NCBI GenBank assembly: GCA_028865345.1
Contig: JAGWKL010000007.1
Location: forward strand, 6,089 to 70,088
Reading direction: 5' to 3'
Length of the DNA stretch: 64,000 nt
DNA from: Candidatus Omnitrophota bacterium
GTDB lineage: Bacteria; Omnitrophota; Gorgyraeia; Zapsychrales; Fredricksoniimonadaceae
This document shows positions 1-64,000 of the stretch, one piece after another (positions within the stretch are counted from its first letter, which is position 1; every line of letters begins with the position of its first letter). The notes beneath the pieces are model-generated. The model did not search any database and was not told the origin of the DNA. It saw nothing but the letters and a program-made list of their open reading frames with translations. Made by a program: the position numbers and the translations under genes.

Positions 1-23
1 CTTTTTTATTCCCTGTTCTCATA

Positions 24-2813
24 TCACGACCCTCCGGGGCCGCTTGAGGGCGAAGAGCCGATGCTGTTGCAATCCACAAACTGGATGCAATAATCGCTGT
101 CCCCGGTCCCTGAAGAAGAAGGACAGCTCCTGGATGCCACATACCTGGCGCAGGCACGGCTTTCAACACCCAAAGGAAGCAAAGCCGAGACCGCGGCGGT
201 ACAGTTCGCCTCATTGCCATTGGCGACGGAATCAAGCTGTCCGTCGCCGTTGTCATTAAGCATAAACGCCTGGCCCAGCGCTGTCCGGTCCGTCGACAAA
301 AAGTTTCCATTTTCCCATGCCAGCCCCTGCGCTGTCTGGGGCGTGAGGCCGAATCCTATGGGCGTCGCAACCCCGTACGGCGCGTAGGCCGTAGTGGCGC
401 ACGCGCTGAAAAGATCGGAGTTTTGGTTGGTGTTGGGGTTGTTGCCGACGGCATTGGGATTGCTGAACATGAATTGCCACAAGGAACGCCCGTTGGGAAA
501 TTTAATGGAACTGCCGTGGGGCTGGTCCCAGCGCTGGACTTCAACATACACATACCCGTCACGTTGGGTGAGCTCAAAATTTTGGGTGAACCCCCAGTCA
601 GAGGTGTACGACCGGATCCACGGCAACCTGTCCTGAAATGCGCCATAGCCTTGACTGCGTCCCGGCGCATAGGCCTGGACCTTGACAAGGTGCGCGCAGC
701 CCACAGGCACCGAGTTTCCGTTACTGTCCGTGGTAGTGCACGCCGGCTGGCCGGTGGTTGACGGTTTGTCTCTCCAGCCATAAACGACCCAATTGGGCAA
801 TGCGCCGGGGGAATTTGTACTGCTCGTGCCATTCGCACGTTCGTACATGATCTGAGAGGCAGGTCCGCCATCGGCACATGCATTCCCGCTGCAAGGCTTG
901 AAGAAATTATGAAGGGCATTGTCCGCCTGGGCGGTGATGCGCTCAAGGGCCACGGCCCTGGTATAAGCGTCATTCAAATAAGCATACCTCAAAGCGAATT
1001 TCGGGGCCTCATCGGTAAACAGGGTAATATTGTCCTGCGTCCATTGGGCGAAGCTCCCCGAAGAGTTGGGGTCGCAGGATGCCGGGGCGGTGGTATACGC
1101 GGGCGGAGTGCCGCATGCCGCGTTGCTTTCAGAAGGGCATACGCAATTCCCGTTGCTGTTGCTGGGGGAACCTTTATAACACGCCAGCAGGGAGCGTCCC
1201 AGGACCGACGAAGAACACTCGCTTGGCAATGGCAGGCTCCTGGAACACGTCGAACTGCCGCATGCAACTCCACTGGCGCATTTATTTGACCCGCCGCTGC
1301 CGCAGACACTGCCGTCCGCACATCCCCCGGTCACCACATTCAGGCAGGTTTGATAATTGTAAATGGGACCGTACTTGTATTGGCCGGCCGCCCAGTCAGC
1401 ATAACTCTGCGTACAGGGAGTGCCGTCATTGCATTTATCGGCGCCTCCGCTGCCGCAGGCGCTGCCGTCTGGGCACACATTACATCTGTTGGGATCGCTG
1501 TCAAATGCAGGCGGCGATATAACGGAAGTCCCTAACACGTCAGGCTGGCACTGGTCCGGCAGGTTTGTCACGCAGCTTTTATTGACTGTCAGGGAACTCA
1601 GGCAGGCGGAATAATTGTTGGCAACCCCCGTTGCTGTTGTTATAGCCCCCGGACCCGCATTATATTGCAGGCAGGCCAGGACATGGGGCAGGTCTCCCCA
1701 ATTTCCTGTGGGGGCATTTTGGTTGATATAATATTCTTCCGTAGTGCCTGTTAAATCGGACTCTGCAGGAAGGCACCAGACAGCATTCTCAGAAAACCAG
1801 TTCTGTAAGCTGGAGGAATACTTATGGCTTACTGAACCTGCGGGTGCATAGCTGTTGGAATTAAGCCAATTTGTAATCACCGTGTTCCAGTCCTTGAGTT
1901 TATCCACCGGCGGACTGACGTAGGGATTGTAAATGCTCAACAGGCGTCCCGGGGAATTTAACTTACAGGAGTCTTTATTGCACGTACAGTCGCCTGTGCC
2001 GTTGGGACCGCTGCACACGGTGTCTCCGGCCGGGCAGCCTCCCGTGCATTGGGGGGCGATCCAGTCGGCGATCTGGTCATATTCACTGTCAAAGGTGGAA
2101 TTGGTGACATCCAGGGTTTTGGACAAAAACGCCTGGGCAAATTTATCGAAGTCCGAAAAAGTATGCAGGACACTGTTCAGGCTGGAAACGGTGCTTTGGG
2201 CAGAGGGCGGATTGGGCGGCGCCGGCGGCGGAAATGCACAGCCGGAACCGCTGCATGTGTTGTCAAACCACTCACACTCACCGTCGGGGTAGGACGATGT
2301 GCTTTCATTATACGGCCATGTCGTTGAACACATCTGGTTGTCGCCCGCTACCCAATAGTCGCCCGGACCGCTGCCCAGAGAACCGATCTGTCCATAGTAT
2401 GAAAATGTTCCGTCCAGCGCGGGATTGGAGGCATACGGGGCAGGGGGGGTGTAAAACGCCGGGTCCCCCACTTTATCGATGACGCCGTTGAATGTCGTTG
2501 ACGATGAACCCGCGCCGGCGCCGAGGTCAGCGGTTATGCTATAGGTCCCATTGGGAGCGTTTGTCCAGTCATAGGTGAAGGTATTGGTGGGGGCGCTGCT
2601 GCTGACCGAGGCCAAAACATTCCCATTATCATAGAATGTCACTTCACTGACATTGCTGTAGGTTGCGGCTGTGAGCGTGATTGTGGCCCCTGACGGATAA
2701 TTGATATAATCGCTTGACACGCAGACCGGCGTTGACGACGATGGCGTACAAGCCGCCTGCACCGGTGCCTGGGCTGAGAAAAACAAGGCCATAATCAAAA
2801 ACCAATATCGCAT
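24..2813 (-). CDS. Secreted cysteine-rich repeat protein (~929 aa), putative pilus-associated adhesin
   Basis: Track ORF 24..2984; likely true start at MRYWFLIMALFFSAQAPVQA (signal-peptide-like) 57 codons in, preceded by AAAGGAATGGGAAAT RBS-like sequence. Ser/Thr/Asn/Gly-rich with repeated C-x-DGS-x-CGSGG-x-KC-x-G-x-x-C modules. Last gene of the Tad-like locus. Confidence 0.5.
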   Translation of the reverse strand: MRYWFLIMALFFSAQAPVQAACTPSSSTPVCVSSDYINYPSGATITLTAATYSNVSEVTFYDNGNVLASVSSSAPTNTFTYDWTNAPNGTYSITADLGAGAGSSSTTFNGVIDKVGDPAFYTPPAPYASNPALDGTFSYYGQIGSLGSGPGDYWVAGDNQMCSTTWPYNESTSSYPDGECEWFDNTCSGSGCAFPPPAPPNPPSAQSTVSSLNSVLHTFSDFDKFAQAFLSKTLDVTNSTFDSEYDQIADWIAPQCTGGCPAGDTVCSGPNGTGDCTCNKDSCKLNSPGRLLSIYNPYVSPPVDKLKDWNTVITNWLNSNSYAPAGSVSHKYSSSLQNWFSENAVWCLPAESDLTGTTEEYYINQNAPTGNWGDLPHVLACLQYNAGPGAITTATGVANNYSACLSSLTVNKSCVTNLPDQCQPDVLGTSVISPPAFDSDPNRCNVCPDGSACGSGGADKCNDGTPCTQSYADWAAGQYKYGPIYNYQTCLNVVTGGCADGSVCGSGGSNKCASGVACGSSTCSRSLPLPSECSSSVLGRSLLACYKGSPSNSNGNCVCPSESNAACGTPPAYTTAPASCDPNSSGSFAQWTQDNITLFTDEAPKFALRYAYLNDAYTRAVALERITAQADNALHNFFKPCSGNACADGGPASQIMYERANGTSSTNSPGALPNWVVYGWRDKPSTTGQPACTTTDSNGNSVPVGCAHLVKVQAYAPGRSQGYGAFQDRLPWIRSYTSDWGFTQNFELTQRDGYVYVEVQRWDQPHGSSIKFPNGRSLWQFMFSNPNAVGNNPNTNQNSDLFSACATTAYAPYGVATPIGFGLTPQTAQGLAWENGNFLSTDRTALGQAFMLNDNGDGQLDSVANGNEANCTAAVSALLPLGVESRACARYVASRSCPSSSGTGDSDYCIQFVDCNSIGSSPSSGPGGS

Positions 2814-2833
2814 ATTTCCCATTCCTTTTGCCG

Positions 2834-5575
2834 CTAACTGCAAACTCCTGTGCCGAGGTTGCATGATTGTGTCGAAGTGCAACAATTGGTACTGGCGCCG
2901 CACTGGGTGGTGCCGCTGGGACACCCGCATGAGCCGCTCTGACATATTTCTTGACCCTGGCATACATGTCCGCAAGTGCCGCAATTGTTGTTATCATTCA
3001 ATGTTCCGCTGGCACAGGCACAGGCGTTGCTCTGGCATGTTTCTCCGTTTTGGCACACCTTTCCACAAGTACCGCAATTGTTGTTGTCGCCTAAATTGCC
3101 GCCGGCACATTTACATTCGCCTGTTTGGCTCCCGCTTGCCTGAGTGCCTGTAATCGTCCAGCTGGTGCCGTTAAAGGTTGTCTCGTAGCATGTTTGGCCA
3201 TTCGTGCACGCACCCGTGCCGCAGGTGACTCCGCAGGCGTCTTTGCCGCAATTGTCAATTGCAGCACAATAGGAATAATTGTTAACGATCATGGTGGTGG
3301 CATATGCGGTATATCCGCAACTATGGTCAGTCGGATTGGTGGCGCAATAGTTGGTTACAGCACCGGTTGCGCCGCCGGTATCATAAGATTGTACCTCCGA
3401 AAGAGGGGCATCGGTCGCTACAGCCGTCACGTTATAATTCCCCGCCATCGTCACTGTACAAAGCCCGGTCGTTTTGTTGGTCACACTCGTAGGGATTGCA
3501 AATTGGCCGGGATTGGTGTTGATTTGCACAATCGGAGCCGGAAACGCCGGGTTCGGCGTGAACAGGGTGTCGTCTAATGTGCTGGTGCTTCCCGTTGGAT
3601 CGGTCATATTAATATCAACCCCGGTAATGGTGCCGGGGCTGGGTTCAGAGGCTGTGGCGAGCATGCTGATTGAGGAAGAAGGTCCCGCTGTATAGATGTT
3701 CCCGCTGAAGGGCGAATTGATCACCATGGAAATGTTGGGTCCAACGACAATGGTCAGCGTGTTCGATGAAGAGCCGCTGCCGCCGGCAAGGCTGTCGGTC
3801 AGATAATTGACACAGCAATCCTCTCCCGAGCAGGAATAGGGCAGGGTCAATTGGTTTAAATCCGGAAAATCCGCGGACGAAGGAGAGTTGACTGCGGGGA
3901 CTGTGCCTCCGGAATACGTGCCTGCGACACACCAATGGTACCAGGGCTCCGGCGTCAATGTAAAATTGTTGCTTTGGGTGGTATTGATACTGTCCACCGC
4001 CGGACTGAAAAAATTCGGAGTTTTATACGCGTTTGGACTTGCCAACGGATCCGGGAATGCCGGATTGGTGTCCATCAGCCAGAAGAAGGGATAGACCCCA
4101 TTAGGGAACGCCGGTGAGGTCCCTTCGACCGTCATTCCACCCAGGGGCACTGTGGTCGGCGTTGATTGCATCAATTGCTGGTCGCGGCCGTATTGGTCCA
4201 GGAATGACAGCCCCCTGCTGTATTGTTGAAAGCCCGAATCGTAAATAAAGGGATAGGAAGAACCGTAAGGATTGTTCGATGTGCATTGCGCCGGCGCTGC
4301 CTGACCCGCATTATCCGGGTCCCCGACCAGGGCCGAACAATCCGTATTGATGTACGCGTTGGGGTTGGTGGCGCAAACATCCGGAAGGGTCCCTCCTGCG
4401 CTCACATAGGGAAGGCAGGAAGAGGGCCGCAAAGGCTTGTATGTCGTCTTTCCGTTGTCGGTGACGGCCACAGCCACCGGCTGGCAGCATGGATTGCAGT
4501 AAGGATTGCTTGTGTCCGTGCAGGAATCATTTAACTGAAAACTAAAGTCATTGTTCACCATCACCCTGCAAGAAGGTGCCGACAAGGAAGCTGAATAAGT
4601 GGTATACGCAGCGTTGCAGGAATTGCAAAGCGGATCCAACGCGACAGGCTGACCGGTATTGGGATCGGTGAGGTTACTATGCTCGTATACGTTCTGGGCG
4701 CATGTCACCTGCGCCGGTATAGGCCCTGTACAGGCAGGGTCTGCGGAATCCACGGCACAATAATCGATGCCCGCATTCGGATTGAAGCAGCTCGGGTTAA
4801 GAGGGACCCCTGTCTGGCTTGTTTTGCCATCCACGCTTCCACTGTCCGTATAATTTTGCTGGCAGGTCTGGCCGTTGATGAATTCACTCAATTGATTATA
4901 GAAAAAAACCAACTGTGGAATAAAGCCGACGTTTTTGTTCAGCATTTTCAAACGCTCGGTATAAAAAAACCCGAACCGCGAGATGGTGTCGTTGGCCCTG
5001 CCGCTGGTGACCCCGAATTTTCCATTGGCATTTTCATCGAAATAATCCGTAATATTGACCTGGTCCGTGGTCGCGCCCTGCAAAGCCGGCCCCACGGCCC
5101 CTTCATAAAACTGCTGTGTGATCGGCTGGCTTTTCTGCAACTTGTTCCATAGTTCGCACATCCCGGGCTGGATCACAGTCAACTGAAGCACCAGGGTCAC
5201 AATAGACATGACAAGGGCCAGGGTCAGGCAGGCCCCCAGAAATGTGGTCACCAGCGGAGTCGCCGATCCCCAGGAAACGATCTCTATGACTATGATGATA
5301 ATAATGACTATCACCATGATCAAATCCATCAATAAGCCGCTCATTCCCGATATCTTGTTGGTGTCCTGCAAATTCGTCTGCTTCTGCATTTCACCATAAC
5401 TGGCCACATCCGACGCAAGCAGGGATGCGGCCTGGTCGGCGTCCACGGTCAACAGGCTTTTCATCTGGGCGATGCGCCCCCAGTTGTAGGTGATGGCCAG
5501 GAAAATCAGCGCCATCGCCGATAATAAAACCAGGATGAGCGCTGTCTGTCCTTTTTTATCCGTTGTGTTCATCAT
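2834..5575 (-). CDS. Tad-domain (TadG-like) giant protein, 913 aa, with cysteine-rich C-terminal modules
   Basis: N-terminus KKGQTALILVLLSAMALIFLAITYNWGRI matches the Tad/TadG N-terminal TM-anchor pattern. Long Asn/Thr/Ser/Cys-rich extracellular region. C-terminus has duplicated NNNCGTCGxVCQxGExCQS Cys modules. Confidence 0.5.
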   Translation of the reverse strand: MMNTTDKKGQTALILVLLSAMALIFLAITYNWGRIAQMKSLLTVDADQAASLLASDVASYGEMQKQTNLQDTNKISGMSGLLMDLIMVIVIIIIIVIEIVSWGSATPLVTTFLGACLTLALVMSIVTLVLQLTVIQPGMCELWNKLQKSQPITQQFYEGAVGPALQGATTDQVNITDYFDENANGKFGVTSGRANDTISRFGFFYTERLKMLNKNVGFIPQLVFFYNQLSEFINGQTCQQNYTDSGSVDGKTSQTGVPLNPSCFNPNAGIDYCAVDSADPACTGPIPAQVTCAQNVYEHSNLTDPNTGQPVALDPLCNSCNAAYTTYSASLSAPSCRVMVNNDFSFQLNDSCTDTSNPYCNPCCQPVAVAVTDNGKTTYKPLRPSSCLPYVSAGGTLPDVCATNPNAYINTDCSALVGDPDNAGQAAPAQCTSNNPYGSSYPFIYDSGFQQYSRGLSFLDQYGRDQQLMQSTPTTVPLGGMTVEGTSPAFPNGVYPFFWLMDTNPAFPDPLASPNAYKTPNFFSPAVDSINTTQSNNFTLTPEPWYHWCVAGTYSGGTVPAVNSPSSADFPDLNQLTLPYSCSGEDCCVNYLTDSLAGGSGSSSNTLTIVVGPNISMVINSPFSGNIYTAGPSSSISMLATASEPSPGTITGVDINMTDPTGSTSTLDDTLFTPNPAFPAPIVQINTNPGQFAIPTSVTNKTTGLCTVTMAGNYNVTAVATDAPLSEVQSYDTGGATGAVTNYCATNPTDHSCGYTAYATTMIVNNYSYCAAIDNCGKDACGVTCGTGACTNGQTCYETTFNGTSWTITGTQASGSQTGECKCAGGNLGDNNNCGTCGKVCQNGETCQSNACACASGTLNDNNNCGTCGHVCQGQEICQSGSCGCPSGTTQCGASTNCCTSTQSCNLGTGVCS

Positions 5576-5835
5576 TGGCTCGAGTTCCCGTTAGTAATGC
5601 TTCCGTGATAAACCGCGGACATCGGCAAAAAATAATAATCGTCTTGAGAGTTCAACTCATTCGACGGATCCAGGCTTTTGGTCAGTGATATGTCCTGGGC
5701 CACGCGCCGGTTGGCCAGATCCAGCCCCGCCCAGCGGAAAACCATCACCAGGCCGTAAACTATGAACATGATCACCACCACCGCGAAGGTGAATTCAATG
5801 GTCGACTGAGCTTTGGTGTCCCGTACGTTCATCAA
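5572..5835 (-). CDS. TadE-like pseudopilin (87 aa)
   Basis: N-terminus TKAQSTIEFTFAVVVIMFIVYGLV is a TadE/TadF-like prepilin-like hydrophobic segment with conserved E. 4-nt overlaps with both neighbours. Confidence 0.5.
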   Translation of the reverse strand: MMNVRDTKAQSTIEFTFAVVVIMFIVYGLVMVFRWAGLDLANRRVAQDISLTKSLDPSNELNSQDDYYFLPMSAVYHGSITNGNSSQ

Positions 5836-7817
5836 TTCCCTACCTTGTACCGCCCTGATGTGTTTGTCGCCCAGAAATGCCCGCGCAAGTCTTCGATGCG
5901 GCTGCGGACAAAAATCTTGTTCTGGGAAAGATCATAACATGTCGAGGCAATGTTGGTCTGAGAACTAAAACAGTTGTTGGTTATTCCGTCGACACAAACT
6001 TCCACAGGGTTGGGGGTTTTTCCGTCATTGCCCACCGTGGCAAGCGGCGTCGTTCCGTTGCAAAACCGCCCGGTATTATTGCTCAGCTGGATGACCCGCT
6101 GTATCAGGTCGATCGAGTCCTTTTTGTTTTGGCTGCGCACAAACTGGTCGGTTTCAGGGTTATACATTTTCCCATCCTGGATCAACAAATACGTCCCCCC
6201 GCGGTTATCGGTGGCATTGGAGCTGTTCTTGGTAAAGGTAAACACCTGGGCGTTGGCCTGCAAACCGGGCTGCGGACCGCAGGAATTGGCGTCCCAAGCC
6301 CCGTCAATGTCTCCACCATCCGGATCTTCATAAGAAACCACCGGATAGCCGTTTGAGTCCGTGGAAAGATTATAAATGGTGACTTCCTTCAGCCTTCCGT
6401 CTATATCATAGGTCGGATAAACATGGTTGGAACTGCTTAGCCCGATCTCTGCCGCCGAGGTCCCTGCCGTGGCAGCCCATTGCCAGGCAACGTAGGCGCG
6501 CATGCAACTGCCGGGAGGATTGCATCCCGGATTGGGGAATTGATTTATCACGCCCGCCACCGATGTCGATGTTGCTCCATTGCTCCCATAGACCCCCATG
6601 CGCAAAAGATCATACTGCATGACCCCATTGATATTGGTGGATGCTCCAAGGCCGTCGGTGGTGGGATTGCCCCAATAATCAAGCAAAGGCATGTCCGTGG
6701 ACAGTTCTTTATTCATACAAGCTGAAGTGCCGTGCGCAGTACAAGTGGGGGCCGAAGTGCTGAAGGTCAAATTCGAAGAATTGGCCGACCCTCCCGCCCC
6801 GCCGGGATTGGCCACCAGGGTATAAAACAATTTGTATTGCCTGCTGCCCTGCTCGATAATGCCCTCGATCGCCGCTAAATATCCCACAGCCTGTTGCGCA
6901 GTGAGGTGAAATACATTTTCATAAAGCCCTTCAAACGTCGTCCACGGCGTTTGATTCCATGATGCGTTGACCGTCGCTTGAGAGGTAGCTTCATCGCACT
7001 TGCTGGTTGTCGTAGGTGAAATGACATGGGCATTGGCCAGTTCCGTGAAAATAGTACAGGCATTGTTGGCCTCTTGCAGCTCTCTTCCTGCCGTGGTGGT
7101 CGCGGTTATCGGCGCTACCGGAGGATCGTTGGTAACAAGCGCGCTTTCCTTAAGAATGCTCTGGCCTCCCCACTCCCTTTGATTGCGGCAGGTCTGGTTC
7201 ATTTTGCACTGGGCCTCGGCTTTTTGCTGGCAGTCCTGCGGATTTCCGCCGGCCGTCAGGCAATCTTCCTGCTCCTGAGCGGAAGATATCGGCTGGCTGT
7301 TTTTATCGCACATAGCGGTACCGCCCTGGCCCGGCGGATAAATGGTTTTCCCGGCAACATAAGAAGCCATGGTAAACGGGAAATGCTGCCCGTCGATATA
7401 CACATCCATGATGGGCAAACTATTGTCGATATCGGAGGGACTATTGTTATCGATGGGATAAAGAAGGTTATAGGAAAAGGTTCCCGAACCGGAGACCATG
7501 AATGGTGTGCGGTCCAAAGCCCCGTATTTGCCGAAACCGGGAACAAGTCTGTCTTCTACAAAAAGCACCGAGGCGCTGTTATGCGCGGTGACCTGCGGGC
7601 TCATGCCGGGATTGGCCTTGGAATCGTTCCACGAAGCCAGCATGGCCATGCGCATGGCCTTAAAACTGATGTCCTGCTGATAGCCGTTGCTCACAGCAGT
7701 GCGGATGATCGTCCCCAAAATAAAAATGAGGATGGCCCCGAACACGGCAAGCTCGGTGACGGCCTGTCCCGCCGCGGGTGCGGGGCCAGACGCTTTTTGA
7801 AGGTCTCGCTTGGACAT
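5832..7817 (-). CDS. TadG/TadE-like large pseudopilin (~662 aa)
   Basis: Track ORF 5832..7886. Start taken at MSKRDLQ (ATG at 7815-7817, ATGA overlap with the stop of the upstream pilin gene, AGGTAGGG RBS). N-terminus AGQAVTELAVFGAILIFILG is a TadE-like motif. Confidence 0.5.
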   Translation of the reverse strand: MSKRDLQKASGPAPAAGQAVTELAVFGAILIFILGTIIRTAVSNGYQQDISFKAMRMAMLASWNDSKANPGMSPQVTAHNSASVLFVEDRLVPGFGKYGALDRTPFMVSGSGTFSYNLLYPIDNNSPSDIDNSLPIMDVYIDGQHFPFTMASYVAGKTIYPPGQGGTAMCDKNSQPISSAQEQEDCLTAGGNPQDCQQKAEAQCKMNQTCRNQREWGGQSILKESALVTNDPPVAPITATTTAGRELQEANNACTIFTELANAHVISPTTTSKCDEATSQATVNASWNQTPWTTFEGLYENVFHLTAQQAVGYLAAIEGIIEQGSRQYKLFYTLVANPGGAGGSANSSNLTFSTSAPTCTAHGTSACMNKELSTDMPLLDYWGNPTTDGLGASTNINGVMQYDLLRMGVYGSNGATSTSVAGVINQFPNPGCNPPGSCMRAYVAWQWAATAGTSAAEIGLSSSNHVYPTYDIDGRLKEVTIYNLSTDSNGYPVVSYEDPDGGDIDGAWDANSCGPQPGLQANAQVFTFTKNSSNATDNRGGTYLLIQDGKMYNPETDQFVRSQNKKDSIDLIQRVIQLSNNTGRFCNGTTPLATVGNDGKTPNPVEVCVDGITNNCFSSQTNIASTCYDLSQNKIFVRSRIEDLRGHFWATNTSGRYKVGN

Positions 7818-8134
7818 CAGTTCCCTACCTGTGTAGTGCCCGACTTCGTTTCCAAAGTATTCGACGTATCGATCCGGCTTGTCCATTCGCCGTAGGCGCT
7901 GTTATAGCTGCCCGGAGCGACCTGGACAATGGACGTCGCATTGGACTGTGTCGCGTACAGTATATTGGAATTGACCCATTGAGGGTCATACTGGCCGCCT
8001 ATCTCATCTGACGATGATTTCCAGCGGCCCTGAATGCCCCTTTTGACATAGTCCTTCATGGCCACCAGCACTCCGAGGATGATGATCATGATCACCGTGT
8101 ATTCCAGAATTGTCTGTCCTCGTATGTTTCGCAT
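7817..8134 (-). CDS. flp: Flp-type pilin paralog 8 (105 aa)
   Basis: MRNIRG|QTILEYTVIMIIILGVLVAM: Flp prepilin motif G/XXXXEY followed by a hydrophobic helix. Confidence 0.65.
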   Translation of the reverse strand: MRNIRGQTILEYTVIMIIILGVLVAMKDYVKRGIQGRWKSSSDEIGGQYDPQWVNSNILYATQSNATSIVQVAPGSYNSAYGEWTSRIDTSNTLETKSGTTQVGN

Positions 8135-8149
8135 AGGCCTTGGTCCTTA

Positions 8150-8506
8150 TTATTGTGGTGAAAACCCTCCGTTGGTAATGGTGTTGGTCATTGTCACAGA
8201 AGCCTCACTATAACCCGTCGTCGCCATGAAATGAGTGACGCCGCTGCCATTAATATACCCCGTTTCCGCGTTCCAATCGCCGGTGGTGGCGCCCATCTGC
8301 GTATTCGATGCCAGCATAAATCCTGTCTGGGGATTGGTAAAATCCTGGTCGGCGTTCTGCTGACTGCCCACCTGGTCCGCCGTCACCTTGACCAGGCTCT
8401 GCACCCCGCGCTTGATGCCCGTGCCCATATAATAGAGCGCCACCATCACCAGGCTGACGAGGATGGCGTATTCTACTATTGTCTGTGCATTGCGGGTAAA
8501 AACCAT
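8150..8506 (-). CDS. flp: Flp-type pilin paralog 7 (118 aa), Ala at -1
   Basis: MVFTRNA|QTIVEYAILVSLVMVALYY: Flp motif with Ala instead of Gly at -1. Confidence 0.6.
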   Translation of the reverse strand: MVFTRNAQTIVEYAILVSLVMVALYYMGTGIKRGVQSLVKVTADQVGSQQNADQDFTNPQTGFMLASNTQMGATTGDWNAETGYINGSGVTHFMATTGYSEASVTMTNTITNGGFSPQ

Positions 8507-8515
8507 TCAGTCCTT

Positions 8516-8935
8516 TCATGTCGCACAACCGGTCCCGTCACTGCAACACGGCGGCGGATTGGAACTGCTGCATACCGGAGGTAATTGGTGGCTGATGGAG
8601 GATATGTTGCTTGTGTCATTCACGGAACTGATATAGACCGCTCCCAGTTCCCCTGCGCTGCCGTTTGTTATTCCTTGATGATTGTCTGAATTCCGTTGCA
8701 CATCCGAGAAGGTCTGCATGTAATACGGTTCATATCCCCAGGAAACCCCGTTGGAAGCGGCCTGGCAATTGACATCGCAGGCATTGGCCGCCATCTCGAT
8801 CGCAAAGTTCCTGGCATCATGGATCCGCGCCTCAAAGGCCCTCCTCACCAGCACGGTCATAGCTGTCAGGGCCGCAACCACTATGAAGAAAACCATGACA
8901 TGCTCTGCCAAAATCGCTTGACCTTTGTCATTCAT
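8516..8935 (-). CDS. flp: Flp-type pilin paralog 6 (~139 aa) with Cys-rich C-terminus
   Basis: Track ORF 8516..8962 begins at a TTG. Better start is ATG at 8935 (MNDKG|QAILAEH) with AAGGTGAGG RBS. Motif has H instead of Y. C-terminus PPVCSSSNPPPCCSDGTGCAT. Shares ARIHDA and YEPYYMQ motifs with the pilin at 9613..9981. Confidence 0.55.
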   Translation of the reverse strand: MNDKGQAILAEHVMVFFIVVAALTAMTVLVRRAFEARIHDARNFAIEMAANACDVNCQAASNGVSWGYEPYYMQTFSDVQRNSDNHQGITNGSAGELGAVYISSVNDTSNISSISHQLPPVCSSSNPPPCCSDGTGCAT

Positions 8936-8968
8936 GCCCCGCCTCACCTTCTCCAAAGACAAACGGCC

Positions 8969-9166
8969 TCACATCCCATTCGCCGCATTTTCCTGCAAGT
9001 AGGTGGCTGCGTTGAGCATCCCTTGGGTCGTCTGGTTGAACACGCTGTTCAAGCTGCTTTGAAAAGAACCTGTCCCCTTGCCTGTCGTGAACAGAACGAC
9101 CACCACGATCACGGCCGTGACCAGCAGGATGTATTCCACCAGGCTCTGACCTTTACGTGCGCGCAT
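8969..9166 (-). CDS. flp: Flp-type pilin paralog 5 (65 aa)
   Basis: MRARKG|QSLVEYILLVTAVIVVVVLF, canonical Flp motif; AGAGGA RBS. Confidence 0.7.
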   Translation of the reverse strand: MRARKGQSLVEYILLVTAVIVVVVLFTTGKGTGSFQSSLNSVFNQTTQGMLNAATYLQENAANGM

Positions 9167-9197
9167 GCGTTTGTCCTCTATTGACGGCCTATATCAA

Positions 9198-9223
9198 CGA
9201 GGGGGGAAGAAAATCCCCCCCTC
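9198..9223 (-). promoter_or_regulatory. Intra-operon GC hairpin between flp4 and flp5
   Basis: Perfect inverted repeat CGAGGGGGG-AAGAAAAT-CCCCCCTCG (9-bp G/C stem) in the 70-nt gap between the pilin genes at 9236..9574 and 8969..9166. Confidence 0.4.
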
Positions 9224-9235
9224 GTTTGGACTCTG

Positions 9236-9574
9236 TTAGGCGGCGGTGTTCCCTCCCCAGAATTCCTGCTGGGTGTTAAGGATGACCGAGTTCTCCGTCG
9301 TGTTGGTCGATTCACCCGACCCCAAGATGGAAGTCGAGGAATTTCCTGCGTTGAACACTTCTTCTGTATCGCTGGAAGTGTTGACGATCTTGATCACGTT
9401 GGTATTGCCGTCAGAATACTGGTCGCCGATATCGTCGGCGGCGCTCTTCAGGCGCCCCTGCACGCCGCGTTTGATATAGACCTGAAGGGTCAGCAAAGCG
9501 CCGACCACAACGACGATCATTACCGAGTATTCCAGGAAACTTTGACCGCGTTTTTGGTTAAGATATTGCAACAT
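9236..9574 (-). CDS. flp: Flp-type pilin paralog 4 (112 aa)
   Basis: MLQYLNQKRG|QSFLEYSVMIVVVVGALL; GGAGG RBS upstream. Confidence 0.7.
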   Translation of the reverse strand: MLQYLNQKRGQSFLEYSVMIVVVVGALLTLQVYIKRGVQGRLKSAADDIGDQYSDGNTNVIKIVNTSSDTEEVFNAGNSSTSILGSGESTNTTENSVILNTQQEFWGGNTAA

Positions 9575-9612
9575 AGGATTCCTCCTTAAAGATATATCGT
9601 TGAAGTCTTAGG

Positions 9613-9981
9613 TTATTCAGACTGTTGATTCCCGCTGTCATAATTACTGTACGTTTGATTCTCAGACCCGGTCCTGATCCTGTTGTTGGCGGAATCCTGT
9701 GCGACCAAGTCGTGCCCTAAGCGTTTAGCACTAACGCTGTTGCTGGATACGTCATAATTGCTCTGCATGTAATATGGCTCATACTGCGTGTCATTGCCCA
9801 GACCGATATCCGAGTTGCCGGTGGCATTGGCCATATACGTTGCTGCATCGTGGATACGGGCTTGTATGGCGCGCTGGGCATAGGTCTGCATGGCAATGAT
9901 GCCTGCGACCACCAGGGCGATCAAAAGCGCGTATTCCGCGAAGTGTTGTCCTTTTTTATTCTTAAGGAAATTTCTCAACAT
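9613..9981 (-). CDS. flp: Flp-type pilin paralog 3 (122 aa)
   Basis: MLRNFLKNKKG|QHFAEYALLIALVVAGII; GGAGG RBS. Shares ARIHDA..YEPYYMQ motifs with paralog 6. Confidence 0.7.
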   Translation of the reverse strand: MLRNFLKNKKGQHFAEYALLIALVVAGIIAMQTYAQRAIQARIHDAATYMANATGNSDIGLGNDTQYEPYYMQSNYDVSSNSVSAKRLGHDLVAQDSANNRIRTGSENQTYSNYDSGNQQSE

Positions 9982-10027
9982 AAGTTCCTCCTATATTAGT
10001 TCGTAGAGATTTTGTTTAAGCTCCTCG

Positions 10028-10276
10028 CTATTGAGTCGGATTGACACTATAGCCAGAGGGAGCGCCACTGTCGGTACTGGTGTATGCGCCATGTGAACCG
10101 GCATACTGTGACGTTTCACTGTTCATTTCCGTCACCGCCGCGTTGTAGGTGCTGTTGAGCGTGTTCTGGAACGGACCGTTTTTGCTGGTCACAAAGGCCA
10201 CAATAACGATAAGGACCGCGGTCACAACCAGGATGTATTCCACCGTGATTTGACCTCTTTTGTTCTTTATATGCAT
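10028..10276 (-). CDS. flp: Flp-type pilin paralog 2 (~82 aa)
   Basis: Track ORF 10028..10288 starts MEGIM, but GGAGGGGATTATG shows those codons are the RBS. True start is MHIKNKRG|QITVEY at 10276. Confidence 0.7.
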   Translation of the reverse strand: MHIKNKRGQITVEYILVVTAVLIVIVAFVTSKNGPFQNTLNSTYNAAVTEMNSETSQYAGSHGAYTSTDSGAPSGYSVNPTQ

Positions 10277-10348
10277 AATCCCCTCCAAAATTCCCGTACT
10301 GCATCCTCCACGTAAATTAAACGCCGTGTAAAGGAACAGGGAATATAG

Positions 10349-10504
10349 TTAATTCAACGAATCCTCAGTAATCATCTTCTGTTGGGCTTGCACGGAACGG
10401 AACACGTAGGTGCTCAACAGCGCCAAGGCTGCTGAGATCAAGGCCACGACGATCGCGTATTCGATCAAGTTTTGTGCTTTGATACCGTTTAATTTTCGGA
10501 TCAT
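10349..10504 (-). CDS. flp: Flp-type pilin paralog 1 (51 aa), not in ORF track
   Basis: Manually translated: MIRKLNGIKA|QNLIEYAIVVALISAALALLSTYVFRSVQAQQKMITEDSLN. 156 nt ATG..TAA, below the 60-aa cutoff of the track. Canonical-size Flp with Ala at -1. First gene of the pilin array. Confidence 0.6.
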   Translation of the reverse strand: MIRKLNGIKAQNLIEYAIVVALISAALALLSTYVFRSVQAQQKMITEDSLN

Positions 10505-10548
10505 CGCCCCTTACCTTTACGTGCCAGAAGATCAATTAGACCTTCCCC

Positions 10549-10567
10549 CTGCTTGTTGTTCAAGCAG
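10549..10567 (-). promoter_or_regulatory. Inverted repeat in 5' leader of first flp gene
   Basis: CTGCTTG-TTGTT-CAAGCAG (7-bp arms) about 45 nt upstream of the flp1 ATG. Confidence 0.3.
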
Positions 10568-10606
10568 GAGCGAGGAAAAACTAAAACACTAACTGGTCTT
10601 TCATCT

Positions 10607-10630
10607 ATGTAAAAGCCCCTAAGGGCTGTC
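10607..10630 (-). terminator. Putative rho-independent terminator after the 373-aa HTH gene
   Basis: On the minus strand, AGCCC-TTAG-GGGCT stem followed by TTTTACAT. Short 5-bp stem. Confidence 0.35.
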
Positions 10631-10733
10631 GGTACAATTGATGTTTACTTTGGTAGAAGTATGCCATATATAATAAAGCCTGTCAACCCCGCGGAAACAA
10701 AAATAACCCGCTCCCCGATTCGGCGACTAAAGC

Positions 10734-11855
10734 CTAATCTTTTAAAATTTCGACCTTAACCAGCCTATTTTGGTCATCATGCAGATACATCGCATTTAAT
10801 TTCTCTGCGGCTTCATTGAGCATGGTAATATTCTCATAACTATTTGTCGTTAATATGTTTATTATATTAATTTCACTGTTGACCTTGTCGAATCCTTTCA
10901 ACTTTAATATATTATCCATAACATCATCGTTTACATTATGTTGTGTAAAAAAAATGTCTTTTGCTCTCTCTGAAACATTCTTTTTATAGCTCTCCACAAA
11001 TACAATATCTTTTAACATAAAAACTCTTTTACACTCCACAATTTCATCGAAATATGCTATAACATTGTCTTTGTAATCCACTATCAAAATTTTTGTAATT
11101 TTGAGCCCGGCTTGAGCATCCATGCAAGATTTAAAAAGCATTTCATCCGAAACTCTATGAACTACCAGCGGCCGGATATTATTAATAAGCCCGTCCACTG
11201 CTTCCATGATGCAACGTTCAATGGGGAGCGGCAGATCAATAAAGACCTCCTTGTTGTTTTCCAAAACAACCTTGATCCCTTTACAGTATGTCAGGCAATA
11301 TTCCCAATCCGTTCCCTTGACGTTCTCTTCTGAGAAAATTCCTAAATCCCAAAGTGCCGCCCTTAAAAAAACCCTTCCGGCCCCGTCGTATTCCGCAGAA
11401 ATCTCAAAACTTTCGGGCTTGATTTGCCGTTCTTCTGTAATCGTCGGGGCTTTTTCTTCTTCCGTCGATCCGGGGCCGGAGGACGGAGGCTCTTTATGAA
11501 CGTTTAGATCCTGGCCGCCCGCCTCCATTTCCTGAGAAACGCCTTTTGCCGAATCCGGCAGTACGCTGACTTCAGGAATAATTGTTTCCGGCAGCAATTT
11601 GACTTGGGAAAGGCTGGCCTGAATCTGCCTCTTCTTCTCTTGAGGTATTTCAAACTTATTTTTTGGCTTACGGCCGCGAGGCGTCATGATGCCCGCCTCT
11701 TTGAGCACATCATGGACCGACGATTTGGAAAGTTTAAGTCCGAACTTTTGAGAGGCTGATTCAGCTAATTGGCGGCAGGAAGCAAGAGGGTTGGCTTGTC
11801 GCTGGTTTATGATGAATCCGACAACCTCTTCCTTTAACTTATAGGTAACACCCAT
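10734..11855 (-). CDS. Hypothetical protein with N-terminal HTH-like domain (~373 aa), AT-rich
   Basis: Track ORF 10734..11951. The first 32 codons are AT-junk overlapping the XRE gene, so start taken at MGVTYKLKEEVVGFIINQRQANPLASCRQLAE (HTH-like, ~70 aa). Then an acidic low-complexity linker and an unrecognised ~230-aa C-terminal domain. GC content far below surrounding genes. Confidence 0.4.
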   Translation of the reverse strand: MGVTYKLKEEVVGFIINQRQANPLASCRQLAESASQKFGLKLSKSSVHDVLKEAGIMTPRGRKPKNKFEIPQEKKRQIQASLSQVKLLPETIIPEVSVLPDSAKGVSQEMEAGGQDLNVHKEPPSSGPGSTEEEKAPTITEERQIKPESFEISAEYDGAGRVFLRAALWDLGIFSEENVKGTDWEYCLTYCKGIKVVLENNKEVFIDLPLPIERCIMEAVDGLINNIRPLVVHRVSDEMLFKSCMDAQAGLKITKILIVDYKDNVIAYFDEIVECKRVFMLKDIVFVESYKKNVSERAKDIFFTQHNVNDDVMDNILKLKGFDKVNSEINIINILTTNSYENITMLNEAAEKLNAMYLHDDQNRLVKVEILKD

Positions 11856-11938
11856 AAAATTCCGTTCATAATAATGTCCAGTCTGGACATTATTATAACA
11901 AAAAAATATGGAGAAACAATTTAAAAAAAGGAATGATT

Positions 11939-12217
11939 TTATATTTCCCACATAACAATATTTTCAGAACTACTTTTTGCTTCTTTGTTCTGTTTGTGGT
12001 TTGATTTGGATCGCAGAAGATTTACAGGAGTGGTTTTGAGGGCCTTGGCGAGTTTTTCAATATTCAGCAGGGTAATATTTATTTCCGCCCGCTCTATCAT
12101 TCCGATGTAATTCCGATGAAGGTCCGCAAGTTCGGCAAGTTTTTCCTGAGAAATCCCTTGCCTGCGCCGCTCCATCCGTATCTTCTTGCCGAAGCTTATA
12201 AGTAATCTTTTATTCAT
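11939..12217 (-). CDS. XRE-family helix-turn-helix transcriptional regulator (92 aa)
   Basis: RRRQGISQEKLAELADLHRNYIGMIERAEINITLLNIEKLAKAL is a classic Cro/C1-type HTH. AT-rich, co-located with the 373-aa HTH gene. Confidence 0.6.
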   Translation of the reverse strand: MNKRLLISFGKKIRMERRRQGISQEKLAELADLHRNYIGMIERAEINITLLNIEKLAKALKTTPVNLLRSKSNHKQNKEAKSSSENIVMWEI

Positions 12218-12525
12218 TGATTTCCCTAAATTTGCGTGTAGTATATATATTTACTTTCATTATTTCTACACAGCATCGTGTGGACTATTATATTAGTCAC
12301 AACATTAAGATAAGATGAAAAACAGGGTGAGGAGCAAAAGCGGAGAAAAGCGTGACTCTTCCCAAATCACGGCGTGAAATATTTAAGATCGACCAAATGA
12401 AAATGGTCTGGAAAATCGGGGACAACGAAGTCCGCTGCGACGGCGCGGTCCACTATGTCTGGGTCCCCTCTGCGGACCATGTGCAGCAAATCGGCCCCTG
12501 TGACTGCAAAAGCAAGTCCAAAAAA

Positions 12526-12861
12526 TCATAGCCGGACCTGGTCACCGATCCGTGTTTGAGAAGCAATGATGGTCCCCGCCGGCAATTCGATGGCGTAGGA
12601 TGCCCGGAAGAATACCGGCGACAGGCGGAAAGGTTTGATCCCCTCGCAAAGCCCCACCACCTTGTCCTTCCGGTCGCAAAAGATCACATCAATAGGAAAT
12701 TTCATAAAAAACATATGGATGGATTCGCAATGGGGAATGACCAGGGCGTGATTCAGGGGGAGTTGGGTCCTTCCAAGCAATCCCTTCGAACGCTGCCAGA
12801 AATTCCGGGCGGTTTCGACGGAGGAGGCAATAACGGTGTCGCGGGTTGCGTTACAGATCAT
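12526..12861 (-). CDS. DUF192 (COG1430) family protein (111 aa)
   Basis: Sequence family resemblance only. 4-nt overlap with the upstream CpaE-CpaF gene suggests translational coupling. Confidence 0.45.
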   Translation of the reverse strand: MICNATRDTVIASSVETARNFWQRSKGLLGRTQLPLNHALVIPHCESIHMFFMKFPIDVIFCDRKDKVVGLCEGIKPFRLSPVFFRASYAIELPAGTIIASQTRIGDQVRL

Positions 12862-15023
12862 ACGCCGGCGGGGGCCTCAAAAATGGTCTTGCTGATCGAA
12901 ATCCCGCGGGTGGTCAGGTCTTCAAAACATTTGGGCACATAGCCGGTGGCCGCGTATTCCCCCATGTTCCGGCCTTCTGCGTCGACGCCTTTCTGGACGA
13001 ACACAAAGATGTCCTTGATCTCCGGAAGACCTTCCACCATCTTTCCGGTCAGCTCGGAGATCTGGGTCACCTTGCGCGACCCGTCGGAAAAACGGTTGAT
13101 CTGCACAATGATGTGGATCGCTGAGGCGGCCATCTCATAAATAGCGCGCAGCGGCAGTTCGATGCCCGACAAAAGGACCATGGACGACATACGCGACAGG
13201 GTGTCCCTGGTCGTATTGGCATGCAGGGTCGTCAGGGACCCGTCGTGACCGGTATTCATGGCCTGCAGCATGTCCAGCACTTCGGGCCCGCGGCACTCGC
13301 CGATGATGATCCTGTCCGGACGCATACGCAGCGTATTGACGAAAAGCTCCCTGATCGTCACCTTGCCCCGGCCTTCGATGTTGGCCGGACGGCTTTCCAG
13401 CCTCGCCCAATGTGTTTTGACCAGGCGCAATTCCGCTGCGTCTTCGATGGTGATAATGCGTTCATTGTCCGGGATGAAATGGGAAATGATGTTCAGAAGC
13501 GTCGTTTTACCCGCGCCCGTCCCGCCGGAGACGACGATGTTCCTGCGGCCGATAACGCAGGCGTTCAGAAAATCCGCCATGGGCTGCGAAAGGCTTTTGA
13601 ACCGCGTCAGCAAGTCCTCAATGGTATAGCGGTCCTGTGAAAATTTACGCACGGTGATCATGGGCCCGTTCAGGGACAACGGCGGGATGATCGCGTTGAT
13701 ACGGGACCCGTCGGACAGGCGCGCGTCGACCATCGGGGTCGATTCGTCCACACGACGGCCTAAAGGAGCTATGATACGGTCGATCGTGGCGCGGACCTGA
13801 TCGTTGGAAATAAACCGCTTGTTGGTCAAATAAATCTTGCCGTTTTTTTCTATGAAGACCTCGTCTTTATTATTGACCATGATGTCCGTGACGCTTTCGT
13901 CGGCCAGAAAGTCTTCCAGAGGGCCAAGCCCCAAAGCTTCGTCGACGATTTCCTTGACTATTTTAGCGCGTTCCTCATGGGTGGAAAGGAAGGTCCCCGA
14001 GGCCTCCGCCAAAAGCTCGGTGACGACTTTTTCGGCGGCCCTGCGCAGGTTGGCGACTTGGGCAGGATCATTCAAGACCTCCTGCGACATTTTCTGCAGG
14101 TTCATGCGCTCAACCAAACCGTTATGCACGGCGCGCTTGACTTTAATGACCTCGTCTTCCTCTTTTTTGAAATCGACCCCGGCATCGACGCCCGCAGGCG
14201 TGATGCCGAATTTCTCCCAAAAGGCGTTGCTCTTTTGGCCCGATTCATCCCCGGTGGCACGCACCCTGAGGACATCGCTGGCCTGCACATACAGCTTATC
14301 ATCGTTGAGCGCATGGGCGATCTCAAAAAAACATTCCGACACCTTTGCCTTCGGGCTGTCCATGACACAGGGAACGCCCCGGTTGAGGGCGAGGCCCACC
14401 GTCTTGCCGTCAGAAGGTATCAAAGAGAAAACGTCGCAGGCCAGGGCTTTCTTGACCTCCTGCCAGGCGACACCGCCGCGGCTTTCGGCGCGGTTTAAAA
14501 TCAGGTTTACCATCTTCAACGGATAATGCAAGCCCTGGAGGATGTCCAGGCAGGTCTTCACCTGGTAAACCGCCAGGACATCGGGAGTGCCGACCAAAAA
14601 AATGAGGTTGGAAGAATCCAGGACGCTGATGAAGCTTTCACTGAAGGTGCTTCCTCCGTCGACAATAATGCAGTCGAATTGAGGGGCCGCCTTCTTGAAA
14701 AACAGACGCAGATTATCGGAGGTGATGTGGCCGATCTGCTGGGGGGTTCTTACCGCAGGCAGGAAACACAGGCCGCTCGGGTGGGGGATGCATTTGCCCT
14801 TCAGCGTCTCAGGCGATCTCTCCAGGTCCGCCAAAATATCGACCAGGCAAAGCGACGGTTGCAAATTCAGCATGCGCGACATGTCCTGGGAAGCCTGAAG
14901 ATTCAGGTCAACGATCAGTGTCTTTTTGCCCTTAAGGCTAAGCGCACAGGCTATATTGACGGCAATAAAGGTCTTTCCAACCCCTCCTTTGTTGCCGAAT
15001 ATGGTAATGATTCTGGCCGCCAT
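12858..15023 (-). CDS. cpaF: CpaE/TadZ-like ParA ATPase fused to CpaF/TadA secretion ATPase (721 aa)
   Basis: N-terminal ~260 aa: IITIFGNKGGVGKTFIAVNIACALS is the MinD/ParA deviant Walker A typical of CpaE/TadZ. C-terminal ~460 aa: GGTGAGKTTLLN Walker A, GECRG, TGHDGSLTTLHAN His-box are T2SS-E/CpaF/TadA hallmarks. No receiver-like domain. Confidence 0.75.
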   Translation of the reverse strand: MAARIITIFGNKGGVGKTFIAVNIACALSLKGKKTLIVDLNLQASQDMSRMLNLQPSLCLVDILADLERSPETLKGKCIPHPSGLCFLPAVRTPQQIGHITSDNLRLFFKKAAPQFDCIIVDGGSTFSESFISVLDSSNLIFLVGTPDVLAVYQVKTCLDILQGLHYPLKMVNLILNRAESRGGVAWQEVKKALACDVFSLIPSDGKTVGLALNRGVPCVMDSPKAKVSECFFEIAHALNDDKLYVQASDVLRVRATGDESGQKSNAFWEKFGITPAGVDAGVDFKKEEDEVIKVKRAVHNGLVERMNLQKMSQEVLNDPAQVANLRRAAEKVVTELLAEASGTFLSTHEERAKIVKEIVDEALGLGPLEDFLADESVTDIMVNNKDEVFIEKNGKIYLTNKRFISNDQVRATIDRIIAPLGRRVDESTPMVDARLSDGSRINAIIPPLSLNGPMITVRKFSQDRYTIEDLLTRFKSLSQPMADFLNACVIGRRNIVVSGGTGAGKTTLLNIISHFIPDNERIITIEDAAELRLVKTHWARLESRPANIEGRGKVTIRELFVNTLRMRPDRIIIGECRGPEVLDMLQAMNTGHDGSLTTLHANTTRDTLSRMSSMVLLSGIELPLRAIYEMAASAIHIIVQINRFSDGSRKVTQISELTGKMVEGLPEIKDIFVFVQKGVDAEGRNMGEYAATGYVPKCFEDLTTRGISISKTIFEAPAGV

Positions 15024-15140
15024 AATGAATTTTTATTGTACCATATTTTTTGATTTTGTCGCAGATAAAAAAGAGGTCGCTTTGCCTTCCCCCTAACTCG
15101 GGAGGTAGCGTGTCCCTTTGATGAAATTCTAATGGCAAAA

Positions 15141-15300
15141 TTCTTTCTCGGCGTCGGCTCGCAGGGGGGCAAATTTCTTTTGAACATCAGCTTGCACAGG
15201 GGTAAATTCTTTTTGGACATCAGCCTGCAAAGGGGCGAATTCTTTCTCGGCGTCGGCCCTCAGGGGAATAAATTCTTTCTCAACATCTGCCGCCTGCAGT
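15141..15300. repeat. 33-bp tandem repeat (~4.8 copies) forming 11-aa repeats in ORFs on both strands
   Basis: Units TTCTTTCTCGGCGTCGGC..CAGGGG..AAA alternate between A/B subtypes (A-B-B-A-B). Minus frame gives ADxEKEFxPLx repeats (track ORF 15129..15611). Plus frame gives GKFFLxISLxR repeats (track ORF 15132..15476, ATG start, GC3 ~74% versus ~45% on the minus frame). Confidence 0.6.
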
Positions 15301-15429
15301 TCACGGCATTGGGGCCCTTTGGCCTTATCACAGGGGCTTTGTGCGGAAGCGCCCGAAGAAATCTGTGCCCCGCAAGGGCAAGGGACGCAAAGGATCAACC
15401 AGAAAATTACTGTAGTCAGGTACAGGTAA

Positions 15430-17235
15430 TTACGAAGCAAAGCCCTTCTCCGCCGGAGATTGACCGTCAGGGTTAAAAACAATAGGAACCGTAAATTCAA
15501 GTTCTCGCTGGTCCATCCCCGGGCTAAAGGCGGCAAAAGGAGCGGCTGATTTAGCGGCCTGCATGGCGTCCTGATCCAGGACATTGCTTCCCGAAGACTG
15601 GGCCACGTCAATAGAATCCAGGGAGCCGTCTTTAAGGATATGCAGCTTCAATTTGACCGTGCCTCCCAGCTCGGCGCCGCCCACCGGCCGGGGATAAATG
15701 AGGGTCCTTGAAATCTTTTCCTGGACCATGCGTGCATACGCTGTCGCGGCCGGGAGCCCTTTCAAATTCTCAACGGGTAGGGGTGCCGGCGCTGAATAGG
15801 CCGCGGTGTATTGCGGCGCCAATGGAAAAGAAGGAGAATACGTCTCCGGATTTTCCGAGGGAGCGGTAGGAGCCGGCTTGGCCGGCCAATCGGAAACGAT
15901 GGGCGCGTGTTCATACCTCGAAACTATTTCATTCCAGGAACTGCGCTCCTCGGACGTCGGCATCACCAGTTCTTTTTGCGCGTATTTCGTTTGCGTCAGC
16001 ACCGTCGGCGTCAAAATAATGACCATTTCCGTATTGGCATCCGCGGGCTCGCTTTTGTTTCTGAAAAGCCCCCCTAAAAGCGGAATTTTAGATAAAAACG
16101 GCACATCGGTCTCATTCACGCTGTCTTCATATTTGATCAGCCCCGCCAGGGCAATGGTCTGCTTGTTGTCCATCAGCAGGTCCGTCGAAGCTGTCCGGGT
16201 GACAAAGGCCACGTTGCCCCCATTGCTGGATATGGGAGTGGCTGAATCCACGTCCCGGATGTCCACGTTTAACTGCACATCTATTTTTCCGTCTTGAATG
16301 GTCGGAGTGACCGACAGGTTGACGCCGTATTGGGCATAGGTCGTGTTATTGGTCAGGGTGCTGCCAGTGGTGCTCACTGTTGTGGATTGGATGGGGATCT
16401 CGCCGCCTACCAGGAAACTGGCAGGCTTGCCGCTTTCCACCACCAACCGCGGCTTGGAAATCAGCCTGGCCTTGCCTTCCTTGACCAAGGCATTCACCGT
16501 GGCTTCCAGCGACGTAGTGCGCATGAAGTGCCCTATCTTGAACAAATCCTTGAACTTGTCTCCCGTGGGAAGGGTTTCTCCATAGTTAAGGTTCACCTGC
16601 CCGCTGTTGCTTGTCCCGGTTGAGCCCGTTGTGCCCGAAGAAGAAGTCCCCCACGATATCCCCAATTCTCTTTCCAGGGTCACGTTGATCTCCACGATCT
16701 GCATGTCCACCTGGATCAATTCGTTGTTCTTTTCTTTCTCGACCAGATTCAACAAATTATCGCTATACGGCGTCAGGACGTCCGCCATCCGGTTTTTGTT
16801 GTCTTCAGACAAGGAGCCTGTGAGCACCACCTTGCCTATATCGAGATTTATATCTTCGGAAACCCCTTTGACGCCGGCTTCCTTCAGGAGCTCCTGCACA
16901 AGGGCCTTGAGGGCGTTGAGGTCCTGGGCGGCCACGCGAACCTTGACGCTGTGTTTGCCGCCCGCATCCCAGAAAAACAGGACCGTTGAGCCGGCTTTCT
17001 TGGCTATCAGGGAAACTTTATCGTTCTGAACGTCTGAAATGTCCGCCACCGAGGGGTCGGTCACCGAGACCCGGGTCAACCCGCTGGCAGGGACCGACTG
17101 GATGTCGCCCACCACCATGTCAATAACGTCTGCCGACTGCATATCATCGTCGGCAGATAACGGCGGCATATATGCCACTGATACCGCAAGGCCAAACGCG
17201 ACGATAAAAATTTTCCGTAAAAGGTTGGATTTCAT
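15430..17235 (-). CDS. cpaC: CpaC/RcpA-type secretin with C-terminal Pro-rich linker and TonB_C-like domain (601 aa)
   Basis: N-terminal pilus-formation domain. Secretin C-terminus (DVPFLSKIPLLGGLFRNK..TEMVIILTPTVL) ends near residue 415. Then PAKPAPTAPSENPETYSPSFPLAPQ linker and YARMVQEKISRTLIYPRPVGGAELGGTVKLKLHILKDGSLDSIDVAQSSGSNVLDQDAMQAAKSAAPFAAFSP resembling a TonB C-terminal domain. Confidence 0.7.
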   Translation of the reverse strand: MKSNLLRKIFIVAFGLAVSVAYMPPLSADDDMQSADVIDMVVGDIQSVPASGLTRVSVTDPSVADISDVQNDKVSLIAKKAGSTVLFFWDAGGKHSVKVRVAAQDLNALKALVQELLKEAGVKGVSEDINLDIGKVVLTGSLSEDNKNRMADVLTPYSDNLLNLVEKEKNNELIQVDMQIVEINVTLERELGISWGTSSSGTTGSTGTSNSGQVNLNYGETLPTGDKFKDLFKIGHFMRTTSLEATVNALVKEGKARLISKPRLVVESGKPASFLVGGEIPIQSTTVSTTGSTLTNNTTYAQYGVNLSVTPTIQDGKIDVQLNVDIRDVDSATPISSNGGNVAFVTRTASTDLLMDNKQTIALAGLIKYEDSVNETDVPFLSKIPLLGGLFRNKSEPADANTEMVIILTPTVLTQTKYAQKELVMPTSEERSSWNEIVSRYEHAPIVSDWPAKPAPTAPSENPETYSPSFPLAPQYTAAYSAPAPLPVENLKGLPAATAYARMVQEKISRTLIYPRPVGGAELGGTVKLKLHILKDGSLDSIDVAQSSGSNVLDQDAMQAAKSAAPFAAFSPGMDQRELEFTVPIVFNPDGQSPAEKGFAS

Positions 17236-17240
17236 TGAAA

Positions 17241-18089
17241 TTAAAGTTCCCTGCCGCCTCTAAAAATCTGGATCATGGGCTTGCTTTCTTCCGGCTTGGC
17301 TGTGGGCACTTCATCCGGGTTCTCAAGATCTAGCCCCTGGTTTTTCAGGACATAGTCCGCCAGGGTCTTCCATGTGTCTGCTTTGACCATTCGATGTTCC
17401 ATATCATCAGGTGAACGCAACGCCAGGTCCAGCTTGCCGTTTTTATCCGCAAATTCCAAAAGTCCTGCTTCCTGAGGACTCACCGCAAAAGTGATTTTCA
17501 GGGAATTGGCCGCCTGCTGCTTATCATAGTCGCCCAAGTCTTCCTCATTGGTATTAACGGCCAGGACCTGCAGGTCCTGGAAAACCATCGCCGTCACGGT
17601 TTGCTTATTGGCATATTGCGACGGGACGCTCATCTCGCCGATCACATCCACAAAATCCCCCGGATTGATCATGCCCCCCACGGCGGCGAGCGAATCGATC
17701 TTCACCGTCACGGCGCGCATGCCCACCGGCGTCCTTAAGGCCAGCGACGGCTTGTGGGCTTCTTTTTTGACACTCACCTGCGTCTGCGGCCGCATCTTAG
17801 ATATTTGCTGCTCGGAAATCTTCAGCGCGGCGATTTGTGTCTTTAATTGCTGTTCCTCCTGGCTTTTTTCCCGTTGCATTTCCTGCGCCAGTTGGGCCAT
17901 TTGCTGCTGGTCTTGCTGCTGGATCGCGGAGACCATTTCCTTTTCTTTGGAGGCGTACTGTTCAGCCAGGGCCTGGGTCTTGTTGTTAATCGCAGTTTGG
18001 ACGTAATTGCTGGCCAAAAACACCGCCACCAGCCCTAAGGCCAAAGCGCCGAGGATAATGAAAAGTTGCTTTTTGTTTTCGAAAGGCAA
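17241..18089 (-). CDS. cpaB: Flp pilus assembly protein CpaB/RcpC (282 aa)
   Basis: N-terminal TM (LFIILGALALGLVAVFLA), Gln-rich coiled-coil, SAF-like segment GMRAVTVKIDSLAAVGGMINPGDFVDVIG. Confidence 0.65.
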   Translation of the reverse strand: MPFENKKQLFIILGALALGLVAVFLASNYVQTAINNKTQALAEQYASKEKEMVSAIQQQDQQQMAQLAQEMQREKSQEEQQLKTQIAALKISEQQISKMRPQTQVSVKKEAHKPSLALRTPVGMRAVTVKIDSLAAVGGMINPGDFVDVIGEMSVPSQYANKQTVTAMVFQDLQVLAVNTNEEDLGDYDKQQAANSLKITFAVSPQEAGLLEFADKNGKLDLALRSPDDMEHRMVKADTWKTLADYVLKNQGLDLENPDEVPTAKPEESKPMIQIFRGGREL

Positions 18090-18116
18090 TTTTCCCTCTC
18101 TTTGTTCGGGTCTTAG

Positions 18117-19139
18117 TTACCGGCCCGTCTGGCTTGGCTGACCGACAACCTGGTCAATAAGCGTTTTGTTGTACTCGGGTTTATACTTTTCAGCCAGTTC
18201 GTTAAGGTGCTTTAACATCACCTCTTGTTGTTTTTGCTGGGTCAAGAAATAAATGATCTGGTCTTTATAATCGGTAAAAGGTTTCAGGACGCCTCCCGTC
18301 TTGGAATCGACCTTAACGATGTAATAGCCTTGCGGCCCCTTGAAAACGCCGCTGACATCCCCGGGGCCCAAATTGGCAATGGCTGTTTGCATGGCTTCAA
18401 AGGGCGCTTCTCCCGTGACGAACGGCTTTATTTTTCCCCCGACAGCCGCGTCGGACGCCTTGGATTGGGACCGGGCAAGCTGCGCAAAATCGCCGCCCTG
18501 CAGCACTTGAACCAAAATAGTTTTGGCCGTGGCTTCATCCGGGGCCACGATCTCACTGACATTCCATGTAACGGGCGTGGTCAAGTCAGATTTGTGGGCA
18601 TCATAATATGCCCTGGCATCGGATTCGGTGGCGGCCACATTCCTGGTCAGGCGGCTGACCACTTCCTGGACCATCAGCGTCCTGCGGAAATCCCTGACGG
18701 AATCCTTGATGGACTGGCTGTCACCGGCCCCGGAATCCTGCGCTTCCCGGACCAAAAGTTCCTGACGTACAAGCTGGTCCAAAACATAACTTCTGACCTT
18801 GGCATCGCTTTCCTTAAAACTTTGTTTCATGCCGGCAAGCTGCTGTTTTAAAAGGTCCAAGCGGTCATTGAATTCCTGCTGGGTCAATGTCCAATCGCCG
18901 ATGCGCACCAAAGCGTCGCCGGGTAAAGGTTCTTGGGCAACGGGCGTGCTCTTGGCAACAACTACAGGGGAAACCGGAGTGACGGGAGCGGCGGGAACGA
19001 CAGGAGCCTGTTGTTGGGAAGCTTCCTGCTTTTTACTGCCCAGCCCCAACAAATTCTGTATCTGGTCGCAACCGGTCAAAAAGACCAGCCCGGCTATCAA
19101 ACACAGAGGCCCGTACATTTTAATTGCGGGTCTTTTCAT
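18117..19139 (-). CDS. PpiC/parvulin-type peptidyl-prolyl isomerase lipoprotein (SurA/PrsA-like, 340 aa)
   Basis: Lipobox LVFLTGC. Parvulin-like GPQGYYIVKVDSK and an N-terminal chaperone-like region. First gene of the minus-strand block. Confidence 0.55.
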   Translation of the reverse strand: MKRPAIKMYGPLCLIAGLVFLTGCDQIQNLLGLGSKKQEASQQQAPVVPAAPVTPVSPVVVAKSTPVAQEPLPGDALVRIGDWTLTQQEFNDRLDLLKQQLAGMKQSFKESDAKVRSYVLDQLVRQELLVREAQDSGAGDSQSIKDSVRDFRRTLMVQEVVSRLTRNVAATESDARAYYDAHKSDLTTPVTWNVSEIVAPDEATAKTILVQVLQGGDFAQLARSQSKASDAAVGGKIKPFVTGEAPFEAMQTAIANLGPGDVSGVFKGPQGYYIVKVDSKTGGVLKPFTDYKDQIIYFLTQQKQQEVMLKHLNELAEKYKPEYNKTLIDQVVGQPSQTGR

Positions 19140-19262
19140 TCATTCCTCCTCAAATGTCCTTCAAGTATACCTGCTTTTTTTAAAAAAGCAAGGTCCCGGG
19201 CCTGATTCGCCCGTCGGATTTAAGATTTTTTTGTTGTAACCCATTCTCTCTCAATAAATAAA

Positions 19263-19291
19263 ATCATATATGAAGATTTTATGAGGGTCAA
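19263..19291 (-). promoter_or_regulatory. Candidate sigma70-like promoter for the Tad-like operon
   Basis: On the minus strand TTGACC -17 nt- TATGAT. It is ~115 nt upstream of the PPIase start, in a 227-nt AT-rich gap. Confidence 0.3.
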
Positions 19292-19366
19292 CGAAAAATC
19301 GAAATATTTCGCCTTCCTGGATCCGGAGGCAGATCCACCGGTCCCTCGGCAGGCGGACTATCATCT

Positions 19367-20371
19367 TTACGATAGAATAAGCTCAGATACGGCCCTTTTT
19401 TCCGCCAAAAGCTCCTCCAGGGTTGCTTTGATCTTAGCAAGGGCAAATTCATTATGTTGAATGCCCTGAACTACGGAACATTGGCCGCCGTCTGAACGCA
19501 AAGGAAGCCCGAACATGAGTCCGGGTTCGACGCCATAGCTGCCGTCCGAAGGGACCGCGGCTGAAAAAAACTCTCCTGCCGGTGTCGGGGTGATGATGGA
19601 ACGCACGGTGTCGATGACCGCATTGGCCGCAGATGCCGCAGATGAAAGGCCGCGGGCCTTGATGACGGCGGCCCCCCGTTTCTGCACGCCTTCAATGAAG
19701 GAGCCCTTAAGCCATGCTTCGTCCTTGATTACGTCGACGGACGGACGGCCGTCGACGGTCGCATGATAAAAGTCCGGGTACTGGGTGGCCGAATGGTTGC
19801 CCCAAATGGCCACGTTCCTTACCCGCCCGACGGGAACCCCGGCTTTTTGGGCCAGCTGGGCTGCCGCCCGGTGGGCGTCGAGCATAGTCATGGCAAAAAA
19901 ATTCTTTGCAGGGATGTTCTTACAAACGCTCTTGGCTATATAGGCGTTGGTATTGCAGGGATTGCCGACGACCAGGACTTTGGCGGTGGGCTTGGCGCTT
20001 TCAGACAACGCCTTGCCCTGCACCGTAAAAACGCCCCCGTTGATTTTCAGCAGATCGCCGCGTTCCATCCCCTCTTTGCGCGGCACGCTGCCGACAAGCA
20101 GGGCCCAATCGACATCTTTAAAAGCGGCCTTCGCATCCGCGGACACGGAGACTGAACGCAACAAAGGAAACGCGCAATCCTCCAGTTCCATGATGACGCC
20201 GTTGAGCGCCGGCAAAGCTTTTTCCAGTTCCAATAGTTTCAAGTCGATTTCCGTATCACTGCCGAACATTTCTCCGGCGGCAATACGAAATAAAAGCGCA
20301 TAACCGATCTGCCCCGCCGCTCCTGTCACGGCAACTTTAATGCGTTTAGACATATTCACCCCTTTTTCCAT
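19367..20371 (-). CDS. mdh: Malate dehydrogenase (NAD-dependent)
   Basis: [22 protein letters not shown] Rossmann motif, IWGNHS, MDH-type active-site region. True start may be MSKRIK at 20353. Confidence 0.8.
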
Positions 20372-20403
20372 TTGGCCGGATTGACAGGCACTCGAAAGAC
20401 GGT

Positions 20404-21198
20404 TTATTTTATAATTCCCGGCAAAGACTGCCTTGCTTTTTTGACTTCCCGAAGATCAATCTGCCCAAAAACAATTTCCTGGCCCTTCGGCGAGCCGCAG
20501 GCCGTGACCTCGCCCCACGGCGAGACGATCATGCTGTGGCCATGCGCCTCTATGCCGCGGCCGTCTGTACCGACCTGGGCGGGCGCCAGCACATAGGCCA
20601 AATTTTCAATGGCCCGGGCGCGCAGCAGGGTTTCCCAGTGGGCCTGGCCGGTTTTTTTGGTAAAACACGACGGCACTGTTAAAACCTCGACCCCTCGGCG
20701 GGCATACCGTTGATAGAGACCGGGAAAGCGTACATCGTAACAGATCGAGAGCCCGGCCCTGAATTCCCCTATTTTGACCGTCGTGATTTTGTTCCCCGGA
20801 AGGAAACTGCCCGCCTCCCGGATTATTTTATCACCGAGACGGGCATCGAATAAATGGATTTTGCGGTATTTGGCGGAAATGCTCCCGCCGGAGTCAATAA
20901 CGACTGAAGTGTTGTAGGCGTATCCGGCGCCTGCTTTCTCTATAATAGAACCCAACAAAAGACAGGCTTTATATTTTTGAGCTAAAGGAAAGAAGGCCCT
21001 GACCGAAGGGCCGGGCACCGGCTCGGCGGCTTCTTGAAGGATCTGTTTGTTATCGGCCCCGGCGCGGAAATTAAAAACTTCCGGCAAAAGAACAAACCGG
21101 GCGCCTTGGGCAAGCGCCTCTTGAACCATGCCTGTGGCGCGTTTAAGATTGTCCGCTTTGTCTTGGGCCGAGCAAAACTGTATGAGAGCTACCTTCAA
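20404..21198 (-). CDS. Carbon-nitrogen hydrolase family protein
   Basis: MKVALIQF..EVF, catalytic-triad-like E/K/C context (CYD) of the nitrilase superfamily. Confidence 0.6.
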
Positions 21199-21232
21199 GA
21201 TTCCCTGTTTTTTGGTTATCGCGAGGTTTATT

Positions 21233-21904
21233 TTAATGCGTCGCAGGAGCCTGCGCCCCGGCTTTTAGGGACGCTTTCAGCATTTCACCATATTCTTTAT
21301 AGCAACTTGTATAGAAAGACCGCTTCTTGAGCCCTGCACGCCAGGCCGTTAATTTAGGATAAGCGCTGAGATCAATTCGGGCCATCTCCGCAGGCTCCAG
21401 CAGGGCCATGAGGACAATGTCGGCCAGCGATATCTCATCGGCGACAATATATTCGTGCCGGGCCAATTGGTTCTCAATGACAGGAAAATATTGCTTCAAA
21501 AATTCCAGACCGTCGGTGATGGCTTTGTCATTGACGGGGAGGCCCCTCAAAGGCGCAAACAGGCGGTTAAAAACCACCGGGATGAAATTGGCGCCGATGT
21601 GCAGGGTGGCATAATCGATCCATTGGTCGACGAGAGCGCGCGCCTTTGTGTCTTTGGGATAAAGGGATGAGCCGTGTTTGTCGCAAAGGTACTTGCAGAT
21701 GGCATTGCTTTCAAATAAATAAAAGCCGTCATCGTCCATGGCGGGGACCTTGCCTACGGGATTGATCTTCAAAAACCATTCACTTTTTTGCTCGCGTTCC
21801 CGCAAATTGAGGTGCCGCCACGTATAATCCAATCCCAAAAAGCTTGCCGTTAAACGGGCCTTGATGGCCGGGCCTGACAGGTCTGAGCCGTAGATGGTGA
21901 GCAT
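21233..21904 (-). CDS. Glutathione S-transferase family protein
   Basis: N-terminal thioredoxin-like GST fold (SGPAIKARL..PVGKVPAM..ESNAI) plus C-terminal helical domain. Confidence 0.6.
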   Translation of the reverse strand: MLTIYGSDLSGPAIKARLTASFLGLDYTWRHLNLREREQKSEWFLKINPVGKVPAMDDDGFYLFESNAICKYLCDKHGSSLYPKDTKARALVDQWIDYATLHIGANFIPVVFNRLFAPLRGLPVNDKAITDGLEFLKQYFPVIENQLARHEYIVADEISLADIVLMALLEPAEMARIDLSAYPKLTAWRAGLKKRSFYTSCYKEYGEMLKASLKAGAQAPATH

Positions 21905-21975
21905 ATTCCCTCCTTAGATAGCGGCGCCGCGAAAGCTGCCGGCGGGCAGGCAGACACCGCCTTCCTTGAATTGAG

Positions 21976-22053
21976 TGGCGACCCCAACGGGATTTGAACC
22001 CGTGCTGCGAGCTTGAAAAGCTCGTGTCCTGACCAGGCTAGACGATGGGGTCG
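21976..22053 (-). tRNA. tRNA-Glu: tRNA-Glu (anticodon TTC), CCA encoded
   Basis: Cloverleaf folded by hand: acceptor CGACCCC/GGGGTCG, anticodon loop TTTTCAA, T-loop TTCAAAT. Confidence 0.75.
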
Positions 22054-22121
22054 ATAAAGTTGCCCGACTGGAGTGGTTATTATATTGCCCCGGCTTTTTT
22101 CGTCAAGTGAAAACGAGGGCC

Positions 22122-24578
22122 TCATTCCTCTTCATGGACGACCACATGGGCAATGGAAGAAACCTTGTCCCCCGCATCCAGGGATATCAGGCGCACCCCC
22201 ACCGCGCTGCGGCCGGTCTCGCGGATCTCGGAGGGGGACGATCGCACGACCATTCCCTGCTTTGTAACGGCCATGATCTCGTCGGCATCGGAAACCGCCA
22301 TCACGCCCACAACCGGGCCGTTCTTGTCCGTGAGCTTGACGTTGATGATCCCCTTGCCTGCGCGGGACTGGGTGCGGTACTCCGCAAAGTCCGAACGCTT
22401 GGCATAGCCCAGTTCACAGACAGTCAATAGTTTGGCCCCGGTCTTGTCGATGTCCGGCACAAAGACCAGCATGCCGACGACAAAATCGCCCTTTTCCAGG
22501 CTGATGCCGCGAACGCCCTTGGCCGCCCGGCCCATGTCGCGCAATTGCTTCTCGGGGAACCGCAAAGACCCCCCTTCCCGCGTGGCCAGAAAAACATCTT
22601 CCTTGCCGTTGCTTAACCCGACCCCGATGAGCTCATCGCCTTTTTCCAGGCCGATCCCGACGATGCCGCCTTTGCGCGGATTATTGTACGCCGAGATCTT
22701 GGTTTTCTTGACCAGGCCCTGTCTGGTGGCAAACACCAAAAACTGGTCTTCCCTGAATTCCTTGACCGCCACAATGGCGCTGATCTTCTCCTCCGGCTTG
22801 AAGGAAAGCAGGTTTACGATGGCCTTGCCGCGGGCCGCGCGGGACGCCACCGGAATTTCATAAACTTTGAGCCAGCGCACGGTGCCGGCATTGGAAAAGA
22901 TCAGTAAGAAATCCTTGGAAGAAGCCACGAACATCCGTTCCACAAAATCCTCTTCCGAGGTGGTCATGGCCGTGACCCCTTTGCCTCCGCGCTTCTGGGA
23001 ACGGTAGGCATCGACGGACAGGCGCTTGACATACCCTTTGTTGCTGATGGTGATGGCCATGTCTTCGTCGGCGATCATGTCTTCTATTTCGATGTCCTCC
23101 GCCTTGGCCGCGATCTCCGTGCGCCTCTCGTCGGCATACTTCTTCTTGACCTCGCCTAATTCTTCCTTGATGATGCCGTCCACCCGTTTTTCGGAAGCCA
23201 AAATGGCACGGTAATTGTCAATGTCTTTCAAAAGCTGCTGGTATTCCGCCTCTATCTTGTCGCGCTCCAGGGCGGCCAGGCGCTGCAATTGCATTTCCAA
23301 AATGGCCTGGGCCTGGGGACCGGAGAGATCGAACTTCCTGACCAGGGCTTCCTTGGCGTCGGCGGTCGTCTTGGAGGCGCGGATGGTCTTGATGATCTCA
23401 TCTAGATGCTTGAAGGCGATCCTCAAGCCCTCCAGGATATGCGCCCGACGCAGGGCCTTGTCCAGGTCGAACTGCGTCCGCCGGCGGATAACGGCGCGGC
23501 GATGGGAAATATAGTGGCCCATCAGCTGTTTTAAATTCAATACATGCGGGGACTTGTTGACCAAGGCCAGGTTGATGATGCCGAAAGTGACCTCCATCTG
23601 GGTGTGCTTAAAAAGATAGTTCAGGACGATGTTGGCGTCCGCGTCCCGCCGCAGTTCTATGACGACCCGGATGCCGTCCTTGTCGCTTTCGTCGCGGATG
23701 TCCGTAATGCCGTCGATCTGCTTGTTCTGCACCAAGTCCGCCATGGTCGAGATCAAATTGGCTTTGTTGACCTGGTACGGGACCTCGGTAATGATGATGG
23801 CCTCCCTGTTGCCTTTTTGCTGTTCGATGCTGGCGCGGGCGCGCAGTGTCACCTTGCCGCGGCCGGTATTATAGGCATCGATAAACCCTTCCCTGCCGCA
23901 GATGATCCCTCCCGTGGGAAAATCAGGGCCCTTGACGAATTTTGTCAGCTCTTTGACCGAAGCTTCGGGATTGTCCAGCAAATGCACGATGGCCTCCACA
24001 ACTTCCCCCAGGTTGTGGGGAGCCATATTGGTGGCCATGCCCACGGCGATGCCCGAAGAGCCATTGACCAGCAAATTGGGGATCAAGCCAGGGAGGATGT
24101 CCGGTTCTTCCAGGGAGCCGTCAAAATTGGGACTGAAGTCCACGGTCTGTTTTTCAATGTCATTGAGCATCTCCTCGGCGACGCTGTCCATGCGCGCCTC
24201 GGTGTAGCGCATGGCCGCGGCCGCGTCCCCGTCAATGGACCCGAAATTGCCCTGCCCGTCGATCAAGGGATAGCGCAAAGAGAAATCCTGGACCATGCGC
24301 ACCATGGTGTCGTAAACCGCCGTGTCCCCGTGCGGATGGTATTTGCCCAGCACTTCTCCGACGATACGGGCGCTTTTCTTATAAGGCTTGTTGTGCTCAA
24401 GGCTCAACTCCTTCATCGCATAAAGGATGCGCCGGTGCACGGGCTTGAGACCGTCGCGCACGTCAGGAAGGGCGCGCCCGACGATAACGGACATGGAATA
24501 CGAGAGGTAGGAATTCTTCATCTCCTCTTCTATATAAACCGGGAGGACTCTTTCTTTTTTGTTCAAATCGCGTGACAT
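22122..24578 (-). CDS. gyrA: DNA gyrase subunit A
   Basis: AMRYTEARM active-site region, QRRGGKG, C-terminal beta-pinwheel repeats; 818 aa. Confidence 0.95.
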
Positions 24579-24593
24579 GAAGCGGCCTTTCTA

Positions 24594-27044
<2,451 letters not shown>

Positions 27045-27311
27045 CTATCTGTTTTCCACTTTAAAATTGATCTTCACGATCGACGGAAACTCCTTTTGAA
27101 GCGCCTGTAATAACTTCTCCCTGTTTAAATTAAGCCTGATCAGGCACAGAGAATTTTGGGCGCTCACCGTCAGACATCCGTCCTTGAATCCCGTTGCCTT
27201 GCTGTACTTGTCTCCTGATATTCTTTCCCAACCGCCCGCGATGTCCCCCAAAAGCAAAGGCCTTGACATTTGTTCCATGACACGCCGAACAATATCTTTC
27301 ATCGGATCCAT
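27045..27311 (-). CDS. DUF721 domain protein (DciA-like?)
   Basis: 88-aa protein between gyrB and dnaN, the classic DUF721 position. Weak sequence basis. Confidence 0.4.
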   Translation of the reverse strand: MDPMKDIVRRVMEQMSRPLLLGDIAGGWERISGDKYSKATGFKDGCLTVSAQNSLCLIRLNLNREKLLQALQKEFPSIVKINFKVENR

Positions 27312-27315
27312 GGGT

Positions 27316-28410
27316 TTAGAGTCTCATCGGGAGGGCTAAATACAAATACTCTTTGAGCCGCAGCACGCAGGGCTTGTCGGGTCCCAAAAACTCCATCGGC
27401 ACATATTCATCATTGATATTTTTAAGTACGTCGATAAAAAATTGCGGGTTGAAGCCCACGATCAATTCCTGGTGGCCGTATTCAACGGACACTTCTTCCC
27501 GTGATTCACCCACATCCGGCGTTATTTTGGAAATCACCAGCTTGTCCTTGAAAAGTTCGAATTTAATGGCCTGGAAATCGGGAGTGGAAAGCAGGTTAGC
27601 CCGCCGTATCGCGGCCAAAAGATCCTGGGTCCTGACCTTGGCTTTGGTATTGATCTCCTTGGGGATGACCTGCTTATAATTAGGGAATTCCCCTTCGATA
27701 ACACGGGTGGCGATCAAAACACCGTCGATATCGAACAAAACTTGGGTCGCGCCGTAAGTAATGCTGACCTGACCTTCTTCTTTCAGGTTCCGGTTGATTT
27801 CATTGACGGCTTTGATGGGAACAATAATATGAAAATCTTTGGATGTGGGATGCACCAATTTCTTTTCCATTTTGGCCAGGCGCCTGCCGTCGGTGGCCAC
27901 CATGCGTACCAAGTCCCCCGCCACTTCCAGCAAAAGACCGTTCAACACATACCGCGATTCCTCGTACGAAACCGCAAAATGCGTCAACCCGATCATTTCT
28001 TTAAGATCTTTTTGATTGATCAAAACAGCGTCTTTATCTTTAAATTCCGGAAATTTCGGAAATTCCTCTTTAGGCAGGCCGTTAAGTTTAAACCGGCAAT
28101 TAAGACCCTCGATATCGATTTGATTGTTCTTGCGCGCCGTGATCACCACCTCCCCGTTCGGTAATTCACGAACAATATCGCCCAGGCGCTTGGCAGGAAT
28201 GGTGATGGCGCCTTGTTCATAAACATGCACAGGCAATTCACAGGATATTCCGATATCCAAATCCGTAGTATTTAATTTTAATAAATTCTCTTTTGTTTCT
28301 AAAAGCATATTAGATAATATCGGTAAAGTTGCTTTAGGTGAAACAATATTACTTACCGTTGCAATCGCAGCCTGGAGTTCTTCTTTATTCGTCTTGATTT
28401 TCATATGCAC
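27316..28410 (-). CDS. dnaN: DNA polymerase III beta sliding clamp
   Basis: 364 aa, three-domain clamp pattern, synteny dnaA-dnaN. Confidence 0.9.
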   Translation of the reverse strand: MHMKIKTNKEELQAAIATVSNIVSPKATLPILSNMLLETKENLLKLNTTDLDIGISCELPVHVYEQGAITIPAKRLGDIVRELPNGEVVITARKNNQIDIEGLNCRFKLNGLPKEEFPKFPEFKDKDAVLINQKDLKEMIGLTHFAVSYEESRYVLNGLLLEVAGDLVRMVATDGRRLAKMEKKLVHPTSKDFHIIVPIKAVNEINRNLKEEGQVSITYGATQVLFDIDGVLIATRVIEGEFPNYKQVIPKEINTKAKVRTQDLLAAIRRANLLSTPDFQAIKFELFKDKLVISKITPDVGESREEVSVEYGHQELIVGFNPQFFIDVLKNINDEYVPMEFLGPDKPCVLRLKEYLYLALPMRL

Positions 28411-28576
28411 AACCCTCTATATAGTGCTGTTCGTTTAAAGTTCGCAAACTTAGAAGTAATCATATTAGTTGTTGTGGATAAGTTGGACCAGAAACAAAAT
28501 ATCTAATAATTTCAACAACTTACAATTATTAACACCTGTGGACAACTTTGGGATAATACAAATTATTTATCCACAA
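28411..28576. promoter_or_regulatory. DnaA-box cluster (oriC candidate, dnaA-dnaN spacer)
   Basis: AT-rich. TGTGGATAA (~28473), TGTGGACAA (~28537), TTATCCACA (~28567) are perfect or 1-mismatch DnaA boxes. Confidence 0.45.
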
Positions 28577-29923
28577 TTATGCCGCAAGAATAGCACTTAA
28601 ATGATCAATCCCCTTTTTAACTTCCGGGGCCAAGATTAAACTTTTTTCCATTTTTTTATAAGCATGCAAAACAGTGGTGTGATCTTTGCCGCCAAAAGCA
28701 GCACCGATCTCCGGCAAGGAGTGTGTTGTCAATTTGCGCGTCAGGTACATGGCCACCTGCCGAGGCAAGACTACATTTTTATTGCGTTTTTTATTTTTTA
28801 AATCCGCCAGGGGGATATTGTAGTAAGCGGCCACTTCTTTCTGCACCATGTCCACGCTGATCGTTTTGATCGTTTCTTTGACCATGTCCTTCAACACCTG
28901 TTTGGCCACATTCAAAGAAATCATTTTATCTTCCAGCAACGCGTAAGCGACCACCCTGATCAAGGCCCCTTCCAGCTCGCGGATATTGGTTTTGATTTCC
29001 TGGGCTATAAATAATACCACATCATCAGGGACCGTGACAGACTCAAGCTCCAATTTTTTGCGTAAAATCGCGACCCTGGTTTCATAATCCGGAGGCTGGA
29101 TATCCGTGACCAGGCCCCAGGCAAAACGCGATACCAGGCGTTCTTCCAGGTTGGAAATCTCCTTGGGGGGCCGGTCGGAACAAATGATGATTTGTTTATG
29201 ATGGTCATGCAGGGTGTTGAATGTGTGGAAAAATTCTTCCTGGGTGGACATTTTTCCGGCGATAAAATGAATGTCGTCGATCAAAAGAATGTCGACATTG
29301 CGGTATTTCTGGCGGAAACTTTCAGAAGAATGGTGCCGGATGGAGTTGATCAGTTCGTTGGTGAACTGTTCCGACGACAAATAACAGATCTTAAGGCCGG
29401 GGTTCTTTTTTTGGGCCCCATGGGAGATGGCCTGCAACAGGTGTGTTTTGCCCAGGCCCACGGGGCCGTAAATAAAAAACGGATTGTAGGCCTTGGCCGG
29501 GTTCTCCGCCACGGCCTGGGCCGCCGCAAAGGCAAAACGGTTGCTGTTGCCCACCACGAAATTTTCGAAAAGGAACCGCGGATTTATGTGCAGGTCCGCA
29601 GTCGCAGGCGCGAAAGATTTTTCGATCAGGGTGAGTTTTTGCTGGGTGTTCTTGTTCAGAAGCTGGGAGTTGACGGCAAATTCAATGTTGATCCCCTGCC
29701 CTGCTTCGGTGCGCAGACAGCGTTCAATAATGGCGCGGTAACGCTCGTCGATCCAATTCTTAAAATACTCATCCGGCGCCTGGATTGTCAAGGTGCCGGG
29801 GTTGTTTTCACAAATTTTCAGATGGGAGAACCACGTGTCGTAGGAAGTTTCCCCTATAGCGGCCTTAATGGGATTTTGGGCCTTTTGCCAGACGTCGATC
29901 AGGGTCATTGTGGACGGGGTCAC
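28577..29923 (-). CDS. dnaA: Chromosomal replication initiator DnaA
   Basis: GPVGLGKTHLLQAI Walker A, sensor motifs, C-terminal DNA-binding domain (AFGGKDHTTVLHAYKK). Confidence 0.95.
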   Translation of the reverse strand: MTPSTMTLIDVWQKAQNPIKAAIGETSYDTWFSHLKICENNPGTLTIQAPDEYFKNWIDERYRAIIERCLRTEAGQGINIEFAVNSQLLNKNTQQKLTLIEKSFAPATADLHINPRFLFENFVVGNSNRFAFAAAQAVAENPAKAYNPFFIYGPVGLGKTHLLQAISHGAQKKNPGLKICYLSSEQFTNELINSIRHHSSESFRQKYRNVDILLIDDIHFIAGKMSTQEEFFHTFNTLHDHHKQIIICSDRPPKEISNLEERLVSRFAWGLVTDIQPPDYETRVAILRKKLELESVTVPDDVVLFIAQEIKTNIRELEGALIRVVAYALLEDKMISLNVAKQVLKDMVKETIKTISVDMVQKEVAAYYNIPLADLKNKKRNKNVVLPRQVAMYLTRKLTTHSLPEIGAAFGGKDHTTVLHAYKKMEKSLILAPEVKKGIDHLSAILAA

Positions 29924-30255
29924 AGGTTATTCACAGCTGTGGATTAAAGTTAAAAACAGCCACGCTCGTGGCTGTATTAGACTTTTGTCAAGTTTCGATG
30001 GGCATTATAACAAAGCCGTGTTTGATTGCAACCGTTTTTTCTTAAGCGCAAGTGCCGGAAGGCGTTTTTACCGTCAAAAAACATATTCCCTGTTGTTTTG
30101 TTTGGCGGAGGGTTGACTCTTTTTGTTGACTTGATTCATTCCTGTGTTATAATCTCCGAACTAATATTCCCCTGTCCCTTCGATATCGTAAGGCGGTGTT
30201 GTTGCGAACGGGGTTTTGGCACAGTTCCATCAAATATTTCAGAAAGTAAAGTTTA
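29924..30255. promoter_or_regulatory. dnaA upstream region with DnaA boxes (second oriC/autoregulation candidate)
   Basis: TTATTCACA (29927-35) and TGTGGATTA (29938-46), each one mismatch from consensus. Divergent to rpmH. Confidence 0.35.
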
Positions 30256-30393
30256 ATGAAGAAACATCTAAAAACACCGACCAATATTGTTGGGAAAAAA
30301 AGACACGGATTCCGTAAGCGCATGGCGACTTCCGACGGTAGAAAAGTGCTCAGCCGTCGACGCGCCAAAGGCCGCCGTAAACTTATCCCCTAA
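30256..30393 (+). CDS. rpmH: 50S ribosomal protein L34 (45 aa, not in ORF track)
   Basis: [45 protein letters not shown] hand-translated; hallmark L34 sequence. Confidence 0.85.
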
Positions 30394-30401
30394 AGATCTC
30401 T

Positions 30402-30623
30402 TTGGCTATCATGGTTAAAAATTTTCTGATTTCAGGCATCAAAGCCTATCAGTGTATAAGCCGTGCTTTTCCATTTAGGAATTGCCGGTTTTACCCCTCA
30501 TGTTCCCAATACGCCATCGAGGCCATCGAGAGCTTCGGCGTCTGGCAGGGAATGAAAAAAGCAGTCCTTCGCCTTTTGCGTTGCTCTCCTGCGACAGACG
30601 GCGGATATGACCCTGTAAGGTAA
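30402..30623 (+). CDS. yidD: Membrane protein insertion efficiency factor YidD
   Basis: YQCISRAFPFRNCRFYPSCSQYAIEAIESFG is the YidD signature. Directly follows rpmH with no rnpA in between. Confidence 0.8.
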   Translation: MAIMVKNFLISGIKAYQCISRAFPFRNCRFYPSCSQYAIEAIESFGVWQGMKKAVLRLLRCSPATDGGYDPVR

Positions 30624-30626
30624 ATC

Positions 30627-32207
30627 ATGGAACGCAATACCCTCTTAGCCATTATTTTATCCGCGGTAATTTTATTTGCTTATCAGGCTTTTTTTGTTCC
30701 ACCCAAGCCAACGACAGTGGTAAACGCACAACTTAGGCAAACAGCCGTTGTCAAAAACACCCCGGAATCACCTTCCCATGTAAAATATTCAGAACCCACA
30801 AAAGCAGTAAAAAAGTCAATAAACTATAAGATAGAAGCCATAAACTCCATATTTTCATACTCAGATGTGGGCGGACTGCTCCACAAAATAGATTTTTTAG
30901 GAAACGTTCCGTTTCCAATTGAAGACGTTGTAACAATTAATGGATTCAACAACGTTTCTTATGATGGGAAAAAGCTGAATGACAAAACGATTTATTTTTC
31001 ATACAAAGGCAGAGAATGGCAGATCGCAAAAACATATTCCATGAAGGACGGTAATTTAATAAATATTAGAATGGAAATTAAAAATGTATCTAAAATTTCC
31101 ATTCTGACAGATTTTGTTATTAAAACTTTTGAAATTAATCAAAGCGACGTATCCCCTAAAGACGGCAGACAAAATGGTTTGAATGAATATTCAATATATG
31201 GGGACAATAAAATCTTATTGCGTAGGGATAACGCGGTTAAATTTAATGATAAAAATGATAATAATGGAACGGCAAAAATTGGTTGGGTTGGATTTAGAGA
31301 TCACTATCAAGCGCTGATCGTTAAGCCTAAGTTTGCTGCAAGTTTTTATAAAATTAAAGCCGTAAATGATAAGCAATTAAACATTTACATAAAACCTAAG
31401 GGTATAAATTTGGCACCTGGGCAAAGCGTGGCCTATGATTTCGATGTTTATGCAGGTCCTCAAAATCCATGGCTCATGAAGAAATACGGGGATGATTTCG
31501 AGAAAATAATAGTCTTTAGCAAATTTTGGTTTTATGAATGGCCGGCTCAATTGATTTACCATTTAATTTATGTTTTTCACGGCATATTTAAAAGCTGGGG
31601 GATAGCCATTATTTTGATGGGAATAACATTTTATGCGGCGGCATACCCATTAACTATGAAAAGCATGGTATCCATGCGAAAAATGCAGGAAATCCAACCC
31701 AAGGTCAAAGCGTTGCAGGAAAAATATAAAAATGATCCCCAAAAGGCACAAGCAGAGATGATGGAGCTTTATCGTCGAGAAAAAATAAACCCAATGAGCG
31801 GATGCCTGCCATTTTTAATTCAAATGCCGTTTTTTTATGCATTGCTTCAAATTATGTGGAGAGCGCAATATTTTCAAGGACAGCATTTTTTATGGATCAA
31901 AGACTTGACCGAACCGGACCGGCTAATAATTTTACCTTTTTCTTTGCCTTTTTTTGGCAACGAAGTTAATATATTACCAATAATAACGGGGATATTATTT
32001 TACGTGCAGCAGGTGATATCCAGTAAGAATACAGTAGCAACCGATGAACAGCAGGTTATGCAGCAGAAGATGATGAGATATTTTTTACCGATCATGATGA
32101 CGGTCATGTTTTATAAATTTGCCAGCGCATGGGCATTATATTTTCTGGTCTACTACACATTTGCAACGATCACGCAATGGAAAATTTCTAAACTGCCCAA
32201 AAAATGA
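30627..32207 (+). CDS. yidC: Membrane protein insertase YidC
   Basis: N-terminal TM, large periplasmic domain, conserved C-terminal 5-TM core (PLTMKSMVSMRKMQEIQPKVKALQEKYKNDPQK..GCLPFLIQMPFFYAL). Confidence 0.9.
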   Translation: MERNTLLAIILSAVILFAYQAFFVPPKPTTVVNAQLRQTAVVKNTPESPSHVKYSEPTKAVKKSINYKIEAINSIFSYSDVGGLLHKIDFLGNVPFPIEDVVTINGFNNVSYDGKKLNDKTIYFSYKGREWQIAKTYSMKDGNLINIRMEIKNVSKISILTDFVIKTFEINQSDVSPKDGRQNGLNEYSIYGDNKILLRRDNAVKFNDKNDNNGTAKIGWVGFRDHYQALIVKPKFAASFYKIKAVNDKQLNIYIKPKGINLAPGQSVAYDFDVYAGPQNPWLMKKYGDDFEKIIVFSKFWFYEWPAQLIYHLIYVFHGIFKSWGIAIILMGITFYAAAYPLTMKSMVSMRKMQEIQPKVKALQEKYKNDPQKAQAEMMELYRREKINPMSGCLPFLIQMPFFYALLQIMWRAQYFQGQHFLWIKDLTEPDRLIILPFSLPFFGNEVNILPIITGILFYVQQVISSKNTVATDEQQVMQQKMMRYFLPIMMTVMFYKFASAWALYFLVYYTFATITQWKISKLPKK

Positions 32208-32395
32208 ATATGAGCAGTAAACCAAAAATAAAAGAATTTGAGGGAAATACCATTGACGAAGCCATTAATAAAGCCGTATTAAAATTAGGAATTCCAAAAG
32301 ACAGGCTGAATATTAAAATAGTTTGTGAAGAAAAACGCGGACTTTTTGGGATGCAGGGGGCTAAAACAGCTAAAATAAAGGTGTCTGTAAAATAA
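32204..32395 (+). CDS. Jag/KhpB N-terminal-domain-only protein (63 aa)
   Basis: Position after yidC and Jag_N-like sequence (EFEGNTIDEAINKAVLKLGIPKDRLNIKIV). Lacks KH/R3H domains. Confidence 0.45.
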   Translation: MNMSSKPKIKEFEGNTIDEAINKAVLKLGIPKDRLNIKIVCEEKRGLFGMQGAKTAKIKVSVK

Positions 32396-32435
32396 TGCCA
32401 GTTTCACGTGGAACTTATTTGGAAGGACAGGCTGT

Positions 32436-33224
32436 ATGGCAAAAACGATAGCTGTTTGTAATCAGAAAGGAGGGACTGGAAAAACCACAACAACGATCAA
32501 TCTTGCGTCAGCGTTGGCCGTTTTAGGAAAGAATGTACTTATCGTTGACATGGATCCTCAGGGAAATGCCGGAAGCGGAGTAGGGGTTAATAAAAACGAG
32601 ATCAAAGATTCCCTATATGATGTGCTCATACACCGCATTTTGATCACGCAGGCTCTTGTAAAAACAAATTTTAGTAAACTCGAAATCATTCCTTGCAATA
32701 TCAATTTGACAGGGGCAGAGATAGAGCTCGTCGGTGTTTTGTCCAGAGAAACCAGGCTAAAAAAAGCATTGGAACCAATTAAAAAGAATTACGATTTTAT
32801 TTTTATAGATTCCCCGCCATCTCTAGGGCTTTTAACATTAAACACTTTAGTCGCTGCTGATTCCATATTAATTCCAATTCAATGTGAATTTTATGCCTTG
32901 GAAGGGGTGTCCCAACTATTAAATACTATTACGCTTGTGAAAGATGGCCTTAATCCTGATCTGCATATTGAAGGGGTATTAATGACCATGGCAGACTTTA
33001 GGACAAATTTAACTAATGAGGTTATAGGTGAAATCAAGAATTATTTTAAAGAAAAAGTTTATAACTCTATTATTCCCAGGAACATAAGATTAAGTGAGGC
33101 CCCAAGCTTCGGTAAGCCTATTAATTTTTATGACAGCGTATCAGCTGGTGCTGTAAAGTACAGAGAATTGGCAGAAGAATTTTTAATAGCCAACGGAAAA
33201 GCACAGCAGCCTACTAGCATTTAA
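32436..33224 (+). CDS. parA: Chromosome partitioning ATPase ParA/Soj
   Basis: IAVCNQKGGTGKTTTTINLA deviant Walker A; synteny with parB. Confidence 0.9.
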   Translation: MAKTIAVCNQKGGTGKTTTTINLASALAVLGKNVLIVDMDPQGNAGSGVGVNKNEIKDSLYDVLIHRILITQALVKTNFSKLEIIPCNINLTGAEIELVGVLSRETRLKKALEPIKKNYDFIFIDSPPSLGLLTLNTLVAADSILIPIQCEFYALEGVSQLLNTITLVKDGLNPDLHIEGVLMTMADFRTNLTNEVIGEIKNYFKEKVYNSIIPRNIRLSEAPSFGKPINFYDSVSAGAVKYRELAEEFLIANGKAQQPTSI

Positions 33225-33286
33225 AAATGTGACAATTGGCCACCATGTTTTTGGCAGTCAAATGGTAACGTTTTTGGAGATTCAGA

Positions 33287-34150
33287 ATGGAAAATAAAGC
33301 CTTAGGAAAGGGATTATCAGCTCTTATATCAAAAAAGCCGTCAATAGACAAGGAAGTTTCCAGTTTGGAAATTAAATCGCAAGACATTGCATATATAGAA
33401 ACAATTTCCATTCTGGATAACAGGTTCCAACCAAGACAAAAATATGACAACGCAAAACAAGAAGAGCTAAAAGCTTCCATAAAAGAAAAAGGCATATTGC
33501 AGCCAATCCTGGTTCGTTCTTATAAAGAAGGATATGAAGTCGTTGCCGGAGAAAGGCGTTTAAAAGCGGCAAAAGCCATTGGTCTTAAACAAGTTCCGGT
33601 AATTATCAAAAACGTTACGGATAGAGAGGCTCTGGTATTGGCTCTGGTAGAAAATATACAGCGAGAAGAATTAAATGCCATAGAGGAAGCGCAGGGGTTT
33701 AAGCGCCTGTTAGAAGAATTTCAATTCACTCAAGAAGCAGTTGCCGAGGCTGTCGGAAAAGACCGTACGACAGTGACAAATTTATTGCGTCTTTTGCGGC
33801 TACCCGAAGAGATCCAAAAACACGTGGCTGATGCCAGACTTTCCATGGGCCATGCCAGGGCCTTGTTGGGCATAGAAGATGCCTCTACGCAGAGAAAAAT
33901 GGCTCAAGTTATTATAAATAAGGGCCTTTCCGTTAGACAGGTTGAAGATCTGGTTAAGAACACCAGACCACAGGGTAAAAAACCGACAGTTAAAATAAAA
34001 AACCGGGACATCGAAATTCTGGAAGAAGAACTTAGAAAGATTTTGGGTACGAAGGTTTTCGTTGAAGACAGGAAGGGCAAGGGGAAGATGGTCATCGAAT
34101 ATTATACATTGGATGATCTGGACCGTATTTTAGGGGTATTACGTAAATGA
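33287..34150 (+). CDS. parB: Chromosome partitioning protein ParB/Spo0J
   Basis: ParB box GERRLKAAK, HTH, C-terminal dimerisation. Confidence 0.9.
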   Translation: MENKALGKGLSALISKKPSIDKEVSSLEIKSQDIAYIETISILDNRFQPRQKYDNAKQEELKASIKEKGILQPILVRSYKEGYEVVAGERRLKAAKAIGLKQVPVIIKNVTDREALVLALVENIQREELNAIEEAQGFKRLLEEFQFTQEAVAEAVGKDRTTVTNLLRLLRLPEEIQKHVADARLSMGHARALLGIEDASTQRKMAQVIINKGLSVRQVEDLVKNTRPQGKKPTVKIKNRDIEILEEELRKILGTKVFVEDRKGKGKMVIEYYTLDDLDRILGVLRK

Positions 34151-34629
34151 GTTTGACGGTCCTCAAGCCGGACACTCGCAGTTGCTCGGAGTCGGCGCTG
34201 GTTTTGATCAAGCCCGACGGCATGCACAAAGGCATTGTTGGAGAGGTGATCGGGGCCTTTTCAGCCGGCGGTTTAAAGTTGATCGGCTTGAAATTGGTGA
34301 AGGTTTCCGGTGCGCTCGCCCGGGCCCATTATAGGCATTTGGCGACGAAGAAATTTTTTAAAGAAATTGTCAGTTACTTAATGGGGGATTTGCACGGCAA
34401 GAATCCCGTCGTGGCAATGGTATATACAGGCAAAGACGCAGTGGCTGCCTGCCGCAGGATCGCCGGAAGCACCAATCCGGAAGAGGCCGATCCGAAATCC
34501 GTGCGGGGGAAATTCGGGCGCGTCACCACCAAGGGAGTTTTTGAAAACCTGGTGCATGTTTCGTCTGACACCAAGGAGGCCCGCCGGGAAATTACGTTGT
34601 GGTTTAAAAAAAGCGAGCTTTTGGCTTAA
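34147..34629 (+). CDS. ndk: Nucleoside diphosphate kinase
   Basis: LVLIKPDG..NxxHxSD-like HVSSD; 160 aa. Confidence 0.8.
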   Translation: MSLTVLKPDTRSCSESALVLIKPDGMHKGIVGEVIGAFSAGGLKLIGLKLVKVSGALARAHYRHLATKKFFKEIVSYLMGDLHGKNPVVAMVYTGKDAVAACRRIAGSTNPEEADPKSVRGKFGRVTTKGVFENLVHVSSDTKEARREITLWFKKSELLA

Positions 34630-34640
34630 GGAAAAAAACT

Positions 34641-35462
34641 ATGATCACAGGCATGACAGGGTTTGGAGCGGGGGAGATCTCTTTCGGTAAAGTCAGGGGG
34701 ATCATCGAGGTCAAAACGGTCAATCACCGTTACCTGGACGTGGCGTTCTATCTTCCGGCCGGGTTCTCGTCGCTGGAAGACAAGATCCAGAAGAACATCG
34801 TCAAAAGCATCAAGCGCGGCAGGGTCACGGTTTCCGTCAAGATCACGGAAAAGCCGCATACGGAAATCACCCTGAACCAACAGGCGGTCAAACGCTATCT
34901 GGACTTTGCGGGTGCCTTAAGCCAAAAGCACCGCTTAAGGAACGATATCGCCGTAGCGGACATCATGAGGCTGCCGGGGGTGGTGGAGGCCAGGGAGGTT
35001 TTTGTCCAGCCGGCGGAGATATGGCCTGTTCTGGAGAGGGCTTTGCAGAAAGCCGTGGCTGAAGTGGCGGCCATGCGTCGGCGGGAAGGCCGGGCCCTGG
35101 GAACCGACATCAGCGGGCTGCTCAAGCGTATGACATTGCAAATAGGGCTCATCAAAAAACGCATTAATGACCTTCTGAAAGAAAGCAAAGATAAAATGAC
35201 GCCGGAAGAATTTTCTTCTTATCAAAAAGGCAATGATATTCACGAAGAGCTTGCCCGGCTGGACCATTATATCGATGAGGCCAAAACGCTTTTAAGGCAG
35301 ACCGAAGGCGCAGGCAAGAAGCTTGATTTCATCGCCCAGGAAATGCAGCGGGAGGCCAACACCGTCGGCTCCAAGGTCCAGGACAAGATCGTGGGGGCTT
35401 CCGTCATTGCCATTAAGGCTAAGGTCGAGAAAATTCGCGAACAGTCCAACAATGTCGAATAG
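34641..35462 (+). CDS. yicC: YicC family stress-induced protein
   Basis: MTGFG start, YicC-like N and C-terminal (DUF1732) pattern; 273 aa. Confidence 0.7.
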   Translation: MITGMTGFGAGEISFGKVRGIIEVKTVNHRYLDVAFYLPAGFSSLEDKIQKNIVKSIKRGRVTVSVKITEKPHTEITLNQQAVKRYLDFAGALSQKHRLRNDIAVADIMRLPGVVEAREVFVQPAEIWPVLERALQKAVAEVAAMRRREGRALGTDISGLLKRMTLQIGLIKKRINDLLKESKDKMTPEEFSSYQKGNDIHEELARLDHYIDEAKTLLRQTEGAGKKLDFIAQEMQREANTVGSKVQDKIVGASVIAIKAKVEKIREQSNNVE

Positions 35463-36093
35463 AATGCCCGCCCTTCCCAAGGCCAAGATCGTCATTATTT
35501 CCGGGCCGTCGGGGTGCGGGAAAACGACCCTGCACAAAGCCCTGCTGGCAAGCCCTGCATTAAAGGGGAAGTTGGTAAAGACCATCTCCGCTACGACCAG
35601 GCAAAAGAGGCCCGGAGAGCGCCATGGCCGGGAATACTTGTTTTTAAGCCCGCAGTCCTTTGAGGAAAAGATCAAGAAGGGATATTTTCTCGAGTGGCAA
35701 AAGGTTTTTGACCATTATTACGGGACACCAAAAAAACGGGCACAGGCGCTGATCAACAAAGGGACCAATGTTCTTTTGTGCATCGATGTCAATGGGGCCA
35801 AGGCCGTGGCTGGGGAGTTTCCGGGACGCGCCTTGAGGATTTTTATCAAACCCCCTTCGATGAAGGTCTTGGCCCACCGGCTTAAGGCCAGAGGGTCTGA
35901 GAGCAGGGAAACCTTGAAGAAACGTTTAAACGTGGCCCGCAGGGAGATGCGGGAAGCCGTGAATTACGACCATGTGATTGTCAACGGTGACTTAAAGAAA
36001 GCTTTGGGGCAATTGAAGAAGATCGTCTGCAGCGAAGTATTGGGTGTCTCAGGGTCCGGGGGCAGGTCTTTGAGTCGGGGGACAGCCACCTGA
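35452..36093 (+). CDS. gmk: Guanylate kinase
   Basis: ISGPSGCGKTTL P-loop and GMP-binding motifs. Start at MSNRMP (35452) or MPALPK (35464). The track ORF from 35323 is an over-extension. Confidence 0.85.
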   Translation: MSNRMPALPKAKIVIISGPSGCGKTTLHKALLASPALKGKLVKTISATTRQKRPGERHGREYLFLSPQSFEEKIKKGYFLEWQKVFDHYYGTPKKRAQALINKGTNVLLCIDVNGAKAVAGEFPGRALRIFIKPPSMKVLAHRLKARGSESRETLKKRLNVARREMREAVNYDHVIVNGDLKKALGQLKKIVCSEVLGVSGSGGRSLSRGTAT

Positions 36094-36219
36094 ATTCCAT
36101 GGACAACATCCGGCGGATATGTTATAAAAATAATTTTCCCGTATCTAAGGGAAAGGCGGGCCTGTCCGCAGACCAGGCGATGTTTTATAAACTTATGAAG
36201 GCATCATTGAGGAGGGGGC

Positions 36220-36471
36220 ATGTATATGTCTTATCAGCCGCTTGAAGAATTATTGCCTAAAGCGGGCAACAGCGTTTACCGCTTGGTACGATTGGCTTCC
36301 GTTCGGGCCACGGAACTGGCGGGCACGGGCGTCAAGTTAGTGAGCGTTCCCGCCGAACAAAAGTTAGCGACGACGGCTCTGGATGAAATCCGCGCCGGTA
36401 AAGTCATAGGAAAAGCGGCCGGCGACCACAAGGAAGGAAAATCCAAAAAGCATGACAAGTCTCAAAACTAA
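36220..36471 (+). CDS. rpoZ: DNA-directed RNA polymerase omega subunit
   Basis: YRLVRLASVRATEL motif; gmk-rpoZ synteny. Confidence 0.8.
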   Translation: MYMSYQPLEELLPKAGNSVYRLVRLASVRATELAGTGVKLVSVPAEQKLATTALDEIRAGKVIGKAAGDHKEGKSKKHDKSQN

Positions 36472-36997
36472 ACATGTTGTGCTGGGGGTTTGCGGCAGCA
36501 TCGCGGCATACAAAGCAGGGGATATCATCCGACGTCTGCAGGAGAGGAATTGCGAAGTAACAGTGATCATGACCTGCGAAGCTTTGCAATTCATAACGCC
36601 CTTGACCCTGGCCACCTTGTCCGGCAAAAATGTTTACAGCGATATGTTTGATAAATATTTCTGGCGCATGGCGCATATCGAACTTTCCCGCGCCGCAGAC
36701 GCGGTGCTTATAGCCCCGGCGACGGCCAACATCATCGGAAAGTTGGCCAACGGACTGGCCGACGACCTTTTGACCACCTTTGTGGTCACCTGCCGTGCTC
36801 CGGTCTTCATTGCTCCGGCGATGAATGATGATATGTACGCCAACGGTATGGTCAGGGACAATTGCGCCAGGCTTAAGAAACACGGCTTTAAATTCATTGA
36901 ACCTGTGAGGGGCAAGCTGGCCTGCGGCGACGTTGGTGTCGGACACCTGGCGGAAGTCGAAACAATCGTCAAAACCATCCTTAAAGAATTCAAATGA
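36452..36997 (+). CDS. coaC: Phosphopantothenoylcysteine decarboxylase (standalone CoaC flavoprotein, 181 aa)
   Basis: HVVLGVCGSIAAYKAGDIIRRLQE..FITPLTLATLSG matches the CoaBC N-terminal flavoprotein domain. No CoaB domain; ORF ends 16 nt before tRNA-Cys. Confidence 0.65.
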   Translation: MTSLKTKHVVLGVCGSIAAYKAGDIIRRLQERNCEVTVIMTCEALQFITPLTLATLSGKNVYSDMFDKYFWRMAHIELSRAADAVLIAPATANIIGKLANGLADDLLTTFVVTCRAPVFIAPAMNDDMYANGMVRDNCARLKKHGFKFIEPVRGKLACGDVGVGHLAEVETIVKTILKEFK

Positions 36998-37013
36998 AAG
37001 CCGGCGCGACACT

Positions 37014-37088
37014 GGCGTGGTAGCCAAGTGGTAAGGCAGTGGTCTGCAAAACCACTATTCAGCGGTTCGATTCCGCTCCACGCCTCCA
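37014..37088 (+). tRNA. tRNA-Cys: tRNA-Cys (GCA), CCA encoded
   Basis: Hand-folded: acceptor GGCGTGG/CCACGCC, anticodon loop CTGCAAA. Confidence 0.75.
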
Positions 37089-37116
37089 GATTTTTAGGAA
37101 AGTGATTTTATGGCAG

Positions 37117-37199
37117 GGGCGGGTGGCGGAACTGGTATACGCGCAGGACTTAAAATCCTGTGGCCGTAAGGTCATGAGGGTTCAATTCCCTCCCCGCCC
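37117..37199 (+). tRNA. tRNA-Leu: tRNA-Leu (TAA), long variable arm
   Basis: Acceptor GGGCGGG/CCCGCCC, anticodon loop CTTAAAA, long variable arm. Confidence 0.7.
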
Positions 37200-37217
37200 A
37201 TAAAAGTGAGATTTTAA

Positions 37218-37294
37218 GGACTCATAGCTCAGCTGGTTAGAGCGCATCCTTGACATGGATGAGGTCAGAGGTTCGATCCCTCTTGAGTCCACCA
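37218..37294 (+). tRNA. tRNA-Val: tRNA-Val (GAC), CCA encoded
   Basis: GGACTCATAGCTCAGCTGGTTAGAGC D-arm, anticodon loop TTGACAT, GGTTCGATCC T-arm. Confidence 0.8.
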
Positions 37295-37299
37295 GAATT

Positions 37300-39030
37300 A
37301 TGGATTACAGCCGGGACATAGACAAGTTAAGGCACACCTGCGCACATGTGATGGCGCAGGCGGTGGTGGAGCTTTGGCCCCAGGCCAAGGTCACCATCGG
37401 GCCCGCCATCGATACGGGCTTTTATTATGATTTTGACAAGAAAGAGCCGTTCACCGACGAGGACTTACGCAAGATCGAGAAGGGCATGGAGAAGATCGTG
37501 CGCAGAGACCTGCCGATGAAGCAGTCCTTCATGAAACGCGAGGAGGCCCGGGATTTTTTTACCTCACGCCACGAGCCCTACAAGGTGGAATTGATCGATG
37601 GTATTCCTGACCAGGAAGTTTCCATTTACAAAACCGGCGATGAATTCATAGACCTTTGCAAAGGCCCGCATGTGGCCTCGACGGGGAAGATCAAGGCTTT
37701 TAAGCTGCTTTCGGTGGCAGGCGCATATTGGCGCGGAGACGAAACCAAGCCCATGCTGCAGCGTATCTACGGCACGGCCTTTTTTTCCCAACAAGAGCTC
37801 GATGCGTATTTAAAGATGCTCGAGGAGGCCAATAAGCGCGACCACCGCAAAATTGCCGCCCAGCTCGATCTTTTTCACATCTATCACGAAACCGCCGGCG
37901 CAGGTCTTGTTTTTTATCATCCCAACGGGGCGATGCTGCGCAAGACCATCGAAGATTATTTGCGCGCGCAGCATTTAAAACACGGCTATCAGCTCGTCAT
38001 GACCCCGAATATCCTCAAAGGAAAGCTGTGGGACATTTCAGGCCATGCCGAGAATTACCGCGCCAACATGTATTATTTTAAGGTCGACGACGAGGAATAT
38101 GCGGTCAAGCCCATGAATTGCCCGGCGCACATTCTTATTTATAAATCCCAAACGCGTTCATACCGCGATCTGCCGGTAAAGTATTTTGAACTGGGCACGG
38201 TTTACCGTCAGGAAAAGGCCGGGGTCCTGCACGGGCTTTTGCGCGTGCGCGGGTTCACCCAGGACGATGCGCACATCTTCCTAAGGCCTGAACAGATCAA
38301 GCAGGAAGTCGTGGGGGTCATTGATTTCGTTTTTGAGGTGATGAATGATTTCGGTTTTCACGATTTGCATATCGAGCTTTCCACCAGACCGGAGAAATTT
38401 ATGGGCTCCATTGCCAATTGGGACAAGGCGACGGACGCATTAAAAGAGGCGCTGGAGGCCAAGGATTTAAAGTACGATATCAACGAAGGCGACGGTGCTT
38501 TTTATGGCCCGAAGATAGACATTAAATTAAATGACGCCATCGGCCGCCAATGGCAGTGCGGGACGATCCAGTGCGATTTTCTTTTGCCTGAGCGGTTTGG
38601 CTTGAGCTTTGTGGATGAAACGGGTTCCCCGTCGCCCCTGGTCATGCTTCATAGGGCGATCTTGGGCAGCCTGGAGAGGTTCATCGGCACCTTGATCGAG
38701 CATTATGCGGGGAATTTGCCTTTATGGCTGGCCCCTAACCAGGCGGTGATCATTCCAATCAAGAATGAACACCGGGATTTTGCCGGGAAGGTCAGGACGG
38801 TCTTACAGCAGGCGGAGGTGCGCGTCGTCGTCGATGATCGCAATGAATCGTTGTCCAAACGCATCCGGGAGGCGTCGGTCAAAAAAATACCATATCACCT
38901 GATCATCGGGGATAAAGAAGTGCAGTCCTCTCAGGTGGCGGTGCGCCTGCAAAACGGCAGCGACTTGGGGCCCATGGGCCTCGAGGGCCTTCTGGACAGG
39001 CTGAAGCAGCAGATTATTGACAAGAAATAG
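37300..39030 (+). CDS. thrS: Threonyl-tRNA synthetase (577 aa, lacks N-terminal TGS domain)
   Basis: Track ORF starts inside tRNA-Val; first ATG after the tRNA is 37300 (MDYSRDI). Editing-domain HxxxH (RHTCAHV), class II motifs. No N1/TGS domain. Confidence 0.85.
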   Translation: MDYSRDIDKLRHTCAHVMAQAVVELWPQAKVTIGPAIDTGFYYDFDKKEPFTDEDLRKIEKGMEKIVRRDLPMKQSFMKREEARDFFTSRHEPYKVELIDGIPDQEVSIYKTGDEFIDLCKGPHVASTGKIKAFKLLSVAGAYWRGDETKPMLQRIYGTAFFSQQELDAYLKMLEEANKRDHRKIAAQLDLFHIYHETAGAGLVFYHPNGAMLRKTIEDYLRAQHLKHGYQLVMTPNILKGKLWDISGHAENYRANMYYFKVDDEEYAVKPMNCPAHILIYKSQTRSYRDLPVKYFELGTVYRQEKAGVLHGLLRVRGFTQDDAHIFLRPEQIKQEVVGVIDFVFEVMNDFGFHDLHIELSTRPEKFMGSIANWDKATDALKEALEAKDLKYDINEGDGAFYGPKIDIKLNDAIGRQWQCGTIQCDFLLPERFGLSFVDETGSPSPLVMLHRAILGSLERFIGTLIEHYAGNLPLWLAPNQAVIIPIKNEHRDFAGKVRTVLQQAEVRVVVDDRNESLSKRIREASVKKIPYHLIIGDKEVQSSQVAVRLQNGSDLGPMGLEGLLDRLKQQIIDKK

Positions 39031-39103
39031 AATTTAGAGATAATAGAGCGCTCTTAAAGCGGGCTAAGTCCAGGGTCAGGGACAAGAAATCTTTCAAGGA
39101 GGG

Positions 39104-39616
39104 GTGACTATTTTAAAGAACATCCGGATCAACAATCAAATTCGTGCTAAGGAAGTCAGGGTGATCGGGCCCAATTCCGAGCAGTTGGGGGTCGTGAATA
39201 TCAACAGGGCATTTGAACTGGCCGGCGAATACGGGCTTGATCTGATCGAAGTGGCCCCTACAGCCAATCCTCCGGTGTGCCGGATCATAGATTTCAGTAA
39301 ATACAAATATGACCAGCAGAAAAAAGAACGCAAAGTCAAAAAGCACCAGCATATAACCCATTTAAAACAGATCAGGATCAAGCCTCATATCGACGATCAT
39401 GACCTGGAGATCAAGATGCGCCAGGCCATTGCCTTTTTGAGCAAGAAGGACAAGGTCAAGATCAACATGATGTTCCAGGGCAGGGAAATGAGCTTCAGGG
39501 ACCGCTGGAAAGCGGTTCTGGAAAAAGTGGTGGCGGCGACCGCCGAGCACGCCACTGTCGAGAAAGCGCCGGTGGCTGAGGGACGCATTGTTTCGATGGT
39601 CTTGTCACCTAAATAG
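39104..39616 (+). CDS. infC: Translation initiation factor IF-3
   Basis: INxxIRAKEVRVIGPNSEQLGV N-domain and C-domain. Start codon probably non-ATG, as usual for infC. Confidence 0.85.
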   Translation: MTILKNIRINNQIRAKEVRVIGPNSEQLGVVNINRAFELAGEYGLDLIEVAPTANPPVCRIIDFSKYKYDQQKKERKVKKHQHITHLKQIRIKPHIDDHDLEIKMRQAIAFLSKKDKVKINMMFQGREMSFRDRWKAVLEKVVAATAEHATVEKAPVAEGRIVSMVLSPK

Positions 39617-39638
39617 GACGAAGGAAGGTAAAAAAATT

Positions 39639-39851
39639 ATGGCAAAAAAGAGAAAATTAAAAACTAAGAAAGCCGCGGTCAAGCGGTTGCGTCAGACCCG
39701 CAAAGGTCTTTTAAAAAAACGCAATGCCGGGCGCCAGCATATTTTGGGCAAGAAAACCCGTAAACATAAACGCCAGTTGCGCCACAGCGGATACGTATCA
39801 GCGACGGACGCCAAGCGTATAAGAAAGGTGTTGCCGTATGGTACGCATTAA
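39639..39851 (+). CDS. rpmI: 50S ribosomal protein L35
   Basis: MAKKRKLKTKKAAVKRLRQT; AAGGAAGG RBS. Track ORF 39588 is over-extended. Confidence 0.8.
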   Translation: MAKKRKLKTKKAAVKRLRQTRKGLLKKRNAGRQHILGKKTRKHKRQLRHSGYVSATDAKRIRKVLPYGTH

Positions 39852-40227
39852 AAGCAATGTGTATGCGCATAAGCGCAAGAAACGCGTCCTTAAAGAGGCC
39901 AAGGGCCAGTTCGGTAACCGCAGCAAGCGGTACAAAGAAGCGATCAAGTCCCTGATCGCTTCCCGCCAGTATGCCTATTTTGACCGCAAAAAGAAGAAGG
40001 GCGACTACAGGAGCCTGTGGATCGTCCGCTTGAATGCCGCATGCCGGGAAGCAGGGATTTCCTACAGCCGTTTTATCAGCGGTCTGAAAAAGGCAAATAT
40101 CGCCCTTGACCGCAAAGTGCTGGCTGACCTGGCGGTGACCCAGCCGGAAGTTTTTAATCAGCTCATTGAGCAAACCAAAACAGAGAGCCCGAAGGCGGCG
40201 GCGAAGAAAGCAGCGAAAAAAGCTTAG
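39838..40227 (+). CDS. rplT: 50S ribosomal protein L20
   Basis: infC-rpmI-rplT operon; RSKRYKEAIKSLIASRQYAYFDRKKKKGDYRSLWIVRLNAA. Confidence 0.85.
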   Translation: MVRIKSNVYAHKRKKRVLKEAKGQFGNRSKRYKEAIKSLIASRQYAYFDRKKKKGDYRSLWIVRLNAACREAGISYSRFISGLKKANIALDRKVLADLAVTQPEVFNQLIEQTKTESPKAAAKKAAKKA

Positions 40228-40250
40228 CAGCAGCGTTCTTTCGAAATTAA

Positions 40251-40289
40251 GGGGACACAATGCTTAAACCGTTTAAGTATTGTGTCCCC
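40251..40289 (+). terminator. Long hairpin (terminator/attenuator) between rplT and pheS; member of GGGGACAC palindrome family
   Basis: GGGGACACAATGCTTAAAC-C-GTTTAAGTATTGTGTCCCC, 19-bp arms with one mismatch. Confidence 0.5.
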
Positions 40290-40305
40290 TTAATTCTTAT
40301 CTTAG

Positions 40306-41328
40306 GTGCATGTAATGCCTTGGAATTTTCAAGAGATCGAAGCCCGGATCAAAACCGAGGTTCAAACTGTGGGGACGCCGCAGGAACTGGAGGCTTTCCG
40401 CCTGAAGTATTTAGGCAAAAAAGGCCTTGTCCATGCCGTGTTTGCGTCGTTGGGCCAGGCGGCAGGGCAGGAGAAGGCGGCCATCGGCAAAGGCGCCAAT
40501 GATTTAAAAAAGCTCGTCGAGGAATTGATCGAAGCTAAAGCCGGCTGGGTCAAAGCAGCCGAGAAATTTGAAGAACGGGCGGATATTTCTCTTCCAGGCG
40601 CCGGCCAGGCCCTGGGGCACACGCATCTTTTGACACAGACCATGCAGGAGATCACCTTGATCTTTGAGCGCATGGGATTTATCACCGTCGAGACCCCTGA
40701 AATAGAGACGGAATTCCACAATTTTACCGGATTAAACATTCCCGTCGACCATCCTTCCAGAGACGCTTTTGATACTTTTTATTTGGATGCCGAAGACCCT
40801 TCGGCGAAAGGCCGCCGCCTTTTGTTGCGCAGCCATACTTCGCCGGGACAGGTGAGGATCATGAAGGAACATAAGCCGCCTTTGGCGGTCATTGTCCCCG
40901 GCCGCGTATACCGTCCTGATGCGGTGGATGCCAGCCATTCGTTCATGTTCCATCAGGTGGAGGGGCTATTGGTCGATGAAAAAGTGTCGTTCTGTGAGCT
41001 CAAAGGCCTGCTGCAGGAATTCTGCCGCCGGTTCTTCGGCCCCAAGGTCGTTATGCGCTTCCGTCCGCACTTTTTCCCATTTACCGAGCCTTCGGCGGAA
41101 GTGGACATCGATGCCGGAATTTTAGGAATTGAACGTAAAAAATGGCTGGAAATCCTGGGCTGCGGCATGGTCAATCCCAGGGTGTTTGAAGCGGTGGGAT
41201 ATTCCAAGGGCAAATACAAAGGCCTGGCCTTTGGCATGGGTGTTGAGCGTATGGCCATGCTCAAATACGGTATCAATGATATCCGTTTGTTTTATGAAAA
41301 CGATGTGCGGTTCCTGAGGCAGTTTTAA
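40306..41328 (+). CDS. pheS: Phenylalanyl-tRNA synthetase alpha subunit
   Basis: Class II core motifs (FRPHFFPFTEPSAEVD, GCGMV). Confidence 0.9.
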   Translation: MHVMPWNFQEIEARIKTEVQTVGTPQELEAFRLKYLGKKGLVHAVFASLGQAAGQEKAAIGKGANDLKKLVEELIEAKAGWVKAAEKFEERADISLPGAGQALGHTHLLTQTMQEITLIFERMGFITVETPEIETEFHNFTGLNIPVDHPSRDAFDTFYLDAEDPSAKGRRLLLRSHTSPGQVRIMKEHKPPLAVIVPGRVYRPDAVDASHSFMFHQVEGLLVDEKVSFCELKGLLQEFCRRFFGPKVVMRFRPHFFPFTEPSAEVDIDAGILGIERKKWLEILGCGMVNPRVFEAVGYSKGKYKGLAFGMGVERMAMLKYGINDIRLFYENDVRFLRQF

Positions 41329-41331
41329 CTT

Positions 41332-43356
41332 ATGAAACTATCTCTCAACTGGTTAAAAGATTATATCGACCCTAAATTGTCGACGGATGAACTGGCCGAG
41401 CGCCTGACCATGGCCGGCCTGGAAGTGGAAGCGGTGGAAGCCCGCGGCAGGGACATGGTTTTGGAGATGGAGATCACGCCCAATCGCCCGGACTGTTTGA
41501 GTGTTTTAGGGCTGGGCCGGGAGATCAGCGCTATTACAGGCCGGGCCCTCAAATGCCCCAAGATCAGGGAGCACAAGACCGTAACGCTAAAGGACCTCGT
41601 CCGGATCGAAAATAAAAAAGACTGCTGCCGGTATATCGCGACCCTGATGAGGGGCGCCCGGATCAAGGATGCCCCCACAGAGATGAAGGCGCGCCTCGAG
41701 GCCATGGGTATCAACGTGATCAATAATGCCGTGGACATCACCAATTTCGTCCTGATGGAAACGGGCCAGCCCCTGCATGTTTTTGATTATGATAAATTGT
41801 CGGGCGGCAAGATCATCGTGCGCCGGGCCAGGGCAGGGGAAAGCATCATAACCCTCGACGGCGTTGAACGCAAACTGGACCCCGAAATTTTAGTGGTCGC
41901 AGATGCCGAAAAGCCGGTGGCCATCGCCGGGATCATGGGCGGACAGGATGCGCAGATCACCGCGCAGACAAAAAACATTTTACTCGAAAGCGCTCATTTC
42001 GAGATGGGGATCGTGCGCAGGGCCTGCCGCAGACTGGGGCTTAGGAGCGAATCCTCATACCGTTTTGAACGCAACGTGGATCTCGACGGAGTTTTGACCG
42101 GTGCCGGTCGGGCCGTTGATCTGCTTTTGCAGACGACAGGCGGACATTTGGGCGGACGCGCGGAAATCTTTTCTAAAACAAGAATTTCCAGGCCTAAGAT
42201 AAAGGTCAGGATTTCCGGCGTTAAGGAGCTTCTTGGCATCGAAGTTGCTCCCGCAAAAGTTAAGGGCTGGCTCGTCCAATTGGGATTTAAAGCGGCGATC
42301 AAGGCGGGTATTTTGACGGTCGTCCCTCCGTCCAACCGCGCGGACGTGGCTCAGGAAGCGGATGTGATCGAAGAGGTCGCCCGCATGGTGGGTTTTGACC
42401 GGTTGCCTGCTCAAATACCGGTCATCAAATCAGCCAATATCACCGTCGACGCAAGGCCCCGGGAAATTAAAACGGATATTCGCCGGGCCCTGACAGCGGC
42501 CGGGATGGATGAGATTATTACCCTGTCCATGATCAATGCCGCGACCCTTGTCAAAACAAACATCACACAAATGCCGGGCATCAAGATCTTCAACCCGCTT
42601 TCCCAGGACCAGGAACTGATGCGTCCGGTGTTGCTGCCGTCGTTCCTGCAGGTGGCGGCCACCAACATGAACCGCGGCCAAAAGAATTTGCGGTTTTTCG
42701 AAATCGGCAAAACGTATTTCCAGGGCAAAGAAAGGGACGCTTTGGGAGTTTTCTTGACGGGCCGGCGGACGCATGATTGGCGGGCATCGGAGAAAGAGCA
42801 AGTCGATATCTTTGATTTAAAAGGCGCCCTGGAGCGCGTTTTTCAAATAACAGGGACCGGCGCGGGGTATGAAGACGTTGCGATACCTGCCTTTGACCCC
42901 GGTTGCGCCGCATACATCGCAGTCAACGGAAAGCAGATAGGGATTATGGGCAGGGTGAACAGAAGCGTGTTAAATAATTGGGACATCAAACATCAGGACA
43001 TTTATTTTGCCGCGCTTTTTCTGGATGAGATTTTGTCCGCGTCCCATAAGGCGGTGCGCTACGAGCCCATTTCGGAATTCCCGGCCATCGTCAGGGACGT
43101 GTCCCTGGCGGTTGACAAAAGCGTTCCTTACAAAAAGATCGAAGACATTTGCAGGCAACAGGGAGGGGAGATTTTAAAATCCGTTCAATTTATAGAGCAG
43201 TATTCAGGAGACAAGATCCAGCCGGGCTGCAAGGGAATTGTGTTTTCCTGCCGCTACCAATCTTCCAGCCGGACCCTGCGGGAAGACGAGGTCACACAGG
43301 CCCATGAACGCCTTGTACAGGCGTTGTCCCGCGATTTAAATGCCGTCCGCCGGTAA
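41332..43356 (+). CDS. pheT: Phenylalanyl-tRNA synthetase beta subunit (674 aa, short form)
   Basis: MKLSLNWLKDYID N-terminus, B3/4 and B5 domains, C-terminal FDX-ACB-like region. Confidence 0.9.
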   Translation: MKLSLNWLKDYIDPKLSTDELAERLTMAGLEVEAVEARGRDMVLEMEITPNRPDCLSVLGLGREISAITGRALKCPKIREHKTVTLKDLVRIENKKDCCRYIATLMRGARIKDAPTEMKARLEAMGINVINNAVDITNFVLMETGQPLHVFDYDKLSGGKIIVRRARAGESIITLDGVERKLDPEILVVADAEKPVAIAGIMGGQDAQITAQTKNILLESAHFEMGIVRRACRRLGLRSESSYRFERNVDLDGVLTGAGRAVDLLLQTTGGHLGGRAEIFSKTRISRPKIKVRISGVKELLGIEVAPAKVKGWLVQLGFKAAIKAGILTVVPPSNRADVAQEADVIEEVARMVGFDRLPAQIPVIKSANITVDARPREIKTDIRRALTAAGMDEIITLSMINAATLVKTNITQMPGIKIFNPLSQDQELMRPVLLPSFLQVAATNMNRGQKNLRFFEIGKTYFQGKERDALGVFLTGRRTHDWRASEKEQVDIFDLKGALERVFQITGTGAGYEDVAIPAFDPGCAAYIAVNGKQIGIMGRVNRSVLNNWDIKHQDIYFAALFLDEILSASHKAVRYEPISEFPAIVRDVSLAVDKSVPYKKIEDICRQQGGEILKSVQFIEQYSGDKIQPGCKGIVFSCRYQSSSRTLREDEVTQAHERLVQALSRDLNAVRR

Positions 43357-43358
43357 GT

Positions 43359-43829
43359 TCAATTTTGTTTAAATTGTCTTTTTACCCCGGGCCGGGTAAA
43401 AAAGTAGATCAGTAAAAGCCCAAAGATGACATCGATGGACCTTTGGATGATCAGGGCTGGCCATACAAAATCGGAGAAGCTGAATGGAAAAATGCTGCCC
43501 AGGGTTTGGTCCAGGTATTGGGCATGAAGGGCGTAGGCGGCATAAGGGTGTTTCAAGTTGACAAGCAAGACCACAAAAAGGCTGTTGAAGACCGCCAGCT
43601 TTCTGCACCATTCATTCAATTTCAGTATGCCGATCCCGGCGACAAGCCCCAAAAGTTTAATGATCCAGGAAACCCCATAGCGCAGGTCAATGATGCCGGG
43701 AGGGTATTGCCCGAAAAGATAGGCATAATGTTTATAGCCCCCCAAGGCCAGGGCGGTCATTTGATATAAGGAACCCAGTATCAGCAGCCAGCCCCAGACA
43801 GTGACCCCGTTAGATCTGGTGTTTACCAT
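43359..43829 (-). CDS. Hypothetical integral membrane protein (156 aa)
   Basis: Four predicted hydrophobic helices; no recognisable family. Confidence 0.35.
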   Translation of the reverse strand: MVNTRSNGVTVWGWLLILGSLYQMTALALGGYKHYAYLFGQYPPGIIDLRYGVSWIIKLLGLVAGIGILKLNEWCRKLAVFNSLFVVLLVNLKHPYAAYALHAQYLDQTLGSIFPFSFSDFVWPALIIQRSIDVIFGLLLIYFFTRPGVKRQFKQN

Positions 43830-43888
43830 TGCTTTAAAGAATATCTTGTTTTCCGGTTCTTATCTATGATAAACTTTTTTTAAAATAC

Positions 43889-44674
43889 ATGGATAAAAAA
43901 TTCAAGCGCGTCCTTATCACCGGAGCAACGGGCCAATTGGGAAGCCGTCTTGTTTCCAGCGGATTGTTCCCCGGCCCCCTGACACCCTCCCGACGTCAAC
44001 TGGACCTTTGCGAGGACGAAAGCGTCAGGGAATATTTCCAGGCGCATTCTTTTGATGCGGTGATCCACACGGCGGCCCTGGCCAGGATGCGCGATTGCCA
44101 CCGCAACCCCGCCCTGGCCCTGGAGACGAACATGACGGGCACCTTGCGGCTGGTCAGGGCGACGCTGGACAAAGAAAAGAAAATAAAAAAAACACTGAGG
44201 TTCGTTTATATTTCCACCGACGGGGTGTATGCCGGCGTTCGCGGACGCTACAAAGAGACGGATGCAGCCATTCCATATAATCATTACGGCTGGACAAAGC
44301 TGGGAGGCGAATGCGCGGTCCATTTATTGAGGGACCATTGCATTGTCCGCACCCGGTATTTTGACCCGGGCGACCTGCCGTTCACGAAGTACACCGCGGA
44401 TGCGTATAATTCAGGCATCCCCTTGGACGAACTGGTCAAAGCCATTTACGGACTTTTATATTCGGAATTTTCAGGCACGGTGAATGTGGGCGGCAGGCGC
44501 GGCTCGGACTACGGGCGGTACAGAAAATATAAAACAGCCGTTAAGCCCTGCCTTTTAAAAGAAATCCAGAAAAAGACCCCATTTATCCTCTCCCGCGATG
44601 CTTCTTTAAATTGCGGTCTTTGGAGAAAAATAAATCCCTATGGTGCTTACCGTTATCGTTCCTTTCCATCATGA
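43889..44674 (+). CDS. NAD(P)-dependent sugar epimerase/reductase (RmlD-like)
   Basis: VLITGATGQLGSRL Rossmann motif, YxxxK-type region. Short SDR sugar reductase. Confidence 0.55.
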   Translation: MDKKFKRVLITGATGQLGSRLVSSGLFPGPLTPSRRQLDLCEDESVREYFQAHSFDAVIHTAALARMRDCHRNPALALETNMTGTLRLVRATLDKEKKIKKTLRFVYISTDGVYAGVRGRYKETDAAIPYNHYGWTKLGGECAVHLLRDHCIVRTRYFDPGDLPFTKYTADAYNSGIPLDELVKAIYGLLYSEFSGTVNVGGRRGSDYGRYRKYKTAVKPCLLKEIQKKTPFILSRDASLNCGLWRKINPYGAYRYRSFPS

Positions 44675-45356
44675 AGGGCAAAACATGGCCTCAACCCTCC
44701 GGGGCCTTCAAGGGGTTTTGAATGTTCCCCATGAAATTCTGCTTATCCATGACGATAAAGAAGAACCTGCCCTGCCCTTTGTTAAACCTATTCAGGCAAA
44801 GGACGCCTCCATGCAGATCCTGTTGAATGCCTGCTTGCCCGGCGTTGCCGGCGCCATCAGGACCGGACTGGAAAGGGCAAGAGGACAATATGTTCTTTTT
44901 CTCGTCGCAGATGATCAAGGACCGCTGGCCATCATTAACCCGATGCTTGATTTAATGCGCAGGGGCTATGACGTGGTCTCCGGGACACGTTATGCCGGCA
45001 GCGGGGGCGTTTCAGGGGGAGGATTTTGGGCCAACGCGGCCTCGGCCTGGGGCAACCGGACCTTTGGGTTGTTGGCCTCCAGCCAATTCTCCGACGCGAC
45101 ATGCGGCATCAAAATGTTCCGTAAAGAAATTCTCCAGGGAGCCCCATTCAACGCCGGGGCAGGCTGGGCTGTTGTATTTGAGCTTGCCGTCAGGGCCGAG
45201 CGGCAGGGGCTTAAGGTCGCGGAAATACCGTATGTCTCTTACAATCGCGTTGAGGGCGGGATGTCTCATTTTAAAATAGGGCCGCGGATGCTTGGCTATG
45301 GGAAAATATTCTTAAGGGAAGCGGTCAATCTCAGGTTTAGGAAAACACATGCCTGA
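44640..45356 (+). CDS. Family 2 glycosyltransferase (Dpm1/polyprenyl-phosphate sugar synthase-like)
   Basis: LTVIVPFHHEGQN..LIHDDKEE (DxD region) typical of GT2 Dpm1-like enzymes. Confidence 0.55.
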   Translation: MVLTVIVPFHHEGQNMASTLRGLQGVLNVPHEILLIHDDKEEPALPFVKPIQAKDASMQILLNACLPGVAGAIRTGLERARGQYVLFLVADDQGPLAIINPMLDLMRRGYDVVSGTRYAGSGGVSGGGFWANAASAWGNRTFGLLASSQFSDATCGIKMFRKEILQGAPFNAGAGWAVVFELAVRAERQGLKVAEIPYVSYNRVEGGMSHFKIGPRMLGYGKIFLREAVNLRFRKTHA

Positions 45357-46593
45357 ACATGTTTTAATAAAGCACTGTCAAATCTGTCAGGGGCCGACGC
45401 AGGAGGCTCTGTCCTTGGGTGATCTCCCCCTTGTGGACTGCTTAATGGAGCCGTCGGATGTCCATGCCCCTGTTGCGCGGTATCCGGCCAACCTGCAGCA
45501 CTGTCCTTCCTGCCGGCTCGCCCAACTGGGTTGCATTGTTGATAATCGATTGCGTTTTCCCCCGGAGTATCCGTATACCAGCGCCACGACGAAAATATTA
45601 CGGGACAATTTTTCTCAATTGGCCCTGGAGACGGGGGAGTTTACCGCATTAAATACGGACGATTTGGTCCTGGACATCGGATGCAATGACGGTACATTGC
45701 TGAAGAATTTCAAAGACCGGACGAAGGTGTTGGGTGTGACCCCTGAGGACATGGGACAAGCGGCCCTTCAGCAGGGGATCGACGTGATCCAGGCCTATTT
45801 TACGCCCGCCGCAAGGCAGGAAATCCTGCGGCGCCATGGACAGGCGACGGTCGTCCTTGCCGCCAACGTGCTGGCCCATTTCGACGATATCAACAGGGCC
45901 GTCGATGACATCAAACAGCTGTTGAAGCCTCACGGCCTTTTTATTTCGGAATCGGGGTATCTTTTTGACATGCTCGAAGGGCTGCAGTATGATTCCATCC
46001 ACCACGAACATCTGCGTTATTATTCATTGGCGAGCCTGAAGGTCCTTTTTGACAGGCATGGCCTTCAGATCATCCACGCCGCAAAAATAAACACGCATGG
46101 AGGATCCTTGCGTGTTTATGCCGCCTTTCAGGGGAAATACCCCGTGCGTTCAAGCGTGGCGGCGATTTTGAAGGAAGAAGCGGACAAAAATCTCATTTTC
46201 CTGCTCGATGATTTCCATCGGAGGGCCGGAGAACATAAAAGCTGTTTATCCCGGCTGTTGCGCGGGCTTAAAAGCAGACATAAGACCATTCAAGGCATCG
46301 GAGCGCCGGGACGCGCGACTGTGCTTATGAATTATGCGGGGATCGACAATGCCATCCTCGATGGGGTGGCCGAAATCGAAGGTTCGCACAAGATCGGCAA
46401 GATCATTCCGGGCACGGGGGTCAGGATCGTCTTGCAACAGGAATTTTTTAAAAATCAACCTGATTATGCTCTGATGCTTTCCTGGCATATCGCCGGAGAA
46501 CTTATGCCGAAACTTAAAATGCAGGGGTTCCGGGGGGACTTCATATTGCCGTTGCCTAAACCAGTTCTTATCAGCAGCCAGGATGCCGGATGA
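45349..46593 (+). CDS. SAM-dependent C-methyltransferase with N-terminal zinc-ribbon (NDP-hexose C-methyltransferase-like)
   Basis: CQICQG..CPSCRL zinc ribbon, VLDIGCNDGTLL SAM motif I, C-terminal C-methyltransferase-like domain. Confidence 0.5.
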   Translation: MPEHVLIKHCQICQGPTQEALSLGDLPLVDCLMEPSDVHAPVARYPANLQHCPSCRLAQLGCIVDNRLRFPPEYPYTSATTKILRDNFSQLALETGEFTALNTDDLVLDIGCNDGTLLKNFKDRTKVLGVTPEDMGQAALQQGIDVIQAYFTPAARQEILRRHGQATVVLAANVLAHFDDINRAVDDIKQLLKPHGLFISESGYLFDMLEGLQYDSIHHEHLRYYSLASLKVLFDRHGLQIIHAAKINTHGGSLRVYAAFQGKYPVRSSVAAILKEEADKNLIFLLDDFHRRAGEHKSCLSRLLRGLKSRHKTIQGIGAPGRATVLMNYAGIDNAILDGVAEIEGSHKIGKIIPGTGVRIVLQQEFFKNQPDYALMLSWHIAGELMPKLKMQGFRGDFILPLPKPVLISSQDAG

Positions 46594-47327
46594 GCGGACA
46601 GGACAGCCTGCAGGAGATTGCTTTTTTTGACGAGTTTACCCGCAGCAGGGATTACGACAGCCTGATGCCCCGTGGCTACCGGGCCATTATCAAAGCCTTC
46701 TGTGAGTGTTTGGGGCCGAGGCGTTCACAGGTGCGCACGGCCGTGGACCTAGGCTGCGGGACAGGCTCTTTTACCCGGCGGTTTTTTCAGCAGGACGGCT
46801 TGGTGGGTGTGGGGGTCGATATTTCTTTTCAAGCCGTTCGAAGGGCCGCATCCAATAACGACGGGATCCATTATTTCGTTTCCGACATCAGCCGCACGGC
46901 CATCAAAGACGGGTCCGTGGATCTGGTGGTTTTTTCCGGCGTGCTGCACCATTTTCCGGATATGACAGCCTGTCTCAATGAGGCCCGCAGGATCTTAAGA
47001 AAAGGAGGGATGTTCCTATCCTATGACCCGCATATCCACAATCCCTGCATGTGGCTTTACCGGCATCCCCGGTCGCCTTTTTATTCAAAAGCGGGAAAAA
47101 CAGCCAATGAGAGACTCCTTTCCAAACAGGAAATGCAGGAAGCTTTGCATAAATCCGGATTCATCAACATCAAAACCTTGGCCATCAGCGGAGTGGCCAT
47201 CTCTTATTTGGAATCGCCGGCGGCCCGGAGGTTTCTGGCTTTTTACAATGCCTTTGAATACCTGCTGGGGTTGCTGCCTGTTTCCAGAAGCATAGGGTCT
47301 TTCTTGATTTGCTATGCGGAAAAATAA
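46590..47327 (+). CDS. Class I SAM-dependent methyltransferase
   Basis: AVDLGCGTGSFT motif I, VDLVVFSGVLHH motif. Confidence 0.55.
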   Translation: MSGQDSLQEIAFFDEFTRSRDYDSLMPRGYRAIIKAFCECLGPRRSQVRTAVDLGCGTGSFTRRFFQQDGLVGVGVDISFQAVRRAASNNDGIHYFVSDISRTAIKDGSVDLVVFSGVLHHFPDMTACLNEARRILRKGGMFLSYDPHIHNPCMWLYRHPRSPFYSKAGKTANERLLSKQEMQEALHKSGFINIKTLAISGVAISYLESPAARRFLAFYNAFEYLLGLLPVSRSIGSFLICYAEK

Positions 47328-47512
47328 GCGTATAATATATCCAGCCCTGCGCTGTGCGATAGGATCCAGGATGTATTGAACCACAAAACAATACACAGGG
47401 AGCCGGTCACCTGTCGGCGTGGCCTTCGAGCCAGCCTCACACTGGCGCCCACTTGAGAATGATGGTTCTCATTTACACCAGGTCCAACGGCAGAGGCGGG
47501 GTTTTTTTAAAA

Positions 47513-47534
47513 GGGGACACAGTACTGTGTCCCC
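47513..47534. terminator. Perfect 22-nt palindrome GGGGACACAGTACTGTGTCCCC flanked by T/A runs (bidirectional terminator-like)
   Basis: Preceded by GGGGTTTTTTTAAAA and followed by TTTTCC. Same arm sequence as the elements at 40251, 54123 and 56437. Confidence 0.5.
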
Positions 47535-47547
47535 TTTTCCTACTTAA

Positions 47548-48858
47548 ATGTCTACTTTGTTTTCTTCAGATGAAACAATCATTCCCTCGGATGCGCCCTT
47601 AAGCGCCCGTATGCGGCCGCGCTCCATAGAAGAGTATGTAGGCCAGCGGCATATTTTAGGGGAAGGCAAACTGCTCAAGCGCGCCATCGAAGCGGACAGG
47701 ATCTCTTCGCTCATTCTTTACGGCCCTCCGGGAGCCGGAAAAACAAGCCTGGCCCTGTGCATTGCCCACAGGACTAATGCGCATTTTGAACGGATCAACG
47801 CGGTGTCCTCCAATGTTGAAGAGATGCGCAAGATCATTGCTGCGGCCCAACACCGCCGGGGCACGGCAGGCCGCAAGACCATTGTTTTTATCGATGAGAT
47901 CCACCGGTTTAACAAGGCCCAACAGGATGTGCTGATGCCGGACATCGAAGAGGGCAATATCATCCTGATCGGCGCGACCGTTTTTAACCCTTTCTTTGCC
48001 TTGGTGGCCCCGCTGCTGTCGCGCTCATTGATTTTTGAACTTGATCCCCTGGCCCCGGAAGACCTGATGACCTTGATGCGGCGCGCCATTGCCGACAAAG
48101 AAAAGGGTTTAGGGGCCTTGCCTGTTGACATCGATGATGATGCTCTTGCCTTCTTGTCGTCCATCAGCGACGGTGATGCCAGAAAGGCGCTTAACGCCCT
48201 GGAAGTGGCGGTCCTGACAAGCGTTAAATCCGCCGACGGGCGTATTCACATCACCATGGCCACGGCCCAGGAGTCCATCCAGAAAAAACAAGTGAATTAT
48301 GACCGGGACGGCGACGCCCACTATGATACGATCTCCGCTTTTATCAAATCCATGCGTGGCTCAGATCCGGATGCTGCACTTTATTGGATGGCCAAGATGA
48401 TCTATGCCGGGGAAGACCCGCGGTTTATCGCCCGGCGTGTTGTGATCTGCGCTTCGGAAGATGTGGGTAATGCGGACCCGCAGGCGCTGGTCGTGGCCAA
48501 TGCCGCCCTCCAGGCCGCGGAATTTGTCGGCCTTCCGGAAGCGCGCATCATTCTGGCGCAGGCAGCCGTTTATGTGGCGTGCGCTCCTAAATCCAATGCC
48601 GTTTATGTTGGGATCGACCGGGCCTTGGACGATGTGAAAAACAGACGCACGCAGGAAGTCCCGGCGCACCTGAAAGACGCCCATTATAAAGGGGCGGACA
48701 AGCTGGAGCATGGAAAAGGATATAAATACGCCCACAACTACCCGCAACACCACGTGCAACAGGAGTATATGCCGGACAAAGCCGTTTATTATGAGCCCAC
48801 CCTGCAAGGGTATGAGGCCAGGATCAAAGAGAGAATGGACAAATTAAAGAAAAAATGA
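47548..48858 (+). CDS. rarA: Replication-associated recombination protein A (RarA/MgsA AAA+ ATPase)
   Basis: LYGPPGAGKTSLA Walker A, IVFIDEIHRFNK, sensor motifs, MgsA C-terminal domain. Confidence 0.85.
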   Translation: MSTLFSSDETIIPSDAPLSARMRPRSIEEYVGQRHILGEGKLLKRAIEADRISSLILYGPPGAGKTSLALCIAHRTNAHFERINAVSSNVEEMRKIIAAAQHRRGTAGRKTIVFIDEIHRFNKAQQDVLMPDIEEGNIILIGATVFNPFFALVAPLLSRSLIFELDPLAPEDLMTLMRRAIADKEKGLGALPVDIDDDALAFLSSISDGDARKALNALEVAVLTSVKSADGRIHITMATAQESIQKKQVNYDRDGDAHYDTISAFIKSMRGSDPDAALYWMAKMIYAGEDPRFIARRVVICASEDVGNADPQALVVANAALQAAEFVGLPEARIILAQAAVYVACAPKSNAVYVGIDRALDDVKNRRTQEVPAHLKDAHYKGADKLEHGKGYKYAHNYPQHHVQQEYMPDKAVYYEPTLQGYEARIKERMDKLKKK

Positions 48859-48874
48859 TAGTATAGCCGCACAC

Positions 48875-49426
48875 ATGAAGGACAAAAGCTCTTTAAGAGC
48901 GTATTATTTAAAGCTTCTTGGAGAGCAGGACAAAGAGCAATGTGCGCGTAAAAGCCATTTGGTTGCGGAGCAATTTTGGCAATTGCCGTCCGTCCAAAAG
49001 GCCCGCCACATTCTTTTTTATGTATCCATGCCGGGAGAGGTGGATACTTCAGCGATGATTCACAAGGCTTTTTATCTCGGTAAAAGGGTGGCATTACCCA
49101 TTGTTGAACAAAATCAAAGGAAGCTAATTCCTACATTCATCTCATCCATGGAAGATGTCCATAAGGGCGCATACGGTATTCCGGAACCTTATTTTGATCC
49201 CCAAAAGACAGCTGCCGCTAAGGACCTCGATGCGGCGGTCGTGCCGGGCCTGGCGTTTGACAGGCTCCATCACCGTTTGGGGCGCGGGGCCGGGTATTAC
49301 GACCGCTTTTTGAGCACGCTTCCGGACAGGGTGACGACGATCGGCCTTGCCTTTGATTTTCAACTCACCGAAAGCCTTCCTACTGAGGCGCATGATATGC
49401 CCCTCAGCCAAGTCATCGCAGCCTAA
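48875..49426 (+). CDS. 5-formyltetrahydrofolate cyclo-ligase
   Basis: MTHFS pattern (VVPGLAFDRLHHRLGRGAGYYDRFL); 183 aa. Confidence 0.7.
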   Translation: MKDKSSLRAYYLKLLGEQDKEQCARKSHLVAEQFWQLPSVQKARHILFYVSMPGEVDTSAMIHKAFYLGKRVALPIVEQNQRKLIPTFISSMEDVHKGAYGIPEPYFDPQKTAAAKDLDAAVVPGLAFDRLHHRLGRGAGYYDRFLSTLPDRVTTIGLAFDFQLTESLPTEAHDMPLSQVIAA

Positions 49427-49453
49427 TAATCTCATTTTCAAGGAAGGATCGCC

Positions 49454-51025
49454 ATGGAAGTCAATACACTCGGGCAGGCATTTATTTTTGTTTTTGCCGC
49501 CATCGTCTGCGTTATTGTCGGGTTTTTCCTCAACCGTCTCCTCGGCCGCCAGCGCCTGGATCAGGCGCATAAAGACGCCGGGGGCATCAGAGAATTGGCC
49601 CAGCGCGAGGCGCAGGCCATCCGCAAGGAGGCCGAACTGCAGGCCAAGGACCTGTTGCTTAAAATGCGACAGGATTTTGAGAAGGAGACCAAGGAACGGC
49701 GTGAAGAACTCAGCGGCATGGAAAAGCGTGTTTTGCAACGCGAGGAAAATCTTGACAAACGCGTTGACCTGCTGGAGAAAAAGGAAAAGGACATGTCCAT
49801 GCGTCTGGAGGCGCTGGCGCGCAACGAGGCCGGCTTTAAACAAAGAGATGAGGAGTTGACCAAGGTCCTGGCCCAGGAGAAGGAAAGGCTTTATACCATT
49901 GCCAACCTTTCCCCCCAGGATGCCAGGCAGATCCTTTTGGCCCGTCTTGAAGAGGAATTGTTGAACGAAAAAGCCGTACGCCTGCGCCATATCAATGAGG
50001 AGATCAAGGAAACTTCGGAGAAGAAAGCGCGCGAGATCATCAGCACCGCCATTCAGCGCTGCGCTTCCGATCACACGGCGGAGACCACGATTTCGGTCGT
50101 CCCGCTGCCTTCGGATGAAATGAAGGGACGCATCATCGGACGCGAGGGCAGGAACATCCGCACCCTGGAACAAGCCACGGGCGTTGATATCATCATTGAT
50201 GACACGCCTGAAGCGGTGACGATCTCGGGTTTTGACATGATGCGCCGCGAGATCGCGCGCATAGCCCTGGAGCAGCTCATCGCGGATGGGCGCATCCATC
50301 CCGGACGCATCGAAGAGGTCGTGGAAAAGGCCAAGGCCGAGATCGAAAAGAAGATCAAAGAGGAAGGTGAGCGCGCGGCCCTTGAGCTTGGGATCCACGG
50401 CATGCATCCGGAGCTCATTAAACTGGTGGGGCGCCTGCGTTACCGTACGTCTTTCGGGCAGAACGGCCTCAACCATTCCATTGAGGTGGCCAAGCTGATG
50501 GGCATCATGGCGCACCAGATCGGCGTCGATGTCAAGACCGCCAAGCGCGCCGGATTATTGCATGATATCGGCAAGGTGGTTTCTTCCGATGTGGAAGAAG
50601 GCACGCACGCCATCGTGGGTGCCCGCTTGGCGCGCAAATACGGCGAATCGGAAGATGTGGCCTATGCCGTGGAAAGCCACCACGGCGAAGTGGAAATGAA
50701 CACGGTCTATGGGATCCTGGTTTCCGCGGCGGATGCCATCAGCGCCTCGCGTCCCGGCGCCCGCGCCGAGAGCATGGAGACATACGTCAAGCGCCTGGAG
50801 AACCTGGAAAAAATTTCCAATTCGTTTAAAGGGGTGGAAAAGTCCTACGCCCTGCAGGCCGGCCGCGAAATAAGGGTCGTGGTGATGCCGGAGAAGGTCA
50901 ATGACGATGAGGCCGTGGTGATGGCCCGGGACATCCGCAAGAAGATCGAAGAAGAGATGGAATATCCAGGCCACATCAAGGTCATGGTGGTACGGGAGAT
51001 CCGGGCTGTGGAATATGCCAAATAG
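49454..51025 (+). CDS. rny: Ribonuclease Y
   Basis: N-terminal TM, coiled-coil, KH domain ([15 protein letters not shown]), HD domain (LLHDIGK). Confidence 0.85.
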
Positions 51026-51082
51026 AATCAAGCGCAGCGAACGAGCCCAAGGGCTGTTTGATGCACTGCGAGGGTATGCGCT

Positions 51083-51937
51083 ATGAATATATTATGCATA
51101 GGTGATATCGTCGGACGTCCCGGAAGGGAAGCGGTGGCCGCGCTATTGCCGAAAATGAAAAAAGAACATGCCATCGATCTGGTGGTCGCCAACGCCGAGA
51201 ACGCCTCCGGCGGCGCCGGGCTTATCCCCAAAAATGCCGATGAGATTCTGGGCATGGGTGTTGATGTGATGACGATGGGAGACCATGTTTGGGACAAGCC
51301 GGAAATATTTGGTTATTTACAGGAGCGCAGGGAAAACATCATCCGTCCGGCTAATTTTCCGGAAGGAGTGCCGGGTTTCGGATGGACCGTGGTGACGGCC
51401 TCCAACGGCGTCCGGGTCGGCATAATAAATCTTTTAGGCCGTACCTTTATGCGGTATAATGTTTTTTGTCCTTTTTTGACGTTGGAATCCATAGTGTCTA
51501 AGATCAGGGACCAGGCGTCTGTGATCATTGTCGATATGCATGCGGAAGCCACCAGTGAAAAGGTGGCGCTGGGCCATTTTGCAGACGGGAAAGCTTCCCT
51601 GGTATTCGGCACGCACACGCATATACAGACAGCCGATGAAAAAATTTTGCCCCAAAAGACGGCGTATATCACGGATGTGGGCATGAGCGGTCCTTATGAT
51701 TCAGTCATCGGTCAGGACAAGGTGAAAATCATCAACCGTTTTCTGACCAGCATGCCGCATAAATTTGAAGTGGCCCAGTCCTCCGGGACTGTCCACGGGG
51801 TGATCGTCAAGGTGGACGCCCGGACCGGAAGGGCGGAAGCGGTGAGGCGGGTTTCGCAAGAATCACCGATGGCACAACCGGCTGCTAAAGCCCCGTCTAC
51901 GGCGGGACGAAAGGCCGCTTCCGACAATGGAAATTAA
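51083..51937 (+). CDS. ymdB: YmdB-like metallophosphoesterase (TIGR00282 family)
   Basis: MNILCIGDIVGRPGR..VVANAENASGG motif; conserved rny-ymdB pairing. Confidence 0.8.
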   Translation: MNILCIGDIVGRPGREAVAALLPKMKKEHAIDLVVANAENASGGAGLIPKNADEILGMGVDVMTMGDHVWDKPEIFGYLQERRENIIRPANFPEGVPGFGWTVVTASNGVRVGIINLLGRTFMRYNVFCPFLTLESIVSKIRDQASVIIVDMHAEATSEKVALGHFADGKASLVFGTHTHIQTADEKILPQKTAYITDVGMSGPYDSVIGQDKVKIINRFLTSMPHKFEVAQSSGTVHGVIVKVDARTGRAEAVRRVSQESPMAQPAAKAPSTAGRKAASDNGN

Positions 51938-51995
51938 GGAAAGCGGCACTTCGAATCAATGGAAAAGCATAATGGAATTATAAGGAAGGAGTGAT

Positions 51996-52388
51996 ATGTC
52001 TTGGGAAGGGATTGACCGCAGAAAATTTCCCAGAGTGTTGTATCCGTGCCTGGTCAAGGTCATCTCCGCCGACCGCCGCCAGGAAGCCCTGCTGACCCAT
52101 ACGGAAAATATCGGGATGGGGGGCTTGAGCGTCACCGTCAAGCATGAGATCAAGCTGTTCACGCCCATGGAGATGGAAGTTGACCTTTTGGACCTCGAAG
52201 AGCACATTACTCCCAAAGGCAAGGTGGTTTGGAATGTGAGGCGTAAATCCATCGAAGAAATAAAACCCATGTTTTATGATATCGGCATCGAATTCACGGA
52301 AATCTCCAAGAAAGACCATGAGCGCTTGAGGGAAAACCTTCAGAGGCTCATTGAAAAAGGGGTCAAGGTCTCAAAGCCGTTTATCTAA
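51996..52388 (+). CDS. PilZ domain protein (c-di-GMP binding)
   Basis: RRKFPR (RxxxR) and ENIGMGG (D/NxSxxG-like) PilZ motifs. Confidence 0.55.
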   Translation: MSWEGIDRRKFPRVLYPCLVKVISADRRQEALLTHTENIGMGGLSVTVKHEIKLFTPMEMEVDLLDLEEHITPKGKVVWNVRRKSIEEIKPMFYDIGIEFTEISKKDHERLRENLQRLIEKGVKVSKPFI

Positions 52389-52404
52389 AAATAAAAGCTG
52401 TTTT

Positions 52405-52764
52405 ATGTTTGACGCCAACCGCAGAAAATACCCCAGGGCCAATTTTCCGTGCCAGTTGACAATGTGGCTCGCCGACGGGGCGAGTGACACAATATTGGTT
52501 GAAACAACCAATATTGGGGCCGGAGGCGTGTGCGTGCAGATCAACCGGGGGATCGATCTGGGGGCGCAGGTGGATATTCAGGTCCATTTTAAGAATCCGA
52601 CAACCCCCTTCAAATGCCGTGGAATCGTGGTGCGTTCACGGAAGGTCTCGGAGACGCAATATGATATCGGCATTCAGTTTGAACCTTTGGGTGAATTGAA
52701 AAGCGCGTTTCTGGATGGAAAAGTGTCCGAGCTCATAGAGTTGGAGAACAAGAGAAAAAGCTGA
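52405..52764 (+). CDS. PilZ domain protein (second tandem copy)
   Basis: NRRKYPR and TNIGAGG motifs. Start adjusted to MFDANRR, since the track ORF 52351 overlaps the previous gene. Confidence 0.55.
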   Translation: MFDANRRKYPRANFPCQLTMWLADGASDTILVETTNIGAGGVCVQINRGIDLGAQVDIQVHFKNPTTPFKCRGIVVRSRKVSETQYDIGIQFEPLGELKSAFLDGKVSELIELENKRKS

Positions 52765-54035
52765 TGGTCCGCGTACGGTTTGCCCCTTCTCCAACAGGAT
52801 TCTTACATATCGGTTCCGCCCGTACCGCGCTTTTTAACTGGATGGTGGCCCGTGCCCAAGGCGGAAAATTCATCCTGCGCATCGAGGACACAGACCAAGT
52901 CCGCTCCAAGACGGAATTTCTCGAAGAGATCCTTGAGAGCATGAAGTGGCTGGGCCTGACCTGGGACGAGTATTACAAGCAAAGCGACCGTTTTGACATC
53001 TACCGCCAATATGCCGGCAAGCTGCTCTCCGAAGGCAAGGCTTATCAGGACGGGGCCGCCGTTGTCCTGAAGGTCCCTCAAAAATCCATCAAGCTCTATG
53101 ATCTGATCCGCGGCGAGATCGTCGTCGACACCAAGGAGATCAAGGACCAGGTGCTGATGAAGTCCGACGGGTCGCCGACCTACAGTTTTGCCTGCGTGGT
53201 GGATGATGCCCTTATGGAGATGACCTGTATTATCCGCGGGGAAGACCATATCTCCAACACGCCCAAACAAATGTTGATCTATGAAGCGCTGGACTTCAAG
53301 ATCCCCAAATTTGCGCATCTGCCGTTGATCCTGGATCCCGAGGGCGGGCGCATGTCCAAAAGGGCCGGGGCCACGGCGGTTTCGGAATACCGCACCCAGG
53401 GGTTTTTGCCGCAAGCCATTGTCAATTATCTTATGCTCCTGGGCTGGTCACCCGGAAACAACCAGGAGAAGGTGTCCATGGCCTCGGCGCTCAAGACATT
53501 TTCTATAAAGAAGGTCAATAAAGCCGGGGCGGCATTTTCATTTGAAAAACTTCAATGGCTCAACAGCCAATATATCCGGGAAATGGATACAGCCAGGCTT
53601 GCAGAAGCGTTAAGGCCATTGGTTGCGGCAAGGTATCCGCAAGCAGATCTTCAAGGGGCTGATTTTGAGCGTATGGTACAATTATATAAAGGACGCATGA
53701 ATACGCTGGCGGATTTTCTGGATTGGACGGATTATATATTCACTGACCTTGTCCCTTTTGATCCTGAGGCAAAGGCCGCGCATTTGACCCGGGACATGGG
53801 CAAAGAATTTGATGTGCTGGCACAACAGCTGGGCGCCGTCGATGATTTTAACGCCAAGACTGCGGAAGAAACCTTTCGTTCGGTGGTCGCAGGACTTGGC
53901 ATTGAGGCCGGTACCCTGGTCCATCCTGTAAGGGTGGCCCTGACGGGCCGTGCCGTGGGGCCGGGCCTGTTTGACACCATGGCGGTTTTGGGCAAAGAAA
54001 GGACCATCCGCCGACTGAAAGAAGGGTTTCATTGA
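52764..54035 (+). CDS. gltX: Glutamyl-tRNA synthetase (short, 423 aa)
   Basis: HIGSARTALFNW (HIGH) and KMSKR motifs. Shorter than typical GluRS. Confidence 0.85.
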   Translation: MVRVRFAPSPTGFLHIGSARTALFNWMVARAQGGKFILRIEDTDQVRSKTEFLEEILESMKWLGLTWDEYYKQSDRFDIYRQYAGKLLSEGKAYQDGAAVVLKVPQKSIKLYDLIRGEIVVDTKEIKDQVLMKSDGSPTYSFACVVDDALMEMTCIIRGEDHISNTPKQMLIYEALDFKIPKFAHLPLILDPEGGRMSKRAGATAVSEYRTQGFLPQAIVNYLMLLGWSPGNNQEKVSMASALKTFSIKKVNKAGAAFSFEKLQWLNSQYIREMDTARLAEALRPLVAARYPQADLQGADFERMVQLYKGRMNTLADFLDWTDYIFTDLVPFDPEAKAAHLTRDMGKEFDVLAQQLGAVDDFNAKTAEETFRSVVAGLGIEAGTLVHPVRVALTGRAVGPGLFDTMAVLGKERTIRRLKEGFH

Positions 54036-54039
54036 TTAT

Positions 54040-54113
54040 TGCCTTGTCGTCTAATGGTAGGACATGAGATTCTGGATCTCAGTATCTTGGTTCGAGTCCA
54101 AGCGAGGCAACCA
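54040..54113 (+). tRNA. tRNA-Gln: tRNA-Gln (CTG), CCA encoded
   Basis: Hand-folded: acceptor TGCCTTG/CGAGGCA (one GU), anticodon stem TGAGA/TCTCA, loop TTCTGGA, T-loop TTCGAGT. Confidence 0.7.
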
Positions 54114-54122
54114 GTTTTTAAA

Positions 54123-54150
54123 AGGGGACACTTTAAAGTGTCCCCCTTTT
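54123..54150 (+). terminator. Rho-independent terminator, GGGGACAC palindrome family
   Basis: GGGGACACTTTAAAGTGTCCCC followed by CTTTTTTT; upstream TTTTTAAAA (bidirectional). Confidence 0.6.
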
Positions 54151-54275
54151 TTTAGCCAGGCGGCACTTCAAAGAAAACACCGGCGGAGGTGTAAATTGAG
54201 GGACAAAATCCGGATTTTGTATTAGAATAAGGAACTTTTTATAATGATTTTTTGTCTAAATAATGGGATGAACGG

Positions 54276-54836
54276 ATGGACATCGCCCAAGATATTTTGA
54301 TCAGGGCTTCCCGGGGTGAAGCCCAGGCCTTTGAAGAGGTTTATAAAGCAACCAGCGGCTTTGTCTATAACGTGGCTTTGCGGATCGTTAACAATAGAGA
54401 AGACGCCCTGGAAGTGGCCCAGGAGGTTTTTTTGATCGTCCATGACAAGCTTAAAACGTTCCGGTTTGAGTCTTCCTTTAAGACCTGGGTCTACAGGATC
54501 ACGGCCAATACGGCCATCAATTTTGCCAAAAAGAATTCCAGGCTTAAGTCTGTGCCTTTTGAAGAGTCTTTGATGGAGCCTCCGGCGGAAAATGAAGCTC
54601 TTACACAGATGGACCAGGAATACCACAACCGGCTTGTTGAAAAGCTGTTGGGTGAACTTAATTGTGAACAAAGGGCGTGTGTGGTGCTGAGGGACATTCA
54701 GGGGTTAAGTTATGAGGAGATGGCGCAGGCGCTGAACATCAATATCAATACGGTGCGTTCCCGGCTCAAAAGGGCGCGGGAGAAATTGTTGAGCTTAAAG
54801 CAATCGGTGGATTATGAAAAAGTGCGGACATTTTAA
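54276..54836 (+). CDS. ECF-type RNA polymerase sigma-70 factor
   Basis: Region 2 (YRIT-like WVYRITANTAINF) and region 4 HTH (LSYEEMAQALNININTVRSRL). Confidence 0.8.
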   Translation: MDIAQDILIRASRGEAQAFEEVYKATSGFVYNVALRIVNNREDALEVAQEVFLIVHDKLKTFRFESSFKTWVYRITANTAINFAKKNSRLKSVPFEESLMEPPAENEALTQMDQEYHNRLVEKLLGELNCEQRACVVLRDIQGLSYEEMAQALNININTVRSRLKRAREKLLSLKQSVDYEKVRTF

Positions 54837-55296
54837 AGATTTGATCCTCACGGATTATATAGACGGCCGGCTGGATAAAAATGCCGTTGCGGCCTTAGAA
54901 AGCCATTTGCTTGAATGCAGTGATTGCAGCGCTTTTTTTAAAGAAGTCAAGAATACGGCGGTATCTCCTTTCCATCGGGCCTTGCAGCAGCCCCCTCCTG
55001 CCGGGCTATGGGAGGCGGTGAAGCAGGCAGTAGAACAGGAAGAACAGCCGGGGTTTGGGGAGAATTTCATTAACGGATTAAAGGGTTGGATGGTTTTTCC
55101 AAGACTGGTACCGGTTGCGGCGACACTTGTGCTGATGCTTTTGGCGGGAGGGGTTTCTTTGACGACCCTGCAGGCCGACCGGGCCCAGGAGAAGGCGGAT
55201 GCCGCGTACTTGGTTTCGCTGTTCAATGCAGGCGGAGGCGCATCGTCGTCGGACAATACCAGCCTGGGAACGCCCATTGAGAAATATTTTCTTTAG
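54814..55296 (+). CDS. Anti-sigma factor (zinc-finger type), membrane-spanning
   Basis: HLLECSDCSAFF zinc-finger anti-sigma motif, central TM (VAATLVLMLLAGGV). Overlaps the sigma gene. Confidence 0.55.
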   Translation: MKKCGHFKDLILTDYIDGRLDKNAVAALESHLLECSDCSAFFKEVKNTAVSPFHRALQQPPPAGLWEAVKQAVEQEEQPGFGENFINGLKGWMVFPRLVPVAATLVLMLLAGGVSLTTLQADRAQEKADAAYLVSLFNAGGGASSSDNTSLGTPIEKYFL

Positions 55297-55308
55297 AGGA
55301 GGGAATAT

Positions 55309-55764
55309 ATGCCAAGCGTTAAAAAAATTTTATTTTGTTTTTTAAGTTCATCCCTGTTGATGGCCGTGCCGTTGGCGCTGGCCCAGGACGCCCCCGGTCA
55401 CGAAGGGCACTTCCCCAATGCCCGCATGGAAAAGCGCATCCATGAAGTTTTTAACCAGCTTGGCCTGACAGAAGAACAAAAGAAGGAACTGCAAGCCAAT
55501 AAAGAAAAATATCGCCCAAGAATAATCAGCGAACACCGGCAGATGAGGGCGGTCATGGAAGCTCTCAGGAAGGAATTGATGAAGCCCCGGTTAAATATGG
55601 CCAGGATCCATCAGCTCCACAACCGGACCAAGGACCTGATGTCTCAAATGGAAGACGACAGGCTTACCTCGATCCTCGCGGTCAGGGTGATCCTGACCCA
55701 GGGGCAGTTTACAAAATTCGTCAACCTGATGGAGCAATTTAAGCATGAGCGCCATGAGAAGTGA
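55309..55764 (+). CDS. Periplasmic Spy/CpxP-family (LTxxQ-motif) protein
   Basis: Signal peptide, LGLTEEQKKELQ LTxxQ motif, helical; 151 aa. Confidence 0.5.
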   Translation: MPSVKKILFCFLSSSLLMAVPLALAQDAPGHEGHFPNARMEKRIHEVFNQLGLTEEQKKELQANKEKYRPRIISEHRQMRAVMEALRKELMKPRLNMARIHQLHNRTKDLMSQMEDDRLTSILAVRVILTQGQFTKFVNLMEQFKHERHEK

Positions 55765-55765
55765 A

Positions 55766-56419
55766 TTAGAGCGGAGCCCTTTTATGTTTGAAAAATTCCA
55801 GGAAGGCCGGTATCAGAGAAATGCCGACGATCACTAAAATGACCCAGGAAAAGTTATGCCGCACAAAAGGCAGGTTACCGAAGAAAAACCCGCTTAAGAC
55901 CCCTACCAAAACCCAGGCCGTTCCCCCGATAATGTTATAGATTGTGAATTTGGCATACGGCATGCCGCCTACCCCCGCCAGGAAAGGAGCAAAGGTCCGG
56001 ATGATGGGCATAAACCGCGTGATGATGATGGTCTTGGCCCCGTATTTTTCGAAAAAGGCATGCGTACGCTTGATGTAGTTCTGGTTGACAAAAGGCCCGG
56101 CGCGGTGACTCGTAACTTCGTCGGCCAGGAATACGCCGATCGCATAATTGAGCATGTTGCCGCCGACGGCGGCAAGCGTGAGGCCTACGACCAGCAGCCC
56201 TAATTGCAGGGTGCCGGAGGCGGCCATGGCCCCCAGGACAAAAAGCAGGGAATCCCCAGGCAGAAAAGGCGTCACCACCAGGCCGGTTTCACAAAAAATG
56301 ATGACAAACATGATGAGGTAGGTCCATACCCCGTAATGGATGACGATGGCCCCCAGGTGGCGGTCCAGATGGAGCAGAAAATCGGCGTACTGGTGCAGTA
56401 AGGGCATGGGGGACATCAT
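55766..56419 (-). CDS. DedA/SNARE-associated family membrane protein
   Basis: DedA signature G(x)2F(x)3R-like region (ITRFMPIIRTFAPFLAGVGGMPYAKF), multiple TMs; 217 aa. Confidence 0.7.
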   Translation of the reverse strand: MMSPMPLLHQYADFLLHLDRHLGAIVIHYGVWTYLIMFVIIFCETGLVVTPFLPGDSLLFVLGAMAASGTLQLGLLVVGLTLAAVGGNMLNYAIGVFLADEVTSHRAGPFVNQNYIKRTHAFFEKYGAKTIIITRFMPIIRTFAPFLAGVGGMPYAKFTIYNIIGGTAWVLVGVLSGFFFGNLPFVRHNFSWVILVIVGISLIPAFLEFFKHKRAPL

Positions 56420-56436
56420 AACAGAAAAAGGAAAAA

Positions 56437-56458
56437 GGAGACACTTTAAAGTGTCTCC
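56437..56458. promoter_or_regulatory. Palindrome GGAGACACTTTAAAGTGTCTCC in divergent promoter region (variant of GGGGACAC family)
   Basis: Between the dedA start (56419, minus) and the hypothetical gene (56479, plus). Compensatory G>A/C>T changes keep the palindrome. Confidence 0.4.
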
Positions 56459-56478
56459 TTTTCGCGTATAATGAAAGA

Positions 56479-57141
56479 ATGCGTACGGTCCGCTTTCTTT
56501 TTATTGTTTTGTGTTTGGTCGCGGCGGGTTTCTGGTTGTTTCGGCAGATGGACCGGCAGCATGTCTATCAAGAGATGCTGGAGAGGCTCCAGGCGGAATC
56601 ACGGGCGGCTGAGGTGCTGGTGACCGCGGTCCATGTCGATCCCCGGACCCATCGCCGCATGACCACCATCAAGTTCGTCGAAGTAGACAGCGAAGGCCGC
56701 CCCATGCCGCCAAAATATTTTACCTTCAGCGGCGATTTGATCCAGTTTGAGTCCCTCGTGGTGCGCTTTGAAGACAAATTTGTGGCCGCCGGCGACCGGT
56801 TCAGGGGCAGGAGCGTTTATTTGTTCTGGAAGGCATTCTGGCTCGACGGGCCACATACGGAAGAATACCCCATCACCCAAGTCAATCAGATTCCCGGCGG
56901 GTATAAAATTCCGGGAAGGACGAGCGGGTTCGAAAACAGGTTTTGGAAGGATTTTTGGCAATACGCCTTTGATGAAATCAAGGCCGGGAAGGCGGGCGTC
57001 AAAAGCGTGCAGGTCGAAGCGCCGGGGGTCATTTTTATTCCCGGGTATTTGTATACGATTCATATCGAGCACGACGGCGGATTGCGGATCGACGCCAAAC
57101 CTTTGGACCCGATTTTGCGCGGGGAGAGGATTCCGGCGTAA
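56479..57141 (+). CDS. Hypothetical membrane-anchored protein (220 aa)
   Basis: N-terminal TM, Trp/Phe-rich soluble domain; no family recognised. Confidence 0.35.
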   Translation: MRTVRFLFIVLCLVAAGFWLFRQMDRQHVYQEMLERLQAESRAAEVLVTAVHVDPRTHRRMTTIKFVEVDSEGRPMPPKYFTFSGDLIQFESLVVRFEDKFVAAGDRFRGRSVYLFWKAFWLDGPHTEEYPITQVNQIPGGYKIPGRTSGFENRFWKDFWQYAFDEIKAGKAGVKSVQVEAPGVIFIPGYLYTIHIEHDGGLRIDAKPLDPILRGERIPA

Positions 57142-57159
57142 GGATCATGGGAGGATTCT

Positions 57160-57879
57160 ATGAAGGCACAAACAATTGAATATAAACAGGCAGGCACCCT
57201 TTGCGAAGGATATTTGGCCTATGACGACAGCCGCAATGATAAACGACCGGGCATATTGGTTGTGCATGAATGGAAAGGCCTGGATGGTTATGCCCGCCGG
57301 CGCACGGAAATGCTCTCCCGGCTGGGATACGTTGCCTTTGCCGCGGATATTTACGGCAAGGGCATACGTCCTCAAACGGTCCCTGAGGCCGCAGCCATGG
57401 CCGGGAAATTCAGAGGAGAAGACAGGTCCCTTTTAAGGGGCCGCGTCAATGCGGGACTGGATGTTTTAAGGTCCCAGCCCCAGGTGGATCCGTTGCGGTT
57501 GGCCGCCATCGGTTATTGTTTCGGAGGGACCGCTGTCCTGGAATTGGACCGAAGCGGTACGGATGTCAAAGGCATTGTCAGTTTTCACGGCGGGCTGAAC
57601 ACGCCCAAGCCGCAAGATGCGGAAAATATCAAGGCCAGGATCCTTGTTTTGCACGGGGAGGCGGACCCCTTTGTCAAACCGGAAGAAGTGGCGGCCTTTG
57701 AGAAAGAAATGAAGGCGGCACGCCTCGAGTACCGCCTGGTCAAATACCCGGGCGCCCAGCACGGGTTCAGCAACCCGGAAAATAAGGGGGACAACCCGCC
57801 GGGCGCTTGTTATCAGGAAGCCGCGGACAAGGGTTCATGGGACCAGATGCAGAAATTTTTTAAGGAGATTTTTATATAG
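57160..57879 (+). CDS. Dienelactone hydrolase family protein
   Basis: GYCFGG nucleophile elbow, HGFSN C-terminal His; 239 aa. Confidence 0.7.
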   Translation: MKAQTIEYKQAGTLCEGYLAYDDSRNDKRPGILVVHEWKGLDGYARRRTEMLSRLGYVAFAADIYGKGIRPQTVPEAAAMAGKFRGEDRSLLRGRVNAGLDVLRSQPQVDPLRLAAIGYCFGGTAVLELDRSGTDVKGIVSFHGGLNTPKPQDAENIKARILVLHGEADPFVKPEEVAAFEKEMKAARLEYRLVKYPGAQHGFSNPENKGDNPPGACYQEAADKGSWDQMQKFFKEIFI

Positions 57880-57914
57880 CAATTGGGACAAATTGTGCTA
57901 CTATTCAATACATT

Positions 57915-59045
57915 ATGAAAATCCATGAATACCAGGCAAGAAATTTGTTTGCCCAATACGGCATTCCCGTGGCGGCCGGGGACGTGGCCCAAACACCCGA
58001 GGAAGCGTTGAGCATAGCCCGCAAGGCCGGGTTGCCAGTGGTTGTCAAGGCCCAGGTGCTGGTCGGCGGCCGCGGCAAGGCCGGCGGTGTCAAGGTTGTC
58101 GACAATGAAGCTGACCTTGTTTCTGAGTTTAACCGCATCAAGCAGCTGAATATCAAGGGTTATACGGTGGAACGCCTGTTAATTGCCAAGGCGGTGGACA
58201 TCAGGAAGGAATATTATCTGGCTGTGACCATCGACAATATCAAGGGCGATGTGGTTGTCATCGCTTGCGCTGACGGCGGGGTAGAGATCGAAGAGACCGC
58301 CAAGACCCATCCGGAGAGGATCATTAAATTTTATATGCAGGGGGCCAAGGAGCTTGATGAGGCCCGCTGGGCCCCGGTGGCGGCACAATTATTCGATGAT
58401 CTGCGCCTGCGCAAGAGTGTTACCGCCATCCTGCAAAAATTGCTTAAACTGTTCTTCGAGAAAGACTGTTCCCTGGCGGAGATCAATCCTTTTGTCATCA
58501 ACGGCGAGGGCAATTTAATGGCCGTGGACGCCAAGGTCATCATTGACGACAATGCCCTGGACCGCCAACCGGAAGCGGCGGCCTTGAGGGACATGAAATA
58601 TGAAGACCCTGATGAACTGGAAGCCAAGACCAAGGGATTAAGTTTTGTGAAGCTGGAAGGCAATGTCGGCTGCATTGTCAATGGGGCTGGCCTGGCAATG
58701 GGCACCATGGACGGGGTCAACCTGCTGGGCGGCCGACCGGCCAATTTTTTGGACGTGGGGGGATCTTCCAATCCGGAAAAAGTCCTCAATGCCCTCAAGA
58801 TCATCTTGCGCAATAAAGACGTCAAGGTCATTCTGATCAATATTTTCGGCGGCATCACCCGTTGCGATGATATCGCCAACGGCATATTGACCGCGCTCAA
58901 GCAGATACAGATCCATGTGCCCATGGTCATCCGTTTGACTGGGACCAATGAAAAAGAAGCCAAGGAGCTCCTGACATCGGCAGGTTTGAGGACGTTTAGC
59001 TCCATGAGACAGGCTGTTACAGAGGCGGTGAAGGCGACCAAATAA
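57915..59045 (+). CDS. sucC: Succinyl-CoA synthetase beta subunit
   Basis: [15 protein letters not shown]-grasp, GGRGKAGGV; 376 aa. Confidence 0.9.
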
Positions 59046-59046
59046 T

Positions 59047-59916
59047 ATGTCCATCCTTATTGATCAAAATACCAAGGTCATTGTTCAGGGCATCACCGGC
59101 CGCGACGGGTCTTTCCATGCCAGGCAGATGCTGGAATACGGCACCAAGGTCGTCGGCGGCGTGACGCCGGGCAAGGGCGGCCAGGAGATCAGCGGCATCC
59201 CTGTTTTTAATTCCGTCGAAGAAGCGAGGCGACAGACCGGATGCAATGCGGCAGTCATTTATGTGCCTGCCAAATTCGCCAAAAGCGCAGTTCTGGAAGA
59301 TATTGCCGCCGGTATTCCGCTCATTGTTTGCATCACCGAAGGGATCCCGGTGTTGGACATGGTGGAAGTCAAAAAAGCGTTGAGGAACACCCAGATCCGT
59401 TTGATCGGCCCCAATTGCCCGGGCTTGATCTCGCCGGGAAAGTCCAAGATCGGCATCATGCCCGGCCATATCCATAAGCCCGGGGATGTCGGCGTTATTT
59501 CACGTTCGGGGACCCTGACCTATGAAGTGGTTTTTAATTTGACGGCCAACGGCTTGGGTCAATCGACCTGTGTGGGCTTGGGCGGGGACCCTATTATCGG
59601 CACCAGGTTCGTGGATGTGCTTAAGATGTTCCAGGAAGATCCGGGCACCCGTGCCATTGTGATGGTGGGTGAGATCGGCGGCGGGGATGAACAACTGGCT
59701 GCGGACTACATCAAGAGATTTATCACCAAACCCGTTGTGTCTTTTATCGCCGGACGCACGGCGCCCGCGGGCAAGCGCATGGGGCACGCGGGAGCCATCA
59801 TTTCGTCAGGCGATTCCACCGCAGAAGCCAAAATACAGATCTTGCGCGATGCCGGCGTTGTCGTCGTTGATTTTCCCGATGAGATTCCCCAGGCCTTAGC
59901 GGCCAGTTTGAAATAA
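59047..59916 (+). CDS. sucD: Succinyl-CoA synthetase alpha subunit
   Basis: [10 protein letters not shown], active-site His region [10 protein letters not shown]; 289 aa. Confidence 0.9.
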
Positions 59917-59925
59917 GTTTATTCC

Positions 59926-60957
59926 ATGAGCCATCCTTTTTCCTTGTCTAATGTCAAAAACATTATCGCCATTTCTTCCTGCAAAGGCGGGGTGGGCAAG
60001 TCGACCATTGCCTCTGCCCTGGCCCTGGAGCTGGCTTCCCGCGGCTTGAAAACGGGCCTTTTGGACGCGGACATCTATGGCCCGTCCCTGCCTTCCTTTT
60101 TCCAATTGCACGAGGCCAAGGTGCAGGCCAATGAATTCAAGCTGCTGGTGCCCGTGGAACACCAGGGGCTCAAACTTATGTCCTTCGGGTTTCTGTTGGG
60201 AGATGCGCCGGCCGTGATGCGCGGGCCCATTGTCACGCGCTATATCCAGCAGCTGCTTTTTCAGACGGATTGGGGCCGGCTGGATTTTTTGGTGCTGGAC
60301 ATGCCGCCCGGCACCGGGGACGTCCAGTTGACGATCACCCAGTCTGTCAAATTGACCGGTGCGGTCATCGTGACCACCCATCACAACCTTTCCCTGGTGG
60401 ACACGGCCCGAGGCATTCTGATGTTTGAAAAGGTCCAGGTGCCGATCTTGGGGGTCGTCGAGAACATGGCGTATTTTACTTGCCCCGACACTGGGAAAAA
60501 ATACTATATTTTCGGAGAGCAAAAAGCCGGGGCCTTGTCCAAGCGTTTTGGGGTCAAGACCCTCGTGGAGATCCCCATCCTGGAGGCCATGTCAGGCGAC
60601 ATGGCTGCCTTCAAGCCCAATGAATATATCAGAAAGGCGGCAGACGGATTGCTGCAGGCTGTCGATAATATGCAGTCGTTCCAGACAGAGTTAAAGGACG
60701 CCGGTTTTCGCGACGGCCGGGTGGTGCTGGTATTCAGCGACGGCAGGGAACTGTCGGCCGACGCCTTCGACCTGCGCGCCAACTGCCAGTGCGCGGTGTG
60801 CGTCTCGGAAACCACCGGCCAAAGGCTGACGGACGTCCAAAAGATCCCCCCGGACGTCAACCCTGCCGAGATCCTGCCCCTGGGCAATTACGCAGTCGGC
60901 ATCACCTGGAGCGACGGCCATTCCTCAGGGATTTATCCGTACCATCTTTTTAAGTAG
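59926..60957 (+). CDS. mrp: Mrp/ApbC/NBP35 Fe-S cluster carrier ATPase with C-terminal DUF971-like extension
   Basis: SCKGGVGKST Walker A, CPDTGKKYY CxxC motif; ~90-aa C-terminal CQCAVC-containing domain. Confidence 0.75.
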   Translation: MSHPFSLSNVKNIIAISSCKGGVGKSTIASALALELASRGLKTGLLDADIYGPSLPSFFQLHEAKVQANEFKLLVPVEHQGLKLMSFGFLLGDAPAVMRGPIVTRYIQQLLFQTDWGRLDFLVLDMPPGTGDVQLTITQSVKLTGAVIVTTHHNLSLVDTARGILMFEKVQVPILGVVENMAYFTCPDTGKKYYIFGEQKAGALSKRFGVKTLVEIPILEAMSGDMAAFKPNEYIRKAADGLLQAVDNMQSFQTELKDAGFRDGRVVLVFSDGRELSADAFDLRANCQCAVCVSETTGQRLTDVQKIPPDVNPAEILPLGNYAVGITWSDGHSSGIYPYHLFK

Positions 60958-61013
60958 TTTTTGCCGCTCGTAAATGGTAAAATCCAAACAAACTTAGAAA
61001 GGGAGGCGCAGCC

Positions 61014-61775
61014 ATGTTTTTTTCAATCCCCATCATTCTTGTCATCCTTTTTTTGTCCATCCGCATCGTCCAGCAGTATCAGACCGGAGTGGTGTTCCAA
61101 TTGGGCAGGTATTCCCGGACCCTGCAGCCGGGGTTGAATTTTATCATCCCGCTGATTGAGGATGCCAGGATCGTGGACATGAGGGTTTTGACCACGGACG
61201 TCCCCAAGCAGCAGGCGATCACCAAGGACAATGTGCCGGTATCCATCAACGGAGTCGTTTATTTTCAAGTGACCGACGCGATGTCGGCGGTCATCAAGGT
61301 TCAGAATTATCTTTACGCGGTCTCCCAGTATGCCCAGGCGGCCCTGCGTGACGTAGTGGGCGGCATGAGTTTTGACGACCTTTTGGCTGAGCGCCAGAAG
61401 ATCGGCGACGAGATCGAGAACATCATCCAAAAACAGGCCCAAAGCTGGGGGTTGTTGGTGTCGGCGATCAAGATTTTAGACATTGACGTGCCGCAGGAGT
61501 TGAAGGAAATGATGTCCAGGCAGGCTTCGGCGGAACGGGAGAAACGCGCCACGATCACCAAGGCCGAAGGCGACAAGATGGCCGCCATCAACCTGGCTGC
61601 CGCGGCCAAGACCATGGCCGAGTCTCCGGGCGCCATGCAGTTAAGAACCCTTCAGACCTTGGACAGTCTCGGGCCATCCCCCTCCAACACGGTTGTGGTT
61701 GCCGTTCCCGTGGATATTTTGACGTCCATCAAGGTGCTGGCGACCAAAATCAACAATGGCGAGCCCCTGTTATAG
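61014..61775 (+). CDS. SPFH/band-7 (stomatin/prohibitin-like) membrane protein
   Basis: N-terminal TM, IVQQYQTGVVFQLGRY, SPFH core, coiled-coil EREKRATITKAEGDK. Confidence 0.75.
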   Translation: MFFSIPIILVILFLSIRIVQQYQTGVVFQLGRYSRTLQPGLNFIIPLIEDARIVDMRVLTTDVPKQQAITKDNVPVSINGVVYFQVTDAMSAVIKVQNYLYAVSQYAQAALRDVVGGMSFDDLLAERQKIGDEIENIIQKQAQSWGLLVSAIKILDIDVPQELKEMMSRQASAEREKRATITKAEGDKMAAINLAAAAKTMAESPGAMQLRTLQTLDSLGPSPSNTVVVAVPVDILTSIKVLATKINNGEPLL

Positions 61776-61777
61776 AG

Positions 61778-62884
61778 ATGAAAAGGCCCAAGCACCTTAA
61801 AAATATTTTCATCTCGGCGATCCACCAAAACGCCGGCAAGACGACCGTGGCCCTGGGGCTTTTCAAGAATTTCCAGGAACGCAAGATCAAGACCGCTTTT
61901 ATGAAGCCGGTGGGCCAGGAGACCGTCACCTTTGAAGAAAAGCCCATCGACAAAGACACCTACCTGATCGGCGAGGTCTATCACTGCAAGAAGCATATCA
62001 AGGACATGAGTCCGATCACCGTCGGCCGTGGATATACGGAAAAATATATCCTCGAGCCTGAAAAACAACAATTGCAGGAAAAGATACTAAAGTCTTTTCA
62101 GACCATCACCCGCGGCAAGGATGCCATCATCGTGGAGGGTACCGGGCATGCGGGGGTGGGATCGGTCATCGATTGCTCGAACGCGGACGTGGCAGCCCTG
62201 CTGGGTGCTCGCGCGATCATTATCTCCGGCGGCGGCATCGGCCGCGCCATCGACGAAATTATGCTCAACAAAGCGCTGTTCGATCTGTGCAAGGTGCCTT
62301 TGGTGGGGGTCATCATCAACAAGGTGAGGCCCGAAAAACTGGAAAAGGTCAAGGCGATTGTGGGTAAGGGCTTGAGTCAAAAAGGCATCCGTCTCCTGGG
62401 TGTTATCCCGGAAAAAGAGCTGCTCAGCGCCCCGACTGTCGCGCAGGTCAAGGAAAGGCTTGACCTGAAAGTGTTTTCCGGTGAAGAGAATCTCAACAGC
62501 CGGGTCCATGACGCCATCGTCGCGGCCATGGAGCCGTACAACATGATCGGGCATTTGCGCGACGGCGCCTTGGTCATCACTTCAGGCGACCGCGTGGACA
62601 ACATGCTGGTGGCGGTTTCTTCCTATTTGCTGCAGGAGGGCCGGGCCGTCAAGGTGGCCGGCCTTATCCTGACCGGAGGACTGACCCCGGACCATAAAAT
62701 TGCAGGACTGCTCAAAGACAGCCGTATCCCGGTTTTGTATTGCGACCAGGATACCTACACCATTGCCGCAGCCATCGAGAACATGACGCCCAAGATCCAA
62801 AAAACCGACCGCGACAAGATCCTGGAGGCCAGGCGGGTGGTCAAGGACCATGTGAATGTGGATATGATCCTGGAGAATTCATAA
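61778..62884 (+). CDS. DRTGG / CobQ-like AAA-domain protein (phosphotransacetylase N-terminal-region-like, 368 aa)
   Basis: IFISAIHQNAGKTTVALGL P-loop and DRTGG-like C-terminal half (LVITSGDRVDNML). No catalytic Pta domain. Confidence 0.45.
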   Translation: MKRPKHLKNIFISAIHQNAGKTTVALGLFKNFQERKIKTAFMKPVGQETVTFEEKPIDKDTYLIGEVYHCKKHIKDMSPITVGRGYTEKYILEPEKQQLQEKILKSFQTITRGKDAIIVEGTGHAGVGSVIDCSNADVAALLGARAIIISGGGIGRAIDEIMLNKALFDLCKVPLVGVIINKVRPEKLEKVKAIVGKGLSQKGIRLLGVIPEKELLSAPTVAQVKERLDLKVFSGEENLNSRVHDAIVAAMEPYNMIGHLRDGALVITSGDRVDNMLVAVSSYLLQEGRAVKVAGLILTGGLTPDHKIAGLLKDSRIPVLYCDQDTYTIAAAIENMTPKIQKTDRDKILEARRVVKDHVNVDMILENS

Positions 62885-62973
62885 AGAGAGTTGACTATTT
62901 TTTGATCCTCGTTTAAAGTAATTGAGCTTGGGGACCTGTCTCCAGGCTCGGGGACTGATGAAAAGATACGGCT

Positions 62974-63327
62974 ATGTTAGAATATATCGCTGTCATATTT
63001 GCTTTTTTATTCGCCTTAGGTCTATCGGCCCTGCTGTTGACCCTGCCGAAATTTTTGGCCCCTAATCTTCCCAGCGACATCAAATCCAGGCCTTTTGAAT
63101 GCGGCAAGGAACCGTTTGCCCTGCCGGGCGGCAACATGCCGGTGCATTTTTATATTGTGGCCATGCTCTTTATTATTTTCGATGTCGAGATGGTTTTTCT
63201 TTTTCCCTGGGCTGTGCTGTTTAGGAAACTGGGTATCTTCGGCCTTGCGGAAATGGCGGTTTTTCTGGGATTTGTGGTTTTGGGTTTTCTTTACGTGTTG
63301 AAGAAGCGGGCCCTGGCATGGGAGTAA
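62974..63327 (+). CDS. nuoA: NADH-quinone oxidoreductase subunit A
   Basis: 3-TM, PFECG motif; 117 aa; nuoABC order. Confidence 0.8.
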   Translation: MLEYIAVIFAFLFALGLSALLLTLPKFLAPNLPSDIKSRPFECGKEPFALPGGNMPVHFYIVAMLFIIFDVEMVFLFPWAVLFRKLGIFGLAEMAVFLGFVVLGFLYVLKKRALAWE

Positions 63328-63331
63328 GCAT

Positions 63332-63898
63332 ATGTCTGCCTTAAATTCACCGACAGGTTTCATCACTTCAAGCTTCAAGCACGCCTTGGGCTGGGCGCGG
63401 AAATTTTCCATATTTCAATATCCGTTCGTGACGGCCTGTTGCGGCATGGAGTATATGGCCACCAACTGTGCCCATTATGACCAGGACCGGTTTGGCGCGG
63501 GTTTTCCCCGTTTTTCGCCCCGACAGTCGGACGTGCTTTTTGTGGTGGGCACCATCAGCCAAAAAATGGCGCCGGTCCTAAAAACGGTTTATGATCAGAT
63601 GTGCGAACCCAAATGGGTGGTGGCCTTCGGGGTGTGCACCTGCACCGGCGGTTTTTATGACAATTATGCAACGGTGATGGGGATCGATACCATCATTCCG
63701 GTCGATATTTATATCCCCGGCTGTCCGCCGCGTCCGGAAAATGTGCTGGACGGATTGATCAAGCTCCAGGAGAAGATCCAACGCGGCGAGCAATCGAGGA
63801 CATTGTATGACCCTCACACCAAAACCGGCCGGCCTGTGGAATTGCAGGGCGGCTATACCATCGAGGGGCATATCAAACATATAGAAGCCAAATCATGA
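63332..63898 (+). CDS. nuoB: NADH-quinone oxidoreductase subunit B
   Basis: CCGMEY, GxCTxxGG, CPP Fe-S ligands. Confidence 0.9.
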   Translation: MSALNSPTGFITSSFKHALGWARKFSIFQYPFVTACCGMEYMATNCAHYDQDRFGAGFPRFSPRQSDVLFVVGTISQKMAPVLKTVYDQMCEPKWVVAFGVCTCTGGFYDNYATVMGIDTIIPVDIYIPGCPPRPENVLDGLIKLQEKIQRGEQSRTLYDPHTKTGRPVELQGGYTIEGHIKHIEAKS

Positions 63899-64000
63899 CG
63901 CCTTTAGCAAGAGTCCAGGAACGATTTTCCACGCAGATCATAGAGACGCACAGCTTTCGGGGGGATGAGACGGCGGTCATCCGTCCAGAGGCTCTGCGGC
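63898..64000 (+). CDS. nuoC: NADH-quinone oxidoreductase subunit C (5' fragment, runs off window)
   Basis: ATGA overlap with nuoB; MTPLARVQERF; truncated by window end. Confidence 0.45.

Follow-up and report, generated by a model that had tools for sequence, protein, structure and literature searches.

A probable Omnitrophota version of the Tad pilus machine with a fused TadZ-TadA ATPase and a TonB_C-bearing secretin

Gene content and order

A 19-kb block on the minus strand of the window (the 64-kb stretch of DNA analysed here, from a Candidatus Omnitrophota MAG) carries genes in the order PPIase, rcpC, rcpA-TonB_C, small repeat protein, tadZA fusion, DUF192, XRE and HTH protein. Nine flp-like genes come next, interspersed with three genes for large pilin-like proteins and one for a secreted Cys-rich protein. 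The operon ends with tadB and tadC, behind which lies a giant C39-domain gene (Table 1). The last three and a half genes of the locus lie past the left edge of the window. Pfam searches of each protein upheld the block and most of the gene calls made in a preliminary description of this DNA, including its assignment as a divergent Tad/Flp-type locus. The Tad parts recognised in this manner are RcpC, Secretin with pil_N, ParA/AAA_31 with T2SSE, and two single-domain T2SSF genes.

Table 1. Features of the locus in operon order. Positions are those of the window unless the near-identical contig L004 is named; a slash marks the predicted prepilin cleavage site.
Feature	Position	Strand	Evidence or remark
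PpiC-type PPIase (SurA/PrsA-like) lipoprotein	18117..19139	-	first gene of locus
RcpC/CpaB periplasmic protein, N-terminal TM anchor	17241..18089	-	Pfam RcpC 3e-24
RcpA/CpaC-type secretin, Pro/Ala-rich linker, C-terminal TonB_C	15430..17235	-	
Small repeat ORF, 103 aa	15129..15440	-	sits in rcpB position
TadZ-TadA (CpaE-CpaF) fusion ATPase, 721 aa	12858..15023	-	
DUF192 protein, 111 aa, no signal peptide	12526..12861	-	Pfam DUF192 3.7e-20
XRE-family HTH regulator, 92 aa	11939..12217	-	Pfam HTH_3 1.5e-13
HTH protein, 373 aa from Met33 of 405-aa ORF	10734..11855	-	
Sigma-70-like promoter candidate	10658..10686	-	upstream of first pilin gene
p1, Flp-type prepilin, 51 aa (mature form 41 aa)	10349..10504	-	IKA/QNLIEY + hydrophobic helix
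p2, pilin-like, 82 aa	10028..10276	-	PF04021 5.1e-6; KRG/QITVEY
p3, pilin-like, 122 aa	9613..9981	-	KKG/QHFAEY; Flp_Fap E=0.0095
p4, pilin-like, 112 aa	9236..9574	-	KRG/QSFLEY; positional orthologues in L008/L011
p5, pilin-like, 65 aa	8969..9166	-	PF04021 9.7e-6; RKG/QSLVEY
p6, pilin-like, 139 aa, 6 Cys	8516..8935	-	DKG/QAILAEH; L008 orthologue 136 aa
p7, pilin-like, 118 aa	8150..8506	-	RNA/QTIVEY; orthologues in L008/L011
p8, pilin-like, 105 aa	7817..8134	-	IRG/QTILEY; orthologues in L008/L011
Pilin-like protein, 661 aa, 16 Cys, TadE/F/G-like N-terminus	5832..7817	-	AAG/QAVTEL + hydrophobic helix
Pilin-like protein, 86 aa, TadE-like N-terminus	5572..5832	-	TKA/QSTIEF; orthologues 75-95 aa
913-aa protein, 50 Cys	2834..5575	-	sequence features
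Secreted Cys-rich protein, 929 aa, 44 Cys	24..2813	-	Sec signal peptide; Ig-like Big_7 1.9e-6
Ninth pilin, 115 aa, 6 Cys	L004 15811-16158		near-identical contig
tadB, 286 aa	L004 16182-17042		T2SSF 1.3e-17
tadC, 303 aa	L004 17057-17968		T2SSF 4e-18
Giant C39-domain gene	L004 18838+		Peptidase_C39 3.1e-7; after tadC

The PPIase matches Rotamase_2 (4.4e-19), Rotamase and SurA_N_2/3 in Pfam, and its N-terminus ends in a lipobox (...LTGC) when read from the sequence. Its gene is kept at the same position in relatives, and the protein likely acts in the periplasm as a chaperone of the secretin, the pilins or the Cys-rich proteins. RcpC is present in all relatives. The secretin is 601 aa long if translation starts at the ATG that gives it a signal peptide (579 aa in the NCBI call) and contains T2SS-T3SS_pil_N (2.4e-11, residues 35-101), Secretin (7.2e-39, 249-413) and TonB_C (5.4e-13, 514-588) domains, the last of which bears out the fusion proposed earlier. 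TonB_C is found on 38/38 Omnitrophota secretins, but on 0/27 from other phyla.

The small repeat ORF, already noted in the preliminary description, combines a hydrophobic, Cys-containing N-terminus with 11-aa ‘xEKEFxP’ repeats, includes a 33-bp tandem repeat at 15166-15245, and has no Pfam match. Locus L012 has an orthologue of 87 aa that carries these repeats and a signal peptide, and the gap between the secretin and ATPase genes is just 1-30 nt in most relatives. The ORF is lineage-specific.

The ATPase fusion was likewise confirmed, as CbiA/AAA_31/ParA (residues 4-236) and T2SSE (5.8e-57, residues 364-640) domains reside within one ORF. The ParA/MinD-type domain is without the receiver-like domain usually found at the N-terminus and is connected through a linker to a full TadA secretion ATPase. 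Unfused TadZ proteins align solely via their C-terminal ~240 residues, so the ARD is missing here. The Walker A/B and His-box residues are invariant. NCBI names the protein ‘Flp pilus assembly complex ATPase component TadA [Candidatus Omnitrophica]’, clusters of ~715-725 aa under the name TadA [Candidatus Omnitrophica] number at least 120, and the TadZA protein of a Bdellovibrionota MAG (739 aa) aligns with the window ATPase from end to end. Both the fused ATPase and the secretin-TonB_C are found in all 38 Omnitrophota loci where both genes are readable, and the gene order is kept in relatives down to 47-62% ATPase identity.

The DUF192 gene is translationally coupled to the ATPase gene, and most Omnitrophota loci have a DUF192 gene behind the fusion ATPase. 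In 17 of 45 loci from other phyla, it lies behind tadC. Next is a region originally viewed as an AT-rich regulatory island with XRE and HTH genes, a description that holds only in part. Most of it is one conserved locus gene, with low GC in 23/23 relatives, which encodes the 373-aa HTH protein. In this Omnitrophota-specific component of most Omnitrophota loci, a disordered linker separates a paired/Tc3-like HTH at the N-terminus from a C-terminal alpha/beta domain of ~220 aa, for which we found no structural match. The protein probably regulates the pilin genes. Only the XRE gene is lineage-specific, with orthologues solely in L012 and the near-identical contigs and none in L008 or L011. The promoter candidate (TTGACA-17-CATACT plus an extended TG, 10/12 matches) is a consensus match alone.

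Platform genes and prepilin peptidase

The canonical Tad/Cpa order is flp-tadV-rcpCAB-tadZABCDEFG in A. actinomycetemcomitans and cpaA-F in Caulobacter. We considered whether the locus represents a remodelled Tad system without linked TadB/TadC that depends on platform genes elsewhere in the genome, as the preliminary description proposed. The 64-kb window contains no phmmer match to TadB or TadC and no T2SSF gene, and the slot behind the ATPase is occupied by DUF192 and HTH genes. However, the absence of TadB/TadC, although true of the window, is an effect of its edge. A ninth pilin gene begins with an ATG at position 22 on the minus strand and runs off the left edge, such that positions 22..1 (ATGAGAACAGGGAATAAAAAAG) are its first 22 nt. 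In the near-identical contigs, this gene comes after that for the 929-aa protein and is directly followed by tadB and tadC, and then by the giant C39-domain gene. The two platform genes start ~370 bp beyond position 1, on the same strand, in three such contigs, and are placed likewise in relatives. Given these two T2SSF genes in the continuing operon, the platform is present and has merely moved to the 3′ end. The proposal that it is encoded elsewhere is therefore refuted, and we assign it almost no probability.

The reported absence of TadV stands. No TadV or linked A24 peptidase is present in the window or at any Omnitrophota locus compared. Prepilin peptidases are frequently unlinked and shared between systems, and pilD (K02654) is listed for some Omnitrophota genomes.

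Pilins and large Cys-rich proteins

All eight small genes at 7817-10504 share the motif [KR][GA]/Q-x-x-x-E-[YF] followed by a hydrophobic helix, and the original count of eight Flp-type pilin genes is sustained, although only two (p2 and p5) exceed a Pfam threshold, that of PF04021 (Class_IIIsignal). Every Flp_Fap match among them falls below threshold, including that of p1 (E=0.0016). This class-III/Flp N-terminal motif is common to 12 proteins of the locus. Orthologues of p1 (49-51 aa) stand first in the pilin arrays of relatives, and p1 is our candidate for the major pilin. The suggestion that the locus is specialised to display multiple pilin variants is not supported, as for seven of the nine the best match is clear and occupies the same position in relatives whose ATPase is just 62-71% identical. 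For example, p3 shares 61% identity with a 122-aa positional orthologue in L008. The two shortest pilins, p2 and p5, have less specific matches at the same early positions. Judging from these sequence comparisons, the nine pilins look like old, distinct subunits rather than recent variants.

The labels TadG-like, TadE-like and Tad-domain given previously to the three larger pilin-like proteins were not confirmed as given. The 661-, 86- and 913-aa proteins of the window have no match to TadE (PF07811) or Tad (PF13400), even at E<=1, but these are the top families among the orthologous N-termini, and some orthologues do match. The 86-aa protein of the window matched no HMM. The 661-aa protein, which has no Pfam or NCBIfam match, is conserved at both ends in orthologues of 451-508 aa and is a candidate large minor pilin.

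The Cys-rich giant proteins noted previously are real. The first helix of the 913-aa protein is pilin-like but has no Glu5. The protein also contains two more TM helices and a Cys-rich ectodomain of ~780 aa with NNNCGTCGxxC repeats. Its 59 homologues (525-1398 aa; all Omnitrophica where source names are given) conserve G9, Q10 and the N-terminal ~230 residues. There is no fold match, and given a poor AF2 model, no adhesin-like fold is demonstrable. On sequence grounds, we consider the protein to be a TadG-like membrane-anchored or tip component. With its two extra TM helices and no Glu5, it may stay in the membrane rather than enter the fibre.

In relatives, a single ~1150-aa protein is found where the window encodes the 913- and 929-aa pair, a split that is seen in three independent assemblies. 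The N-terminal part of the 1149-aa protein of L008 aligns to the 913-aa protein, and the 929-aa protein is homologous to the C-terminal half of the single protein (residues 212-384 and 509-891 align to 448-585 and 778-1132 in L008). These large Cys-rich proteins may be adhesins, as the preliminary description suggested.

Relation to known systems and proposed role

Given that the platform genes are located just past the window edge, the locus is an ordinary member of a known system. The block is the Omnitrophota version of the Tad (type IVc, Flp) pilus machine, and it is complete; we give this reading, together with the adhesive mechanism proposed below, a probability of roughly 0.7. As in canonical Tad/Cpa systems, there is RcpC, an RcpA-type secretin with pil_N, TadZ- and TadA-type ATPase domains, paired TadB/TadC, a G/XXXXEY Flp pilin, and pilin-like analogues of TadE/F/G. 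In contrast to those systems, TadZ lacks the receiver-like domain and is fused to TadA, the secretin bears TonB_C, and the locus has no tadV, tadD or rcpB homologue. The pilin and pseudopilin genes lie between tadA and tadB rather than flanking the locus, small pilins number nine where one to three are usual, and the pseudopilin analogues are far larger and Cys-rich. Two pilins pass PF04021 and 11 of 12 proteins carry Gln at +1, as do PF04021-type prepilins. These are points in common with archaeal Epd (EppA-dependent) pili and class III signal peptides, and Denise et al. (2019) derive Tad from an Epd-like archaeal system. However, the Omnitrophota system is that of a diderm bacterium with secretin, RcpC and TadZ, and no archaeal-type components were seen.

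This type of locus is already published for Omnitrophota, as a Tad complex by Seymour et al. (2023, PMC10066038) and as a secretion locus by West-Roberts et al. (2023, bioRxiv 10.1101/2023.11.21.568195). Seymour et al. report that co-cultured V. archaeovorus expresses a ‘complete Tad complex’, and that Omnitrophota TadB/C group with Bdellovibrionales. The coordinates that they give for strain LiM (CP019384.1:12382-29832), ~12-30 kb into the chromosome record, suggest that the locus is origin-proximal there, as here. West-Roberts et al. describe a conserved locus, read as type II-like, that precedes giant genes and contains gspD/E/F, rcpC, a Rotamase_2 PPIase gene that corresponds to the PPIase of this position, and many class III signal peptide genes. 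We find no difference of substance between the published loci and this one, which share phylum, an adjacent giant gene and the parts list (Rotamase_2 PPIase, rcpC, secretin, secretion ATPase, GspF-family platform, class III genes). The published accounts of Omnitrophota loci that we examined make no mention of the TadZ-TadA fusion, secretin TonB_C, DUF192, HTH protein or missing peptidase, and we found no description in the literature of the secretin-TonB_C fusion, the Omnitrophota-specific HTH protein with its unmatched C-terminal domain or the ancient orthologous pilin set.

The West-Roberts interpretation raises the possibility that the machine is functionally type II-like, wherein a short pseudopilus formed by the numerous pilin-like proteins pushes Sec-exported cargo through the secretin, without any long fibre for adhesion. 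The 929-aa protein, which carries a Sec signal but lacks a pilin N-terminus, would then be cargo, as might portions of the neighbouring giant protein. A secretin, a GspE-family ATPase and a GspF-family platform are indeed shared with type II secretion (Gsp) systems, the twelve pilin-like genes are reminiscent of the GspG-K set, and a giant C39-domain gene lies behind tadC. However, every identifiable part is of the Tad rather than the Gsp type, including RcpC, the TadZ domain and two single-domain T2SSF genes in place of one two-domain GspF. Furthermore, no GspC/L/M-like genes were seen at the locus, and the pilins are Flp-type rather than GspG-type, with a 41-residue, Flp-sized major pilin carrying G/XXXXEY. 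The equivalent of the 929-aa protein in relatives is joined to a pilin-like N-terminus, which favours a machine component over free cargo. We therefore regard a secretion function as unlikely.

The closest studied relative is the Tad system of Bdellovibrio bacteriovorus (Tesseur et al. 2026, bioRxiv 10.64898/2026.07.08.737194), in which TadZA lacks the ARD, TadV is absent and Flp1 is processed by PilD. Bdellovibrio requires this system to attach to and invade its prey, which also argues against a secretion function. The two systems share the ARD-less TadZ fused to TadA, tad loci without TadV, and a predatory or host-dependent lifestyle. In Bdellovibrio, however, the genes are scattered across several loci with tadC apart, whereas Omnitrophota have one operon-like block minus the peptidase. 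The RomR link has no known counterpart for the Omnitrophota locus, and the secretin-TonB_C fusion and HTH protein are Omnitrophota features unreported for Bdellovibrio Tad.

A Flp-type pilus could instead serve DNA uptake, as reported for Micrococcus luteus, where natural transformation depends on Flp pili (PMC4322843), and type IV filaments in general are used in this manner. We consider competence very improbable, since no comEA, comEC, dprA or other competence genes were seen at the locus or in the window, and since the large Cys-rich ectodomains, the adjacent giant surface protein and expression during prey attachment favour adhesion.

For an adhesive Tad pilus, a mechanism can be proposed by inference from the Tad/Cpa and Bdellovibrio systems. 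Prepilins would insert into the inner membrane, and an A24 peptidase encoded elsewhere would cleave after [KR][GA] to leave Gln1 and Glu5. This enzyme is likely the PilD of the type IVa pilus system, which Omnitrophota possess as well; PilD performs this task in Bdellovibrio, where tadV is likewise absent. The TadZA fusion would dock onto the TadB/TadC platform, where ATP hydrolysis would lift the 41-residue p1 from the membrane into the fibre. Assembly may be primed by the mid-sized pilins together with the 86-, 661- and 913-aa proteins, all of which would sit at or near the tip, and the 913-aa protein with its split-off 929-aa partner would give a disulfide-rich surface that binds host or prey cells. 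RcpC would bridge the platform and the secretin, through which the fibre would exit, and by pure inference the Pro-rich linker and TonB_C would probably anchor the pore, either to peptidoglycan or to a partner in the periplasm. The PPIase lipoprotein would chaperone exported parts, and the XRE and HTH proteins would govern the pilin promoter. In keeping with the literature, such a machine, jointly with the adjacent giant protein, would allow these ultra-small cells to attach to their host or prey cells.

Locus composition and the platform proteins

All of the long ORFs between positions 24 and 19139 of the window lie on the minus strand, and the Pfam assignments of their products (see the table) are those of a divergent Tad locus. 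The preliminary description of this DNA was largely right about what the sequence contains, given that the Pfam domains, the shared N-termini of the pilins, the Cys-rich proteins and the CpaB assignment, which corresponds to an RcpC match, are all borne out. Both of the protein fusions it proposed are also real. In one, the Secretin, pil_N and TonB_C domains reside in a single protein, and the TonB_C part of this protein is present in 38 of 38 Omnitrophota loci in which both genes are readable, whereas the 27 Tad secretins examined in other phyla all lack it. The other, which joins ParA/AAA_31 and T2SSE domains in one 721-aa ORF, is described in the next section.

The rcpB position between the secretin and ATPase genes is occupied by a small ORF whose N-terminus is hydrophobic and contains Cys, and which has five repeats of 11 residues ('xEKEFxP'). 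An 87-aa orthologue carrying the same repeats and a signal peptide is present in the nearest relative (locus L012), and the ORF is absent elsewhere among the loci compared. This ORF may encode a pilotin-like protein peculiar to the lineage, or an unrelated secreted protein of small size. Among the locus proteins, no Pfam match was obtained that would suggest a TadD/RcpB-type pilotin or lipoprotein.

The most striking element of the preliminary description was the absence of the TadB/TadC platform. This statement is accurate for the 64-kb window, in which phmmer searches find neither T2SSF nor A24 genes, but it is wrong as biology. Exact-sequence look-ups with the ATPase and the 86-aa pilin-like protein recovered three near-identical contigs from the MAGs GCA_028870875.1, GCA_028866185.1 and GCA_028871075.1 (31 mismatches in 15.8 kb relative to the window), and in all three the gene for the 929-aa protein is followed by four more genes on the same strand. 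The first of these codes for a ninth pilin of 115 aa, whose ATG is located at window position 22 and whose gene leaves the window at the left edge. The tadB and tadC genes come after it, and encode T2SSF proteins of 286 aa (1.3e-17) and 303 aa (4e-18). Because these two genes follow the ninth pilin in the near-identical contigs, the platform is present at the 3' end of the operon, approximately 370 bp outside the window. Thus, the main result of the current analysis is a correction: the Tad machine is complete, and its missing platform is an effect of the window boundary.

The fourth gene comes after an AT-rich gap, which measures 870 bp in the near-identical contig L004, and is called at 2187 aa with a Peptidase_C39 domain at its start. 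This gene runs past the fetched locus and, judging from the record coordinates, probably past the end of the contig as well. Giant genes of the 'Archaeovorin' type, as described by West-Roberts et al., are its match.

Features of the Tad locus, its surroundings and the loci compared with it. Positions are those of the window unless another locus is named.
Feature	Position	Strand	Evidence or remark
PpiC-type PPIase, SurA-like N-terminal region and lipobox	18117-19139	-	Pfam
RcpC/CpaB	17241-18089	-	Pfam PF16976 RcpC, 3e-24
Secretin with T2SS-T3SS_pil_N and C-terminal TonB_C	15430-17235	-	Pfam Secretin 7.2e-39, pil_N 2.4e-11
Small repeat ORF	15129-15440	-	33-bp tandem repeat
TadZ-TadA, 721-aa single ORF	12858-15023	-	Pfam ParA/AAA_31 residues 4-236, T2SSE 364-640
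DUF192	12526-12861	-	Pfam
HTH_3 (XRE) regulator	11939-12217	-	Pfam
HTH protein, weak transposase-type HTH	10734-11951	-	Pfam; 373 aa from Met33
Eight small pilin genes	7817-10504	-	followed by 661-, 86- and 913-aa proteins
929-aa protein, Sec signal peptide and Ig-like Big_7 domain		-	last gene, ends block
TadB	L004 16182-17042		T2SSF
TadC	L004 17057-17968		T2SSF
C39 giant gene	L004 18838-20261		Peptidase_C39
TadZ-TadA fusions outside Omnitrophota	L050 9611-11830; L058 10001-12070; L074; L085		Pfam, both domains in L050 and L058
DUF192 with tad, other phyla	L053, L058, L059, L061, L063, L066, L069-L073, L076, L080, L082, L085, L088, L090		Pfam confirmed two
Origin region	22122-29923 and 30627-34150		
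gyrA, gyrB		-	Pfam
dnaN	27316-28410	-	by eye
dnaA	28577-29923	-	by eye
PilZ-domain genes	51996-52388, 52351-52764	+	1.1e-11 and 1.6e-11
6S RNA	47341-47506	+	52.4 bits, gathering score 46.4
tRNA genes, cluster of three	37014-37291	+	
tRNA gene	21979-22052	-	
tRNA gene	54040-54110	+	
Likely envelope-stress module	54276-55764	+	
457-aa ORF	49142-50515	-	
523-aa ORF	49454-51025	+	

The fused ATPase and the prepilin peptidase

The TadA part of the fusion matches T2SSE with an E value of 5.8e-57, and the family alignment shows no variation in its Walker A (GGTGAGKTT), Walker B or His box. Unfused TadA proteins of other phyla align to residues ~290-716 of the fusion. In contrast, unfused TadZ aligns through its C-terminal ~240 residues alone, and therefore the fusion is without the ~130-aa N-terminal receiver-like domain (ARD) of that protein.

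For a survey of this arrangement, one genome per species was scanned, and the ORFs of the resulting 80 loci were called and compared with the window proteins. Wherever both genes could be read in Omnitrophota (38 loci), the TadZ-like and TadA parts form a single ORF of ~717-766 aa; one short contig (L014) shows them split into two ORFs. The usual state in other phyla is adjacent tadZ (~390-420 aa) and tadA (~450 aa) genes, followed directly by tadB and tadC. 'Full-length' tblastn matches could be taken to mean that the fusion is widespread outside the phylum, but this was rejected when a check of reading frames showed mostly adjacent, separate tadZ and tadA genes. True ARD-less single-ORF fusions beyond Omnitrophota are few, and are found in MAGs of Bdellovibrionota (739 aa), Eremiobacterota (689 aa) and Acidiferrales (733 aa). 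The window ATPase has at least 120 close cluster representatives of 715-725 aa, and the name given by NCBI to its relatives is 'Flp pilus assembly complex ATPase component TadA [Candidatus Omnitrophica bacterium]'.

The lack of a TadV/CpaA prepilin peptidase in view, also pointed out from the sequence, holds well beyond the window. A screen for motifs and TM segments, combined with phmmer searches with seven A24 queries (four Pfam-confirmed Peptidase_A24), revealed no linked Peptidase_A24 gene, either in the window or in the Omnitrophota loci that were retrieved, while in other phyla the same searches detect a peptidase in 21-25 loci. It is common for prepilin peptidases to be encoded away from the pilus genes and to serve more than one system, and TadV is a possible 'loner' (Denise et al. 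2019). As a hint only, a KO table gives pilD (K02654) for some Omnitrophota genomes, with no K02278 among the entries listed. It is most likely that the pilus is matured by an unlinked peptidase.

Pilins, Cys-rich proteins and the AT-rich stretch

The eight small proteins (p1 to p8) and the 661-, 86- and 913-aa proteins have a common N-terminal design, wherein a short basic leader ending in [KR][GA] precedes Gln, Glu at +5, Tyr or Phe at +6 in most, and then ~20 hydrophobic residues, which is the G/XXXXEY pattern of Flp pilins. Both this motif and the protein size fit p1 and the seven others. The proposed eight Flp-type pilins are thus all Flp-like by motif; the Flp_Fap scores are below threshold (E values of 0.0016 and 0.0095), and the threshold of PF04021 (class III signal peptide) is passed by two of the small proteins only.

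Positional orthology argues against the proposal that the locus is specialised to display multiple pilin variants, and we have rejected the idea that the eight pilins are recent variants. Comparison with relatives that share 62-71% identity in the ATPase gives seven of the nine pilins a clear best match at the same array position, whereas p2 and p5, the shortest two, are matched less specifically at the same early positions. The pilins look like old, distinct and ordered subunits. A good match to a sigma-70-like promoter consensus is found upstream of p1 (51 aa, 41 of them mature), which is likely to be the major pilin.

The TadE, TadG and Tad labels assigned to the larger pilin-like proteins hold for the families but not for the window's own copies. 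Searches with TadE (PF07811), Tad (PF13400) and NCBIfam models gave no match at E<=1 or better to the proteins of 661, 86 and 913 aa. When 31 N-termini from relatives, drawn from these three families, were scanned, PF13400 (seven hits, best 1.6e-5) and PF07811 (five hits, best 4.5e-4) were the two most frequent matches. NCBIfam also offered no useful match for any protein that lacks a Pfam assignment.

The giant Cys-rich proteins are real, with 50 Cys residues in the 913-aa protein and 44 in the 929-aa protein. There are 59 homologues of the former, ranging from 525 to 1398 aa, and Omnitrophica is the sole source among the named ones. A single 1149-aa protein of locus L008 aligns to the 913-aa protein through its N-terminal part and to the 929-aa protein through its C-terminal part, such that the two genes look like halves of one ancestral protein, the second of which would have gained its own signal peptide in this lineage. 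Three independent assemblies show this split. Beyond the pilin-like helix, the 913-aa protein contains two more TM helices, and it is without Glu5. It may remain membrane-anchored, as is presumed for TadG. Its AlphaFold model is poor (pLDDT 56.6), and no structural match was found for its fold.

The AT-rich 10-12 kb stretch was previously considered an XRE/HTH regulatory island. We rejected its origin as an insertion because the larger gene is a component conserved phylum-wide whose GC content is below that of the ATPase gene in 23 of 23 loci, although the XRE gene is indeed found only in the closest relatives. The HTH protein encoded by the larger gene is homologous to the proteins of 493 and 619 aa that relatives encode at this place in the locus, and its 95 homologues have named sources that are all Omnitrophica. 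The predicted model is confident (mean pLDDT 85, ~97 for the C-terminal domain), and consists of a paired/Tc3-like HTH joined through a disordered linker to an alpha/beta domain of 220 residues. This last domain has no PDB match, and a fold search with the protein matches nothing beyond the HTH.

DUF192 follows the ATPase here. In other phyla it is located in or next to tad loci in 17 of 45 cases, usually right after tadC, with hosts that include Acidobacteriota, Eremiobacterota and Dehalococcoidia. DUF192 is therefore a recurrent companion of tad loci in several phyla, and we found no literature linking it to Tad pili.

Genomic surroundings, affiliation and function

The Tad locus adjoins the replication origin, where gyrA, gyrB, dnaN and dnaA all reside on the minus strand and the cumulative GC skew reaches its minimum near 28-29 kb. 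An AT-rich stretch (GC 35-42%) near the origin carries yidC (Pfam) and parA/parB-like genes (by eye). The coordinates of the Tad complex of V. archaeovorus, 12-30 kb into the chromosome record, suggest an origin-proximal site there too. Two tandem PilZ-domain genes are present ~33 kb from the Tad locus; PilZ genes adjoin Omnitrophota giant genes (West-Roberts 2023, bioRxiv 10.1101/2023.11.21.568195) and are located near Bdellovibrio tad genes (bioRxiv 10.64898/2026.07.08.737194). The window also includes a 6S RNA and five tRNA genes, of which three form a cluster at 37.0-37.3 kb. A likely envelope-stress module is composed of a gene that looks ECF-sigma-like by eye, an anti-sigma factor with zf-HC2 and a Metal_resist/LTXXQ (Spy/CpxP-like) periplasmic protein. 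A 457-aa ORF that looks spurious lies antisense to a 523-aa ORF, whose product begins with a TM segment and includes a region that is coiled and charged.

The source organism is named Candidatus Omnitrophica/Omnitrophota, and Tad complexes occur across this phylum, with TadB/C proteins that group with those of Bdellovibrionales (Seymour et al. 2023, PMC10066038). In V. archaeovorus LiM, the 'complete Tad complex' (CP019384.1:12382-29832) is expressed in co-culture with prey (Seymour 2023, PMC10066038). A secretion locus of more than 10 genes, comprising gspD, gspE, gspF, rcpC, a Rotamase_2 PPIase gene and many small class III signal peptide genes, has been reported to precede giant genes phylum-wide (West-Roberts 2023, bioRxiv 10.1101/2023.11.21.568195). 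Our locus resembles it point by point, with all parts found here, including the downstream giant gene.

By its components the machine is a Tad system, having a TadA-type ATPase, RcpC, an RcpA/CpaC secretin with pil_N and a TadB/TadC pair. A Type II (Gsp) system would instead have one two-domain GspF, where this locus has two single-domain T2SSF proteins, and GspG-type pilins, where those found here are Flp/class III; moreover, no locus protein has a family match to GspC, GspL or GspM. Tad descends from an archaeal Epd-like system (Denise et al. 2019), which fits the class III signal matches of the pilins. We conclude that the locus is a further member of the published Omnitrophota system, and that our analysis is a refinement rather than the report of a new system. 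The earlier interpretation of a remodelled Tad-like machine survives in so far as the Tad locus is divergent, carries real fusions and lacks a linked peptidase, but not in its absent platform.

The closest studied analogue is the Tad machine of Bdellovibrio bacteriovorus, which exhibits the same two oddities, an ARD-less TadZA fusion and no TadV in its tad loci (2026 preprint, bioRxiv 10.64898/2026.07.08.737194). In that organism, the Tad pilin Flp1 is matured by the PilD of the type IVa system, and Tad is essential for prey attachment and invasion (bioRxiv 10.64898/2026.07.08.737194). The most likely function of the Omnitrophota locus is to form a Tad pilus with which the cells attach to their hosts or prey, as the Bdellovibrio findings and the expression in co-culture would lead one to expect. 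The main rival explanation is that the same machine has a secretion role, which accords with the description of the West-Roberts locus as a secretion locus preceding giant genes. We consider it improbable that the Omnitrophota Tad derivative is more than an adhesive pilus and is a dedicated device for the display or export of disulfide-rich proteins and the neighbouring giant protein. In that case, the phylum-universal TonB_C part of the secretin would link the pore in the outer membrane with either the cell wall or an energised partner in the inner membrane, and the phylum-specific HTH protein would serve as controller. The type IV filament superfamily would then have a branch that is new in function and connected with the giant proteins of ultra-small predators.

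We found no prior description of the secretin-TonB_C fusion, the HTH protein with its unmatched domain, the ordered pilin set or the DUF192 association, and these are modest additions to a known system. Omnitrophota loci of this type are linked in the literature to host or prey attachment and to giant surface proteins, and the points that emerge from the survey are testable leads on the attachment organelle of ultra-small predatory or parasitic bacteria.

What the first reader, a model, noticed from the sequence alone, without database searches (positions are those of the whole stretch)
24..5575. Two ~920-aa cysteine-rich, Asn/Ser/Thr/Gly-rich proteins ending the pilus operon, one fused to a TadG-type anchor
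Seen in sequence: the gene at 2834..5575 begins with a Tad/TadG-like N-terminal anchor (KKGQTALILVLLSAMALIFLAITYNWGRI). It continues into ~850 residues rich in N, T, S, G, C, with duplicated C-terminal modules NNNCGTCGxVCQxGExCQSxxC.

The gene at 24..2813 has a signal peptide, a beta-rich N-terminal region and repeated C-x-DGS-x-CGSGG-x-KC-x-G-x-x-C modules.

Established knowledge: TadG-family proteins are pilus-associated minor components.

Inference: these are disulfide-stabilised tip adhesins or matrix-binding proteins displayed by the Tad-like pilus. The Cys-module types are not ones I can assign to a named family.
Basis: partly seen in the sequence, partly recalled or inferred. Interest (0 to 1): 0.7.

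Follow-up and report, generated by a model that had tools for sequence, protein, structure and literature searches.

The report
Split TadG-like pilus subunit, Omnitrophota
The two cysteine-rich genes are the two halves of one large, uncharacterised membrane-anchored protein that sits in the pilus/secretion gene cluster of nearly all Omnitrophota (tiny, probably predatory bacteria), and it is most likely the fast-evolving contact module of that machine.

Summary
Both genes exist as described, on the minus strand: A at 2834-5575 (913 aa, 50 Cys) and B at 24-2813 (929 aa, 44 Cys). The duplicated Cys modules are real. Three parts of the reading need correction.

1. The operon does not end here. 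Same-species contigs continue with a prepilin-like gene, TadB, TadC and a large ORF. The apparent end is the window edge.

2. A and B are not two separate adhesins. In 145 of 182 family representatives, the A core (aa 1-~608) and the B core (aa ~112-920) are one 1000-1600 aa polypeptide. The split is derived and confined to one subgroup. The Ig and Cys-rich modules are lineage-specific inserts at the fission point.

3. The N-terminus is TadE/G-like only at family level. PF13400 matched 20 of 65 members (best E 8.4e-5), but not A itself. It carries a conserved G|Q site without Glu5, followed by a conserved two-helix hydrophobic hairpin.

The family has 743 clusters. Named members are Omnitrophota. 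It has no Pfam or NCBIfam model. A confident AF2 model (pLDDT 84) has no PDB fold match. A and B are the fastest-evolving genes in an otherwise rigid locus.

Best reading: a TadG/KilN-class cap of the pilus priming/tip complex, here in two chains. Tip versus inner-membrane location is unresolved.

The parts
2834..5575 (-). Gene A, 913 aa. This is the membrane-anchored N-terminal half of the family protein. Its start overlaps the stop of the upstream 87-aa gene.
5477..5575 (-). A aa 1-33. Basic leader (KK), nearly invariant G9-Q10 prepilin-type site, hydrophobic alpha1N. Position +5 is Leu, not Glu.
5156..5356 (-). A aa 74-140. Two-helix hydrophobic (transmembrane) hairpin. Its presence is conserved across the family, its sequence is not.
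3752..5155 (-). A aa 141-608. The conserved 'A core' ectodomain, with 14 conserved Cys and motifs such as YNPYCDPCCQP and FPNGIYPFFWLM.
2837..3751 (-). A aa 609-913. Lineage-specific junction module: a beta-rich (Ig-like) stretch followed by a Cys-rich tail. Absent from fused relatives such as P0012.
2915..3100 (-). Tandem 31-aa STIG1-like Cys repeat (xDNNNCGTCGxVCQxxExCQSxxCxC), two copies.
24..2813 (-). Gene B, 929 aa. This is the Sec-exported C-terminal half of the family protein. It starts 20 nt after the stop of A.
2754..2813 (-). B aa 1-20. Sec signal peptide ending VQA|A. Other B-only relatives also start with signal peptides.
2529..2690 (-). B aa 42-95. Bacterial Ig domain (Big_7), part of the junction insert.
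54..2480 (-). B aa ~112-920. The conserved 'B core': a helical subdomain followed by a beta/alpha subdomain. Invariant motifs include IYGWxD, RWDxxH, FPN and AFMLND.
1251..1484 (-). Two C-x-DGS-x-CGSGG-x-x-KC mini-modules (1404-1484 and 1251-1331). They lie in alignment columns occupied by only 2-5 of 61 sequences, so they are inserts.
5572..5835 (-). 87-aa TadE-like minor prepilin (TKA|QSTIEF, Glu at +5). Always immediately upstream of A.
5832..7886 (-). 684-aa protein with a ~40-aa leader, then G|QAVTE (Glu at +5) and a hydrophobic helix. A large TadF/KilL-like minor-pilin candidate, always upstream of the 87-aa gene.
7817..10288 (-). Six small prepilin-like genes carrying (K/R)GQxxxEY class III signal peptides.
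12858..19139 (-). Core machine genes: PPIase, RcpC/CpaB, secretin fused to TonB_C, and a TadZ-TadA fusion ATPase.

Best explanation
A and B together are a two-chain version of one conserved, Omnitrophota-wide protein of about 1000-1600 aa. It is the TadG/KilN-class 'large minor-pilin-like' subunit of the Tad/T2SS-like machine encoded upstream of the giant genes.

Shown:
- In most relatives the A core and the B core are one polypeptide in exactly this gene position.
- The fused protein models as one confident unit.
- The N-terminus has a prepilin-type leader and G|Q site, a TadE/G-like hydrophobic helix without Glu5, and then a hydrophobic hairpin.
- The rest is a Cys-rich domain placed outside the cytoplasm. 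In split forms, the B half carries its own Sec signal peptide.

Inferred:
- The 684-aa and 87-aa prepilin-like genes lie immediately upstream, overlap in their start/stop codons (which suggests translational coupling), and both keep Glu5. Together with them, the protein forms the complex that primes fibre assembly.
- As the only subunit without Glu5, it caps that complex.
- Its large, fast-evolving ectodomain is therefore presented at the distal end of the fibre as the module that contacts the prey, host or substrate.
- In this genome, A stays anchored and B is exported by Sec and docks non-covalently onto A.
- The Ig domains, STIG1-like repeats and CxDGSxC modules are lineage-specific decorations at the fission point.

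Layered confidence:
- One split protein: ~0.95.
- TadG-class part of this machine: ~0.8.
- Tip/cap location and contact role: ~0.45.
For: One split protein:
- The A core abuts the B core in about 40 of 59 first hits.
- 145 of 182 representatives are fused by profile HMM, and the B-only forms start with signal peptides.
- The fused form occupies the A+B slot in loci L003 and L004.
- All 16 split forms lie in one subgroup of 46-48 of 156 representatives.
- The AF2 model of fused P0012 has pLDDT 84.1 and pTM 0.72. A alone gives 55.7 and 0.39, and its aa 460-600 lose confidence.

TadG class:
- PF13400 matches 20 of 65 N-termini, best E 8.4e-5.
- G9 and Q10 are nearly invariant or invariant.
- Position +5 is I/V/L in 139 of 148 members and never E. 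Both neighbouring proteins and all the small prepilin-like genes shown keep E.
- The order p684 > p87 > A(-B) > prepilin > TadB > TadC holds in all 18 loci, as far as their flanks reach.

Contact role:
- A and B are the least conserved proteins of the locus. Against L001: A 51% and B 48%, versus TadZA 86%, TadB 80% and TadC 82%.
- Family length ranges from 920 to 1900 aa, with inserts at recurring sites.

Literature:
- Tip complexes are capped by a subunit lacking Glu5 (PMC10191384).
- Myxococcus KilL/M/N (TadE/F/G homologues) form tip complexes. KilN is large, disulfide-rich and without PDB homology (PMC12075869).
- Bdellovibrio TadG is a tip protein needed for predation, and its machine also has a TadZA fusion (10.64898/2026.07.08.737194).
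Against: - A itself does not reach any Pfam or NCBIfam threshold. The best family score is for other members.
- A conserved two-helix hydrophobic hairpin follows alpha1 in every member examined. AF2 packs it with alpha1 into a helical bundle that resembles four-TM proteins. Known pilins have a single hydrophobic helix. Three membrane helices would be hard to extract into a fibre.
- No pilin-type beta-sheet is evident right after alpha1 in the model's secondary structure.
- Profile comparison with the operon's own prepilins aligns only the leader and GQ (probability 13%).
- No prepilin peptidase was found in the window or in the flanks examined.
- No experiment exists for any member.
Confidence: 0.5

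Rival explanations
1. Inner-membrane scaffold. The protein never leaves the inner membrane. Its three hydrophobic helices anchor a large periplasmic domain that acts as the cytoplasmic-membrane sub-complex or alignment element of the machine (the classical view of TadG). It would link the TadB/C platform to RcpC and the secretin, or anchor the fibre base.
For: - The TM hairpin is conserved in presence but variable in sequence, as expected for lipid-facing helices.
- Pelicic's review lists TadG under 'CM sub-complex' (PMC10191384).
- The locus lacks recognisable PilMNOP/GspLM-type or TadD/RcpB components.
Against: - A and B are the fastest-evolving, most length-variable proteins of the locus. 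They acquire Ig and Cys-rich inserts. That is unusual for an internal scaffold contacting conserved partners.
- The prepilin-type G|Q site is nearly invariant, which an uncleaved anchor would not need.
- Loss of Glu5 fits a capping subunit.
Confidence: 0.3
2. Secretion-pseudopilus cap. The machine works as a T2SS-like exporter for the neighbouring giant protein. A-B, with p87 and p684, would be the GspK-I-J-like cap of a short periplasmic pseudopilus that engages and pushes that cargo through the secretin, and would not be an adhesin.
For: - A giant ORF (14,610-42,417 aa) lies downstream of the locus in L001-L004. In the same species, a large ORF follows TadC.
- West-Roberts et al. describe this as a conserved T2SS-like locus upstream of giant genes (10.1101/2023.11.21.568195).
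- The triad pattern of small (Glu5), medium (Glu5) and largest (no Glu5) mirrors GspI/J/K. This comparison rests on established knowledge and PMC10191384.
Against: - Giant proteins of 15,000-40,000 aa with many TM segments (10.1101/2023.11.21.568195) are unlikely folded T2SS cargo.
- The ATPase is a TadZ-TadA fusion, and the platform is TadB/TadC-like with RcpC. These are Tad features, as in predatory Bdellovibrio (10.64898/2026.07.08.737194).
- The fast evolution of A/B would then have to track the giant protein, which was not tested.
Confidence: 0.15
3. Two independent secreted or surface proteins (adhesins or enzymes) that merely sit in the operon.
For: - Each has its own export signal.
- A and B share no detectable sequence similarity.
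Against: - The two cores are one polypeptide in 145 of 182 representatives, with direct abutment of the cores.
- The fused model is a single confident unit.
- A alone models poorly at its C-terminal core.
Confidence: 0.03

Closest known systems
TadG / KilN large minor pilins of Tad pili (Myxococcus Kil 'Tip' complexes; Bdellovibrio and Pseudomonas TadG)
   Same: - Encoded next to TadE/TadF-like genes inside a tad-type locus.
- TadE/G-like hydrophobic N-terminus with a prepilin-type site.
- Very large C-terminal domain with many predicted disulfides and no solved structural homologue.
- Variable between lineages.
- Found in predatory or host-dependent bacteria whose machine has a TadZ-TadA fusion.
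   Different: - No significant sequence similarity to any Pfam TadG-associated domain apart from the sub-threshold N-terminus, and no vWA domain.
- An extra conserved two-helix hydrophobic hairpin follows alpha1.
- No recognisable pilin beta-sheet.
- The ectodomain is about 900-1500 aa.
- In this lineage the protein is split into an anchored chain and a Sec-exported chain.
GspK-GspI-GspJ / PilK-type cap of T2SS pseudopili and type IVa pili, with PilY1/PilC tip adhesins
   Same: - A triad of minor pilin-like genes in which the largest member lacks Glu5.
- In the split form, a large Sec-exported non-pilin partner (B) would associate with an anchored pilin-like partner (A), much as PilY1 does with minor pilins.
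   Different: - No sequence or fold match to GspK, PilY1 or PilC.
- B is the detached C-terminal half of the same protein, not an independent family.
[quoted passage not shown] 2023) / Omnitrophota Tad complex (Seymour et al. 2023)
   Same: This window is that locus: Rotamase_2 PPIase, RcpC, secretin, GspE/TadA-type ATPase, many small class III signal peptide genes, then GspF/TadB-C and a giant gene beyond the window edge.
   Different: Those papers annotate only the recognisable components, and call the rest 'less well conserved'. The A-B protein, its fusion/fission history and its TadG-like character are not described in the passages I read.
STIG1-like cysteine-rich proteins (Pfam PF04885)
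   Same: A's two C-terminal 31-aa repeats match the D-x-NNCG-x-CG-x-x-C-x-x-G-x-x-C-x-x-G-x-C unit of proteins carrying PF04885. phmmer gives E 4.9e-9 across the whole database, and BLASTP gives 3e-13 pairwise.
   Different: The Pfam HMM itself does not score A's fragment. There are only two repeat units, they are unique to this one species within the family, and they are appended to an unrelated protein.

Membership tests
TadG / TadE-G-like (Pfam PF13400 'Tad') | N-terminal TadE/G-like hydrophobic domain scoring above the Pfam gathering threshold (22.3 bits) | tested here: inconclusive
   A itself gives no hit even at E<=1. P0033 scores 15.4 bits, E 0.025. Among 65 family N-termini, PF13400 is the most frequent match (20 members, best E 8.4e-5). 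Class_IIIsignal matches 4, Flp1_like 3 and TadE 3.
TadG / KilN large minor pilin | Encoded beside TadE- and TadF-like minor pilin genes within a tad locus | tested here: met
   The order p684 (G|QAVTE) > p87 (A|QSTIE; its L004 orthologue hits TadE PF07811 weakly, E 0.045) > A(-B) holds in all 18 loci as far as flanks allow. These genes are flanked by prepilin genes, TadZA and TadB/C.
TadG / KilN large minor pilin | Pilin fold: a single N-terminal alpha1 helix followed by a beta-sheet globular domain | tested here: not met
   The AF2 model of fused P0012 shows H4-65, then a hydrophobic hairpin H77-94/H99-135 and H139-155, with no beta-sheet packed after alpha1. The hairpin is conserved. Coordinates could not be inspected, only secondary structure.
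Type IV filament prepilins (class III signal peptide) | Basic leader, Gly at -1, Glu at +5; cleavage by a prepilin peptidase | tested here: inconclusive
   The leader KK and G9|Q10 are conserved. Position +5 is I/V/L and never E, as in capping minor pilins (PMC10191384). No Peptidase_A24 gene was seen in the window or flanks. Cleavage itself is not testable here.
TadG proteins with a von Willebrand A domain | vWA domain in the periplasmic part | tested here: not met
   No vWA or any other Pfam/NCBIfam domain in A, B or ten relatives. No PDB sequence hit for the family profile.
GspK / PilY1 tip proteins | Sequence or fold similarity to GspK, or to the PilY1 beta-propeller | tested here: not met
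STIG1-like Cys-rich repeat (PF04885) | Match to the PF04885 HMM above 24.1 bits | tested here: inconclusive
   The HMM gives no hit for A aa 744-913 at E<=10. However, all 9 database hits of that fragment carry PF04885 (E 4.9e-9 to 7e-3), and BLASTP to P0189 aligns repeat on repeat at 3e-13.
Bacterial Ig-like domain (Big_7, PF17957) | Match above 24.1 bits | tested here: met
   B aa 42-95 scores 29 bits, E 1.7e-6. Relatives carry Big_7 at the same junction.

The most novel reading that the evidence does not exclude
The A-B protein is a new kind of pilus-tip 'warhead' specific to Omnitrophota. It would be a ~1000-aa disulfide-knotted ectodomain with a fold not seen in solved structures. Its conserved C-terminal beta/alpha subdomain carries the invariant motifs IYGWxD, HxVxV, RWDxxH and FPN, and would be a receptor-binding or lytic head. 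It would work together with the neighbouring giant protein to attach to and breach prey or host cells. The conserved hydrophobic hairpin beside alpha1 would be a new way of seating, or regulating release of, a cap subunit in a type IV filament. The natural fission in this lineage would show that the head can be delivered as a separate Sec-exported chain.
Probability: 0.2. Interest if true: 0.75.

Novelty: new variant of a known kind. Interest (0 to 1): 0.45.

Why it matters
Omnitrophota are widespread, uncultured, ultra-small bacteria thought to be predators or parasites. Their Tad/T2SS-like locus next to record-size genes is the main genomic clue to how they attack hosts.

This work defines the largest unannotated component of that locus as one protein family:
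- 743 clusters at 50% identity.
- No Pfam or NCBIfam model.
- A confident predicted structure with no match among solved structures.

It places the family in the TadG/KilN class and shows it is the fastest-evolving part of the machine. That profile is what one expects of the host- or prey-specificity determinant.

The natural gene fission provides a ready-made domain boundary for expression and interaction experiments.

It also bears on an open question in the Tad field: whether TadG-class proteins are tip subunits or membrane sub-complex parts. This family combines a cap-like N-terminus (no Glu5) with extra membrane helices.

Tried and rejected
- Pfam and NCBIfam scans of A, B, the neighbouring genes and ten relatives gave nothing beyond Big_7 and sub-threshold Tad/TadE hits.
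- The family profile against PDB sequences gave 0 hits at E<=1.
- The idea that A and B are paralogues was rejected. BLASTP best E was ~1.
- The idea that the low-GC stretch at 10.3-12.5 kb is an insertion that displaced TadB/TadC was rejected. The HTH and ~350-490 aa genes are conserved at that position in all loci, and TadB/C lie downstream of B.
- hhalign of family N-termini against the operon's prepilins aligned only the leader and GQ, at probability 13%.
- The search for related loci with the full alignment failed for lack of conserved stretches. With a tighter alignment it returned only 12 loci, so the taxonomic range rests mainly on protein names.
- Single-sequence phmmer misclassified divergent fused members. 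It was replaced by profile HMMs.
- A Biopython NJ tree timed out. It was replaced by average-linkage clustering, which is not a proper phylogeny.
- The Kizina et al. V. archaeovorus proteome paper was not in the library.
Full report
OBSERVATION

Both ORFs exist at the stated coordinates, but on the minus strand. A is 2834..5575 (913 aa) and B is 24..2813 (929 aa). They are identical to hypothetical proteins annotated in Candidatus Omnitrophica MAGs (P0001, P0060).

A has 50 Cys and B has 44. Both are rich in S, T, N and G. A starts MMNTTDKKGQTALILVLLSAMALIFLAITYNWGRI. B starts with a Sec signal peptide (…APVQA|A) and has a Big_7 Ig domain at aa 42-95 (E 1.7e-6).

The duplicated modules are real:
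- A has a tandem 31-aa unit at 3008-3100 and 2915-3007, with 21/31 aa and 64/93 nt identical.
- B has two CxDGSxCGSGGxxKC units at 1404-1484 and 1251-1331, with 14/27 aa identical.

CONTEXT

Read on the minus strand, the locus runs as follows:
- Rotamase_2 PPIase, RcpC/CpaB, and a secretin fused to TonB_C.
- A ParA/TadZ-T2SSE(TadA) fusion, then DUF192.
- An HTH_3 protein and a 405-aa protein with an N-terminal HTH.
- Six small genes with (K/R)GQxxxEY class III signal peptides.
- A 684-aa protein with G|QAVTE, then an 87-aa protein with A|QSTIEF.
- A, then B.

The start/stop codons of p684/p87 and of p87/A overlap, and A and B are 20 nt apart.

The claim that these genes end the operon is a window-edge artefact. 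Two contigs of the same species, carrying an identical B, continue with these genes:
- A 115-aa prepilin-like gene (KKA|VSIIEY).
- Two T2SSF genes (TadB and TadC).
- A large ORF that starts with Peptidase_C39.

In relatives L001-L004 the same order is followed by giant ORFs of 14,610-42,417 aa. The order p405 > prepilins > p684 > p87 > A(-B) > prepilin > TadB > TadC holds in all 18 loci fetched, as far as their flanks reach.

[quoted passage not shown] (10.1101/2023.11.21.568195), and the Omnitrophota Tad complex of Seymour et al. (PMC10066038). Those papers name only the recognisable parts.

A AND B ARE ONE PROTEIN

A and B are not paralogues. Mapping all hits onto A and B shows that about 40 of 59 relatives of A are 920-1400 aa proteins, in which A aa 1-~605 is followed directly by B aa ~100-920. 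In P0012, for example, the A match ends at residue 471 and the B match starts at 471. Two of the five hits for B are such fusions.

An exhaustive HMMER search with the joint profile found 743 clusters (at 50% identity) at E<=1e-3, and 382 at E<=1e-30. Most of the best 150 cover the whole profile in one stretch. With separate A-core and B-core HMMs, the 182 representatives split as follows:
- 145 are fused.
- About 18 are genuine A-only forms, with 100-300 aa non-B tails.
- About 10 are genuine B-only forms, and these start with signal peptides.

All 16 clear split forms fall in one similarity subgroup (46-48 of 156) that also contains fused forms. The ~108 more divergent representatives are all fused. 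Fission is therefore derived. P0004 (1333 aa) is a fused relative that still contains the junction modules.

So A aa 609-913 and B aa 1-~111 are an insert at the fission point. That insert holds the Ig-like stretch, the STIG1-like repeats, the signal peptide and Big_7.

STRUCTURE

AF2 of fused P0012 with the 61-sequence family alignment gave mean pLDDT 84.1 and pTM 0.72. The model shows:
- A 62-residue N-terminal helix.
- A hydrophobic hairpin (H77-94 and H99-135) and H139-155.
- A 370-residue Cys-knotted region with little regular secondary structure but high confidence.
- A helical subdomain (534-793, including a 50-residue helix).
- A beta/alpha subdomain (797-1029).

A alone modelled poorly (pLDDT 55.7, pTM 0.39). 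Confidence was lost at aa 460-600, a region that is confident in the fused context. I read this as a sign, not proof, that the end of the A core packs on the B core.

Conserved Cys come in even numbers in each half. About 14 are conserved in the A core and about 12 in the B core. This is compatible with fission that leaves no unpaired Cys, though that is an inference.

THE N-TERMINUS

G9 and Q10 are nearly invariant or invariant across the family. The residue at +5 is I/V/L in 139 of 148 members and never Glu. In contrast, p684, p87 and all the small prepilin-like genes shown keep Glu at that position.

A itself matches no Pfam model. Among 65 family N-termini, however, PF13400 (Tad, TadE/G-like) is the most frequent match, with 20 members and best E 8.4e-5. 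Class_IIIsignal, Flp1_like and TadE follow. P0033 scores 15.4 bits against a cut-off of 22.3. Profile comparison with the operon's own prepilins aligns only the leader and GQ.

The hydrophobic hairpin is present in every member where it could be delimited (87 of 87), with variable sequence.

THE CYS MODULES

A's NNCGTCG… repeat occurs only in this species within the family. Its only database relatives are proteins carrying PF04885, the STIG1-like family, at E 4.9e-9. BLASTP aligns repeat on repeat at 3e-13. The Pfam HMM does not score the fragment.

B's CxDGSxCGSGG modules lie in alignment columns occupied by 2-5 of 61 sequences. Short CxDGSxC units recur in 27 of 187 members, in varying numbers.

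These conspicuous modules are therefore lineage-specific decorations, not the conserved core.

EVOLUTIONARY RATE

Against orthologous loci, A and B are the least conserved proteins. Identities to L001:

| Protein | Identity |
|---|---|
| TadZA | 86% |
| TadC | 82% |
| TadB | 80% |
| p87 | 78% |
| p115 | 69% |
| DUF192 | 68% |
| p684 | 60% |
| p405 | 56% |
| A | 51% |
| B | 48% |

The same ranking holds in seven other loci. Lengths of the core parts are nearly fixed. A-B ranges from 920 to 1900 aa and p684 from 451 to 727 aa.

MECHANISM

What is shown: one protein, anchored by a TadE/G-like helix plus a hairpin. Its ~900-aa disulfide-rich domain lies outside the cytoplasm, because the B-only forms use Sec. 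It is embedded between TadE/F-like genes and further prepilin and TadB/C genes.

By established knowledge, tip (priming) complexes of type IV filaments are capped by the one subunit lacking Glu5 (PMC10191384). In Myxococcus, the TadE/F/G homologues KilL/M/N form tip complexes in which the large, disulfide-rich KilN, which has no PDB homologue, forms the extremity and varies between paralogues (PMC12075869). In Bdellovibrio, whose machine also has a TadZA fusion, TadG is a tip protein required for predation (10.64898/2026.07.08.737194).

I therefore favour A-B as the cap of a p684/p87/A-B priming complex. Its fast-evolving ectodomain would contact prey, host or substrate. In this lineage the distal half (B) would be delivered separately and would dock on A.

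The main obstacle is the conserved TM hairpin, which no known pilin has. It supports the rival view that TadG-class proteins are inner-membrane sub-complex parts, as listed in Table 1 of PMC10191384. A third reading is a GspK-like pseudopilus cap serving export of the giant protein.

Confidence:
- One split protein: ~0.95.
- TadG-class component of this machine: ~0.8.
- Tip/contact role: ~0.45.

NOVELTY

The locus is known, and TadG/KilN-type tips are known. New here:
- The definition of this family.
- Its fusion/fission history.
- The hairpin.
- The absence of any structural relative among solved structures.

I rate it a new variant of a known kind, of moderate interest.

Taxonomic range: every named member is Candidatus Omnitrophica/Omnitrophota. 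Six of 12 genome loci carry the ENA title 'uncultured Planctomycetales bacterium' but have the same locus organisation. I did not verify their taxonomy.

Noticed in passing
window 22122-34150: This is the chromosomal origin region. On the minus strand are gyrA (22122-24578), gyrB (24594-27038), dnaN (27316-28410) and dnaA (28577-29923). On the plus strand are yidC (30627-32207) and parA (32436-33224). Cumulative GC skew has its minimum near 26-30 kb, and GC drops to 38.5% at 30-34 kb. The Tad-like locus therefore starts about 9 kb from dnaA. Seymour et al. give the V. archaeovorus Tad locus at 12382-29832 of CP019384.1, which suggests a similar origin-proximal position.
   Followed up: partly
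window 15430-17235 (-): The secretin carries a C-terminal TonB_C domain (aa 514-588, E 5.4e-13). The same fusion is present in L003 and L004. What a TonB C-terminal domain does on a secretin is unexplained.
   Followed up: no
window 12858-15023 (-): ParA/TadZ-like ATPase fused to the T2SSE/TadA ATPase (721 aa). It is conserved at 716-721 aa in all loci. The same TadZA hybrid is reported for Bdellovibrio bacteriovorus (10.64898/2026.07.08.737194).
   Followed up: partly
window 10300-12500 (-): This is a low-GC stretch (42% against ~53%) holding an HTH_3 protein (11939-12217) and a 405-aa protein with an N-terminal transposase-type HTH (10734-11951). It looks like an insertion, but the 405-aa gene is conserved at this position in every locus examined (337-493 aa). 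It is probably a locus-specific regulator. The low GC is unexplained.
   Followed up: partly
window 12526-12861 (-): A DUF192 protein sits directly after the ATPase gene (their coordinates overlap by 4 nt) and is conserved there in all loci. Its role in a Tad-like machine is unknown.
   Followed up: no
L017 11378-13921; L018 9098-10805 (same species, beyond the window edge): The ORF after TadC begins with a Peptidase_C39 domain and runs off the contig (at least 848 aa). It is presumably the start of this organism's giant gene. In L001-L004 the corresponding ORFs are 14,610-42,417 aa.
   Followed up: partly
L017 8792-9139 (gene just beyond window position 1): The 115-aa gene after B is another prepilin-like protein (KKA|VSIIEY) with a Cys-rich C-terminal half. 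It is homologous to one or two of the small genes upstream of p684. A/B are therefore flanked by pilin genes on both sides.
   Followed up: partly
window 5832-7886 (-): The 684-aa protein has an unusually long (~40 aa) leader before its G|QAVTE site, no Pfam domain, and variable length in relatives (451-727 aa). It is the second-fastest evolving large protein of the locus and was not modelled.
   Followed up: partly
B-core insert hot spots, e.g. P0033, P0020, P0043, P0061: Runs of short C-x-(D/N)-G-(S/T)-x-C units are inserted in varying numbers at a few recurring sites of the B core. Examples are after WIAPxC and before CADGGPA. They behave like expandable disulfide-hairpin spacers. 27 of 187 members carry at least one.
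   Followed up: partly
L009 (CAVYLG010000003.1, 1.29 Mb contig): In this assembly the locus genes appear fragmented into several ORFs each (TadZA, p405, p684, TadB, TadC). P0044 from the same contig reads through from the end of a p684-like gene and a p87-like gene into A. These look like frameshift assembly errors and not pseudogenes. Not checked.
   Followed up: no

Follow-up and report, generated by a model that had tools for sequence, protein, structure and literature searches.

A Tad-type (type IVc) pilus locus in a Candidatus Omnitrophota MAG contains eight small pilin-like genes in tandem, which raises the question of whether these genes represent a variable pilin repertoire or a fixed set of subunits. 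We recovered all eight genes of a preliminary description as consecutive ORFs on the minus strand, with the same sizes and the same span of 7817 to 10504 in the window (the whole 64-kb stretch of DNA that was analysed). Here, we refer to them as W1 to W8 (Table 1). The same eight genes are present in the public NCBI gene calls on three near-identical contigs. The locus is already outlined in the literature: the available text of one paper links Omnitrophota Tad complexes to a predatory or parasitic lifestyle (PMC10066038), and that of a preprint describes the locus, with small genes for class III signal peptide proteins among its members, as lying upstream of giant genes (10.1101/2023.11.21.568195). 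The available text of these two sources contains no orthologous groups, cleavage-site analysis, or roles for the small genes.

Table 1. Features of the Omnitrophota locus in order of transcription; a slash marks the predicted cleavage site.
Feature	Position	Strand	Description	Remark
PPIase	18117..19139	-	SurA-like PPIase	First conserved gene of locus
RcpC/CpaB	17241..18089	-	RcpC/CpaB	
Secretin	15430..17235	-	RcpA-type secretin, C-terminal TonB_C domain	
ATPase	12858..15023	-	Assembly ATPase, fused ParA/TadZ-like and TadA/CpaF (T2SSE)	
DUF192	12526..12861	-	DUF192 protein	Adjoins ATPase; conserved
W0	10734..11951	-	373-405 aa, weak HTH match	Between DUF192 and pilin genes
Promoter/leader	10505..10686	-	Promoter-like site and ~150-nt 5' leader	Upstream of W1; promoter scan
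W1	10349..10504	-	51-aa Flp-sized prepilin, MIRKLNGIKA/QNLIEY...	
W2	10028..10276	-	82-aa prepilin, MHIKNKRG/QITVEY...	Paralogue of W5
W3	9613..9981	-	122-aa long pilin, KKG/QHFAEY..ARIHDA..YEPYYMQ	Paralogue of W6
W4	9236..9574	-	112-aa long pilin, KRG/QSFLEY..YIKRGVQGRLKS..	Paralogue of W7 and W8
Hairpin	9196..9227	-	13-bp G+C-rich hairpin	Between W4 and W5
W5	8969..9166	-	65-aa prepilin, MRARKG/QSLVEY...	
W6	8516..8935	-	139-aa long pilin, MNDKG/QAILAEH..ARIHDA..CDVNC..YEPYYMQ..	Cys-rich tail
W7	8150..8506	-	118-aa long pilin, MVFTRNA/QTIVEY..IKRGVQSLVKVTADQVG..TNTITNGGF	
W8	7817..8134	-	105-aa long pilin, MRNIRG/QTILEY..YVKRGIQGRWKS..	
W9	5832..7817	-	661 aa, prepilin-like N-terminus ..PAAG/QAVTELAVFG..	
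W10	5572..5832	-	86-aa prepilin-like protein, TKA/QSTIEFTF...	
W11	2834..5575	-	913 aa, prepilin-like N-terminus KKG/QTALILVLL	
W12	24..2813	-	929-aa Sec-type secreted protein, bacterial Ig domain	Conserved locus member

All eight proteins have the pattern of a class III signal peptide, namely a basic leader (here, 5 to 11 residues), Gly or Ala at position −1, Glu at +5, and a helix of ~20 hydrophobic residues. The cleavage-site strings given in the preliminary description were correct: the −1 residue is Ala in W1 and W7 and Gly in the remaining six, and Gln occupies +1 in all. In an eight-way alignment, no column other than Gln +1 and the Glu is invariant; the Glu of W6 is located at +6 because of a one-residue insertion. 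Alignment also confirmed that W6 has a Cys-rich tail and shares the ARIHDA..YEPYYMQ motifs with W3. The insertion before the Glu is conserved in W6 orthologues, as are a CD[VA]NC motif and an LPPxC motif, and the class III motif is unchanged in 53 orthologues of W8 and W4. The W6 orthologue on contig L085 carries a Cys-rich extension of approximately 100 aa. Each of the eight genes is preceded by a Shine-Dalgarno-like purine-rich sequence. We scanned the window in six frames for [GAS]/x-x-x-x-E-[YFHW] with an uncharged hydrophobic stretch after it, which matched seven of the eight pilin genes (W6 was missed because of its insertion), W10, and one probable false positive. Given this single probable false positive in 64 kb, the cluster is not a product of chance.

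The genes around the cluster are those of a Tad machine. Genes for a PPIase, RcpC, a TonB_C-containing secretin, an ATPase in which TadZ and TadA are fused, and a DUF192 protein lie upstream; the PPIase is also counted in the conserved locus by the preprint, according to its available text (10.1101/2023.11.21.568195). Downstream are four further prepilin-like or large proteins, followed by TadB and TadC, which lie just past the left end of the window and are found downstream in L001, L084, L085, and L087 as split platform proteins, each with a single T2SSF domain. In L001 and L002, the beginning of a T2SSF gene can be seen. With TadB and TadC taken from relatives, the TadA/CpaF ATPase, TadZ, RcpC/CpaB, and RcpA secretin of one locus define it as Tad (type IVc). 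Because W0 is conserved between DUF192 and the pilin genes, with orthologues of 51 to 55% identity in L084, L085, and L087, it is not an insertion; it is possibly a regulator. A hydrophobicity heuristic for multi-pass membrane ORFs found nothing in the window that resembles a prepilin peptidase of the A24 family (TadV, CpaA, PilD, or EppA), and none is included in the gene lists of L084 to L087.

The eight-gene inventory was accurate for the genes it listed but incomplete, as at least four further proteins of the locus have prepilin-like N-termini. Start/stop overlaps, which are conserved, join W8, W9, W10, and W11, beginning with the W8 stop codon, which overlaps the start of the next gene. 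Orthologues of W9 are 38 to 49% identical and share A/QA.TELAVFG, making W9 a candidate large tip or minor-pilin-like protein. W11 has additional hydrophobic segments and a Cys-rich C-terminus. No TadE (PF07811) or Tad (PF13400) match was obtained for W9 (E ≤ 1), W10 (E ≤ 0.01), or W11 (E ≤ 0.001), and the Pfam search returned no family for W9 or W10; by their N-terminal motif and size, W9 to W11 resemble TadE/TadF/TadG pseudopilins.

The preliminary description termed the eight proteins Flp-type, which holds only loosely: the locus is tad-type and its eight pilin-like proteins carry a class III signal peptide, but none reaches the Pfam gathering cut-off for Flp_Fap (PF04964, 32.2 bits). W1 and W3 scored 18.7 and 16.2 bits, respectively, and the other six gave no match; as a positive control, Firmicutes genes with G/QGM[VA]EYGL (L010, L013, and L018) passed at 39.6 to 42.3 bits. 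W2 (26.8 bits) and W5 (25.8 bits) exceed the cut-off for the archaeal-type Class_IIIsignal family (PF04021, 23.7 bits), with no reported match for the other six, and NCBI names both "class III signal peptide-containing protein." The JGI automatic annotation calls orthologues "Flp pilus assembly pilin Flp." A match of W2 to TadF (E = 0.19) was the only TadE/TadF/TadG-type match seen. The long pilins constitute two subfamilies, W3/W6 and W4/W7/W8. The W3 family includes 1,379 homologue clusters, with 64 to 83% identity among the top matches listed, and the W8 family includes 1,063 clusters at 50% identity (E ≤ 1e-10). An AlphaFold2 model of W8 predicts a helix (residues 9 to 46) and a beta-hairpin (57 to 100) at a modest mean pLDDT of 67, and that of W3 predicts a helix (9 to 53) followed by low-confidence coil (C-terminal pLDDT of ~50); neither model has a significant fold match in the PDB.

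The six genes that pass no pilin Pfam model, together with a W3 C-terminus that is not predicted to fold alone, would fit proteins that form no filament, namely small bitopic membrane or secreted proteins that share only a class III-like anchor and act, for example, as processed but unpolymerized cargo or accessory factors. Archaea have prepilin peptidase substrates that are not pilins. We nevertheless consider this reading very improbable, as the Glu at +5 does not vary, the helical N-terminus resembles that of pilins, the genes keep a conserved position within an assembly-gene locus, and W8 is translationally coupled to large prepilin-like proteins.

We compared the genes with those of three other Omnitrophota contigs (L084, L085, and L087) whose ATPase is 82% identical to that of the window. 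Each of W1 to W8 has a one-to-one orthologue on all three contigs, in the same order, with 47 to 88% identity along the full length. The most conserved small gene is W1, with 36 of 51 columns invariant across the four lineages and 80% identity to L084 by BLAST; its orthologues in L085 and L087 are missing from the gene calls. Orthologues are 48 to 55% identical for W2, 65 to 74% for W4, 65 to 71% for W5, 47 to 59% for W7, and 66 to 69% for W8. Because the tails are conserved among orthologues, they are not merely low-complexity sequence. Eight tandem pilin genes likewise follow DUF192 in L006, an Omnitrophota contig that is more distant (ATPase 48% identical). Several of the eight pilins are 2 to 3 times the length of Flp, as first described, and their number is well above the 1 to 2 short pilin genes per locus in 77 loci of other phyla. 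Their Gln +1, to which the preliminary description drew attention, is not special: of 74 short Flp-like genes that adjoin related TadZ::TadA ATPases in other phyla, 55 have it, among them Firmicutes genes above the Flp_Fap cut-off.

Upstream of W1, the promoter-like site reads TTGACA-17-CATACT, with TG before the second hexamer. The promoter and leader align with those of L084, L085, and L087 at a mean column identity of 83%, with long invariant blocks; RNAalifold folds the leader into 26 pairs with no compensatory changes, and the leader has no match in Rfam. The hairpin that divides W1 to W4 from W5 to W8 is structurally conserved, given that the same intergenic slot in L084, L085, and L087 contains strong hairpins of unrelated sequence. 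It did not score as a canonical intrinsic terminator and is possibly an attenuator, a terminator, or an mRNA-stabilizing element.

This hairpin and the separate intergenic regions could permit differential expression, and many tandem paralogues with divergent C-terminal regions could serve as alternative major pilins that are switched to vary the surface, which is the combinatorial or phase-variable repertoire proposed in the preliminary description. However, a search of the locus for phase variation detected no tandem repeats and no invertible elements; apart from two long-range inverted repeats, whose arms are separated by 1.1 and 2.0 kb and neither of which flanks the promoter, no inverted repeats were seen. 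With one-to-one orthologues in fixed order across lineages, their tails conserved, and without such repeats or elements, a variable repertoire is not supported. In the eight-way alignment the paralogues are only 18 to 36% identical to W1, and they are therefore old duplicates rather than recent variable cassettes. We regard the repertoire proposal as extremely improbable. Judging from these sequence comparisons, the eight genes appear to be an old, fixed set of specialized subunits. The proposed pyroglutamate N-termini and glycosylated tails are possible; the major pilin of Methanococcus maripaludis, with its Gln N-terminus, is a precedent for the former (cited in PMC4471445).

W1 to W8 are probably the pilins of a Tad-like (type IVc) filament machine that is conserved in Omnitrophota. 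This reading is based on class III motifs, Tad context, orthology, and conservation of order, from which we infer cleavage, the identity of the major pilin, tip and minor roles, and biological function. The most likely composition is one major pilin and a fixed set of minor pilins. W1 is the candidate major pilin by its conservation, size, and position as the first gene after the conserved promoter and leader. The hydrophobic N-terminal helix would insert each precursor into the inner membrane, and a prepilin peptidase encoded outside the window would cut after the Gly or Ala at −1, exposing a Gln that may cyclize to pyroglutamate. The fused TadZ::TadA ATPase, TadB, and TadC would then polymerize the subunits through RcpC and the secretin, with W1 (41 aa when mature) as the main fiber subunit and W2 and W5 as short pilins of a second type. 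The long pilins, which have a conserved C-terminal segment after the helix (modeled as a beta-hairpin in W8), would be minor pilins of low abundance with a role in priming, capping, or decorating the fiber, probably acting with the translationally coupled W9 to W11. Such a filament would most likely be used for attachment to prey or host cells, or for display or export of the giant protein that relatives encode nearby. Several observations count against this reading: the window and the gene lists of L084 to L087 yielded no prepilin peptidase, only two of W1 to W8 exceed the cut-off of a Pfam pilin model, W9 to W11 have no TadE/TadG match, and the structure models are of modest (W8) or poor (W3 C-terminus) confidence with no significant PDB match.

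The giant ORFs in question (42,417 and 14,234 aa) directly follow TadC in L084 and L087. Their position would also suit a short, type II secretion-like periplasmic pseudopilus, in which W1 to W8 and W9 to W11 push the giant protein or other cargo through the secretin and no external pilus is formed. Many minor pilin-like subunits are typical of a T2SS, and the available text of the preprint terms the locus type II secretion system-like (10.1101/2023.11.21.568195). The core genes, however, are Tad-type rather than Gsp-type (a TadA-like ATPase fused to TadZ, split TadB/TadC, RcpC, and an RcpA-type secretin), and a Flp-sized subunit of 41 aa when mature is what extended Tad fibers typically contain; we therefore consider a pseudopilus unlikely. 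The pseudopilus and the Tad pilus are not mutually exclusive. A further proposal, which we judge unlikely and offer tentatively, is that W3, W4, W6, W7, W8, and W13 together with W9 to W11 form an ordered hetero-oligomeric tip or adaptor through C-terminal intermolecular beta-strand pairing, coupling the Tad fiber to the 14,000- to 42,000-aa giant protein. If so, the locus would encode a machine dedicated to the deployment of a giant adhesin or lysin on prey, and the long-pilin family (>1,000 clusters at 50% identity, no Pfam model) would be a new minor-pilin class.

Returning to the Tad-like filament, we compared the locus with the Tad/Flp (type IVc) pili of Aggregatibacter actinomycetemcomitans and Caulobacter crescentus, whose reference parts are Flp1/PilA, TadE/TadF or CpaJ/CpaK, and TadG/CpaL. 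Both have RcpC/CpaB, an RcpA-type secretin, a TadA/CpaF ATPase with TadZ, split TadB/TadC, short pilins with a G/xxxxEY site, and extra prepilin-like proteins including a large one (~600 to 900 aa). The Omnitrophota locus differs in encoding eight small pilins and at least four further prepilin-like proteins, whereas Tad/Flp pili have 1 to 3 Flp genes and TadE/F/G, and in having Gln +1, whereas Proteobacteria have A/V-T-A-I-E-Y. It is also unlike them in its short leaders, Ala at −1 in several proteins, zero genes that reach Flp_Fap or TadE cut-offs, TadZ::TadA and secretin::TonB_C fusions, and lack of a peptidase gene in the locus. Canonical Tad tips make use of minor pilins, a large TadG/CpaL protein, and beta-strand complementation (10.64898/2026.02.14.705861).

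An Epd-like system of archaea is the inferred ancestor of Tad systems (PMC6668835). The Omnitrophota locus shares with archaeal EppA-dependent (Epd) pilins (M. maripaludis EpdE and relatives) a short basic leader, Gln +1, Glu +5, and the presence of several pilin genes in a locus; W2 and W5, but not the other six of W1 to W8, exceed the PF04021 cut-off. Unlike the hosts of Epd systems, the host is a diderm bacterium with a secretin and RcpC, and no EppA-type peptidase was found. Outside the Tad lineage, a pilin system with no sequence or detectable fold similarity, and compared with which the Omnitrophota heads are much smaller (a helix plus a hairpin or extended segment), has in common with this locus a fixed, ordered, co-transcribed set of divergent paralogues kept across species, a large tip protein, and likely beta-strand-mediated assembly.

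The eight tandem minus-strand genes W1 to W8 each encode a basic leader of 5 to 11 residues whose last residue is Gly, or Ala in W1 and W7, followed by Gln-xxx-Glu-[aromatic/His] and an uncharged hydrophobic stretch. W6 has four residues, not three, between the Gln and the Glu, and these two residues are the only invariant columns in an eight-way alignment. A Shine-Dalgarno-like sequence precedes every gene, and intergenic gaps measure 9 to 72 nt. A six-frame motif scan of the entire window recovered seven of the eight pilin genes, one further gene of the locus, and one likely false positive, which argues that the cluster is not due to chance. The preliminary description of eight pilin genes was accurate as to open reading frames, leaders, and the Gln/Glu motif. 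Exact sequence matches of all eight proteins fall in metagenome-assembled genomes of Candidatus Omnitrophota (Omnitrophica). NCBI records call six of them "hypothetical", the exceptions being W2 and W5, each named "class III signal peptide-containing protein".

Coordinates of features of the pilin locus (window positions unless a contig is named; a slash separates leader and predicted mature sequence)
Feature	Coordinates	Strand	Size	Remarks
W1	10349-10504	minus	51 aa	
W2	10028-10276	minus	82 aa	
W3	9613-9981	minus	122 aa	
W4	9236-9574	minus	112 aa	
W5	8969-9166	minus	65 aa	
W6	8516-8935	minus	139 aa	
W7	8150-8506	minus	118 aa	
W8	7817-8134	minus	105 aa	
W9	5832-7817		661 aa	..AAG/QAVTELAVFG
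W10	5572-5832		86 aa	TKA/QSTIEFTF
W11	2834-5575		913 aa	KKG/QTALILVLL; additional hydrophobic segments, Cys-rich C-terminus
W13	L001 19960-20307		115 aa	KKA/VSIIEY..NYIQRGLY
RcpA-type secretin with C-terminal TonB_C domain	15430-17235	same as W1-W8		upstream of pilins
Fused ParA/TadZ-like and TadA/CpaF ATPase	12858-15023	same as W1-W8		upstream of pilins
DUF192 (COG1430) gene	12526-12861	same as W1-W8		also L006 10645-10986, L041 8889-9239
XRE-type HTH gene	11939-12217	same as W1-W8	92 aa	upstream of W1
Protein with weak HTH/"transposase" match	10734-11951	same as W1-W8	373-405 aa	upstream of W1
Promoter-like site and leader	10505-10690	minus	leader ~150 nt	L084 7376-7548, L085 7083-7249, L087 7458-7628
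G+C-rich hairpin	9196-9227	minus	13 bp	between W4 and W5

A profile search with the eight pilins returned 1,722 relatives, the best of which are proteins of ~105 to 113 aa without Pfam annotation. For comparison, we used three related contigs that carry W8 orthologues: L084 (GCA_015233675), L085 (JGI 3300029922), and L087 (JGI 3300081832). A further contig, L088 (contig_16581, 1.29 Mb), was left out because its locus is split into many short gene fragments, probably by frameshift errors of long-read assembly. The three contigs share a single gene order, running from a PPIase through RcpC, a secretin, a small ORF, a TadZ::TadA ATPase, DUF192, and an HTH protein of ~340 to 353 aa to the small pilins, then on through W9, W10, W11, W12, W13, TadB, and TadC. 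Giant ORFs follow directly after TadC in L084 (42,417 aa, 20315 onward) and L087 (14,234 aa, 19403 onward); the window stops short of the equivalent position. Each window pilin has a one-to-one best BLAST match at the same position in all three contigs, with 47 to 80% identity, and the ATPase and secretin are 82% and 55 to 57% identical to their counterparts. The W1 orthologues of L085 (7250-7405) and L087 (7629-7784) are uncalled as genes in the public records, which indicates that short pilin genes are under-annotated.

Alignments of the W1 to W8 orthologues show conservation over the entire length, Ser/Thr/Asn-rich tails included, with tail motifs such as QWT.R.D.SN..E.K.G..Q.G in W8, TNTITNGGF in W7, TQYEPYY in W3, and CD[VA]NC and LPPxC in W6. 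In L006, an Omnitrophota contig at a greater distance (48% identity in the ATPase), eight tandem pilin genes directly follow DUF192, among them long ones with a Y-x-K-R-G-x-Q motif. We distinguished four pilin subfamilies, consisting of W1; W2 and W5; W3 and W6; and W4, W7, W8, and probably W13. The W3-like long-pilin family comprises 1,379 clusters at 90% identity, and a W8/W4 profile matched 1,063 clusters at 50% identity (E<=1e-10). Among the fetched loci, the motif Y-x-[KRQ]-[KRH]-[GS]-x-[QYF] occurs only in those assigned to Omnitrophota, an assignment made by record for L006 and by synteny and sequence similarity to the window locus for the others. Across this comparative set of four close lineages and one distant lineage, we read W1 to W8 as an ancient, fixed, and ordered set of paralogues.

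The preliminary description had proposed a combinatorial or phase-variable repertoire of pilins. The pilin region has no tandem repeats, and its only two inverted repeats, with arms separated by 1.1 and 2.0 kb, do not flank the promoter; the direct repeats are simply the conserved codons at the cleavage and YEPYYMQ motifs. Taken with the fixed orthology, these results argue against a switchable or combinatorial repertoire.

We surveyed 80 loci from GTDB species genomes with the fused ATPase as query, of which 77 (L007 to L083) were treated as outside Omnitrophota. One or two short pilin genes per locus are the norm across these 77, so an eight-gene cluster is unusual outside Omnitrophota, in agreement with the earlier view that the number is high. 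In L041, a locus from an uncultured bacterium whose phylum is not stated, seven short pilins of 52 to 130 aa, all G/Q..EY, stand in tandem (716-3043) ahead of rcpC, secretin, tadZ::tadA, tadB, tadC, and DUF192. Its pilins lack the long-pilin motif, and L041 is an independent case of pilin expansion.

The label "Flp-type" held only in part when checked against family models. Flp_Fap scored just 18.7 bits for W1 and 16.2 bits for W3, below its cutoff of 32.2, and no pilin family in Pfam matched W4, W6, W7, or W8; W2 (26.8 bits) and W5 (25.8 bits) exceed the gathering score of 23.7 for Class_IIIsignal (PF04021). An NCBIfam scan of the eight pilins, W9, and W11 gave only noise. Automatic annotation at JGI gives orthologues the name "Flp pilus assembly pilin Flp" or assigns them to the "UPF0333 family". 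By motif, we place W1 to W8 in the class III signal peptide/type IV pilin superfamily.

Every predicted mature product of W1 to W8 begins with Gln, as had been noted, and this feature is not special to them. In L007 to L083, Gln is at +1 in 55 of 74 short Flp-like genes, and 32 of the 44 loci possessing such genes have it in all of them. Three Firmicutes pilins with G/QGM[VA]EYGL score above the Flp_Fap cutoff, and the Proteobacterial loci have the textbook G/[AV]TAIEY. Gln at +1 is a clade-wide property and no peculiarity of W1 to W8. In M. maripaludis there is a precedent for pyroglutamate at an N-terminal Gln exposed by cleavage (review PMC4471445), and the mature products of W1 to W8 may form it as well. 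The same review describes leaders as otherwise ending in Gly, with exceptions in archaea. The presence of Ala at -1 in W1, W10, W13, and W9 orthologues suggests a prepilin peptidase of relaxed, archaeal-like specificity; we found no prepilin peptidase gene in the 64-kb window or in the fetched loci.

Upstream of the pilins, on the same strand, lie in order genes for a SurA-like PPIase, RcpC/CpaB, the secretin, a small ORF, the fused ATPase, DUF192, and two HTH proteins. The secretin-TonB_C fusion also occurs in L006, L084, and L085. The ATPase fusion is widespread, with matches that span from about residue 1 to 20 to about residue 715 of the query in Bdellovibrionales, Firmicutes, Actinomycetota, Acidobacteriota, Chloroflexota, and others (L004 to L083). 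The DUF192 gene is a consistent member of these Tad-like loci, where it adjoins the ATPase or follows TadC. The stretch holding the HTH genes (10734-12217) has a low G+C content, 0.42 versus ~0.53 around it. We rejected its interpretation as an insertion for the 405-aa gene, which L084, L085, and L087 keep at the equivalent place; this protein of 373 to 405 aa, with its weak HTH match, therefore belongs to the locus and may be its regulator. The XRE-type HTH gene was seen in the window lineage only and appears lineage-specific.

Downstream of the pilins, W11 has its additional hydrophobic segments at about residues 80 to 135 and, toward the C-terminus, repeats with the pattern NNNCGTCG..C, and W12 is a Sec-type secreted protein of 929 aa with an Ig domain; exact look-ups of these two proteins gave no record. 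In the near-identical contigs L001 and L002, W13 and then the first part of a TadB gene (T2SSF) follow past the left edge of the window. W9, W10, W11, and W13 matched none of the Pfam TadE/TadG models. Start-stop overlaps at W8/W9, W9/W10, and W10/W11 are present in the window, L084, L085, and L087 alike, which suggests that W8 to W11 are made together stoichiometrically. From its gene content, we assign the locus to the Tad type (type IVc), with at least twelve prepilin-like substrates. Just upstream are dnaA, dnaN, gyrB, and gyrA (22122-29923), and the GC skew changes sign near 28 to 32 kb of the window; the pilus locus therefore lies near the replication origin. The Tad locus of V. archaeovorus is also reported near the origin (genome positions 12382-29832; PMC10066038).

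A promoter-like site, TTGACA-17-CATACT with TG before the second hexamer, lies upstream of W1. TTGACA and the TATTATATATGGCATACTT block, which holds CATACT, are invariant among the window, L084, L085, and L087, and the spacer is partly variable. The promoter and leader alignment, of 214 columns, includes long invariant blocks and averages 83% identity per column. In the leader, a small hairpin precedes a U-run, and an invariant TTCCTC is predicted to pair with a GGGGGAAGG block located ~30 nt before the Shine-Dalgarno-like AAGGTGA. The four sequences show no covariation in the leader, and an Rfam scan of 7700-12400 gave no match there and one chance-level snoRNA match at the W4/W5 hairpin. We consider that the leader may be a regulatory RNA. 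In each of the other three lineages (L084 ~8775-8925, L085 ~8520-8610, L087 ~8865-8935), the W4/W5 gap can also form a strong hairpin, and the sequences are unrelated, so that structure is kept and sequence is not. This pattern suggests a conserved attenuator or mRNA stabilizer that parts W1 to W4 from W5 onward.

An AlphaFold2 model of W8, built on a 53-sequence alignment, has an N-terminal helix (residues 9 to 46) and a beta-hairpin with strands at 57 to 77 and 80 to 100, at a mean pLDDT of 67 (65 to 72 in the hairpin). Foldseek found no PDB match to this model at E<=0.001; what it matched were long beta-hairpins of pore-forming toxins, a likeness with little meaning at that confidence. Among PDB sequences, the W8/W4 profile gave only a spurious avidin match. 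In the W3 model, helix 9 to 53 is confident and the C-terminal 70 residues are low-confidence coil despite strong conservation; a tail that is conserved yet predicted to be unfolded alone is compatible with ordering upon assembly. A recent preprint (10.64898/2026.02.14.705861) proposes beta-strand complementation for the tip complexes of a range of type IV filaments, Tad among them, and by analogy this could apply to the long pilins here. Our literature search found no usable pilin proteomics for Velamenicoccus archaeovorus.

Omnitrophota are widespread, ultra-small bacteria currently thought to be predators or parasites. Most likely, W1 to W8 and their partners form the subunit set of a Tad-like filament machine in Omnitrophota. 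The probable major pilin is W1, which has the size of Flp, is conserved best of all, and comes first after the conserved promoter; W2 and W5 would be a second class of short pilin, and minor or tip roles are probable for the five long pilins, W9 to W11, and W13. The adjacent giant ORFs, PMC10066038, and 10.1101/2023.11.21.568195 point to a possible role in attaching to prey or host, or in deploying the giant protein. In Omnitrophota, the foremost candidate for the attachment or attack apparatus is this Tad-like locus next to the giant genes.

Already published are the Omnitrophota Tad complex (PMC10066038) and a conserved locus resembling a secretion system that lies ahead of giant genes (10.1101/2023.11.21.568195). 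New here, as predicted from sequence, are the orthologous groups in fixed order, the four subfamilies, the approximately twelve prepilin-like proteins, the clade-wide Gln at +1, the candidate major pilin, and the conserved leader and hairpin. The fixed set, the candidate major pilin, and the leader RNA provide targets for proteomics, antibody labelling, cryo-electron tomography, and heterologous expression.

Nothing previously known is overturned by these results, and the locus is an enlarged variant of a known system. Tad systems have been inferred to descend from an Epd-like archaeal system (PMC6668835). The N-termini of W1 to W8 sit between those of bacterial Flp and archaeal Epd-type pilins, which fits that origin; the archaeal-type features kept in these Tad pilins are a short leader, Gln at +1, and, in some of them, Ala at -1.
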